NCBI GenBank assembly: GCA_012514045.1
Contig: JAAZBA010000172.1
Location: forward strand, 1-41,994
DNA length: 41,994 nucleotides
DNA from: Clostridiales bacterium
GTDB taxonomy: Bacteria > Bacillota > Clostridia > Oscillospirales > QAMX01
Direction: 5' to 3'
Shown: positions 1-41,994 of the stretch, in pieces
Position numbering within the stretch: the stretch's first letter is position 1
Layout of the letters: each line of letters opens with the position of its first letter
Notes under the pieces: model-generated
Told to the model about the DNA's origin: nothing
Database searches by the model: none
The model's input: only the letters and a program-made list of their open reading frames with translations
Program-made: the position numbers and the translations under genes

Positions 1-314
1 ATCAGGGTAAAAAAAGCTATATAACCCACAGAAAAATAGTTGTCTTCGTTTGCTTTTTTATTCCCAAACAGACTTGCCAAAGAGATGATCAGCACGGATA
101 AAAGATTGTAAATAAACACCTGCAAGGTAAGAATCAGAATGCTGTCTGAAGTTTCCCAGCTCTGCAATGGATTTTTGTTTTTCAGCAGCCCCTCAGGAAG
201 CAGGAAATAGCTTAAAATCATAATCCCGAAAAATACCGTGAAAAACAGGACGACCGTCCAGATAATTCTTTTCCTGAGGCTGTTGCTGCTCAGTTTTTTC
301 CGAAAATATCCCAT
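1..314 (-). CDS. hypothetical membrane protein, N-terminal part only (gene continues past the left edge)
   Basis: Reverse-strand ATG at 314-312 with AGGAGG (complement of 321-326) 6 nt upstream. The frame stays open to position 1. Hand translation MGYFRKKLSSNSLRKRIIWTVVLFFTVFFGIMILSYFLLPEG... has hydrophobic TM-like stretches. Not in the ORF track because it is truncated. Confidence 0.5.
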   Translation of the reverse strand, partial: MGYFRKKLSSNSLRKRIIWTVVLFFTVFFGIMILSYFLLPEGLLKNKNPLQSWETSDSILILTLQVFIYNLLSVLIISLASLFGNKKANEDNYFSVGYIAFFTL

Positions 315-403
315 ATTTTTCCTCCTGACATCAGTCACATTTTCTTTTGATGTTTATTGATTTTGAAATTTTTCTTATAGCGGCAAAATCCGTGAAAAGG
401 CTA

Positions 404-444
404 TTGACAATTATAAATTTCCGGATTATACTTACACTGTAAGT
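404..444 (+). promoter_or_regulatory. sigma-A-type promoter (TTGACA 404-409, 17-nt spacer, TATACT 427-432) with an overlapping perfect 7-1-7 palindrome ACTTACA-C-TGTAAGT (430-444), a candidate TetR operator
   Basis: Hexamers and palindrome read directly. Located just upstream of the TetR gene and divergent from the membrane gene at 1-314. Confidence 0.5.
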
Positions 445-455
445 TTGTATCGGAG

Positions 456-1112
456 GTGTTTATATTGTTGTCTCAGGATTCGATTTTACAGGCGGCAAAA
501 CTACTCGTTCAAACCGATGGGCTTGAGGGGCTTTCCATGCGCAAGCTGGCCGCGGGGCTTAACGTGAAAGCCATGTCTCTATATAATCATATCAAAAACA
601 AAGACCATTTGATCGATCTTTTATTGGATGATGTCGTGTCGCAGATCGCCTTGCCGCGGGAAAATGAAAACTGGCAGCGGGAGATGCTCAGGCGCGCCGA
701 GTCAGCCCACCGGGTATTTTTGGAAAGCGCCTGGTCTCTCATGCCTTTGCTGAGCCGAATCAACAGCGGTCCATCCATGCTCCGCTATATTGACCGTTCG
801 CTTGCTTGTCTTCACTGCGCCGGTTTCACGCTTCCTGAGGCAGACCGGATTCTCCACTACTTTGACAGTTATATCTACGGTTTTACCCTGATTGAATTAC
901 GGTTCCCCATTCAAGCAGAAAATTATCAAAGCACAACAGAAGAAATGCTCCCCGCTTTGCCCAAAAAGGATTATCCCGCCATGCATCAACTGAGTCTTAT
1001 CCTTTTACAGGGAGGTTATGACGGAAAACAGGACTTTGTTTCCGGCATTCAGACTATCCTAAAGGGATTGGAAATTGAATTAATCAATGAAAGGAGAATA
1101 GACGATGCCTAA
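456..1112 (+). CDS. TetR/AcrR family transcriptional regulator
   Basis: N-terminal HTH pattern LSMRKLAAGLNVKAMSLYNHIKNKDHLI typical of TetR_N. The track start is GTG 456; TTG at 465 or 468 sits better relative to GGAGG at 452-456. Confidence 0.85.
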   Translation: MFILLSQDSILQAAKLLVQTDGLEGLSMRKLAAGLNVKAMSLYNHIKNKDHLIDLLLDDVVSQIALPRENENWQREMLRRAESAHRVFLESAWSLMPLLSRINSGPSMLRYIDRSLACLHCAGFTLPEADRILHYFDSYIYGFTLIELRFPIQAENYQSTTEEMLPALPKKDYPAMHQLSLILLQGGYDGKQDFVSGIQTILKGLEIELINERRIDDA

Positions 1113-2040
1113 AAATAAGATGAAAGCCGCAGTATACGAAAAGTACGGTCCGCCATCTGTTCTATACTTGACTGAGTTGCCCATGCCACTTATTACCAGG
1201 TCAGAGCTTCTCATTGAAATCGAAGCCACGACCGTCACTTCCGGCGATGTCCGTATGCGTTCTTCCGATTTTCCGCCACTGTATTATCTTCCGGGAAGGC
1301 TGGTTTTAGGTCTTGTAAAACCAAAGAATCAAATTCTCGGCCATGAGTTTGCGGGCACTGTCTTAGCTTGCGGCAATGATGTCAAGCGGTTCAAAGCGGG
1401 AGACAGGGTATACGGAACCACAAGCGGACTAAAAGCCGGCAGCCATGCCGAACTTATCGCCGTGCCGGAAGAAAAGAAGACTTGTTTGCTTGGGAAAATG
1501 CCGGAAAATATTTCTTTTGCCGAAGCAGCCACCGTACCTATAGGAGGAATGGCAGCTTTGGACCTCTTGTTAAAAGGAAACATCGAACAGGCGAAGCGTG
1601 TCATGGTCATCGGCGCCTGCGGAAGCGTAGGCAGTTTTGCCCTGCAGATTGCCCGGATTTTTGGCGCTTCCGTTACCGCTGTGTGCAGCAGCAGTAAAAT
1701 TGAGATTGCCAAAAAACTCGGAGCGAATCAAGTCATCGACTACCGGACAGAATCACTGTCTTCTGCCGGAACAGAGTATGACTTAGTTTTTGACAGCACC
1801 GGGAAGTACAAAAAATCAAAACTTTTGCCCCTGATTTCAAAAAAAGGAAGATTCATCAGCACAAAAAGCCTAACTGCGGAGAAAAATGACTATTTGCGCC
1901 AATTGACTGTATGGCTTGAGCAAGGAAAAATCAAACCCCTGATTGATCGCTGCTTCACTTTGGACAACATACAAGAAGCACATAAGTATGTCGATTCCGG
2001 TCACAAGTCCGGCGGCGTCGTTATTATCATAAATGAATGA
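1105..2040 (+). CDS. zinc-binding/NADPH:quinone oxidoreductase family (MDR superfamily) dehydrogenase
   Basis: MKAAVYEKYGPP start region, GHEFAG motif, Rossmann motif VIGACGSVGSFALQIA. AAAGGAG RBS 8 nt before ATG 1105. Overlaps the TetR stop by 8 nt, so probably the same operon. Confidence 0.8.
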   Translation: MPKNKMKAAVYEKYGPPSVLYLTELPMPLITRSELLIEIEATTVTSGDVRMRSSDFPPLYYLPGRLVLGLVKPKNQILGHEFAGTVLACGNDVKRFKAGDRVYGTTSGLKAGSHAELIAVPEEKKTCLLGKMPENISFAEAATVPIGGMAALDLLLKGNIEQAKRVMVIGACGSVGSFALQIARIFGASVTAVCSSSKIEIAKKLGANQVIDYRTESLSSAGTEYDLVFDSTGKYKKSKLLPLISKKGRFISTKSLTAEKNDYLRQLTVWLEQGKIKPLIDRCFTLDNIQEAHKYVDSGHKSGGVVIIINE

Positions 2041-2053
2041 AAGGGATAGAAGA

Positions 2054-2425
2054 ATGGAAAAAACAAAAATTGTATTGGCAGGGCTCTGGACAGCCTTAAT
2101 GTTTACCTATCTTTTGGGAGATGTTCTGCGGGTGTACAGCGGAGATGTGAAGCCCGGAGAGCTCTTCGGCCAAAAAGCAAGCCAGCTTTCGTATCTGGGG
2201 ATCGCCGCTTTTATGTTTGTCCCCATTTTGATGATAATTCTATGTCTTCTGCTTGATGGAAACGCACTGCGTTGGATTAATCTTATCGTCACGGTGCTGC
2301 TGTTTCTCATAAACATCGTTGGAGTGCCCAGCTATAAATCATGGTATGACGCTTTTCTCATTATCATAAGCCTCGCCGTTAACGCCCTTATCTTCTGGCA
2401 AGCTTTTGTTTGGAAAATACCATAG
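2054..2425 (+). CDS. small integral membrane protein (about 4 TM; DUF6326-like from memory)
   Basis: ORF 2033-2425, with the likely start at internal ATG 2054 (MEKTKIVLAGLWTALMF...). Hydrophobic segments throughout. Overlaps the stop of the upstream reductase. Confidence 0.55.
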   Translation: MEKTKIVLAGLWTALMFTYLLGDVLRVYSGDVKPGELFGQKASQLSYLGIAAFMFVPILMIILCLLLDGNALRWINLIVTVLLFLINIVGVPSYKSWYDAFLIIISLAVNALIFWQAFVWKIP

Positions 2426-2473
2426 AGGAATTTGTCTGTCAATACCGGAAAAATCCGTTAAAACCTCATATCA

Positions 2474-3292
2474 TTATTGACTTTTATCCGATTTTTGCCT
2501 GTTCCATGCAAAATGATAAACAATCAGCAGCAGAACAACTATGGCGTAGGAATAAATCCAATTCTGCGGAGATGTGTGGAAAGAACTGATAGGCGAAAAA
2601 ATGAGAAAGTTTAAGACCAGATTGGCAAAGAAAGCTATTATAAGGCTTTCGCAAACCAAAACATAAGCGCCGATGATGACACTTATACCGAAAGTGATGA
2701 GAATCTCCTCAGTCATGGCGGCAAAACTGTGAATTTCATTGATGCTGGCAAAGTGATAGACAGCATAGATAAAAGATGTCAGCAATACAGAAAGTACCTT
2801 TCCGCGCACGGTATCGCCAAATACTCTGATTAATCCCTGTAAGAACAGGCCGTACCACATAAGTGTATAGGCGATCATCGTAGGCAGAAGCAGGATGAGT
2901 GGAGAGATGAGGTAAACAAAATTCCCGGAGAAAACGTCGTGTAGTGAAAGCTGCTGACCCTGGCTTATAGCCATAATTCCTAAACCGATGAACGCAGCCA
3001 GCAAAATCAGGCTGAGAATGATAAAGCGGGGCGTGAAATTTTTGGGCGACAAGCTCATTGGCAGCTTCCATTTTTTGATAAAGTAATGGCTGGAGGCAAT
3101 GCCCACAATAGCGACAGTAATATAGTAAATAAGCGTGCCCCAGTGATAGGTAACAGACTGAAGGTCGCTGGGCAATTGTGCTCTGAAATTGGCGCTGAGG
3201 TAAAAAAGCGCATTGGCGCAGAGATTCCCTATGAACCAGGCCAACCAGATAAGGGATAGCGTTTGAAGGATTTGTTTCTTTGTAACCTGCAT
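2474..3292 (-). CDS. CPBP (CAAX protease/Abi)-like polytopic membrane protein with apparently degenerate catalytic motifs
   Basis: Track ORF 2474-3502. The real start is most likely ATG 3292 (MQVTKKQILQ...), preceded by an AGGAGG-like RBS (complement of about 3300-3306). The C-terminal half, LFLQGLIR...SFIYAVYHF...ESLIIAFFANLVLN, follows the CPBP motif order. Confidence 0.45.
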   Translation of the reverse strand: MQVTKKQILQTLSLIWLAWFIGNLCANALFYLSANFRAQLPSDLQSVTYHWGTLIYYITVAIVGIASSHYFIKKWKLPMSLSPKNFTPRFIILSLILLAAFIGLGIMAISQGQQLSLHDVFSGNFVYLISPLILLLPTMIAYTLMWYGLFLQGLIRVFGDTVRGKVLSVLLTSFIYAVYHFASINEIHSFAAMTEEILITFGISVIIGAYVLVCESLIIAFFANLVLNFLIFSPISSFHTSPQNWIYSYAIVVLLLIVYHFAWNRQKSDKSQ

Positions 3293-3395
3293 ATTATGAC
3301 CTCCTTTTGCAATCTTTTGTAGTGACGGATTATGAGCACTAGGTTCGGCTCCAGATAGATCTATGTTTTGCGTAATCTTAGCCTTGCGCTGAAAA

Positions 3396-4568
3396 TTATT
3401 TATCCGATACAAATGTGCCTGTTTCCACCTGCTCTTTGAATTTAAGCACAGCTTTTGTGAATTTTCTGGGGCAGTCCGCGTGTATATCGTGCATGGAATC
3501 AAAGCCCGTTATATACCTGCTGTTCGGTATAAGGCTGCATACTCTCCTCGCGTCCTCCCTGTCCATTGCTGAAAGCAGTATGCCGTTTTCGTCACAATAA
3601 TCGGGAGCGGTTTTCTTGCTCGGGTTCACCTGCATAATAAGGGAAGGCGCTTTTATGTTTTTAAGGGTTTCCTCCTGATTAAAGCCCTCAAACCAGGAAA
3701 AATCATAGAAGCTCTCCCCGAAATACAGGTCATAGTTGCCGGTTCCGTCCTGAATATTGCGTGTAAGCTCAAATATTGCGTTCACGCCAAGCTCCGGCGG
3801 GTAAAACCACAGGCGCGGGATCTCCCCGGGGTGGTTTTCCATATATTTAAGCGCAGGGCCTTTTATTGCCTTCTCCCATGTGTCCTCCCCGTGCTTGTTG
3901 ATTATCTCTATCATAGGGTCATAAAGCAGGCTGTAATGCGTGTAATTGTCTATCTCCTTCTGGTTTAAGAAGTTGTGCATACTTTCAAAACCTTTATACG
4001 CGAATGTGTTTTCCGCTCTGCCGGGTTCGGTGGAGAAAAACGGTCCGTCCTCAAGCACAAGTCCTATAACATTTTCAGAATTATTGGCGGCAAGCCATGC
4101 GGCAAGCAGCGCGCCTGAAGAATGGCCTGAAACATACGAAGGCTTTTTTATAACATGTTCCATGAACCACACCAGATCCTGACCTATGATATTCGCCTTG
4201 TATTTTGCGGCATCCTTGCTGGATTTGCCATGCCCATAATAATCCACCGCAAAAATATGAAATTCCTTTGACAAGGCCGGTAAAACCTTGGCATAGTCTT
4301 GCCATGTGGTCTGTTGCCCGTGCAGCAAAAGAAGCGGCTGCCCGTTTGCAGGCCCCTCACCGTAATTCAGTACGGAGCCGTCATCTAAAACCACCTGTTT
4401 TTCCGTAAAACCGAGCTTTTCCCCCGTCTTTTCCATGAAGTTTTCGTTTATATAGTCGTATTTCAAGTTTCTGTAAGCGAAAATTACAACCATAGAAGCC
4501 AGCCCAATTATTACTTTAAGTATTTTCCCCAGTATTTTTAACATATTTTCCCCCTTATACTCTTCCAT
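3396..4568 (-). CDS. alpha/beta hydrolase with N-terminal membrane anchor
   Basis: HGQQTTW oxyanion-region motif and nucleophile elbow GHSSGA. Hydrophobic N-terminus ILKVIIGLASMVVIFA. Alternative start at ATG 4544 (MLKILGK...). Confidence 0.8.
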   Translation of the reverse strand: MEEYKGENMLKILGKILKVIIGLASMVVIFAYRNLKYDYINENFMEKTGEKLGFTEKQVVLDDGSVLNYGEGPANGQPLLLLHGQQTTWQDYAKVLPALSKEFHIFAVDYYGHGKSSKDAAKYKANIIGQDLVWFMEHVIKKPSYVSGHSSGALLAAWLAANNSENVIGLVLEDGPFFSTEPGRAENTFAYKGFESMHNFLNQKEIDNYTHYSLLYDPMIEIINKHGEDTWEKAIKGPALKYMENHPGEIPRLWFYPPELGVNAIFELTRNIQDGTGNYDLYFGESFYDFSWFEGFNQEETLKNIKAPSLIMQVNPSKKTAPDYCDENGILLSAMDREDARRVCSLIPNSRYITGFDSMHDIHADCPRKFTKAVLKFKEQVETGTFVSDK

Positions 4569-4708
4569 GATCTCCTCTAAGCACGGCTGAATATATCAAA
4601 TATATTATAACCCATATTTTTTCGGTTGTACATAATTATTTGCGCGCCGCGGCATAAGGCAGGTAATTTTCCACCGTAAACACCTTGCGTCATAAACATA
4701 TTTGCCGG

Positions 4709-5443
4709 TCACCAGCCCATTTCTTCAAGCCACCGGGACGTTCTTTTCTCACGTTCTCTTGCGTCGTCATCTGTATATTTCCCGAGGTTCAGCTCACCCT
4801 TTATCTCGCCGTCCAGCATATATAAGATTCTCTCGCACACTCCGGCGTTTTTACTGTCATGGGTGACCATCAATATCGATGTCCCTTCCCGGTTGATTGT
4901 TAAGAACGCCTCTATCACATCCGCGGCGGCCGCCTGATTTAAAGCTCCGGTAGGTTCATCCGCGAATATGATTTGAGGTTCCATCATCATGCTTCGGCAG
5001 ATACACGCTCTCTGCAGCTGTCCGCCGGACACTTCATTAACTCTCCTTTCGGCAAGATCACCTATATTAAAGTCATCCATAAGCGTCTGCGCGCGTTTAT
5101 ATAATTCCCTCTTCTGTTTCTTATTCGCGTGAACTGCTGGCAAAACGATATTGTCGATTATATTTAAGTTTGCCAATACGTTCATCTGCTGAAACACGAA
5201 TCCCATTTTTGTCAGCCTTAAACGCGCTTTCTCATCTTCACTCAGCCCAACGATTTCAACGCCATTAAATAGGACCTCTCCCTCATCCGCCTGATCCATT
5301 CCGGACACGTTGTAGAGAAGCGTTGATTTTCCGGAACCCGAAGGTCCCATCACCGCGATCATTTCCCCTTCCCGCATTTCAAAGCTGATTTTTTTAAGAA
5401 TATTCCCCTTGCTCAAATTCCTGACTTCCAATATTTTTCTCAT
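4709..5443 (-). CDS. ABC transporter ATP-binding protein (MacB/FtsE-like)
   Basis: Walker A GPSGSGKST, signature VSGGQLQR, Walker B IIFADEPT, H-loop VTHD. Confidence 0.9.
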   Translation of the reverse strand: MRKILEVRNLSKGNILKKISFEMREGEMIAVMGPSGSGKSTLLYNVSGMDQADEGEVLFNGVEIVGLSEDEKARLRLTKMGFVFQQMNVLANLNIIDNIVLPAVHANKKQKRELYKRAQTLMDDFNIGDLAERRVNEVSGGQLQRACICRSMMMEPQIIFADEPTGALNQAAAADVIEAFLTINREGTSILMVTHDSKNAGVCERILYMLDGEIKGELNLGKYTDDDAREREKRTSRWLEEMGW

Positions 5444-5464
5444 GATTTTTCGTTCCTTTTTGAA

Positions 5465-7747
5465 TCAATAATTGCCCGTACGCGCGCCGAGGCATTCGTA
5501 CGCATGGATCCTGCCGACTTCCTCAAGGCTTGCCCAGATCGCAAGAGCCGCTGCCATAGCTATCACCGCGGGCGCAGCCACAAATACCGCCATGGGATTA
5601 ATAATAAAACAAAATCCGTACGCTCCCATGGAGCCTAACAATATCCCTGCCAGGCTTTGTCCCGGGACGATTCCGGCAAAGACCCCAATCACAATGCCCG
5701 GCAAAATATACTTAAAAGTTTTCTTAAGGTACTCTCCTTTAATGCCTGCCGATGTAAACCCCAGCGCTTTCTTAAGTGAGCTGCCGCTTCGCTCTCTCCA
5801 TATCACCAGGCGCAGGAGCAGCAGCATAACCACAAAAAGTATCAGACACGATGAGATGACCGACATGATGGCCGCTTTTTTAATGTTGCGAATAGTCTGC
5901 CCGTAGGTTCCCATAATATAGTCCGATATCTTAACGGTTTTTATCCCGTCGTCAAGGGCAGAATACTTTTCCCGGTAATTCTCAACCCATGTGTCCGCAA
6001 GATTCTCATCCTTGAGAGAAAGGTAGATGACGCTCCACATAACCGGTGTCTTGTCTTCAAAACCGTCCAAGCAGGCTTTTGCCGTCTTGCCCCCGTTTGT
6101 GACGTCTGAATATATTCCGCAGACTTTACAGGATACGGGGCTTTTATGATTGTCCCCCAAGTCTTTATAGACACGAATCGTATCGCCCACATTGACATTC
6201 ATCTCTTTTGAATTCAGAATCGACAACGCTATTTCATCTGCAGTGTCAGGATATCTGCCTTCAATGTAACGCACCGGAAATCTGCCGTGATCTCCGTTCT
6301 CGATCATCAGATTATATGAGGCTCCGTCAGGCAGCACCGTCTTATAAGAACCGGTATGCATCAGTGTATAATCCCGAACCAAATCATCCCGTTTTATTTC
6401 TTTCGCGGCAGCTTTTGCTGTTTTTTCAACATCATCCGTCTGCCTTATATCAATCCGGATCTGACTTTCCCCGATTCCCATATATGTGACAAATTCAGGA
6501 GCTGCTATCGTGCTTTTTATATTCCACGGTACAAGAATCATAAATAGCGCCGCCGCGGTGATGATCCCGATCGGCAGATAGAGATTTTTCTTTTTTCCGA
6601 AATATCCATGTCCGTACAGTACCTGGATAGCAGACATTTTTTCCATTTTGCCTAGTGTGCGGTACACGGATAACAATATAATTCCCTCAGCCGCGAGAGA
6701 ACCTAAAACCATCAAAAGATATATAAGGCTCTTGTTGCCTGCGTCACCGTACAGCTCCCGCATCTGCGTGCCCAACGGCTCCGCGGCGATCACCGCCGCT
6801 ATGACACCGACAAGACATCCGATCACCGACAGCAGCAAATACTTTGAAAAATACAGGCCGCGAATGTCTTTCTTTGAAACACCGACAGCCTTCAGCATCC
6901 CGATTTCGCGTTTATCCTTTTCAAGCTGCGTAAGTATCATATATCTGATGCAAAGTATTGATATAAAAAGCACTACAGTGCTGACCAGCAGGATAACAAG
7001 AATCATCATTCCGTCAGAAAGCGCGTTCATCATTTTGATAAGCGGATATGTGATTGTAGGACCGTTTCCCGGCAGACCCGCGTCCTCATAAGCTGTAGAA
7101 AACGCGTTGGTATCACTGCCTTTTTTAAGCTTAAACTCTATCAGGTACTCCTCACTCCCGAGAATTTTCATCTTTTCATAGTCCGATTCATTGACCAGAA
7201 ATCTCTTGGAGGAGGCCATCATTGAATTCATCTGCGAATCCCTCAGAAATCCCGCGACACTGAGCTTTTCCGTATTTATACGCATTATATCCCCCGTCTT
7301 AAGTCCGTACTCCGTTCTGTAACAGACCGGTACATACACTTCCCCCGGATCGGGTTGTATCCTTCTGTTCTCCGCGTCAATGAGAAAATCAAACAATGGA
7401 CTTTGACAGCATAGCCCGTTGTCCTGCGTGTTGTCGATAAGAGACTTTCCTCCTATGGTCAGCTGGGAATTCTGCAGATTCAAAAATCTGCATATCTGCA
7501 TTGCTTCCACGTCGCTCCTGTTTTCCGAAAAAGAGGCGATCTGCCCTTCATCGATTTCACCGGTATGCATCTGGAGAAAATCCGGCGTTTGCGCTTTTAT
7601 CATCAAACTGTCGATGGAACTTGAAAGACTTCCAAACAGAAGTATTGAAAGCCCAAGCAGCATCGCGGAAGCCGCCATAAAGATACAGGTCGATACAGTG
7701 ACCAGCTTATTTGCCTTAAAATCATTGATAATCAATCGTTTTTTCAT
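5465..7747 (-). CDS. ABC transporter permease, tandem FtsX/MacB-type (760 aa)
   Basis: Two copies of the pattern: TM, large extracytoplasmic domain, three TMs (for example LKAVGVSKKDIRGLY and LKKALGFTSAGIKGEY loops). Lies directly upstream of the ATPase. Confidence 0.8.
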   Translation of the reverse strand: MKKRLIINDFKANKLVTVSTCIFMAASAMLLGLSILLFGSLSSSIDSLMIKAQTPDFLQMHTGEIDEGQIASFSENRSDVEAMQICRFLNLQNSQLTIGGKSLIDNTQDNGLCCQSPLFDFLIDAENRRIQPDPGEVYVPVCYRTEYGLKTGDIMRINTEKLSVAGFLRDSQMNSMMASSKRFLVNESDYEKMKILGSEEYLIEFKLKKGSDTNAFSTAYEDAGLPGNGPTITYPLIKMMNALSDGMMILVILLVSTVVLFISILCIRYMILTQLEKDKREIGMLKAVGVSKKDIRGLYFSKYLLLSVIGCLVGVIAAVIAAEPLGTQMRELYGDAGNKSLIYLLMVLGSLAAEGIILLSVYRTLGKMEKMSAIQVLYGHGYFGKKKNLYLPIGIITAAALFMILVPWNIKSTIAAPEFVTYMGIGESQIRIDIRQTDDVEKTAKAAAKEIKRDDLVRDYTLMHTGSYKTVLPDGASYNLMIENGDHGRFPVRYIEGRYPDTADEIALSILNSKEMNVNVGDTIRVYKDLGDNHKSPVSCKVCGIYSDVTNGGKTAKACLDGFEDKTPVMWSVIYLSLKDENLADTWVENYREKYSALDDGIKTVKISDYIMGTYGQTIRNIKKAAIMSVISSCLILFVVMLLLLRLVIWRERSGSSLKKALGFTSAGIKGEYLKKTFKYILPGIVIGVFAGIVPGQSLAGILLGSMGAYGFCFIINPMAVFVAAPAVIAMAAALAIWASLEEVGRIHAYECLGARTGNY

Positions 7748-8972
7748 TTTGCTCCAAATCCCTCACATCTTTGAAAAAATTCAGCGCCACGGCAACCATC
7801 GCAAGAAGCACGCCTGAAACCATAATCACATATGCCGCGCCTCTTCCGACGCCTATCTGTCTTGCCGAAGCTATCTTGTCTGCCAACAGTCCCATACATC
7901 CGTATGCCACAATATAACCCGTCTGCGACAGGAGACCTATCAGTCCCCATGCTCTTCCCTGCTTATCGGCACCTATATTTGTCCTGACAAGATAGTCCAG
8001 ACAGTTATTGGCAAAAGGCAGCATGAAGAAAAACAGAAATCCGAAACAGCAAATCATATAAATATTTTCTTTCAGGCCGAAGCCGACCATTGCGAGACCC
8101 GCCAAAATCAGGGAAGCGCTGAGTACTTTTGTAAAATGTTTCTTTAATCCCCGGATCCCTAAAATCACGCTCGACACAAGCATTCCGCACGCGCATATTG
8201 TCTCGGCAGCGCCGAGAACGATGCTATCCGCGAAATCAAGGATCATCGGTTCAGACAAGATCTGAATCGCCCCCATAAAGCATGTCATTACGGAAGAAAC
8301 GACAATAAGAATCACAACACCGCGCTTTTCTGTTACAGCGCTCCACCCTTCTTTAAAGCTCTCCCAAAGCGTCATCTTATTTTCGGCCGTTTTTGACTTA
8401 AAGCCTTCTCTTACGACAGCGGTACAAGCCGCCGTTAAGAAAAATGTGCATATATCTATGAGCAGCAGGAGCTTTATATCGCTTACCGTAAGTAAAATTC
8501 CCGCGATAATCGGTGAAATAAGATACCTGGCACTTCCTGCGACGCTCATCATGCCGCTTGCCTTTGAATATTCCTCCCTGGTAAGCAGATCAGTCACAGT
8601 CGCTCTGTATGACGGTCCAATAAGTGATGAAAATACGGAGCTGACAAATACCCCTATGCAGATCTGATACAGCGCCGCCCCGCCGCTCAGCATGCAGACA
8701 AGAATATATACAAGCCCAAGCGCCGACAGACCGTCGCCTGCAATCATCAGGAGCCGCCTGTCATACCTGTCTGCGAGAACTCCTGCCGGAACGCTTATCA
8801 GCATTGTCGGCAGAAACGCCAGTAAAGTCACTAACGCCATGCTGCCGGCGCTTCCCGTATTTTTAAATACATACACGCCAAGCCCGAAGCTTGTAAGTCC
8901 TCCGCCTATCGCTGAAACAAGTTCTCCGCTCCAGATAAGCAAAAATTTGCCGTAGTTTGTTTTCGGTTTCAC
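7722..8972 (-). CDS. MFS transporter (efflux type)
   Basis: About 12 hydrophobic segments and the MFS loop motif LADRYDRRLLM. The track ORF extends to 9062, but a TetR-type operator lies at 8999-9013 and a GTG at 8972 has GGGAGAG 4 nt upstream, so the shorter start is preferred. The 3' end overlaps the permease start by 26 nt. Confidence 0.75.
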   Translation of the reverse strand: MKPKTNYGKFLLIWSGELVSAIGGGLTSFGLGVYVFKNTGSAGSMALVTLLAFLPTMLISVPAGVLADRYDRRLLMIAGDGLSALGLVYILVCMLSGGAALYQICIGVFVSSVFSSLIGPSYRATVTDLLTREEYSKASGMMSVAGSARYLISPIIAGILLTVSDIKLLLLIDICTFFLTAACTAVVREGFKSKTAENKMTLWESFKEGWSAVTEKRGVVILIVVSSVMTCFMGAIQILSEPMILDFADSIVLGAAETICACGMLVSSVILGIRGLKKHFTKVLSASLILAGLAMVGFGLKENIYMICCFGFLFFFMLPFANNCLDYLVRTNIGADKQGRAWGLIGLLSQTGYIVAYGCMGLLADKIASARQIGVGRGAAYVIMVSGVLLAMVAVALNFFKDVRDLEQNEKTIDYQ

Positions 8973-8998
8973 ATTTCTCTCCCGATATGTTTTATTAA

Positions 8999-9013
8999 CC
9001 GACAGATTGTCGG
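8999..9013. promoter_or_regulatory. palindromic operator CCGACA-GAT-TGTCGG (copy 1), upstream of the MFS/ABC genes
   Basis: Perfect 6-3-6 inverted repeat. The same arms, plus the following TA, occur at 9724-9740 upstream of the adjacent TetR gene. Confidence 0.6.
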
Positions 9014-9069
9014 TAAGAGATTTGAATATATGGGACTTGTCATAAGTTATGATGAGTCCCATTATCTAT

Positions 9070-9696
9070 TTATTTGGAAAAGATCTTCATAATTGCCGCC
9101 GCGAGGCTGCCTTCATCAGCGCCGAGGAGCCTCTCTGTATGGTAGATAAAAGCCTTGCTCTTTTTTTCCCTTTTTTCGGGTGACAAGCCGGCAAGCTCAT
9201 CAAAAGCAGTGTTCGAATAGATAACTATCATCTCCGCCGCGTCCGTTGGGTATTTTGTGTTAAATATACCGACCGTATTCCCTTCCTCAATCAGCTTCGC
9301 AAACAAGGGAACAACTCCGGCTATAACACTCTCCTGCATTTTCTGGTGAAGCAGAGCGTTCTGTGGCTTGTGCATCTGCGCCAACATCTCGACACCAACT
9401 CCGCTGTCAACATTCAGCGCCAGAACCGATCCCGTAAGGCGCTCCATAAGCGGAACGTTCCAATCCGCGACGATCGTCGCCGCCTGCGCGATTTTCTCGC
9501 GCCCCATTCTCTCTACGATCGCGTCAAGGATCTCTTCCTTAGATTTGAAATGGTAATACAGCGTACCGCGCGCGATGCCGATCTCTTTGATAATGTCGTT
9601 TGTGCTGGCATTATCAAAACCCTTTTCTACAAACAGCTGTTCCGCCACATCAAGTATTTCGTTTTTTCTCTCCTCTGCAGGCTTTACAACTCTCAT
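9070..9696 (-). CDS. TetR/AcrR family transcriptional regulator
   Basis: HTH region FDNASTNDIIKEIGIARGTLYYHFKSKEEIL. The track ORF runs to 9801, but ATG 9696 (MRVVKPAEERKNEIL...) follows an AAAGGA RBS and lies downstream of the promoter and operator. Confidence 0.85.
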   Translation of the reverse strand: MRVVKPAEERKNEILDVAEQLFVEKGFDNASTNDIIKEIGIARGTLYYHFKSKEEILDAIVERMGREKIAQAATIVADWNVPLMERLTGSVLALNVDSGVGVEMLAQMHKPQNALLHQKMQESVIAGVVPLFAKLIEEGNTVGIFNTKYPTDAAEMIVIYSNTAFDELAGLSPEKREKKSKAFIYHTERLLGADEGSLAAAIMKIFSK

Positions 9697-9723
9697 TGTT
9701 TTCCGATCCTTTGCTGCTATCTG

Positions 9724-9774
9724 CCGACAACTTGTCGGTAGATAAATTATATCACGTTTTTTCTCTTTTGTAAA
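9724..9774 (-). promoter_or_regulatory. TetR gene promoter (minus strand: TTTACA = complement of 9769-9774, 17-nt spacer, TATAAT = complement of 9746-9751) with operator CCGACA-ACT-TGTCGG at 9724-9738
   Basis: Hexamers and palindrome read directly. The operator sits just downstream of the -10 box, consistent with autorepression. Confidence 0.6.
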
Positions 9775-9885
9775 CCTCAATTTATCAGGCAAAATATACA
9801 ATTTTTATGTTTTACGAAGCGTCATATTATAGAGCTGTCAGCACAAAATGGACTGAAGCATCACAATCGGGATTATGTCCCGTAA

Positions 9886-11115
9886 CTACACTCTCTTCTC
9901 CCTGTTCTGCGCAAAAATCATCAATGTCAGCGCTATGGGAAACACGATTCCCGCCAGGATGCCGAGCTTCAGAGACAGCGCCTCAATAGTCATGCCGTTG
10001 TTCGAGGCGTAGCTTACGGCGGAGGGGGCTTTGACAGTCAGGTCCGATATAATGCCCGTGACCCAGGGGCCAAGGGAGCAACCTATATCGCCGAACAGCG
10101 CCAGAATCGCGAACATGGTGACGCCGCCCCCCGGTATGCGCTCGGAGGTGACGCTCAGGGTGCCCGGCCACATAAGGCTTACGGAAAAACCGCTTAAGGC
10201 GCAGCCTAAAAGCGAAATAAGCGGGTTCGGAGCGAAAACCGCTGTCAGATAGCACACAATACAGAACAGACCGGAGATAACCAGCATCCTGTTCATGTTG
10301 AGCCGTTTTCCGAAGAGCGCGTATATCATCCTCCCCGTACCCATGGTGACGGCAAACATGCCGGGACCAAGGAGATCTCCCATGACCTTGCCCACTCCGA
10401 GACCTTGCTCGGCGAACATGGACGCCCACTGGCTCATTACAAGCTCGCTGGCGCCGCTGCAAAGCATGACAATCGCCGCCAGGGCGAAGCCTTTTTTCCT
10501 GAAAAGTCCGGTTATGCCGGCGATGGGGGCTTCATCGTTGGAGGGAGGGATAGGGGCTTTGGCAAATAGAATACCGTTGACCGCGGGGAATATCGCCCAG
10601 AACAGGGGGATTAGATGCCAGCGCTCGCTTCCGGTAACCGTGAGCATTAGGGTGGTAACCGCCACAACTATAAGACTGCCCCAGCAGTAATAGGAATGCA
10701 TCATCGCCATTGTGCCGCTCTTGTGCTCGCTTGGTATGGAGTCCACAATGGGGGAGTAAAGCACCTCGGCAAGTCCTCCGCCGATGGCGTAAGTGATCGT
10801 GGCGATGATTATGCCCATATAGGGATCGATAATAACGGGCAGCAGGCTCATAAGCACCATACCTACCACGGTAAATCCCTGAGCCACAAGCACGGCGGTG
10901 CGCTTCTTTATGTGATGTATAAACCTCGCCGCAAGCAGGTCAATTATCAGCTGAGTGACAAAGTTAAAGAGCACGATCCTCCCTATCTGCTCATAGGTAA
11001 AGCCGTATCGGGAGGAGAACACGATAAAAAGCGTAGGCGCAAGGTTTATAATAAAAGCCTGTATCATTGCGCCGAAGGAGCAGCAAAAGAGCGTTCGTTT
11101 GTATTTATCAGACAT
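9886..11115 (-). CDS. MFS transporter
   Basis: 409 aa with about 12 hydrophobic segments. GGAAGG RBS upstream of ATG 11115. Confidence 0.75.
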   Translation of the reverse strand: MSDKYKRTLFCCSFGAMIQAFIINLAPTLFIVFSSRYGFTYEQIGRIVLFNFVTQLIIDLLAARFIHHIKKRTAVLVAQGFTVVGMVLMSLLPVIIDPYMGIIIATITYAIGGGLAEVLYSPIVDSIPSEHKSGTMAMMHSYYCWGSLIVVAVTTLMLTVTGSERWHLIPLFWAIFPAVNGILFAKAPIPPSNDEAPIAGITGLFRKKGFALAAIVMLCSGASELVMSQWASMFAEQGLGVGKVMGDLLGPGMFAVTMGTGRMIYALFGKRLNMNRMLVISGLFCIVCYLTAVFAPNPLISLLGCALSGFSVSLMWPGTLSVTSERIPGGGVTMFAILALFGDIGCSLGPWVTGIISDLTVKAPSAVSYASNNGMTIEALSLKLGILAGIVFPIALTLMIFAQNREKRV

Positions 11116-12542
11116 TTTAAATTACCTTCCGGTTTATTGTTGCCTGGACACTTCATCACGGGTGATGTTTTTGCACCAGGTTCGTTTCCTGTAATGGATA
11201 ATGTTCGCGGGCATTTTACAAATTCGTCGAGGCAGAGGATGAAGTAAACCCACATTTCCGGGAGCTTCAGCACGAAGGCGCAGATAAGCCCCACCGGCAC
11301 GGCGTAAACCCACATAGCGACAAGGTCGCAGACAAGACCGAAGCGCACGTCTCCTCCCGCCCGAAACACGCCGCATATGACCATGGTATTGACGGAGGCT
11401 CCGATGACATAATAGGAGTTTATGAAGAGCATGGTACTCAGGTGTGAGCGTACAGTGTCCGTTACGGTGACATAGAGGTGCATGAACTGGAGGATAAACG
11501 GACGCAAAAGAAGAATCAGTCCGCCGCCCACAAGGGCTGTCCACAGGGAAAGCCTCACGAACCGGGCTCCATAGACCATTGCCTCTTTGAGCCTATTGTC
11601 CCCCATAGCCTTGCCTATTACTATGGCGGCAGCGGAGGAAACTCCGAAGCAGACCACCATGCTCAGGTTGCGGACAACTGTCGCGACGGAGTTCGCGGCC
11701 ACAATGTCCGAGGACAAGTGGCCGAAGATTATGGAATAAACGCTGTATGCGAGTCCCCAAACGATATCGTTGGCGGCGGAGGGGACACTGTAACTGATAT
11801 AATCTTTCATCAGAATTCCTGCTCTGGAAACAATGTCCTTGAAGCGAAGCCGTATAACAGGATTGAGTCTGCTGTCGATAAGGCAGACGATAACCTCCAC
11901 AGCCCTCGTTATGGAGGTGGCAAGCGCCACGCCTGTTATGCCAAGCTCCGGGAAGGGTCCGAAGCCGAAGATGAAGCAGGCGTTCAGCACCACATTCATT
12001 ACGACCGCGCCGCAGTGGATCGCCGCGCTGATCTTCACCCGCTCAACGGTACGCATGATGCACAGGTAAATAGTGGCGAAGCCGCCAAAAACGTACGCCG
12101 GGCTGAGTGCCCTCAGGTAGCTTATTCCGTCCCTTATAAGCTCCTCGTTGTCCGTAAAGATCCTCATCACAGCCCGGGGGAAAAACGCGGCTGCGATGGA
12201 GAACAGGAGACTTATCACAACGCTGAAGCGGACGGCGAGTCCCATGACACGCTCAACGGTGCGGATATCCTTTTTCCCCCAGTACTGCGCCGCCAGCACC
12301 GTGGCTCCCGAGGACATGCCAAAGAGGAGCATTTGAAGCACAAACATAAACTGTCCCGCAAGGGATGAAGCCGCCATGGCGGTCTGTCCCACAAAGGACA
12401 GCATGAGAACGTCAGCCGATCCCACCGCCGCGTCCATAAAGTTCTGCACGGCGATGGGCAGCGTAATCTTCATCGTCCTTTTATAAAAGGCTATCTTTTC
12501 TTCCCGTGACCCCAGAGCTGGGGCCGCTATCACGTCTGCCAT
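11064..12542 (-). CDS. MATE family efflux transporter; the 3' end is possibly frameshifted (see findings)
   Basis: About 12 TM and a typical MATE N-terminus KITLPIAVQNFMDAAVGSADVLMLSFVGQ. The last roughly 50 codons of the annotated frame are non-hydrophobic, overlap the next gene by 52 nt and look out of frame. Confidence 0.8.
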   Translation of the reverse strand: MADVIAAPALGSREEKIAFYKRTMKITLPIAVQNFMDAAVGSADVLMLSFVGQTAMAASSLAGQFMFVLQMLLFGMSSGATVLAAQYWGKKDIRTVERVMGLAVRFSVVISLLFSIAAAFFPRAVMRIFTDNEELIRDGISYLRALSPAYVFGGFATIYLCIMRTVERVKISAAIHCGAVVMNVVLNACFIFGFGPFPELGITGVALATSITRAVEVIVCLIDSRLNPVIRLRFKDIVSRAGILMKDYISYSVPSAANDIVWGLAYSVYSIIFGHLSSDIVAANSVATVVRNLSMVVCFGVSSAAAIVIGKAMGDNRLKEAMVYGARFVRLSLWTALVGGGLILLLRPFILQFMHLYVTVTDTVRSHLSTMLFINSYYVIGASVNTMVICGVFRAGGDVRFGLVCDLVAMWVYAVPVGLICAFVLKLPEMWVYFILCLDEFVKCPRTLSITGNEPGAKTSPVMKCPGNNKPEGNLKCLINTNERSFAAPSAQ

Positions 12543-12656
12543 TTTTTCTTACCTTTGTTTTATTGATCTGGCCTTCTGTGCGGCAGGGGATTTTCCCCAT
12601 ATACATCACTAATCCCCGCCTCAAAACACAGAGACGAGGACAAATGATAAAATAAA

Positions 12657-12733
12657 TGGTCGAGGTGACAGGACTCGAACCTGCGGCATTCTGGTCCCAA
12701 ACCAGACACTCTACCAAACTGAGCTACACCTCG
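12657..12733 (-). tRNA. tRNA-Pro (anticodon UGG)
   Basis: Reverse strand reads CGAGGTG-TA-GCTC...GAGT-G-TCTGG-TTTGGGA-CCAGA-...-GCAGG-TTCGAGT-CCTGT-CACCTCG-A-CCA. This gives a 7-bp acceptor stem, a TTCGAGT T-loop, anticodon loop TTTGGGA (anticodon TGG) and an encoded CCA. Confidence 0.9.
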
Positions 12734-12784
12734 ATATTGAAAATATATAAACCCGGGAAACCGGGCTTAAACCGTTACCGCAAT

Positions 12785-12834
12785 ATTATATCACATCTTT
12801 TTTGTCTTGACAAGTCTTTTTTTCATGTTATAAT
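12785..12834. promoter_or_regulatory. back-to-back promoters with overlapping -35 boxes. Plus strand: TTGACA 12807-12812, 16-nt spacer, TGtTATAAT (-10 at 12829-12834). Minus strand: TTGTCA (complement of 12808-12813), 17-nt spacer, TGaTATAAT (-10 = complement of 12785-12790)
   Basis: Read directly. The plus promoter faces the dehydrogenase/glyQS genes and the minus promoter faces tRNA-Pro. The -35 hexamers share the palindrome CTTGACAAG. Confidence 0.55.
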
Positions 12835-12887
12835 ATAGCGTACGCGTTATAATGTGGCTAATAATATAATGACGGGAGTGCGCATGT

Positions 12888-13898
12888 ATGAACAGGTGTT
12901 TAGTGCTTGACAAAACGCTTAAATTTACACTCGAACTGCGTGATATTCCGCTTCCCCGGGAAGATCAGGTGGTTGTGAAAATCGCCGCCAACGGCATATG
13001 CGGCTCCGACGCTCATTTTTACCGCACGGGACGGCTGGGAAACTTCGTGGTTGGCGAGCCCTATATCCCCGGACACGAAGCCTCCGGAGTGGTTACCGCC
13101 TTGGGCGCCAAGGTTTCCGGGGTATCAGAGGGTGACCGTGTCATTATAGAACCGGGTATCCCCTGCGGAAAGTGCGCCCTTTGCAAATTGGGACGCTATA
13201 ACCAGTGCAAAAACGTATACTTCCTCTCCTGCCCTCCCCTTGACGGCACGCTTTGCGACTATGTGGCGATCGACACCGCTTTCGTATATAAAATGCCCGA
13301 CAGTCTCTCCTTTGAGGACGGCGCTCTCGCCGAGCCCACGGCGGTGGCGGTGCACGCGATAAACCGCGCCCGTTTCAAGCCCGGAGATACGGGAGTTATC
13401 CTCGGATCCGGACCTATAGGACTTCTCACCCTTCAGGTGTTTAAGGCCTGCGGCGGAGGAAAAGTTCTCTGCGCCGACATCTCTGACGACCGTCTGGCTC
13501 TCGCGAAGGAATTGGGAGCCGACATGGTATTGAATCCCCTGAAAACACCGTATTCGGAGATATACGACATGGCGAATGTGGTATTTGAGACAGCCGGCAA
13601 CGTCATCACCACAAAAGAGGCTTTCCACATCTGCGCCACGGCGGGCTGCTGCGTGCAGATTGGCTGGCCAAACGAAAACATCGTGCCCATGGACATTCCG
13701 GCGTTTATCGAGAAAGAAATCGACTATGTGGGACTAAACCGATATGCCAACGCGTTCCCCGCCGCCATTGAGTTCCTCGCCTCGGGACGCATCGACTGCG
13801 CAAAGATGATAACCCACCGTTTCTCCCTTGAGGAAACTACCGAAGCCTTCGAAACAGCCTCCTCACCCGACGCGGTGAAGGTCATGATTATAAATTAG
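12888..13898 (+). CDS. Zn-dependent sorbitol/L-iditol 2-dehydrogenase-like polyol dehydrogenase (MDR family)
   Basis: [17 protein letters not shown], structural-Zn cysteine cluster [15 protein letters not shown], Rossmann motif ILGSGPIGL. Confidence 0.85.
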
Positions 13899-13932
13899 TT
13901 TAAATACACATTTACATAAGGATGGTCACAAC

Positions 13933-15333
13933 ATGCTAAACACCGAAAAGACAATGGACAAGATCGTGGCTCTCTGTAAGGGCAGAGGCTTTATCTATGC
14001 CGGCAGCGAAATCTACGGCGGACTTGCCAACTCCTGGGACTACGGCCCCTTGGGCGTTGAGCTAAAAAACAATATCAAGTGCGCCTGGTGGAAAAAATTC
14101 GTCCAGGAGAACCCCTACAACGTGGGTATCGACGCGGCGATCCTCATGAATCCCCAGGTTTGGGAAGCCTCCGGCCACGTCACGACATTCAACGATCCCC
14201 TTATCGACTGCAAATCCTGCAAAATGCGCCACCGTGTCGACAAGCTCATTGAGGACTGGTGCAAGGAGCGAAACGACACTGAGACAAATATTGAAGCCAT
14301 GACAAACGATGACATGATGGCGTTCATCCGCGAAAAGGGCGTCACCTGCACAGGCTGCGGCAAGTTGGATTTTACCGATATCCGCAAGTTCAACCTCATG
14401 TTCAAGACCTATCAGGGCGTAACCGAGGACAACACAACAGAGATTTATCTCCGCCCCGAGACAGCCCAGGGCATATTCGTAAACTTCAAAAACATCCAGC
14501 GCACCACCCGCCGCAAGATCCCCTTCGGCGTGTGCCAGATAGGCAAGAGCTTCCGCAACGAGATCACCCCCGGTAATTTTATATTCCGTATCCGTGAGTT
14601 CGAGCAGATGGAGCTTGAGTTCTTCTGCAAGCCCGGCACAGACCTTGAGTGGTTCGCCTACTGGCGCCAATTCTGCAACGACTGGCTCGTGGAGCTGGGC
14701 ATTTCCCAGGAGAACCTCCGTCTCCGCGACCATGGGCCTGAGGAGCTTTCTTTCTACTCCAAAGCCACAACGGACTTTGAGTTCCTGTACCCCTTCGGAT
14801 GGGGCGAGCTCTGGGGCGTGGCGGACCGTACCGACTACGACCTTACCCAGCATATCAACTCCTCCGGAGAGGATCTTTCTTACTTCGATCCCGAGACAAA
14901 CGAGAGATACGTGCCTTACGTTGTGGAGCCCTCCCTCGGCGCCGACAGAGTCACGCTGGCGTTCATGGTTGAGGCCTATGACGAGGAGATCATGGACGCG
15001 GAAAAGAACGACACAAGAGTTGTTATGCGTTTCCATCCCGCCCTCGCTCCCATCAAGTGCGCCGTTCTGCCCCTTTCAAAGAAGCTGGGTGACAAGGCAA
15101 ACGAAGTGTACACGATGCTGTCCAAGTATTTCATGACAGATTACGACGAGTCCGGTTCCATAGGCAGGCGCTACCGCCGCCAGGACGAAATCGGCACCCC
15201 TTATTGCGTAACCATCGACTTCGACACCCTTGAAGACAACGCCGTAACCGTCAGAGACAGAGACACCATGGAGCAGGTAAGAATCCCCATAGATGAGCTC
15301 AGAAGCTATATAGAAAAGAAAATCGAGTATTAA
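13933..15333 (+). CDS. glyQS: glycine--tRNA ligase, alpha2 (GlyQS) type
   Basis: [24 protein letters not shown], class II motif [22 protein letters not shown]-terminal anticodon-binding domain. 466 aa. Confidence 0.95.
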
Positions 15334-15339
15334 GAATAC

Positions 15340-15384
15340 AAAAGACCTTCCGGTGAGCAGTTTTTCACTGGAAGGTCTTTTTTC
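15340..15384 (+). terminator. rho-independent terminator of glyQS
   Basis: 17-bp stem AAAAGACCTTCCGGTGA / TCACTGGAAGGTCTTTT (one G-U pair) followed by a T-run, 7 nt after the stop codon. Confidence 0.8.
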
Positions 15385-15389
15385 GTATA

Positions 15390-15625
15390 ATCCCCCAATA
15401 TACTGCAGAGCAGGTCTAAGAAGACTGCGGTGCCGGTAAATGCATCCTCCCCCCTTTAGTCAAGGGGGGAAGGAACGAACTATTGTTTTCAGTGGTTAAA
15501 AGAATTGCAGAAAAGATAAATATCCTATCCCCCTAGCCTACGCACTGCAAGCAGTGCTGGGGGGAAACTCGACGCATGTATGCGTCACGCATGTATGCGT
15601 CAAGCGCATTGCGCCGGAGGAGGAT
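15390..15625 (+). repeat. modular palindromic intergenic repeat, copy R1 (long form; modules A-B-H-D-C-C-G)
   Basis: Shares long near-identical stretches with 27471-27664 (inverted) and modules with 21202-21409, 34276-34520, 36675-36897 and 41865-41994. Termini are ATCCCCC...GGAGGAT. Confidence 0.85.
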
Positions 15626-15654
15626 CAATCGCTTCTCCAATATAATAATTTTGT

Positions 15655-16527
15655 TTATTTAATGTCAAAAATCGGGTTTTGCTTTGTTTCCTCACTTGAC
15701 GCGGCTGTTTTCAGATATTCCAGCTCTTCTTTTGTCAGAGGAGCTTCCAAAATAGCGTCAATATGCTTTACCAGATGTTCGAAATGCTGGAAATTTCCGG
15801 GAGGAACCGTAGTAGCCGCTCCCTTGCCGAACGCGTATTTGATCGCCGCCGCCGCAAGCTTATCGTCTCCGAATATAGGTTTGCACCATGACTTCGGATA
15901 AAGTTTTTTTTCGTCCCCATCAATCCACTTGCGCTCCACAAGCGTTTTCATCGCAAGCAAACCCATGCCTTTTTCCTTAACTTTATCGGCAATGCGGTCT
16001 CCCCAGCCTATATTCAATCCCATAGCCCAGTTCATGGGGAAAAGCACCGTGGCAAAGTCAAACATATCCATGATCTGCAATGCTATGTCCTCGTTATGGG
16101 TGGAAAATCCTATTTCTCTTATAAGCCCTTCGCGTTTTGCCCAAATTAGCGTTTCGATAATTCCATCGGAGGAAAAAGCCTTGTCCACATCCTCCTGCGT
16201 CGTCATGGAGTGCATCTGATACACATCAAAATGATCCGTCTGCAGCTCTTTGAGAGAACTTAGGAGCTCTTTTTTTGACCCTTCCTTGTCACGCTCGGTT
16301 GTTTTGCACGCCAGATAGATCTGATTTCTGTAAGGATGTATCGCCGGTCCCAGTCTTTCCTGGGCGTTGCCGTACGTGGGGGCGACATCAAAATAATTCA
16401 CGCCGTTTTCAATAGCGTACGAAACATATTCAGAGGCATTTTCGGCGCTTACATTCGATACAATAATGCCGCCGAACATTACGCAGCTTACATTATACCC
16501 GGTTTTTCCTAAAATTTTATACTTCAT
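15655..16527 (-). CDS. aldo/keto reductase
   Basis: AKR-type N-terminus with YFDVAPTYGNAQERLG (catalytic Asp/Tyr region). About 290 aa, consistent with a TIM-barrel. Confidence 0.8.
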   Translation of the reverse strand: MKYKILGKTGYNVSCVMFGGIIVSNVSAENASEYVSYAIENGVNYFDVAPTYGNAQERLGPAIHPYRNQIYLACKTTERDKEGSKKELLSSLKELQTDHFDVYQMHSMTTQEDVDKAFSSDGIIETLIWAKREGLIREIGFSTHNEDIALQIMDMFDFATVLFPMNWAMGLNIGWGDRIADKVKEKGMGLLAMKTLVERKWIDGDEKKLYPKSWCKPIFGDDKLAAAAIKYAFGKGAATTVPPGNFQHFEHLVKHIDAILEAPLTKEELEYLKTAASSEETKQNPIFDIK

Positions 16528-16621
16528 TATTTATTACCGCTTTCATTTTAAGACGACTAAAATATTTATACTCTCTTTTTTACGTGTTCACAGATACTGC
16601 AAGAAAACCGCATGGTTTTAA

Positions 16622-17095
16622 TCACACGATCGCCAGATTTATGACCTCAATGCCCTTTTCCATCGCCTGCTTCACCGTATAGGCGGTGCCGCCCTTCATT
16701 TCCCTCATGTAGCAAAGGCAGTATGTGCTCAGCTCCACAAGACGGCGGTTCCGGGCGAACATACAGCCCTTTGTGTATGACTCCTGCACATAGGTGTGAC
16801 CGTCGGCGCGGCTCATTATGTCATCATATACCGCCCTGTCCTCTTCGCTCCAGCCTTTCGTCTGCTCCATGCAGGGAAGCACGAGAATAAGGCTTATTTC
16901 CGGATACTCTTTCCTTATTTCCAGCACCTCCAAAGCAGCTATGGTGTCAAAACCCAAAGCTCCGCCGGCGAGGAACACGTTCACGCCCTTGTCGATAAGC
17001 TTTATTATTGTTTCTCGGAGCCTTTGCCGGATACCATCTATCTCACATACGTCAAGATTTCTGTGGCCTGTAAAGCAGCAGCCGATTTTTGCCAT
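16622..17095 (-). CDS. SLOG family protein (DUF1273/YpsA-like)
   Basis: CCFTGHR near the N-terminus, GGALGFD, PC..Q..GW and GGTAYTV motifs in the order I recall for DUF1273 SLOG proteins. 157 aa. No search was run. Confidence 0.6.
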   Translation of the reverse strand: MAKIGCCFTGHRNLDVCEIDGIRQRLRETIIKLIDKGVNVFLAGGALGFDTIAALEVLEIRKEYPEISLILVLPCMEQTKGWSEEDRAVYDDIMSRADGHTYVQESYTKGCMFARNRRLVELSTYCLCYMREMKGGTAYTVKQAMEKGIEVINLAIV

Positions 17096-17099
17096 TGTA

Positions 17100-18122
17100 T
17101 CAGAACCTTATCATGACCTTCATTGCCTTGTCCTTCTGCTCCTCGATGAGCTTGTAGGCGTCGAGATAGTTGTCGAAATCCACATAATGGGTAACAAGGG
17201 TGTCAAGCTCGATAAGTCCCTCGCCCACGAGACGGATAGCCTCAATATAGTCCTCAACCCTGTACATGGCGCTGCCTATGAGGCTGAGTTCATGGTCCTG
17301 CACGAAGCCCATGTTTACCGGAGCAAGTTCCGCCACAACGCCGACGACGATGATAACGCTTCCCTTGCGGGCGATCTCAATAAGCTCGGCAATGACCGCT
17401 TTGCTGCCGATGCACTCGAAGATAACGTCAGCCGCGTCCGGTCCGAAAGCTTCAAAGATCGCGTCACGCAGGTTCTTTTCTTTGGGGTTGACGGTTTTTA
17501 TGCCGCATTTCTCCGCCGCCGCCAGTCTGTAGGCGCTCACCTCGGAGAGAAGCACATCGCCGCCCATGGCTTTGATTGTCTGGGCTACAAGGTTTCCGAT
17601 GGGACCGCCGCCTGTTACGACCGCTTTTTTCCCCTTGATACCGCCGTTTACGGCATAGCGGCGCGCCGCGTGTACCGCCACCGCAAGAGGCTCTATCATG
17701 GCGGCATGCTCAAGGCTCATGCCCTTGGGCAGCTTCAGAGCCTTGGCGGCTTCGGTTACAAAGTACTCGCTGGCCATGCCGGTGGTTTGGAAGCCCATTA
17801 CCTTCAGCACATCGCAGTCATTATACATGCCATGGGTGCAGGGGTAGCACTTTCCGCATACCACCTGGGGCTGGATAGTGACAAGATCTCCCACCTCAAA
17901 ACCCTCCACGCCCTCGCCAAGCTTATCAATAATCGCTGCCACCTCATGTCCCTGAACGACAGGGTAGGAGGTGTAGGGGTGTTTGCCGTGGTATACGTGT
18001 ATATCCGAGCCACATACGCCGATCATCGCCATCTTTACGCGGATCTGTCCCTTTCCCGGCTCCGGGATGGGAACGTTGACGTACTCAATTACGCCCGGCT
18101 GTGTCATTATTGCCTGTTTCAT
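17100..18122 (-). CDS. Zn-dependent alcohol/polyol dehydrogenase (MDR family)
   Basis: GVCGSDIHVYHG, QGHEVAA, CGKCYPCTHGMYNDC, GGGPIGNL. The track ORF extends to 18248, but ATG 18122 (MKQAIMTQPG...) has an AAAGGA RBS and the extension runs through repeat-derived sequence. Confidence 0.85.
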   Translation of the reverse strand: MKQAIMTQPGVIEYVNVPIPEPGKGQIRVKMAMIGVCGSDIHVYHGKHPYTSYPVVQGHEVAAIIDKLGEGVEGFEVGDLVTIQPQVVCGKCYPCTHGMYNDCDVLKVMGFQTTGMASEYFVTEAAKALKLPKGMSLEHAAMIEPLAVAVHAARRYAVNGGIKGKKAVVTGGGPIGNLVAQTIKAMGGDVLLSEVSAYRLAAAEKCGIKTVNPKEKNLRDAIFEAFGPDAADVIFECIGSKAVIAELIEIARKGSVIIVVGVVAELAPVNMGFVQDHELSLIGSAMYRVEDYIEAIRLVGEGLIELDTLVTHYVDFDNYLDAYKLIEEQKDKAMKVMIRF

Positions 18123-18155
18123 TGTTTTTTCCTTTCTGTGATGTGTATTGTGTCG

Positions 18156-18193
18156 CCTCATCAGTCTGATGACGCGGCGCGCCGGAGGGGGAT
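18156..18193. repeat. orphan fragment of the repeat family (F-like CCTCATCAGTCTGATGACGCGGC plus G-like GCGCCGGAGGGGGAT terminus)
   Basis: Matches GCCGCGTCATGAGGCTGATGAGG (R3, inverted) and the CCGGAGGGGGAT terminus of R2. The last base overlaps the stop codon of the epimerase gene. Confidence 0.55.
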
Positions 18194-19056
18194 TACCCCT
18201 CGAATACGCTCCTGATAAACGCCACCGACTCGGCGGCAGCTTCGTCAAGGTCTCTTCCGTGGGTCAGGTCGCGCCAGATCTTTATGTCGCTTCCCACCTT
18301 GCCCCCCATCATAACGAAGGGCTCCATTACAACCGCCTTATTGTAGCCGATCTTACGCAGCGCCTCGGCGATGCCCTGCCAGGGTATGCGACCGTAAGCG
18401 CCGGGGAGACGGCGGTTTACTTCGCCTATGTGGAGGTGACCGAGCTTATCTCCGGCGGCAAGGATCGCTCCTTCGATGCTCTCCTCCTCCATGTTCATGT
18501 GGTAGGTGTCCAGCATGACTTTCACGTTGTCCTTACCCACCTCGTCAACATAGCGTACGCACTCGCTTACCTCGTTGAGCAGATACCCCTCGTGGCGGTT
18601 GAGCACCTCCATGCCCAGGTTTATGCCGTAGGGAGCGGCCATGTCCGCCATGAGCTTCATGCCCTCAACGCTCCTGACCCAGTCTCCCGCCTTGTCGATG
18701 GGCTTTGAGTAGTCCACCGGCCAGTAGGAGTAGAGCCCGCCGCCCACAATGTCAACTCCCAGCTCATGAAGCGCCGGAAACGTCTTTTCCCAGAACCGCA
18801 ATGCGTTATCTCTTATGGCAATGTCCTCGCTCGCGATGTTCTCCGAGAGCTGAGGTCCGTAGCCGGCGGTGATAATAACATCGTGGCGGTCCTTTTCCCT
18901 CTTCAGCTCATCGATTTCTTTTCTCGACATATAGGGGACGCTCGCGCAGGATATTTCAAGGATATCAAAGCCCAGGCGCTTTACTCTTTCAACATAAGGG
19001 GCATAGTCTCCGCCCCATTCTCTCGCCCAGTAGGCGTAATAAATTCCGTATTTCAC
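18193..19056 (-). CDS. D-psicose (D-allulose)/D-tagatose 3-epimerase family sugar epimerase
   Basis: [10 protein letters not shown] start and the metal/catalytic motifs [25 protein letters not shown] and VMEPF align with the characterised DPEase/DTEase family as I recall it. GTG start at 19056. Confidence 0.8.
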
Positions 19057-19466
19057 TTGATGTCTTTAAGCAGATCACGGATCTCCGTGAGCAGCTCCTC
19101 CTCCTTTGTGGGCTTGGGCGCCTCGGGCGCAGGCTCCTCTTTCTTCTTCCGTCTAAAACTGTTGATAAGCTTGACGACTATGAAGATGACCAGCGCCACG
19201 ATGAGGAAATCCACGATAGCCTGAATGAACAGACCATAGGCGATGGCTACAGGCTCTCCGCCGCTGATAGTGGGTATGGGCTTCGTTGTGAGGGTCGAGA
19301 AGTTGATTCCTCCAAGAATGAGACCGATGAACGGCATGATGACGTCGTTTACAAGGGACGTTACGATCTTTGAGAACGCTCCGCCGATGATAACGCCGAC
19401 AGCCATGTCAACGACGTTTCCTCTCAGGATAAATTCCTTAAACTCCTTGATAATTTTGCGTGCCAT
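19053..19466 (-). CDS. mscL: large-conductance mechanosensitive channel MscL
   Basis: [27 protein letters not shown], two TMs, charged C-terminal helix. 137 aa. Confidence 0.95.
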
Positions 19467-19579
19467 AAAAGTTCCTCCTTGCGTTTTTGTTTATATAAAT
19501 TTTTTCGCGCGTTATTTATGAAAATTCCTGAAATCGGCGCTTTCCTGAAGAAAAATGCCGATATTCCATTAAATGTTTC

Positions 19580-20404
19580 CTAACGAATTCTCTCCAAAAG
19601 CTCCTCCAGGTCATCGACGCCGTAGTATTCTATAGTGACGAGGCCTTTCTTTTTGCCTTTTTTTATCGTTACCCGCCTTCCGAGACGCTCAGACACATCT
19701 CTTGCGGCTTCGGCATAGTAGTCTACGCCCTCGTTTTGAGGATATTCTTTCTTTTCCTTTTTTTCCCGGAGGAGAGATTCGAGAGCTCTTACGCTGAGCC
19801 CCTCGGAAACACATTTCTCCGCCAGAACAGACGCTCTGTCACCGGCGGAAAGGAGTACCTTGGCGTGGCCTTCGGTGATTTTCCCTTCGGCAAGCATATT
19901 CAGCACATCCTCCGGCAGAGACAGGAGCCGCACGGAGTTGGCGATGCTTGATCTGGGCTTGCCCACCTTTACGGCGGCTTCCTCTTGGGTCATTCCGCAA
20001 GCCAGGAGAGCAGCGTAACCATTCGCTTCCTCCACAGGGTTCAGGTCCTCACGCTGCAGGTTTTCCACCAGCGCCAGCACCGTGCCGGTCACATCGTCCG
20101 CCTCCAGCACCACCGCGTCAATTGAGGTCAGCCCCGCTTTTCTTGAGGCGCGCCAGCGGCGCTCTCCGGAGATGATCTCATAGGCGCCGTCCTGCCGCTT
20201 TCTCACGGTTATAGGCTGGAGCAGTCCATGCTGCTTTATGGATTCCGCCAGCAGGGACAGTGATTCCCCGTCGAAATTCTTTCTCGGCTGGTTAGGGTTC
20301 GGCTCAATTTCGCTGAGCCTCAGTCTTATTACTTTTTCCGGCTTAAAGGAGGCGGCGTCCTCCCCGAACAGAGCCGTAAGCCCCTTTCCAAGACCTTTTG
20401 CCAT
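19580..20404 (-). CDS. spo0J: ParB/Spo0J chromosome partitioning protein
   Basis: MAKGLGKGLTALF, ParB box LLQPITVRK...ISGERRWRA, LVENLQREDLNPVEEA, HTH region. Confidence 0.9.
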   Translation of the reverse strand: MAKGLGKGLTALFGEDAASFKPEKVIRLRLSEIEPNPNQPRKNFDGESLSLLAESIKQHGLLQPITVRKRQDGAYEIISGERRWRASRKAGLTSIDAVVLEADDVTGTVLALVENLQREDLNPVEEANGYAALLACGMTQEEAAVKVGKPRSSIANSVRLLSLPEDVLNMLAEGKITEGHAKVLLSAGDRASVLAEKCVSEGLSVRALESLLREKKEKKEYPQNEGVDYYAEAARDVSERLGRRVTIKKGKKKGLVTIEYYGVDDLEELLERIR

Positions 20405-20417
20405 TGTGATCCTCCTC

Positions 20418-21170
20418 CTAAATATTTGCGGCTATAATATACTCAGCGGCTTTAAGGTAGCATTTTGCCCCCTTTGAGGAGGCGTCATAGTGGGTGACGG
20501 GCATACCGTGGCTGGGAGCCTCGCTGAGTCTTACGTTTCTTGGCACCACCACGTTCATCACAAGCCTTCCGAAATGCCGCTTCACCTCGGCGCTGACCTG
20601 GCCGGAAAGATTGGTGCGTCCGTCGAACATGGTCAGCAGTATGCCCGCCAACTCTATATCAGGATTAAGGCTTCCTTTTACTGTGCGGATCGTGCTCATT
20701 AGCTGGCTTAAGCCTTCAAGGGCATAATATTCGCACTGGAGCGGTATGAGCACGCTGTCCGCCGCCACAAGGGCGTTGAGCGTAAGTATCCCCAAAGATG
20801 GGGGACAATCTATCAGAATAAAATCGTAGTCGAAATATACGCTCTTGAGTGCGTTTTTGAGCCTGCGCTCTCTCTCGACTACGTTCACAAGCTCCACTTC
20901 CGCGCCCGCAAGCTGTATAGAGGAGGGGAGCACATCGCAGTAGGGAGTTTTTACGATAGCCGACCGTACAGGAACACCCTCCACAAGCACATCACGCATG
21001 GAGAGCGCCGGCTTTTCCACCCCAAGCCCGCTGGTTGCGTTCGCCTGGGGATCGGAGTCCACAAGAAGGGTTTTCTGTTTGAGTATCACCAGAGAAGCGG
21101 CAAGGTTGACACATGTCGTAGTCTTCCCAACCCCGCCCTTCTGATTGGCAACAGCGATTATTTTGCTCAA
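20418..21170 (-). CDS. soj: ParA/Soj chromosome partitioning ATPase
   Basis: Deviant Walker A NQKGGVGKTTT, followed by DSDPQANAT. TTG start at 21170 with GGAGG 8 nt upstream. Confidence 0.9.
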   Translation of the reverse strand: MSKIIAVANQKGGVGKTTTCVNLAASLVILKQKTLLVDSDPQANATSGLGVEKPALSMRDVLVEGVPVRSAIVKTPYCDVLPSSIQLAGAEVELVNVVERERRLKNALKSVYFDYDFILIDCPPSLGILTLNALVAADSVLIPLQCEYYALEGLSQLMSTIRTVKGSLNPDIELAGILLTMFDGRTNLSGQVSAEVKRHFGRLVMNVVVPRNVRLSEAPSHGMPVTHYDASSKGAKCYLKAAEYIIAANI

Positions 21171-21201
21171 TTTCTATACCTCCGTTGAGGGTTGTGTGTG
21201 G

Positions 21202-21409
21202 GTATCCCCCATTATTCTGCAGTGCATATCTAAAAGACTGCGGCGTCGGCAGGTGCTCAGCCGCCCCCTCGACGCATGAAGCGAAGCTTCAAGCGTCAAG
21301 ACAAGGGGGCTAGAGACGCGAATTTTGTCTTTAACGTTTGCAAAAAAGATTCAGGTTCCTATCCCCCTTGACTAAAGGGGATACCGGCGCCGTACGCCGG
21401 AGGGGGATA
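21202..21409 (+). repeat. modular palindromic intergenic repeat, copy R2 (modules A-C-H-B-G; termini TATCCCCC / GGGGGATA)
   Basis: 8-bp terminal inverted repeat read directly. The internal hairpin GACGCATGAAGC-GAA-GCTTCAAGCGTC is shared with R5 and R6. Confidence 0.85.
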
Positions 21410-21412
21410 TCA

Positions 21413-22750
21413 TCACTTCATCTTAAGCTTTACTATCCTTCCCACAGCTTCGTCTACTCTTTCCATGCTCAGTTCGCCGGTTTTTACGGCTTCCAGGAGC
21501 CTGTCGTAGATCTGGTTTTGCTTTTCGTAGGAGTCGCAGGCGCAGAGGAGGTCGGCGCCGTTTTGGATGGCCTTCAGAGCAGCTTCGGCGCTGCCGTATG
21601 TTTCGCTCACCGCCTTCATGTCCAGCGCGTCGGTGACAATTACGCCGTCAAACCCTAAGGTCTCTCTAATATATCTGTACACATCCGCGGACATGGAGGC
21701 GGGATAGCCGTCCTTACACATGACAGAGGAGTAAATATGCGCCGTCATCATCATTTCACACCCTGCCTCAACAGCTGCTCTGAAGGGAGCTATCTCAACT
21801 TCCTCAAGTCTTTTCATATCATGGCTCAGCGTCGCAAGCTCCGTATGGCTGTCCTGGGAGGTGTCGCCGTGGCCGGGGAAGTGCTTCACGCAGGCGGTAA
21901 TTCCCGCGTCGGTCAGTCCCTTCATAAAAGCCAAACCTTTCGATGTGACAGTCCCAACGTCCGTTCCGAACGCTCTGTCACCGATAACCGTGTTCTCCGG
22001 ATTTGTGAACACGTCAAGCACCGGGGCGGCGTCAACCGTTATGCCGAAAGCCATCAGCTCAAGCCCCAGGGTGTAGGCAAGCTTATATACCTCGTCCTCC
22101 GTCATTTTTCCCATCTCCGCGGCGGCGGGCAGGGACACAATGCCATGCTTTATTCTTTTTACCCGTCCCCCCTCCTGATCGATGAACACCATGGGGGAAA
22201 GCCCGGTTTTTTCCTCGATCAGCGCTTTGCACTCCTTGTTCAGGGCGATGAGCTTGTCAAGGTCGCCGCAGGAGGCGGCGAAAAGGAAGGTGTTGCCGTA
22301 GTAACGTTCGGATATATGGTTTTTATCCTCCACTCCGAGGAGCTCGGAGTGGAGGGGGATCGCCATAAGCTGCCCGATCTTCTGCTCAACGGACATGGAA
22401 GCGACGATTTTCTCTATCTCGTTCATTGTTTCCTCCCCGGGCTGTATATCTTCGCTTTTTTCTTTGGTTTTTTGCTCGGTTTGCTCTTCTTTTTCAGGTT
22501 TAACGGCTTCTTCGGCTTTTTCAGGCTCCGAAGTATTCTCTTTCTTTGTCTCCTTTTCTGTCTTTATAACAGTGTGGCTCGTCTCCGGAGAGTATGTCTT
22601 CTGCTCTTCAGGCGAAGGACTTTCATTGACGGTTTCTCCGTTTTCCACAACCTGTGGAGAACCTGACCGGATGGTGCAGCCGGACAAAAGAAGCAGCAGA
22701 AATATCAGGGCTGCAAGCCCAGTTGTAAGCCCAGCTGTCAGCCGTTTCAT
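21413..22750 (-). CDS. GH3 beta-N-acetylhexosaminidase (NagZ-like) lipoprotein with an E/K-rich linker
   Basis: Lipobox LLLLSGC, GH3 motif [14 protein letters not shown], low-complexity linker [17 protein letters not shown]... The start ATG overlaps the gyrA stop (ATGA). Confidence 0.85.
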
Positions 22751-25185
22751 TCCTCGTTCTCTCCCGAAACCGTCTCTATATCTATTACCCTCGACTCCTC
22801 GTCTGCGCGCATAAGGATAACGCCCTGGGAGACTCTGCCGCAGACCCTTATGTCTTCGGCAGGCACTCTTATCATAATGCCCGCGTCGGTTATGAGCATA
22901 ACGTCCTCATCCTTGCAGATAATCCTTATCGCCGCGAGAGAACCGGTCTTTTCTGTAATGCCGTGGCACGCCACGCCCATTCCGGCTCTGCGCTTTGTGT
23001 TGTAGTCGGAAACGGGGGTTATCTTTCCGTAGCCTCTGTCGGTGACGGTGAGCATGTGTTCGTCACCCTTTATCGCGACAGCGCCCACAACGATGTCGTC
23101 TTCGCCCAGCTTAATGCCGCGGACGCCGGCGGCGGCGCGACCCATTATCCTGATCTCATCCTCCTTGAAGCGGACAGCCTTTCCCTTATCGGAAGCGATC
23201 ATGATTTCGCTCTCCCCGTCTGTCATAAGCACACTCACAAGGGCATCGTCTTCACGGAGCACAACAGCCTTCAGTCCCCCTTTTCGGATATTCCCAAAGG
23301 CAGAAAGTCCGATCCTCTTGGCTGTTCCCTTACGGGTCACGAACACAAGATTTTGGCTGTCGTCAAAATTCTCCACCGGGAGCATAGCGGTCACCTTTTC
23401 ATCCGGCTCGAGCTGGAGAAGATTTACAAGGTTCGTTCCCTTGGCGGTGCGGGAAGCATGGGGCACCTGATACCCTTTAAGCCTGTATACCCTGCCCATG
23501 TCGGTAAAGAACAGGAGGTGATTATGGGTCATGGAGGCGAACATGGTGCTTACTATGTCCTCCTCCCTGGTGGTCATGGCTGTTATGCCCTTGCCGCCTC
23601 GTCTCTGTGCTCTGTAGGCGGTGGTAGGCAGTCTCTTTATGTAGCCGTGACGGGTAAGCGTATATATGCACTCTTCGTTTTCGATGAGATCCTCGATGTC
23701 AAGCTCGTCTTCCACCGTCTCGATCTGTGTCCTTCTCTCGTCGGAGTAAGTGTTTCGCACCTCACAGAGCTCTTTTTTTACTATCTCGTATATGTTCTCG
23801 TCAGAGGAGAGGATTCTTTCAAACTCCTCGATCTTTGAGTACAGATCCTCCAGCTCAGCGTTTATCTTCTCTCTCTCAAGGCCTGTCAGACGTCCAAGAC
23901 GCATATCCACAATGGCCTGTGTCTGCTCGTCAGAAAGACCGAAGCGGACGCCGAGGCGTTCCTTTGCCACTGTTTCGTTCTTTGAGGAGCGGAGTATGTT
24001 CACGACCTCATCTATGTTGTCCACCGCGATTTTGAGACCCTCCAATATATGGGCTCTCCTGCGGCAGCGATTGAGGTCAAATCTCGTTCTCCGCTCCACC
24101 ACGTCGCGCTGGAAGGTAACGTAGCAGTCCAGCATATCCCACAGAGACATGCACTTCGGCTCACCGTCTACGAGGGCGATCATCATGACGGAAAAATTGT
24201 TCTCCAGCTGGGTAAACGAATAGAGCCGATTGAGCACAACTTGGGGGTTGGCTTCTTTTTTTAGCTCTATGACTATCTTGAGACCCATTCTGTCGGAATG
24301 ATCGCTCAGGTATGAGATGCCGTCGACTCTCTTATCCTTTACAAGATTGGCGATGGACTCCACAAGCCTCTGCTTGTTCACCATGTAGGGTATCTCCGTT
24401 ACCACTATCTGGAATCGTCCTGATTTTGTCTCCTCGATCTCGCACTTGGCTCTCACCTTTATCCTGCCCCTGCCGGTGGCATAGGCGGCGCGGATGCCCC
24501 TTCTGCCCACAATGATCCCTCCCGTAGGGAAATCAGGACCTTTTACGTACATCATCAGCTCGTCAAGGGTAGCGTCCGGGTTGTCTATCAGATAGCAGGC
24601 GGCGTCAATGACCTCTCCCAGGTTATGGGGAGGTATATTGGTCGCCATGCCCACGGCGATGCCTACGGAGCCGTTCAGGAGAAGATTCGGCATCCTTGAG
24701 GGCAGCACCTCCGGCTCCTTGTATCGTCCGTCGTAGTTGGGTACGAAATTTACTGTGTCCTTTTCTATGGCGTCCATGAGAGTCATGGATATCTTCGACA
24801 TTCTCGCTTCGGTGTAACGCATGGCGGCGGGGGGATCGCCGTCAAGGGATCCGAAGTTACCCTGACCGTCAACAAGGGGATAGCGCATCGAGAAATCCTG
24901 GGCAAGTCTTACAAGAGCGTCGTAAACCGACGCTTCGCCGTGGGGGTGGAAGTATTTGAGCACGTCACCCACCGTGGCGGCGGACTTGGAGTACCCTTTG
25001 TCCGGGGTAAGTCCGGAATTATACATGCTGTACAGGATCCTGCGGTGCACCGGCTTCAAGCCGTCACGGGCGTCGGGCAGCGCTCTTGATACGATAACGG
25101 ACATGGAATAGTCGAGAAAAGAGCTTTTCATCTCCTTTTCTATGTCCACCTCAATTATATTCTTACGTTCTTTCTTATTATCCAT
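22747..25185 (-). CDS. gyrA: DNA gyrase subunit A
   Basis: [12 protein letters not shown], active-site region [11 protein letters not shown]-terminal beta-pinwheel repeats. 812 aa. Confidence 0.97.
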
Positions 25186-25203
25186 TTTCTACCTTCCGGT
25201 TAT

Positions 25204-27430
<2,227 letters not shown>

Positions 27431-27470
27431 ACGCTTTTTCTCCTTTGTTTGTTGTTATAAAAGATACGAA

Positions 27471-27738
27471 ATCCTCCTCCGGCGCACGGCGCTTGACGCA
27501 TACATGCGTGACGCATACATGCGTCGAGTTTCCCCCCAGCACTGCAAGCAGTGCGTAGGCTAGGGGATAGAGCTCGTTCCTTCCCCCCTTGTCTAAAGGG
27601 GGGAAGATGCATTTACCTATATTGCAGTCTTCTTAGATCTGCTCTGCAGCATATTGGGGGATACATTCCAAGCGGCATGCCGCGTCATGAGGCTGATGAG
27701 GCGTGACGTAGCTTCGCTACGTCACGCATATATGCGTC
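27471..27738 (-). repeat. modular palindromic intergenic repeat, copy R3 (core 27471-27664 = inverted R1 without module H; plus F and extra C-type hairpins to 27738)
   Basis: Hand alignment of the reverse complement to R1 gives roughly 90 percent identity. Ends 1 nt before the recF stop codon. Confidence 0.85.
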
Positions 27739-28770
27739 TTACAAATCCTCACAGGTCGTTATAAATACCTGCCCTTCGCGTATTTTCCCCAGGAGATATT
27801 CTCTCCTTGCGGCGTCAAGCTCGCTGAGGACGTCATCCAGCAGCATTATGGGGTATTCTCCCGTGTTGTCATGATATAAAGCCCTTTTTGCCAGCACCAG
27901 TGACAGCACGGCGGTGCGTATCTGACCTTGTGAGGCGAAATCTTTCGCCGGGCGGCCGTCGATAAGAATCGCAAGCTCGTCTCTGTGGGGACCCACAAGG
28001 ATCATCTCCCGGGTGATTTCGTCCTCTTTCCTTTCAAGATACTTTTGCCACATCTCAAGATAAAGGTTCTTTACGTTCTCCGAAAGAAAAGGACAGGAAT
28101 ATGATACGGAGAGGTCTTCTTTTTCTCCCGATATTGAGGAGTGTTCGATAGAAGCAAGTTCTCCTAATTTTTGGCAAAAGCTTTTTCTGTATGTAATAAT
28201 CCTGGCTCCGCAGGAGAGGAGCTGGGAAGTAAAATCGTCCAATGACTCAAGAAGCGAAGGTTTTTTCCTGTGATCCCTCAGTATTCTTGCCTTATGCGCC
28301 AAAAGTTTTCCGTATTCCGACACAAGGGAAGCGTAATTCGGCCTAAGCTGAGAGATAGAGATGTCCAAAAATCTTCGTCTTTGGACTCCGGCGCCCTTTA
28401 TAAGCTCCAGATCGTCTGGACAAAAGGAAACGCAGCGCACGACGCCGATTATGTCGGATTTTCTTTTTTTCCGTACGTCGTTTAAGAAATATGTCCTTCC
28501 CTGTCCGTCGCGGCGTATCTCCAGTTTCTGTTCTCTGCCGTCTGAAAATATATTTGCCCTTATACGGAAAGAATCGGCGCCGTAAAGCACCATATCTCCG
28601 TCGCGGGAAGTGCGGAAAGAGCCTGTGCCGGTAAGAAAGTGGATCGACTCAAGAAGATTTGTCTTTCCCGATGCGTTTTCTCCTCGGATTATGTTAACCC
28701 CTTCTAACGGCTCGTATATCTTATGTTCGTAACTTCTGAAGTTGTCAAGCTCAATGCGCCTGAGTATCAT
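27739..28770 (-). CDS. recF: DNA replication and repair protein RecF
   Basis: Walker A GENASGKTNLLESI, signature/Walker B region LLDDVLSELD. Start overlaps the yaaA stop (ATGA). Confidence 0.92.
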   Translation of the reverse strand: MILRRIELDNFRSYEHKIYEPLEGVNIIRGENASGKTNLLESIHFLTGTGSFRTSRDGDMVLYGADSFRIRANIFSDGREQKLEIRRDGQGRTYFLNDVRKKRKSDIIGVVRCVSFCPDDLELIKGAGVQRRRFLDISISQLRPNYASLVSEYGKLLAHKARILRDHRKKPSLLESLDDFTSQLLSCGARIITYRKSFCQKLGELASIEHSSISGEKEDLSVSYSCPFLSENVKNLYLEMWQKYLERKEDEITREMILVGPHRDELAILIDGRPAKDFASQGQIRTAVLSLVLAKRALYHDNTGEYPIMLLDDVLSELDAARREYLLGKIREGQVFITTCEDL

Positions 28771-28970
28771 GTTATTTCAATCTCTTCGCCCCGGCATAGG
28801 ATAATGTCTCCGACCCGGAGCTTTTTGCCCCGCTGGGTGCAGATATTTCCGTTTACCCTGACGAGACCAAGCTGGATATCGTGCTTCGCTTCTCCTCCGG
28901 AATAGACAATGCCGGAAAATTTGAGCAGATCATCCAGCTTTATATACTCTGTAGATATTTGTATCTTCAT
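28767..28970 (-). CDS. yaaA: S4 domain RNA-binding protein YaaA
   Basis: 67 aa with IKLDDLLKFSG...GGEAK...V.VNG......GKKLRVGD. Sits in the conserved dnaN-yaaA-recF position. Confidence 0.85.
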   Translation of the reverse strand: MKIQISTEYIKLDDLLKFSGIVYSGGEAKHDIQLGLVRVNGNICTQRGKKLRVGDIILCRGEEIEIT

Positions 28971-28982
28971 AAAAAAACCTCT

Positions 28983-30107
28983 TTATGCCCGAAGTCTTAC
29001 GGGAACGATGAGATATAGAAATTCCTCTGGATTTTCGCTGTCGTCACATGGAGTGATAATAAGGGGAGAAACAGGGGTACGAAGACTGAGCTTTACTTTT
29101 TCCGTGTTTCTGCAAGCTCTCAGAGCGTCCAATAGATACATGCTGTTGAATCCTATTTCCACTGGGCTTCCGGAGAAGGTTATATAAGAGCATTCGTCAT
29201 AGGAAGTGCCCAAGGATGACACGCATGACAGGCGGAGAAGCTCCTCGTCAAAGTTCAGTTTCAGGTGGTTTCTAAGCCGCTCGCTTATGATGATCGATGT
29301 GCGCTCGATGGAAGAAATAAGCTCCTGCACATTTGCCTCCACCGTTGTGGTAGCCTCGGCGTTTATCATTACGGAGTAGTTGAAAAATTCGCCTGCGATA
29401 AGGTTTGTGGTAAGCACCGTAGGGCCGATTTTAAACATAATGTTTCTCTTGGCAAGAGAAAGAGTGACTACTTCGTCAGTGTCGGACATAAGTCTTTCAA
29501 GCTCACGAAGGGCTGTCGCGGGAACGTTGAAGGAAAGCTCCTCTTTTACGGGAGGCTCATTTTTAAAAGTGTATCTTCTTATAGCGAGACGGAAATTGTC
29601 AAGAGCCGCCATCTCGAGATTATTGTCAGAGAAGCGAAACAGTGTGCCGGTGAGGATAGGCTTCAGTTCACTGTCTGAGGCGGAGAAAATAGTGCCAATT
29701 ATAAGCTCTTTCAGTACCGATTGGGGCATGGTGAAGGAATAATCGTATATGACGATCGGAAGCTCCGGATAGTCCTCGGCTTTGAGAACAGAGATATTCA
29801 TGATAGAAGCTCCGGCGGAGATTGTTGCGGTTGATTCCTTTACGGAGATGGTTACCGGACCGTCAGGCAGCGCTCTTACAATATCGCTGAAGAGTTTCGC
29901 GTTGAACACAGCGCTTCCGGAGGTGACTATATCTGCTGAAAGCTCGGTGCGCAGAGATATCCTCAGATTGTAGCCTGTCATGATAAGCTCACGGTCGGCT
30001 TTTATAAGTATACCCTCAAGGGCCGGATTTGAGCTTTTGGTGGAAGCCGCCTTTGAACATATGGATACAGCTTCCGCCAGTTCTTGTCTTTGGCATGTAA
30101 ATTTCAT
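28983..30107 (-). CDS. dnaN: DNA polymerase III beta sliding clamp
   Basis: 374 aa, MKFTCQRQELAEAV..., three-domain length, immediately downstream of dnaA and oriC. Confidence 0.93.
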   Translation of the reverse strand: MKFTCQRQELAEAVSICSKAASTKSSNPALEGILIKADRELIMTGYNLRISLRTELSADIVTSGSAVFNAKLFSDIVRALPDGPVTISVKESTATISAGASIMNISVLKAEDYPELPIVIYDYSFTMPQSVLKELIIGTIFSASDSELKPILTGTLFRFSDNNLEMAALDNFRLAIRRYTFKNEPPVKEELSFNVPATALRELERLMSDTDEVVTLSLAKRNIMFKIGPTVLTTNLIAGEFFNYSVMINAEATTTVEANVQELISSIERTSIIISERLRNHLKLNFDEELLRLSCVSSLGTSYDECSYITFSGSPVEIGFNSMYLLDALRACRNTEKVKLSLRTPVSPLIITPCDDSENPEEFLYLIVPVRLRA

Positions 30108-30132
30108 AGTTTAATCCTTTCGTTACTGTTCC

Positions 30133-30409
30133 TTTTTATTTATATAATAATAAAAGAACGAGAATGACGTAGTAGTAGTACGTAATAGCTGTGGAAATGT
30201 GGAAAAGTTTTTTATCTTGCCTTAAATCTTCGGAAATACGTCAAATATTTCGGTCTGCGGCTGATTTTTGCCGGGGAGAAAGTTGCTGTTTGCGATGAAA
30301 CGTTTTTCACAGCGTCATGTTTAAAAGTTAAGCTCTCTCCACAGCTTTCCACAGGGAAAAACGGGCTGTGGAAAAAGTTTTCCCTTTTCCACGGGATAGC
30401 TGTGGATGA
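30133..30409. other. oriC. Components: AT-only 23-mer (30133-30155); TAG/GTA trinucleotide repeats (30169-30188); at least 8 DnaA-box-like 9-mers at 30190 TGTGGAAAT, 30198 TGTGGAAAA, 30303 TTTTTCACA, 30335 CTCTCCACA, 30345 CTTTCCACA, 30367 TGTGGAAAA, 30385 TTTTCCACG, 30401 TGTGGATGA
   Basis: All read directly. Lies in the dnaA-dnaN intergenic region, as in Bacillus-type origins. The extended motif AGCTGTGGA recurs three times exactly (30187, 30398, and inverted at 30338) and once as GGCTGTGGA (30364). Confidence 0.8.
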
Positions 30410-30475
30410 GTGAGAGGGAAATTTATCTTATTTTATGGAGCAAAAAAGCTGTTTTATGGGGATTTGCTTGGTGGA

Positions 30476-31777
30476 TTACCCACGTATTGTTTTTTCAAGC
30501 ATCTCGACTTTTTTCTGGAAATCCGGCTGATTTGTTATTTGTTCATCCACCTTGTTTACTGAGTGGAGGATGGTTGTGTGGTCCCTTCCTCCGAAGACGC
30601 CGCCGATTTCCGGCAGAGACATCTTCGTAAGCTTTCTTACGAGGTATATGGAAACCTGGCGGGCCTGCATTATATCCTGGCTGCGCCTTGTGCCGATGAT
30701 ATCCTGAACCGATACGCTGAAATATTTGGAGGCTTCAGAGAGGATATAATCCGGCGTTGGGTTGAGTCCCGGGTTTGCCCTGTATATGTCCTCGACCGCT
30801 TTTTTCGCTGTTTCAATATCTACGGGCATATCCATTAGCACGTTGAGAGCCTTTATTTTTTTTACCGTACCTTCCAGCTGGCGTATGTTTGAGGTAATCA
30901 TGGTGGCAATATAATCCACCATGTCCTTTGTCAGATCCACCTGGATGCCCTCCGCTTTTTTCCAGATGATGGCGCTGCGGGTTTCAAAGTCAGGAGGGGC
31001 TATGTCCGCCAAGAGTCCCCACTCAAAGCGAGTGCGGAGGCGGTCCTCCAGCTTGTCTATCTCTTTGGGCGTGCGGTCTGAGGTGAGAACGATCTGCTTG
31101 TTCGAATCATAAAGAGCGTTGAAGGTGTGGAAAAATTCCTCCTGGGTAGAGGGGCGACCGGCGATGAACTGGACGTCGTCCACCAAAAGCAGATCCGCTT
31201 GACGGTACTTCTGCCGGAACTCCTGTGTCTTGCCCTCGGAGATGGCAAGAATTATTTCGTTTGTAAAAACCTCGCCGGTGATGTATACAATCTTGAAGAT
31301 CGGCTTCGATTTATTTATGCTTTCGGCGATGGCGTTGAGAAGATGTGTCTTTCCGAGTCCCGAAGGTCCGTATATAAAAAGAGGATTATAGGTAGAGGCG
31401 GGCTTTGAGGCCACAGCGGAGGCGGCGGCGTGGGCAAATCTGTTTGAGGAGCCCACGACGAAGTTTTCGAAGGTGTGACCTTCCTCCCCGTCAATAGTGG
31501 TCTCTTTTTGGGTCAAAAATATTTTATACTCATCGTCAGTCATGTAGTATACCGGCACGTCATCGCTGAAAAGCTCTCTGACGCAGTCCTCAAAGGCTTC
31601 CCGGTACTTTGTGAGCACAATATTTTTTTTGAAGGTCGAAGAGAGAAGCAGCACAATGTTGTCTCCGCTTATCTCCGGTATATCAGCGTCGCCGAACCAT
31701 GTGTTGACCGTTACCTCCGAGAATTTTTCCGACAGCATCTCCCGTATTCTGTTTAGAAAATCGGCGGTGTTGTCCAT
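30476..31777 (-). CDS. dnaA: chromosomal replication initiator protein DnaA
   Basis: Walker A GPSGLGKTHL, DDVQFIAG, sensor and box VII regions, C-terminal DNA-binding HTTILHSVNKV. Start ATG 31777 has GAAAGGA 8 nt upstream. The track start at 31819 lies only about 7 nt from the -10 box. Confidence 0.95.
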   Translation of the reverse strand: MDNTADFLNRIREMLSEKFSEVTVNTWFGDADIPEISGDNIVLLLSSTFKKNIVLTKYREAFEDCVRELFSDDVPVYYMTDDEYKIFLTQKETTIDGEEGHTFENFVVGSSNRFAHAAASAVASKPASTYNPLFIYGPSGLGKTHLLNAIAESINKSKPIFKIVYITGEVFTNEIILAISEGKTQEFRQKYRQADLLLVDDVQFIAGRPSTQEEFFHTFNALYDSNKQIVLTSDRTPKEIDKLEDRLRTRFEWGLLADIAPPDFETRSAIIWKKAEGIQVDLTKDMVDYIATMITSNIRQLEGTVKKIKALNVLMDMPVDIETAKKAVEDIYRANPGLNPTPDYILSEASKYFSVSVQDIIGTRRSQDIMQARQVSIYLVRKLTKMSLPEIGGVFGGRDHTTILHSVNKVDEQITNQPDFQKKVEMLEKTIRG

Positions 31778-31826
31778 ATCAGTTGTCCTTTCCGTAGTGT
31801 GATCGAAAGTGTATATCATAAAGTAT

Positions 31827-31855
31827 ATTATACTACATTTTGTTTTCTTTTACAA
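31827..31855 (-). promoter_or_regulatory. dnaA promoter (minus strand: TTGTAA = complement of 31850-31855, 17-nt spacer, TATAAT = complement of 31827-31832)
   Basis: Hexamers read directly. Confidence 0.55.
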
Positions 31856-31874
31856 GCAAAATATGCCGGAATCC

Positions 31875-31903
31875 TTGACAAAAGAAAACACCCGTGCTAT
31901 AAT
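31875..31903 (+). promoter_or_regulatory. thrS promoter (TTGACA 31875-31880, 17-nt spacer, TATAAT 31898-31903)
   Basis: Perfect consensus hexamers at optimal spacing. Confidence 0.75.
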
Positions 31904-31909
31904 ATCTTG

Positions 31910-32220
31910 AAAAGCGATGATGGGAAAAGTAGCCGTATCAAATCCCTTCCAGAGAATGGCGCTTTCACATATTTTTATTAAAAATACGTGAAAGCTGGAA
32001 TGCGCCTAAGGGAAGAGCGATGTGAAGACCATCCCCGAGCTCCCGGTTTGAAATGAAAAGAGTAGGGCAGGGCGGGTTTTATGCCTCCGTTAAAGGGCTT
32101 ACGTAAAAGAGGCGCGGTTTTTCCGTTTGGAAAAGCCCGCAACCGGAGTGGAACCGCGGCCGATTGCGTCGTCTCCGTCGAGAGATATTGTCTCTCAGCG
32201 GAAGGCGATTTTTTTATTTT
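31910..32220 (+). promoter_or_regulatory. T-box riboswitch leader, threonine-specific (specifier ACC at 32028-32030)
   Basis: Stem I start AGCGATGATGGGAAAAGTAG, AGAGA box, specifier loop GAAGACCA, F-box CCGTTA (32087-32092), T-box sequence AACCGGAGTGGAACCGCGG (32141-32159), then a terminator hairpin (about 32168-32208) followed by a T-run. Confidence 0.85.
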
Positions 32221-32257
32221 ATTCAAAAAATCTAACCGATATAAAGGAGCAAATATC

Positions 32258-34204
32258 ATGAACATCAAATTACCCGATGAAAGCATTATATCCCTTGAGG
32301 AGAATATGAGCGTTATGGACGCCGCCAAGGCGATATCCCAGGGTCTTGCCAGAGTCGCCCTTGCCGCGAAAGTAAACGGAGAGCTCTGCGAGCTGTCAAA
32401 GGAGCTCAAGGACGGGGATTCCATTGAAATCCTCACGGGAGCCGACCCCGAGAGCCTTCGCGCTCTCCGCCACAGCGTTTCCCACGTGCTTGCCCAGGCG
32501 GTAAAGAATCTGTACCCCGAGGCAAAGCTTGCAATCGGTCCCGCCATCGATACCGGCTTTTACTACGACTTCGATTATGATGAAGGCTTTGACGCGGAAT
32601 CCCTCGAGAAGATTGAGGCTGAGATGAAGAGAATCATTAAGCAGGCTCTCCCCATACAGCGCTTCACCCTGCCCAGAGCCTCGGCTCTGGAGCTTGTCGA
32701 CAAGATGGGTGAGCCCTATAAGCGTGAGCTTATCGAGGACCTTCCGGAGGACAGTTTGCTGTCCTTCTACCGGCAGGGCGACTTCACCGACCTATGCGCC
32801 GGTCCCCATATTCCGGACACAGGAAGGATAAAAGCCTTTAAGCTCCTCTCTTCCACCGGAGCGTACTGGAGAGGCAACGCCGCCAACAAAATGCTCCGGA
32901 GAATCTACGGCACTGCCTTTGCAAAGAAAGAGGAGCTTGCCGCGCACCTTGAGCAGCTTGAGGAAGCGAAGAAGAGAGACCACAACAAGCTGGGACGTGA
33001 GCTTGAGCTGTTCACCACCGTTGATATAATCGGTCAGGGACTTCCCATTCTCCTGCCCAAGGGAGCGAGGATCATTCAGATACTTCAGCGGTTTGTTGAG
33101 GACGAGGAATATAAGAGAGGGTATCAGCTCACCAAGACGCCGTTCATGGCGAAGCGCGAACTCTATAAGCTCTCCGGCCACTGGGATCACTACCTTGACG
33201 GCATGTTCGTGCTGGGAGACCCGGATGACTACGAAAACGAGTGCTTCGCCCTTCGTCCCATGACCTGCCCTTTTCAGTACCATGTGTTTTTAAACCGCAT
33301 GCGCTCATACCGTGATCTACCCATGAGGCTGGGTGAGACATCCACGCTGTTCCGCAACGAGGAGTCCGGCGAGATGCACGGTCTTATCAGAGTGCGCCAG
33401 TTCACCATCTCCGAAGGGCACATCATCCTCCGTCCCGAGCAGCTGGAAGAAGAGTTCAAGAATTGTTTGGAGCTGGCGAATTACATGCTTAAAACCCTTG
33501 GGCTTGACGACGACGTAAGCTACCGTTTCTCTCAGTGGGATCCCAACAACTCCTCGAAGTATATCGGCACCCCCGAGCAGTGGGAGGAAGCCCAGAGCGT
33601 CATGTACAAAATTCTGGACCATCTGGGAGTCAAATACACCGTGGGCATCGACGAGGCCGCTTTCTACGGTCCGAAGCTGGATATCCAGATAAGGAACGTG
33701 TTCGGCAAGGAAGATACGCTTATCACGATCCAGATCGACCAGATGCTGGCGGAGCAATACGGCATGGAGTATATCGACGTGGACGGCAGGAAACGCAGAC
33801 CGTATATCATCCACCGCACGTCCTTAGGATGCTACGAGAGAACACTGGCGCTGCTGATTGAGAAGTACGCCGGCGCGTTCCCCGCCTGGCTCGCCCCCGT
33901 CCAGGTCAAGCTCCTCACAATCACCGATAGAAGTCTTGAATACGCCGAGAATATCGCCTCCGACCTTGAGGCTATGGGCATCCGCTGCGAAGTCGACCGC
34001 CGAAACGAAAAGATAGGCTACAAGATAAGGGAAGCTCAGCTGGAGAAGGTGCCATACATGCTGGTGCTGGGAGACAGGGAAGCCGAGTCCGGAGAGGTCA
34101 ACGTCCGCCTCCGTGACGGCTCCAACAAGACGCTGCCCTTAGACGAGTTCAAGCTCAAGCTTCTTGAAAACGTAAGCAAAAGGGAAAAGACAGCGACATT
34201 GTAA
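32258..34204 (+). CDS. thrS: threonine--tRNA ligase
   Basis: N-terminal TGS domain (MNIKLPDESIISL...), class II motifs FRNEESGEMHGLIRVRQFT, anticodon-binding C-terminus. AAAGGAG RBS before ATG 32258. The track ORF start at 32081 lies inside the T-box leader. Confidence 0.95.
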   Translation: MNIKLPDESIISLEENMSVMDAAKAISQGLARVALAAKVNGELCELSKELKDGDSIEILTGADPESLRALRHSVSHVLAQAVKNLYPEAKLAIGPAIDTGFYYDFDYDEGFDAESLEKIEAEMKRIIKQALPIQRFTLPRASALELVDKMGEPYKRELIEDLPEDSLLSFYRQGDFTDLCAGPHIPDTGRIKAFKLLSSTGAYWRGNAANKMLRRIYGTAFAKKEELAAHLEQLEEAKKRDHNKLGRELELFTTVDIIGQGLPILLPKGARIIQILQRFVEDEEYKRGYQLTKTPFMAKRELYKLSGHWDHYLDGMFVLGDPDDYENECFALRPMTCPFQYHVFLNRMRSYRDLPMRLGETSTLFRNEESGEMHGLIRVRQFTISEGHIILRPEQLEEEFKNCLELANYMLKTLGLDDDVSYRFSQWDPNNSSKYIGTPEQWEEAQSVMYKILDHLGVKYTVGIDEAAFYGPKLDIQIRNVFGKEDTLITIQIDQMLAEQYGMEYIDVDGRKRRPYIIHRTSLGCYERTLALLIEKYAGAFPAWLAPVQVKLLTITDRSLEYAENIASDLEAMGIRCEVDRRNEKIGYKIREAQLEKVPYMLVLGDREAESGEVNVRLRDGSNKTLPLDEFKLKLLENVSKREKTATL

Positions 34205-34238
34205 GCGTTTCTTAAATAATAATTTGACATATCAAGCT

Positions 34239-34270
34239 GGGGCTGCAGCGAAACAATCCGCCGCAGCCCC
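34239..34270 (+). terminator. GC-rich hairpin downstream of thrS (GGGGCTGCAGCG-N8-CGCCGCAGCCCC; no T-run)
   Basis: 12-bp stem with one mismatch, 34 nt after the stop codon. The 14-mer GGGGCTGCAGCGAA is shared with the hairpin at 38594. Confidence 0.45.
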
Positions 34271-34275
34271 GATTG

Positions 34276-34520
34276 ATCCCCCTCCGGCGCAATGCGCCGG
34301 TTTCCCCCTTTAGTCAAGGGGGATAGAGTCCGTTCCTTCCCCCCTTGTCTAAAGGGGGGAAGATGCATTTACCGATATTGCAATCTTTTTAGACCTGCTC
34401 TGCGGTATATTGGGGGATACATTCCAAGGCTTCCCCTTGATTGCGAAGCTGTCTTATGATGCGGCGTGCCGCAGCATGAGACTGATGAGGAGAAACTTGA
34501 CGCAAGTATGCGTCGCGCAG
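34276..34520 (-). repeat. modular palindromic intergenic repeat, copy R4 (core 34276-34420: G, B in both orientations, A; plus F and C-type hairpins to about 34520)
   Basis: Termini ATCCCCC / GGGGGATAC. 34339-34420 is nearly identical to 27583-27664. Confidence 0.85.
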
Positions 34521-34551
34521 AATAATGAGAGGAATCCTCCCCATAAAACGC

Positions 34552-34579
34552 TTGCAATCCCGCATGATTGGGGTATAAT
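34552..34579 (+). promoter_or_regulatory. candidate promoter (TTGCAA 34552-34557, 16-nt spacer, TATAAT 34574-34579) for the beta-helix gene
   Basis: Hexamers read directly. GGGAGGAG RBS before ATG 34610. Confidence 0.5.
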
Positions 34580-34609
34580 ATAATTAACTAAGAAAAGGGA
34601 GGAGAAGCT

Positions 34610-36067
34610 ATGGATATTTACAGCCCGAATTATTATCTTGAAGCGGCGGATGATGCCGAGATGATCCAGCTTGCGGTGGACGCGGCGGCGGAGCGGGGAG
34701 AAAAAGTGATCATACCCCGGCGTAATCTCCGTACGGGAGAGGACATCTGGCGTATCCCGAGAGCTGTCAAGCTCTATACAGGCAGCGCCGTCATCATCGA
34801 CAGCGCGCGTCTACGGCAAACGGACGATTCCTTTGACAACATCTTCAAAAACTCCTTTGCCCGTACCGAGGCGGGTAAAAAGCTTGAAAACCGGCAGTAT
34901 GACATAACGATCGAAGGCATTGGAGACGCGATACTCGACGGGGGAAACCATAACGGTCTTGTGGAGCGGAACCAGAACAGTGACGGACGTCCATATGTCA
35001 TCGTAAATTCCCCTATCCATCTCGTAAACTGCGAGAGGATAAGGGTAAAAAATCTGAAAATCGTCAACAGCCGCTATTGGGGCATGTGCTTCCATTACTG
35101 CTCCGACGGCAGAGTATCCGACATATATTTCACATCCCAAGGAAACTGCCCCAATCAGGACGGCGTAGACCTGCGCACGGGCTGCTCCGATTTTATAATC
35201 GAGAATATCTCTGGCTATACCCAGGACGACACCGTGGCGCTCACCTGCCTTGAGGGAAAGGGCACCGACTATCTCTGCAGGGTAGAGAACATGGACGATT
35301 CCATCCACAACGTGATCATCAGGAACGTCACCTCCGGCACGAGGTGCGCCCAGATAAGGCTTTTGAACAACTACGGAAAGAAGCTCTATAACGTTATAAT
35401 CGAAAACGTTCAGTCAAGCGCGGAATACGACCCAACGGACAGCCGCGCCCGGGAGCTTCCTCTCCGAATCCCTAAGGGAGAACACTATTACCCTGAAACC
35501 TCCTGCGCCATGCCGGATAACGTCTACTGGAGTACCTTTGAGGGCGGCGAGAGAAGAGCGGGAGCCTACGTCAGGATAGGCGAAAACCACTATTTCGATC
35601 CGAATAACCCGGATTCCAGAGCGAAACTCGGTGATACATTCAATATTATCGTAAGAAACGTACAGTCAAGGAACCTTTACCCGGTGATAATATCCCGCAC
35701 GCTGTGCGACTCGGTCATAGAAAATGTCCAAGCCTTCGGCGACAGCAACGTGGCGGTGTTCTTTGACGGAGGGGAGTTTGACAACATAACTTTGCGGGAC
35801 ATCTCCTACAGCCGCGCCTCCCGCCGCAGGGATACGGACAAAGGTACGGAGAACCCCGGCCAAAGGCAGTATAAATACTGTTCCAGCGTCTACTTCAACG
35901 GAAGCAGCGCCGAAAATCTGCGCTTTGACACCGTGGTCACCTCAGAGACCTCCGAGGCGGTGTTCGCCGGAGACGGAAATGTCTCTCTTACGGCAAGAAA
36001 TATCGTTAAGAGGAGAGAGGATATCCCCACTGTTTTAGGCGAGGGCATTAAAGTAACGGAGTATTGA
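34610..36067 (+). CDS. right-handed parallel beta-helix protein, GH28-like glycoside hydrolase
   Basis: Periodic beta-helix pattern. NQDGVDL and QDDTVAL resemble the GH28 NTDG and DD motifs. No signal peptide. Confidence 0.5.
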   Translation: MDIYSPNYYLEAADDAEMIQLAVDAAAERGEKVIIPRRNLRTGEDIWRIPRAVKLYTGSAVIIDSARLRQTDDSFDNIFKNSFARTEAGKKLENRQYDITIEGIGDAILDGGNHNGLVERNQNSDGRPYVIVNSPIHLVNCERIRVKNLKIVNSRYWGMCFHYCSDGRVSDIYFTSQGNCPNQDGVDLRTGCSDFIIENISGYTQDDTVALTCLEGKGTDYLCRVENMDDSIHNVIIRNVTSGTRCAQIRLLNNYGKKLYNVIIENVQSSAEYDPTDSRARELPLRIPKGEHYYPETSCAMPDNVYWSTFEGGERRAGAYVRIGENHYFDPNNPDSRAKLGDTFNIIVRNVQSRNLYPVIISRTLCDSVIENVQAFGDSNVAVFFDGGEFDNITLRDISYSRASRRRDTDKGTENPGQRQYKYCSSVYFNGSSAENLRFDTVVTSETSEAVFAGDGNVSLTARNIVKRREDIPTVLGEGIKVTEY

Positions 36068-36081
36068 AAACAGGAATAAAC

Positions 36082-36672
36082 ATGGGTGAGCATTATTTTA
36101 CAAGGGATCCCGGCGCTGAGCATGAGGAGAAGGAGATACTCTTCTCCTGCCGGGGGAAAAAATGCGTCTGCGTAACCGATTCGGGAGTTTTCTCCCGTGA
36201 CGGCCTCGACGAGGGCACAAGGCTTCTGCTGGAGTCGCTGCCAAAGCTTTCGGGCAGAGTGCTGGACTTAGGGTGCGGTTGGGGTCCCGTGGGGCTGATA
36301 TTAGGTCGCTGCTTCCCGGATATTGAGATCGTCATGACGGACATAAACGAGCGGGCGGTGGACTTGGCCAACAGGAACCTGAGGAAAAACGACGTGACAA
36401 ACGCATACGCCGTGCAGGGCGACATAACGGAAAACGTGGCAGGTCCCTTCGACGCGGTTATCCTCAATCCCCCCATCCGTACAGGCAAAGAGAACGTGTA
36501 TAAAATGTACGACGAGTCCCACGCCTGCCTGAAAGATGGCGGCGCGCTGTATATCGTGATAAGAAAGCAGCAGGGCGCGGAATCCACCGCGAAGCATTTA
36601 AAGACAGTGTTTTTAGAAGTGGAGAGAATCGAAAGAGATAAAGGATACTGGGTGCTCAGGTGCATGAAGTGA
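36082..36672 (+). CDS. class I SAM-dependent methyltransferase, YbxB/RsmC-like (MTS domain)
   Basis: EHYFTRDP...TDSGVFSRD...VLDLGCGWGPVGL...DINERAV...ILNPPIRTGKE pattern. The probable start is ATG 36082, within track ORF 36064-36672. Confidence 0.8.
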   Translation: MGEHYFTRDPGAEHEEKEILFSCRGKKCVCVTDSGVFSRDGLDEGTRLLLESLPKLSGRVLDLGCGWGPVGLILGRCFPDIEIVMTDINERAVDLANRNLRKNDVTNAYAVQGDITENVAGPFDAVILNPPIRTGKENVYKMYDESHACLKDGGALYIVIRKQQGAESTAKHLKTVFLEVERIERDKGYWVLRCMK

Positions 36673-36674
36673 CA

Positions 36675-36897
36675 GTATCCCCCTCCGGGTCTGCGTGACG
36701 CATGAAGCTTTGCTTCAAGCGTCGGGAATCCCTTCAACACTGCTTGCAGTACGTAGGCTAGGGAGATAGGGTCTAAATCCTTCTGCAAACTCAAAAACAG
36801 AGCTTCGTATCCTTCCCCCCTTGTCTAAAGGGAGGAAAGAAAAGGTTGCGGACACCACAGTCTCTTCAGGTCTGCGCTGCAGAATACTGGGGGATAC
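36675..36897 (-). repeat. modular palindromic intergenic repeat, copy R5 (223 bp; perfect 9-bp termini GTATCCCCC / GGGGGATAC; modules G(partial)-C-D-H-B-A)
   Basis: Read directly. Starts 2 nt after the methyltransferase stop codon. Confidence 0.85.
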
Positions 36898-36947
36898 AAA
36901 ATTATTATTAAAACAAAACCAACACACATATATAAAGGAGGAAAAAT

Positions 36948-38573
36948 ATGCTTAAAATCGGATGGGCGGAGAGGGATATTACCACCTACGGGCCCGCGTA
37001 TATTCCGGGGTTTTTCAACATGAGAATCTCAAGGGGAGTTATTGACCCTGTGTTTACCACAGCCCTTGTGGTTGAGGACGGAAACGACATCGCCATTTTC
37101 CTTTCTGTGGACACCTGCGTCATGCGCTCGTTTCTGCTCGACGAGATAAGAGCGAAGACAAAGCGGAAAAACCCGGAAATCCCGGTGGAGAAAATCCTTG
37201 CCTCAGCCATGCATCAGCATACCGCCCCCAGCCACTACTATGACGGCGGTGAAATCGACGAATGCCTCTACGATATCTACACTAAGGAAGAAATCGATAA
37301 AATCCTTGAGGGCTATATCCCCGGCTCCAACATGGTCGTCCCCAGAGACGGAGTTGTGATAGAGTCCAGCGACAAATACCGCGCTTTCCTCTCAGATCAG
37401 GCCTCCGACGCCATATGCGAGGCTTACGCCAGCCGCAAGGAAAGCGGCATCGCCTACGGTTACGGCTACGGTGTTGTTGCCCACTCAAGGCGCACGGTGT
37501 ATTTTGACGATACCTCCCTTCGCCCCGGGGCGCAGAGCGATCCCCTCACCTCCCTCCACGGCCACGCAAGAATGTACGGTGAGACAAACGACGATAATTT
37601 CGCTTCCTTCGAAGCGGGCGAGAATCACTATGTCAACATCATGTACACTTTTGACAAGGACAAAAAGCTGACCGGCGCTATAATCAATATCCCCTGTCCC
37701 TCCCAGAACTCCGAGGGCGAGGCGGACTGCCATATCACCGCCGATTACTGGTGCGACGTAAAGAAAGCCATAAGGGCGCGCCATGGAGACATATTTATCT
37801 TATCCCAGTGCGCCGCCGGCGGCGACCTGTCACCCCATTTGCTCTACTATAAGGACGCGCGACTCCGCCGTTTCCGTCTAAAGTACGGTCTCAGTGAAGC
37901 CAAAGGCACAATTGACGAAAAAATGGCCGCAGGAGGCGCGATGCATCCGGCGGGCACAAGAGTCGAGGAGCTTGAGAGACGGGAGATAGGGGAGAGAATA
38001 GCTTCCTGTTTCGATGAGGTGCTGTCCTGGGCGAAAAACGACATACGCACAGAGGCCGAGATCTGCCACAAGGTGGAGACGGTCGAATTGAGCCGCAGGA
38101 TCATAACAGATGAAGAGTATAGATTCTGCCTCGATCAGCTTGAAGCCCTTAAGGACGAGGAGTACCGTTTCGACCAGGGCTCCTCCATCGATAATCTTGA
38201 CTACAACTCTACGCTGAAGTCAAAGAGAGCCCGCTTCATGGGCGCGATAAACCGCTACAAGACCCAGAAGGAGAACCCGAAGAAGAAGATGGAGCTTCAC
38301 GCCATCAAGATCGGCGACATAGCTTTTGCTTCCAACCAGTTTGAGCTGTATATGGACTATATGCACCGTATCCAGGCCAGAAGCCCATTTGAGCAGACAT
38401 TTGTGGTCCAGCTTTCCGGTCAGCCCGGCATGGACGGCGGCTCCTACCTCGCAACCGAACGGGCGGTGGAGAACAGAGGCTATTCCGCCAGCATGTTCTG
38501 CAACACCGTATCCCCGAAGGGCGGTCAGGAGCTGGTGGAAGCCACATTAAAGGCTCTGCGGGAGATTAAGTAA
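36948..38573 (+). CDS. hypothetical protein with a neutral/alkaline ceramidase-like N-terminal domain
   Basis: N-terminus MLKIGWAERDITTYGPAYIPGF...GVIDPVFTTALVVEDGNDIAIFLSVD resembles the ceramidase_alk N-domain pattern from memory. AAAGGAGG RBS upstream. Confidence 0.4.
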   Translation: MLKIGWAERDITTYGPAYIPGFFNMRISRGVIDPVFTTALVVEDGNDIAIFLSVDTCVMRSFLLDEIRAKTKRKNPEIPVEKILASAMHQHTAPSHYYDGGEIDECLYDIYTKEEIDKILEGYIPGSNMVVPRDGVVIESSDKYRAFLSDQASDAICEAYASRKESGIAYGYGYGVVAHSRRTVYFDDTSLRPGAQSDPLTSLHGHARMYGETNDDNFASFEAGENHYVNIMYTFDKDKKLTGAIINIPCPSQNSEGEADCHITADYWCDVKKAIRARHGDIFILSQCAAGGDLSPHLLYYKDARLRRFRLKYGLSEAKGTIDEKMAAGGAMHPAGTRVEELERREIGERIASCFDEVLSWAKNDIRTEAEICHKVETVELSRRIITDEEYRFCLDQLEALKDEEYRFDQGSSIDNLDYNSTLKSKRARFMGAINRYKTQKENPKKKMELHAIKIGDIAFASNQFELYMDYMHRIQARSPFEQTFVVQLSGQPGMDGGSYLATERAVENRGYSASMFCNTVSPKGGQELVEATLKALREIK

Positions 38574-38593
38574 TAAGCAAATAAAAACTAATC

Positions 38594-38627
38594 GGGGCTG
38601 CAGCGAATTTTGTTTCGCTGCAGCCCC
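38594..38627. terminator. hairpin terminator between convergent genes (perfect 14-bp stem GGGGCTGCAGCGAA / TTCGCTGCAGCCCC)
   Basis: Read directly. There is a T-rich tract on the minus-strand side (complement of AAATAAAAACTAATC) and none on the plus side. Confidence 0.65.
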
Positions 38628-38649
38628 TCCACATATGATTATTTATATT

Positions 38650-40839
38650 TTACTGTACCTTCTCAAGAAGAGCGTAGACGATGGCGGCGGCTTCTTTTTT
38701 GGTTATAGTCTTGTCGGTGATCTTTCCGGCGGGCAGGAGGCCCATGGCGTCGGAGACGGCGGCATAACCGACCTTATCCTTCGCTATGTCTTCATAGCCC
38801 TTGTCCTTAAAGAGCTCGGAGAGTTTAGCGACCTCGCCGAAGCGGAAGGCGTCAAGGGAATAGACCACGGCCTGAAGGGCAGATATCTTTTCATCTTTAG
38901 GAACGATCTTATCTTTAATTATTCCGTACTTCGAAAGCTGGGAGACGAAGGGAGAATAATTTTCCTTTAAGATGGGGTAAGGACCGTAGAAGCGGCTGTA
39001 TGCGGAGGCGAGCATGTACAGAAGCTCTGTGTCTGTGACATCCTCATCAAAATCGACCTTATCGATGCTTTCCTCACCGAAGGTTACGCCCACGGAGTAG
39101 AGTTTCTCGATGTATTCGGGGTATTCACCCGCCGCTGCTTCCTCTTCGGGCTCATATTCCTCTCCGTCGTAGTCCACAACAAAGCCCTTTAGAGCGTCAA
39201 CAGCTGATAACTGGGCGTCAACCGTGTAGACAAGTGAGTAGGAGATAATATCCCCGAACTCATCTCTGACAGGACTGTAGCGAAGGTCTGTGCCGTAAAA
39301 CTCTGCTATCGCCTTCTTCGCCGCGGTGTCGCCTATGGCGCCGAAAACCGAGGGGAATGTGATGTTTTCTTCCCAGTTGAGGTTAAAGGAAGAGACCTTT
39401 CCGGTGTAGCAGTCATAGCGTATTGAGACGCCGTTTGAGTAGTAGGGCACGCCTTCGTTGGTGCGCACATAGTTATAGAATATATAGCGGTCGTTGCCGG
39501 ACATATTTGTAAATTCAAGTCCGTCATTCTTTTCAAGCCTCATGCTCTCCCGGTATTTCTCGGGAACGAAGGCCTTCATGACTTTTTCAACCTCCTCCGG
39601 GGCTTTCTTTATGTAGAAGTCCGGATTTGAAGGTATTGTGGCGTTGTAGTCATAGGTATAGAAGGAGAGGAGAGCTCCCGTTTTCGCGTCAAGGGTCATG
39701 GAAACGTTCAGGTCGGACTTGCCGGCGTTTTCTTCCTTATCTCTGTCAAAAGCAAAGACGAAATCCAGACCCCAGCGGTATTGATCTTCATAGCCTGTAA
39801 GGCGGTAGTTTGTGAGCTTGTAGGAATTGAGGGAAAAGTAGTCAAAGCTTCTAGCCTTCTTCTCTATCTCCTCAAGGCTCAGAAGTCCGGGGAGCTTTTC
39901 AAGGGCGCCGATTTCCGCCTCTGATAGACGGACGCCGCCCATGCCTTCGGCTGACTTAGCCATATCCATCTCTGCCTCTTCCGTGGCGGCGTTATGGTCG
40001 TAGCCAATGTACTCATAGAGATCCGCTTCCTCGCCGGTGAAGGCGTCAATTACCTTGCCGGACACATTGTATACGGGACGTATGAACTTTACGTTGTCCT
40101 CGCCGTAGAAGTCACGGTACACAAGCTCAGCCTCGCTCAGGGATATGTAGGCGCTTGCGGCTTTTTTGTCGCCGATGACCTCGGATACGGCGGCATATTC
40201 CACGCCCTCAGGTATGGGGAACGCATTGTAGAGCGTGGCGATGCCGTTGATGCCGTCAACGATGATGTGAACATAGCTTCCCTCAATGGGGACATTGTTT
40301 TTCACGCCCTCGTAGACAAAGGAGTAGGAGTTTGAAAACTTGGTTACCGGGGTTTCCTTCAGCCTGTAGGCGGAATAGCCTTTGGGCATGAGCTTGCGCA
40401 GCGTCGCGGAGGCTGTCTTCTCCGCGTCCACGGAGCTTACGTTCGGCAGCTTGCGGTACTCGCCGTAGTAGACATCGCTGCTGCAGCCGTAGGAGTAGAT
40501 GAAGCCGTCCTCCGAGCACTCGACGTAGATGTGATTTGGCTCTCCGTCGATTTCATAGTTCCAGTTGAAGGAGAACACGGTGCCCAGCTGGTTTGAGTAT
40601 GTGTAGCTGTCAAACTCCGCGTCATCGGGGACGTCGATCCTGCTCTTGACAGATATGAGAGCTTTCTCCATAAGGGCTTTGAGATCCTTCGTTTCTGTTT
40701 CCTCCTCTATAGGTTTTTCTGCTATGGGCATGACGGCTAAGTCGTCAATGACCTCTTCTGTCGGCGTAACAACGGCGGCGAGGGACGCCGCTGACAGCGC
40801 CATCATAAGAGCCAGAGCCAATGCGATTGTTTTCTTCAT
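38650..40839 (-). CDS. secreted repeat protein with a C-terminal SLH-like region
   Basis: Signal peptide MKKTIALALALMMALSAASLAAV from ATG 40839 (GAAAGGA RBS). The C-terminal roughly 150 aa resemble S-layer-homology repeats (FKDKGYEDIAKDKVGYAAVSDAMGLLPAG). The rest is unassigned. Confidence 0.45.
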   Translation of the reverse strand: MKKTIALALALMMALSAASLAAVVTPTEEVIDDLAVMPIAEKPIEEETETKDLKALMEKALISVKSRIDVPDDAEFDSYTYSNQLGTVFSFNWNYEIDGEPNHIYVECSEDGFIYSYGCSSDVYYGEYRKLPNVSSVDAEKTASATLRKLMPKGYSAYRLKETPVTKFSNSYSFVYEGVKNNVPIEGSYVHIIVDGINGIATLYNAFPIPEGVEYAAVSEVIGDKKAASAYISLSEAELVYRDFYGEDNVKFIRPVYNVSGKVIDAFTGEEADLYEYIGYDHNAATEEAEMDMAKSAEGMGGVRLSEAEIGALEKLPGLLSLEEIEKKARSFDYFSLNSYKLTNYRLTGYEDQYRWGLDFVFAFDRDKEENAGKSDLNVSMTLDAKTGALLSFYTYDYNATIPSNPDFYIKKAPEEVEKVMKAFVPEKYRESMRLEKNDGLEFTNMSGNDRYIFYNYVRTNEGVPYYSNGVSIRYDCYTGKVSSFNLNWEENITFPSVFGAIGDTAAKKAIAEFYGTDLRYSPVRDEFGDIISYSLVYTVDAQLSAVDALKGFVVDYDGEEYEPEEEAAAGEYPEYIEKLYSVGVTFGEESIDKVDFDEDVTDTELLYMLASAYSRFYGPYPILKENYSPFVSQLSKYGIIKDKIVPKDEKISALQAVVYSLDAFRFGEVAKLSELFKDKGYEDIAKDKVGYAAVSDAMGLLPAGKITDKTITKKEAAAIVYALLEKVQ

Positions 40840-40932
40840 ACAGATCATTCCTTTCAATTGTTTTTAAAATGCTTTCTGTACTTCATTTGACGCAGTAAAG
40901 AGTAGAAAAGTTCCGAAGTCTGAAAAAATTTT

Positions 40933-41820
40933 TTATAAATCCGCTTTCATGCCGTCGTAAGCGAGAATAATCCTTCCATCCCCCTCTTTAAGGCGGTTTT
41001 CAAAGTCCTCGTCGGAGAGATAGTTGTCGGTGGAGGTGGCAAGATGAGTGGCGTATATTTTCGCGTCAGGGGAGATTATGCCGTATTCCGAAAAGCGGCG
41101 GACGTTTTCGATGAAGTTAAGGCCGTTTAAGTGGGAATGGTGCTCCGGCGTTTCCATTATACCCCTAGTGGACTCCATTATGAGGACGTCACAGGAGCTG
41201 CCCTCGAGGGCTTTCAGATTGTCCTCGCTGTAGAGACCGCTGTCCGCGACGTAGAGAAGCCTCTTACCGTCGGGGAAGGTGAAGCGGTAGTTGAGGGCAT
41301 ACTCTCCCTCTCCGTAGGACATGTGGTTTGACTGTACGGCGAACACGATCATGCCGTCGATTTTATGGTCACGGTATGGCTCAAAGGGCGCGAAGCGGAC
41401 GAGATTTCGCTTTATAAGATCTTCCATGCCCGTGACGGGGCTGTGGTGCTTTGATTCAGCCATGAGCCCGAAGAGCCAGCGGAAGCCCTCCGGGGACATA
41501 TACACGGTGACAGCGTGCTCCGAGGGACGGGCGGTCATGGAGTGGACATTTATGTTTGAAAAAGAGAGGTGATCCTCATGGGTGTGGGTGATGAAGATGC
41601 TCCGCAGCTCCGTAAAGGAGACTCCGAAGTCCATGACGGAAGCCATGACGTCCGGTCCGAAATCCACGCAGGTACGTGTCCCAAGCATTGCGCAGCTTCT
41701 GCGGCGGGGCTTTCTCTTTCCCTCAGATATGAGTTTTCTGGCGGTTTCGCAGTGTGAGCAGTTGCAGAAGGGGTTGGGGTTCATCTCCGCCGCCCCCGTC
41801 CCGAGAAATGTGATGTTCAT
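40933..41820 (-). CDS. MBL-fold metallo-hydrolase (PhnP-like)
   Basis: ITHTHEDH (HxHxDH) motif, N-terminal Cys cluster CNCSHC, later His/Asp ligands. GGAGG RBS upstream. Confidence 0.75.
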   Translation of the reverse strand: MNITFLGTGAAEMNPNPFCNCSHCETARKLISEGKRKPRRRSCAMLGTRTCVDFGPDVMASVMDFGVSFTELRSIFITHTHEDHLSFSNINVHSMTARPSEHAVTVYMSPEGFRWLFGLMAESKHHSPVTGMEDLIKRNLVRFAPFEPYRDHKIDGMIVFAVQSNHMSYGEGEYALNYRFTFPDGKRLLYVADSGLYSEDNLKALEGSSCDVLIMESTRGIMETPEHHSHLNGLNFIENVRRFSEYGIISPDAKIYATHLATSTDNYLSDEDFENRLKEGDGRIILAYDGMKADL

Positions 41821-41864
41821 GATGTTTCCTCCGATATGTGTTGTTTTTTTGTATTAATGATTTT

Positions 41865-41994
41865 GTATCCCCCAATATGCTGCGGTGCAGATCAAGAAGA
41901 CCGCGGGGCTGGTAAGTGTGTAGTCTCCCTCACGACGCTTGAAGATTAGCTAAGCTTCAAGCGTCAAGACAATGGAGGAAGGGAACAGCTCCAA
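41865..41994 (+). repeat. modular palindromic intergenic repeat, copy R6 (A then C modules; truncated by the window edge)
   Basis: Begins GTATCCCCCAATATGCTGCGGTGCAG... Contains GACGCTTGAAG-ATTAGCTA-AGCTTCAAGCGTC followed by AAGACAATGGAGG, as in R2. Confidence 0.8.

Follow-up and report, generated by a model that had tools for sequence, protein, structure and literature searches.

Small mosaic repeats are well known from a few cultured model bacteria; to our knowledge, little has been described of them in uncultured Clostridia. The BOX elements of Streptococcus pneumoniae and the BOX-type elements of S. suis (Croucher et al., 2011, PMC3049150) are, like the repeats reported here, composite, non-coding and intergenic and built from distinct modules: conserved end modules pair with each other, internal modules vary, and copies of about 70 to several hundred nt occur in both orientations and would fold tightly in a transcript. 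Copies form clusters, nest within one another and are able to interrupt or alter genes, and they have no known dedicated transposase. The S. suis BOX-type elements combine seven sub-sequences in particular permutations, and target duplications have been reported for BOX elements (PMC3049150). The REP, BIME and REPIN sequences (Bertels and Rainey, 2011, PMC3116915; PMC3337134) share with our repeats the arrangement of GC-rich extragenic palindromes in mosaics, inverted pairs forming long hairpins, the lack of an evident target duplication, placement right after stop codons and division into lineage-specific families. The Correia elements of Neisseria, RUP and classical MITEs (Delihas, 2011, PMC3184786; PMC3049150) resemble them in size (100-250 nt), in having terminal inverted repeats, in lying between genes and sometimes being co-transcribed, and in their presence or absence relative to orthologous empty sites. 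Classical MITEs are AT-rich and of fairly uniform length, with terminal inverted repeats of at least 20 nt and TA or other target duplications (PMC3184786; PMC3049150).

The window analysed here, 41,994 nt long, is the entire contig of a metagenome-assembled genome ("Clostridiales bacterium"). Sequence reading, repeat finding and an nhmmer profile agree with a first-pass annotation in placing six composite repeats (R1 to R6) and one fragment in it. The elements are 147-240 nt long, occupy 3.3% of the window and have a GC content of 53%, compared with 50% for the window and 30-41% for the remaining spacers. They are not confined to it: other assemblies of the organism hold four more copies, one on a longer contig (L013) and three on a separate 12.5-kb contig (L072), which brings the total for the organism to 11 loci in about 56 kb (seven of them in the window) and a sampled density of about one copy per 4-5 kb. 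We conclude that these previously undescribed repeats of an uncultured Clostridia bacterium form a family that is new but belongs to a known kind, the BOX/BIME-like mosaic interspersed repeats. We put at about 0.75 the probability that they are lineage-specific, small, non-coding, non-autonomous mosaic repeats that multiply within the genome much as BOX, BIME or MITE-like repeats do. The features, with T standing for the 8-nt motif TATCCCCC and T' for its inverse GGGGGATA, are the following:

15386-15625, plus strand (15389-15625 as placed by the searches): R1, a full composite in the order T(TAATCCCCC)-A1-A2-A3-B-K-H spacer-T-D-T'-C-C-G-GGAGGAT, situated between the glyS terminator hairpin and the 3' end of a convergent aldo-keto reductase gene.
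18150-18193, plus strand: fragment F+G, in which one half of module F2 (CCTCATCAGTCTGATGACGCGG) is joined by the G palindrome and a GGGGGAT end that overlaps the epimerase stop codon (TAA, minus strand, 18193-18195); it lies upstream of the ADH start at 18122.
21202-21421, plus strand: R2, in the order T-A1-(A2 variant)-B with a long C' hairpin in its loop-H-T-inverted B-T'-G-GGGGGATAT; the searches place the copy at 21202-21408, and a 12-nt flank that it also carries (CATCACTTCAT), common to R5, encodes the last codons of GH3 (M-K-stop, minus strand); parA starts about 30 nt downstream of the A-end.
27471-27665, minus strand: R3 core, in the order T-A1-A2-A3-B-K-T-D-T'-C-C-G-GGAGGAT, its G-end 40 nt upstream of the remB ATG.
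27666-27738, minus strand: R3 outer extension, with linker CATTCCAAG, an F2 half (GCGGCATGCCGC..CATGAGGCTGATGAGG), a 12-bp hairpin (GCGTGACGTAGC/GCTACGTCACGC) and a C hairpin that directly adjoins the recF stop codon.
34237-34275, plus strand: hairpin E (GGGGCTGCAGCGAAAC..GCAGCCCC plus GATTG), after thrS and fused to the G-end of R4.
34276-34421, minus strand: R4 core, in the order T-A1-A2-A3-B-K-T-inverted B-T'-G-GGGGGAT.
34422 to about 34530, minus strand: second tandem unit of R4, with linker CATTCCAAG, F1, F2 and C hairpins and a degenerate A-end (GCGCAGAATAATGAGAGGAATCC).
36664-36897, minus strand (36677-36898 as placed by the searches): R5, in the order T-A1-(A2 variant)-B-H-T-D-C'(long)-CCCGGAGGGGGATAC; its flank (ATGAAGTGA), as in R2, gives the last codons and stop of a gene, here a methyltransferase; the ATG of a 541-aa ORF follows 50 nt downstream of the A-end.
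38594-38627, minus strand: second copy of hairpin E, within a 76-nt convergent gap.
41865-41985, plus strand (41864-41992 as placed by the searches): R6, a half-element consisting of T-A1-A2-B with nested C' and followed by unrelated sequence; the ATG of an MBL-fold gene is about 45 nt downstream of the A-end.

The sub-units bounded by T and T' consist of GC-rich hairpins of 16-30 nt (A, B, C/C', D, F1, F2 and G), in some cases together with an AT-rich spacer, H. Within the window, the patterns written for modules A, B, C, D and F match only inside elements. The terminal inverted repeats, (G)TATCCCCC, measure 7-9 nt. Matching composite ends had been claimed, and in R5 GTATCCCCC at 36675-83 indeed corresponds to GGGGGATAC at 36889-97 at 9/9 positions; the end motifs of R2 match at 8/9. 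Copies agree in the conserved A-end and G-end and differ in H, D/B', C (0-2 copies), C' and F. The long C hairpin (C') is nested in the B loop in R2, R6 and the L072 copy, and the G hairpin occurs in three variants (CCGGCGC/GCGCCGG, CCGGCG/CGCCGG and GCCCG/CGGGC). Two copies are corrected relative to the first-pass annotation: R4 consists of two tandem units, the outer one ending in a degenerate A-end and sharing its architecture with copy X2 on L072, and R6 is truncated to A and B/C', as the full context on L013 reveals.

Module order had been said to differ among the six copies. Genuine shuffling does occur, to a smaller extent than claimed: after orientation most copies are colinear, and the supposedly distinct order of R5 (G-C-D-H-B-A) is simply that of R1 reverse-complemented. 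The D-C-C-G part of R3 is 96% identical to R1 (96 nt) and its A-B part 93% identical to R4 (110 nt), the G part of R4 matches R2 and its flank R1, and module F lies inside copy X2 but outside the A-end in R3 and R4. Similarity extends 6-50 nt past the terminal motif in the pairs R1/R4, R2/R5 and R5/R6; the boundaries are therefore blurred, and recombination rather than transposition could have produced some of the copies. Hairpin E may tentatively be counted as part of the mosaic, its two copies being about 85% alike over 38 nt when compared by eye. The copy at 38594-38627 was scored terminator-like by our scan, and its loop is inverted in another assembly.

The syntenic relatives, whose RecF is 65% identical, have gaps of 2-69 nt at the element sites compared with 70-308 nt here. 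The relative L003/L074 has the same gene order with far smaller gaps; GH3 and parA stand 242 nt apart here but 2 nt apart in L003, and the epimerase and ADH genes 70 nt against 27 nt. Similarly, the recF-remB and tktC-PfkB gaps measure 308 and 282 nt here, against 15 and 69 nt in L003/L074. The modules, sought at the relatives' loci, were absent from every one of them, and the copies are therefore lineage-specific insertions. In this lineage alone, copies in both orientations have entered short spacers between genes and the very 3' ends of coding sequences, and at some junctions the stop codon of the upstream gene is now supplied by the element. A stop codon had been noted within 3 nt of three copies; we find one at 0-3 nt from four junctions (R2, R5, the fragment and the R3 extension). 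RecF has 343 aa, compared with 363 aa in both relatives, about 20 conserved C-terminal residues being gone, and GH3 is 6 aa shorter, its terminal codons common to the R2 and R5 flanks. The flanks of the copies hold no consistent target-site duplication: TA is found on both sides in R2 and R5 only, and R3 has GAGGATTT(C)GTA on each side, a near-direct repeat overlapping its own end motif. No presence/absence polymorphism was found among five samples. The syntenic region of L003 yielded no repeat family of its own; that of another relative, L005, carries an unrelated small repeat. As had been stated, the left 15 kb is free of copies (no profile match in bases 1-15,000). The claim that all gaps above 200 bp are occupied is circular, since it is the elements themselves that make those gaps large; in the left 15 kb no gap exceeds 200 nt.

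Searches of databases agree with the proposal that this modular, palindrome-rich family is unnamed. Rfam returned only tRNA at the gathering threshold and only a T-box at E<=1 over 15000-41994, and thus no described family for the elements. The A-end pattern has no true match in 185,579 GTDB species genomes (a set without the source genome); the sole species-genome match, in an Acidaminococcus (L001), is a chance 23-mer inside a gene. Its strict form found only one copy outside the window in 241 million JGI metagenome records. Plasmids, phages and IMG/VR gave no element match. The B-hairpin pattern hit 57 loci in IMG/VR, none with an element by profile search, and a hairpin of a C-run and a G-run alone is generic. 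Gene callers called no ORFs in the copies that could be inspected, and 83 stop-free translated pieces of the elements, joined as one protein query, had no match at E<=1, a search probably swamped by random words. Exact look-ups of the DnaA, TetR and ADH proteins, made for a leftward extension of the contig, returned no record.

In kind, the repeats are ordinary, the same general sort of selfish DNA as pneumococcal BOX and E. coli REP/BIME. The BOX resemblance is one of organisation: sequence similarity is not expected, and the elements had no match in Rfam, plasmids or phages. BOX elements are made of 45-60-nt boxes, unlike the short palindromes here, and tandem boxB-like arrays are missing from our family, in which at most two C hairpins stand together. 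The host also differs, being an uncultured Clostridia lineage, and target duplication is not evident. From classical MITEs, which derive from DDE-transposase elements and make duplications of fixed length, the family departs in its GC content above the intergenic background, its far shorter terminal repeats, its highly variable composition and the lack of a consistent duplication, with flanks that differ between copies.

The alternative that survives best, possible though unlikely, is that REP-like hairpins are mobilised as single-stranded DNA by a single-copy RAYT (Y1/HUH) encoded elsewhere, the mosaics being BIME-like clusters. In the REP consensus the palindrome is preceded on its 5' side by a conserved GT[AG]G head, and here a conserved (G/C)TAT does sit at the REP-head position, directly 5' of the C-run stem; it reads GTAT or CTAT (ATAT in X1, TAAT in R1), however, and not GT[AG]G. 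GC-richness in an AT-rich intergenic background, unlike classical MITEs, short palindromes in extragenic space and the lack of an evident target duplication also favour this reading, as do inverted T/T' motifs that form hairpins like those of REPINs (definition in PMC3116915). Conversely, REP is one palindrome, repeated typically in inverted doublets (REPIN) or with alternating orientation (BIME), and the family has no single repeated REP: at least seven unrelated hairpin sequences (A2, B, C, D, F1, F2 and G) share only the 8-nt T motif, which alone recurs inverted. RAYT and REPIN have been described chiefly in Proteobacteria (PMC3116915, PMC3337134), the host here belonging to Firmicutes/Clostridia, and the 56 kb examined contain no RAYT and no other transposase or candidate mobilising gene. 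Under our preferred reading of non-autonomous BOX/BIME/MITE-like repeats, mobilisation would occur in trans through an enzyme encoded elsewhere that recognises the terminal motif or the hairpins, and the mosaics would arise by recombination or gene conversion between copies together with nested insertion of hairpin modules.

Full copies fold much better than shuffled sequence (z -3.8 to -7.3). R1 has a minimum free energy of -97.1 kcal/mol (z -5.4) and the R4 core one of -72.9 kcal/mol on the A->G strand and -75.9 on the G->A strand (z -7.3 and -6.3), and the ends ATCCCCC/GGGGGAT are predicted to pair in the minimum-free-energy structure of R1-R5. Such stability would suit a selected cis-regulatory RNA, whether an mRNA stabiliser, an RNase III/E site or an operon insulator decoupling the recF-remB-gyrBA and GH3-parAB genes. 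Effects of this sort are shown by BOX, ERIC and Correia elements (PMC3049150), five copies lie between co-oriented genes that are contiguous in relatives, and hairpin potential is retained despite differing stem sequences, as in the G hairpin. We nevertheless consider this explanation improbable. The mRNA-sense orientation is G-to-A in 6/8 co-directional cases, but the 6:2 bias is not significant; folding is strong and about equal on both strands; and stem mismatches, used to judge which strand carries the functional structure (25 G:T against 12 A:C, a count that took in overlapping alternative stems), are not decisive. R1, R4, X1 and X2 lie beyond terminator-like hairpins or in convergent gaps, which is evidence against a required RNA role; no defined transcript is expected at such positions or in divergent gaps, where copies also occur. 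The elements are, moreover, absent from all relatives, and one has truncated RecF. Core elements contain neither a stem with a T-run nor a strong sigma-70 consensus, and an intrinsic terminator or promoter role was rejected on these grounds; one promoter-like match falls in the outer unit of R4 (34497-34526) and is followed by a better promoter-like site at 34552-34579. A hammerhead, suggested by CTGATGAGG in module F, gave no ribozyme match at E<=1. If co-transcribed, the stem-loops (-73 to -97 kcal/mol) may act as 3'-end or processing structures of the mRNA rather than as terminators or promoters, and any regulatory effects would be a by-product.

A broader scenario, which we find quite improbable, would make the elements something beyond passive parasites: a hairpin-based DNA family, concentrated near oriC, whose spread passes through the single-stranded DNA of replication forks and needs either no classical transposase or a novel one. 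It would have been co-opted to remodel ancient operons, giving core genes (recF|remB-gyrBA, GH3|parAB and tkt|pfkB) their stop codons, 3' stem-loops and CA-rich 5' leaders held in common, and would mediate rearrangements on a local scale, among them that which relocated the GH95-to-AP-endonuclease block.

That the copies are origin-proximal protein-bound sites, serving nucleoid organisation, condensin loading or DnaA titration, would explain their cluster around dnaA. Elements occupy 7/21 gene junctions in the 27 kb around dnaA compared with 0/13 in the left 15 kb (P = 0.02), and two of the three JGI contigs with the A-end pattern map into the window. Yet L072, a different contig, is equally dense (3/9 junctions), and low-coverage assemblies favour origin-proximal DNA, biasing recovery. 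The link to the origin implied by the first-pass annotation is thus not established, and origin-proximal enrichment is unproven. The T motif has TATCC in common with the DnaA box but differs from TTATCCACA at 3/9 positions, it is the dnaA-dnaN gap that holds a cluster of near-consensus DnaA boxes, and resemblance to parS or Noc sites is absent. A role for the motif as any of these sites was rejected on sequence, and we regard protein-bound origin sites as highly improbable.

Faulty assembly or binning, or chimeras formed at repeats, might be suspected because contig ends frequently fall inside copies (five in independent assemblies, plus the right end of the window in R6), but this explanation is already refuted by whole copies that are 100% identical together with both unique flanks in independent assemblies (SRR13001970, SRR22590163, ERR14064716 and JGI Ga0123334/5) from five samples and three pipelines.

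Taken together, mosaic repeats of this kind open no new class of biology, because the kind of element is already known. The family has invaded the normally compact, conserved gene clusters near dnaA and shortened RecF at its C-terminus, and it therefore offers a clean natural case of how an element spreads and of what a genome tolerates. It explains why this genome and the organism's other assemblies break at element sites, it could confuse gene callers, and it provides a highly specific marker for tracking the lineage in metagenomes.

The first-pass annotation had placed six composite repeats and one fragment in the intergenic spacers of this contig. All seven were recovered by direct reading, by repeat finding and with an nhmmer profile built from copies set in one orientation, and none of these approaches found further copies in the window:
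15386-15625: composite copy R1
18150-18193: fragment
21202-21421: composite copy R2
27471-27738: composite copy R3
34276-34530: composite copy R4, consisting of two tandem units
36664-36897: composite copy R5
41865-end: R6, a truncated half-element, as seen in L013, a longer contig that runs past the right end of the window

Patterns for the GC-rich hairpin modules A, B, C, D and F match inside the elements only, which occupy 3.3% of the window and have 53% GC, against 30-41% in the spacers. Every full copy folds far better than dinucleotide shuffles on either strand (z -3.8 to -7.3, MFE -73 to -97 kcal/mol), and the terminal ATCCCCC pairs with GGGGGAT in the predicted folds. An assembly artefact, which the first-pass annotation had named as a possible undoing of the family, is excluded because copies with their unique flanks are reproduced in independent assemblies of the same organism (Logan SRR13001970, SRR22590163 and ERR14064716; JGI Ga0123334/5), with 100% identity for most and at least 99.5% for all, the few mismatches all lying outside the elements.

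Nor are the modules confined to the window. A pattern for the A-end of the element, which by design matches all six window copies, gave one chance match only among 185,579 species genomes, none in IMG/VR and three true contigs among 241 million JGI metagenome records. R3 and R5 are reproduced identically in two of these contigs; the third (L010) holds a new copy. The kinase gene of L010 led to L072, a 12.5-kb contig of the same organism with three copies (X1-X3) in its three largest gaps; L013 carries one further copy, 40 nt upstream of purD, bringing the total to 11 loci in about 56 kb of this organism. Five contig ends of other assemblies and the right end of the window (R6) fall inside copies, which is what a multicopy repeat would give. 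The claim that every gap over 200 bp holds an element is circular as evidence, since the elements themselves make the gaps large; the left 15 kb of the window has no gap over 200 nt. Counted by junction, 7 of 21 are occupied around dnaA and 0 of 13 within the leftmost 15 kb (P = 0.02). This may reflect an enrichment near oriC; L072, however, has the same density.

Once oriented alike, the copies are largely colinear, with the following order:
T, an 8-nt delimiter motif (GTATCCCCC), then A1 (AATATnCTGCAGnGCAG), the A2 hairpin and A3 (GGTAAATGCATC)
B hairpin (CCCCCCTTTAGACAAGGGGGG), then K (GGAACG)
H, an optional AT-rich spacer
a second T, then the D hairpin or an inverted B hairpin
C hairpins (GACGCATGTATGCGTC), 0 to 2
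G palindrome, then the end AGGGGGAT(A)

The terminal inverted-repeat hairpin sequences of the family are TATCCCCC/GGGGGATA, and T and its inverse recur as the boundary between sub-units. R2, R6 and one additional copy have a long C' hairpin nested within the B loop. Module order had been reported to vary between copies; the order G-C-D-H-B-A read for R5 is the reverse complement of that of R1, and genuine shuffling nevertheless exists, as shown by the position of module F (F1 hairpin GCTTCCCCTTGATGGGGAAGC plus F2 hairpin). R3 and R4 carry this module outside their A-end, X2 has it internally in place of A2-A3-B, and in X3 and the 18.1-kb fragment it has almost no other module beside it. The copies are also mosaics of one another: one half of R3 resembles R1 (96%), the other half R4 (93%).

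Within module F, CTGATGAGG (27686-27701, 34475-34490, 18156-18171), followed in R4 by GAGAAAC, resembles a hammerhead core motif; no ribozyme family matched it at E<=1. A separate 34-nt GC-rich hairpin, E (GGGGCTGCAGCGAAAC…GCAGCCCC, then GATT), occurs twice, after thrS and fused to R4 (34237-34270), and again within the 38.6-kb convergent gap (38594-38627). The loop of the second copy (38608-38613) is inverted in L013, a Logan assembly (TTTTGT versus ACAAAA), reflecting either an inversion polymorphism of the hairpin loop or an effect of assembly.

The gene content of the window is that of a Firmicutes origin region: glyS, an aldo-keto reductase, ADH, a psicose-epimerase-like gene, mscL, parB/noc, parA, GH3, gyrA, gyrB, remB, recF, an S4-like gene, dnaN and dnaA, followed divergently by a T-box leader with thrS, GH28, a methyltransferase, two unknown ORFs and an MBL-fold gene. 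The following features accompany these genes:
30108-30475: dnaA-dnaN spacer, 368 nt, 38% GC, the relative's being of the same size (398 nt); it contains two DnaA boxes TTTTCCACA and one TCATCCACA, all near the consensus, and is free of repeat elements
31875-31903: promoter-like site, perfect TTGACA-17-TATAAT, with the T-box leader before thrS
31908-32179, (+): T-box leader upstream of thrS, 77.9 bits, below the Rfam gathering score of 93; E = 1.6e-15
36948-38573, (+): 541-aa ORF without Pfam or NCBIfam match
38650-40857, (-): DUF4901 protein gene, neighbour of the 541-aa ORF
40933-41820, (-): MBL-fold protein gene, whose precomputed Pfam matches include the Anti-Pycsar Apyc1 family (PF23023)

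RecF is only 65-66% identical to its nearest relatives. The relative GCA_964461815.1 (loci L003 and L074) shares the gene order, but its spacers are far shorter:
recF-remB: 15 nt in the relative, 308 nt here
GH3-parA: 2 nt in the relative, 242 nt here
epimerase-ADH: 27 nt in the relative, 70 nt here
tktC-pfkB: 69 nt in the relative, 282 nt here

No family modules were found in any relative's locus examined, and at these loci GCA_964461815.1 shows no separate repeat family. The comparison indicates that the copies are insertions relative to the closest available genomes. In another relative (L005, 4895-5093), the 197-nt gyrB-gyrA gap holds short repeats particular to it (GTAGAGATGTAT / GTAGATGTATCAT) together with a hairpin (GACGATTCGTGAATCGTC); none of these is related to the present family.

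Junction damage is seen at two sites, RecF and GH3. RecF (27739-28770, (-)) has 343 aa versus 363 aa in both close relatives; it ends ...ITTCEDL*, and both relatives carry about 20 more conserved residues (…NEELLLRELSADVRVFVPPELT). Its stop codon directly adjoins the outer hairpin of R3 (junction 27738/27739), and no remnant of the lost recF 3' end was found beyond R3. GH3 lacks 6 aa relative to its ortholog, and its gene ends in ATG AAG TGA. A 12-nt flank beyond the G-end is common to R2 and R5 (21413-21421; 36664-36672) and supplies Met-Lys-stop (ATGAAGTGA) as the final codons of the gene upstream of each, GH3 in one case and an RsmC-like methyltransferase in the other, the two genes being unrelated.

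Five genes have a CA-rich leader (…ACACA…GGAGG) between element end and ribosome-binding site (36898-36947; 41821-41864; 21171-21201; 18123-18149; L013 72-110), those downstream of R5 and R6 being alike over about 50 nt, up to the start codon. Synteny with L074 (thrS-dpaA-dpaB-GH20-GH95-x-tktN-tktC-pfkB-AP_endo…DUF4901) breaks in window 34205-40857: in this organism the GH95-to-AP_endo block is found on L072, bounded at either end by repeat copies, and R4 directly follows thrS. The break may stem from a repeat-associated rearrangement.

The copies are insertions specific to this lineage; they went into spacers and the 3' ends of genes, occur in both orientations and stand in a mosaic relationship. 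An enzyme acting in trans might mobilise them by recognising the terminal motif or the hairpins; recombination between copies and nested hairpin insertion would then generate module variants. Co-transcribed elements would form stable stem-loops. A required RNA role is unlikely, because the orientation relative to transcription (6:2, G-to-A sense versus A-to-G) is not significant and several copies lie past terminator-like hairpins or in convergent gaps. The core elements contain neither intrinsic-terminator tails nor a sigma-70 consensus.

An Rfam search, as the first-pass annotation had advised, returned a tRNA and the sub-threshold T-box at 31908-32179 only, with no family matching the elements. 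No plasmid or phage similarity was found, no transposase gene in the approximately 56 kb examined and no consistent target duplication at the copies. The family differs from classical MITEs in AT-richness, target duplication and uniformity. REP families are defined by one repeated REP sequence with a GT[AG]G head, which is absent here. The likeness to REP/REPIN/BIME lies in GC-rich palindromes, extragenic location and lack of target duplication (PMC3116915). Closest in architecture are BOX and the S. suis BOX-type elements (PMC3049150); common to them and our family are ends that are conserved and pair, inner modules that vary, permutations of up to seven sub-sequences, nesting, and the modification of genes. 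Lineage-specific mosaic interspersed repeats of BOX/BIME type are the best-supported reading. The original description of an unnamed family resembling REP/BIME or BOX stands as a whole, with corrections to its anatomy, and we file the elements as a new member of the known kind of small mosaic interspersed repeats, assigned to no named family. Their kind is already known, but the family itself is dense, has not been described before, and has left visible marks on core genes of the uncultured Clostridia lineage that carries it.
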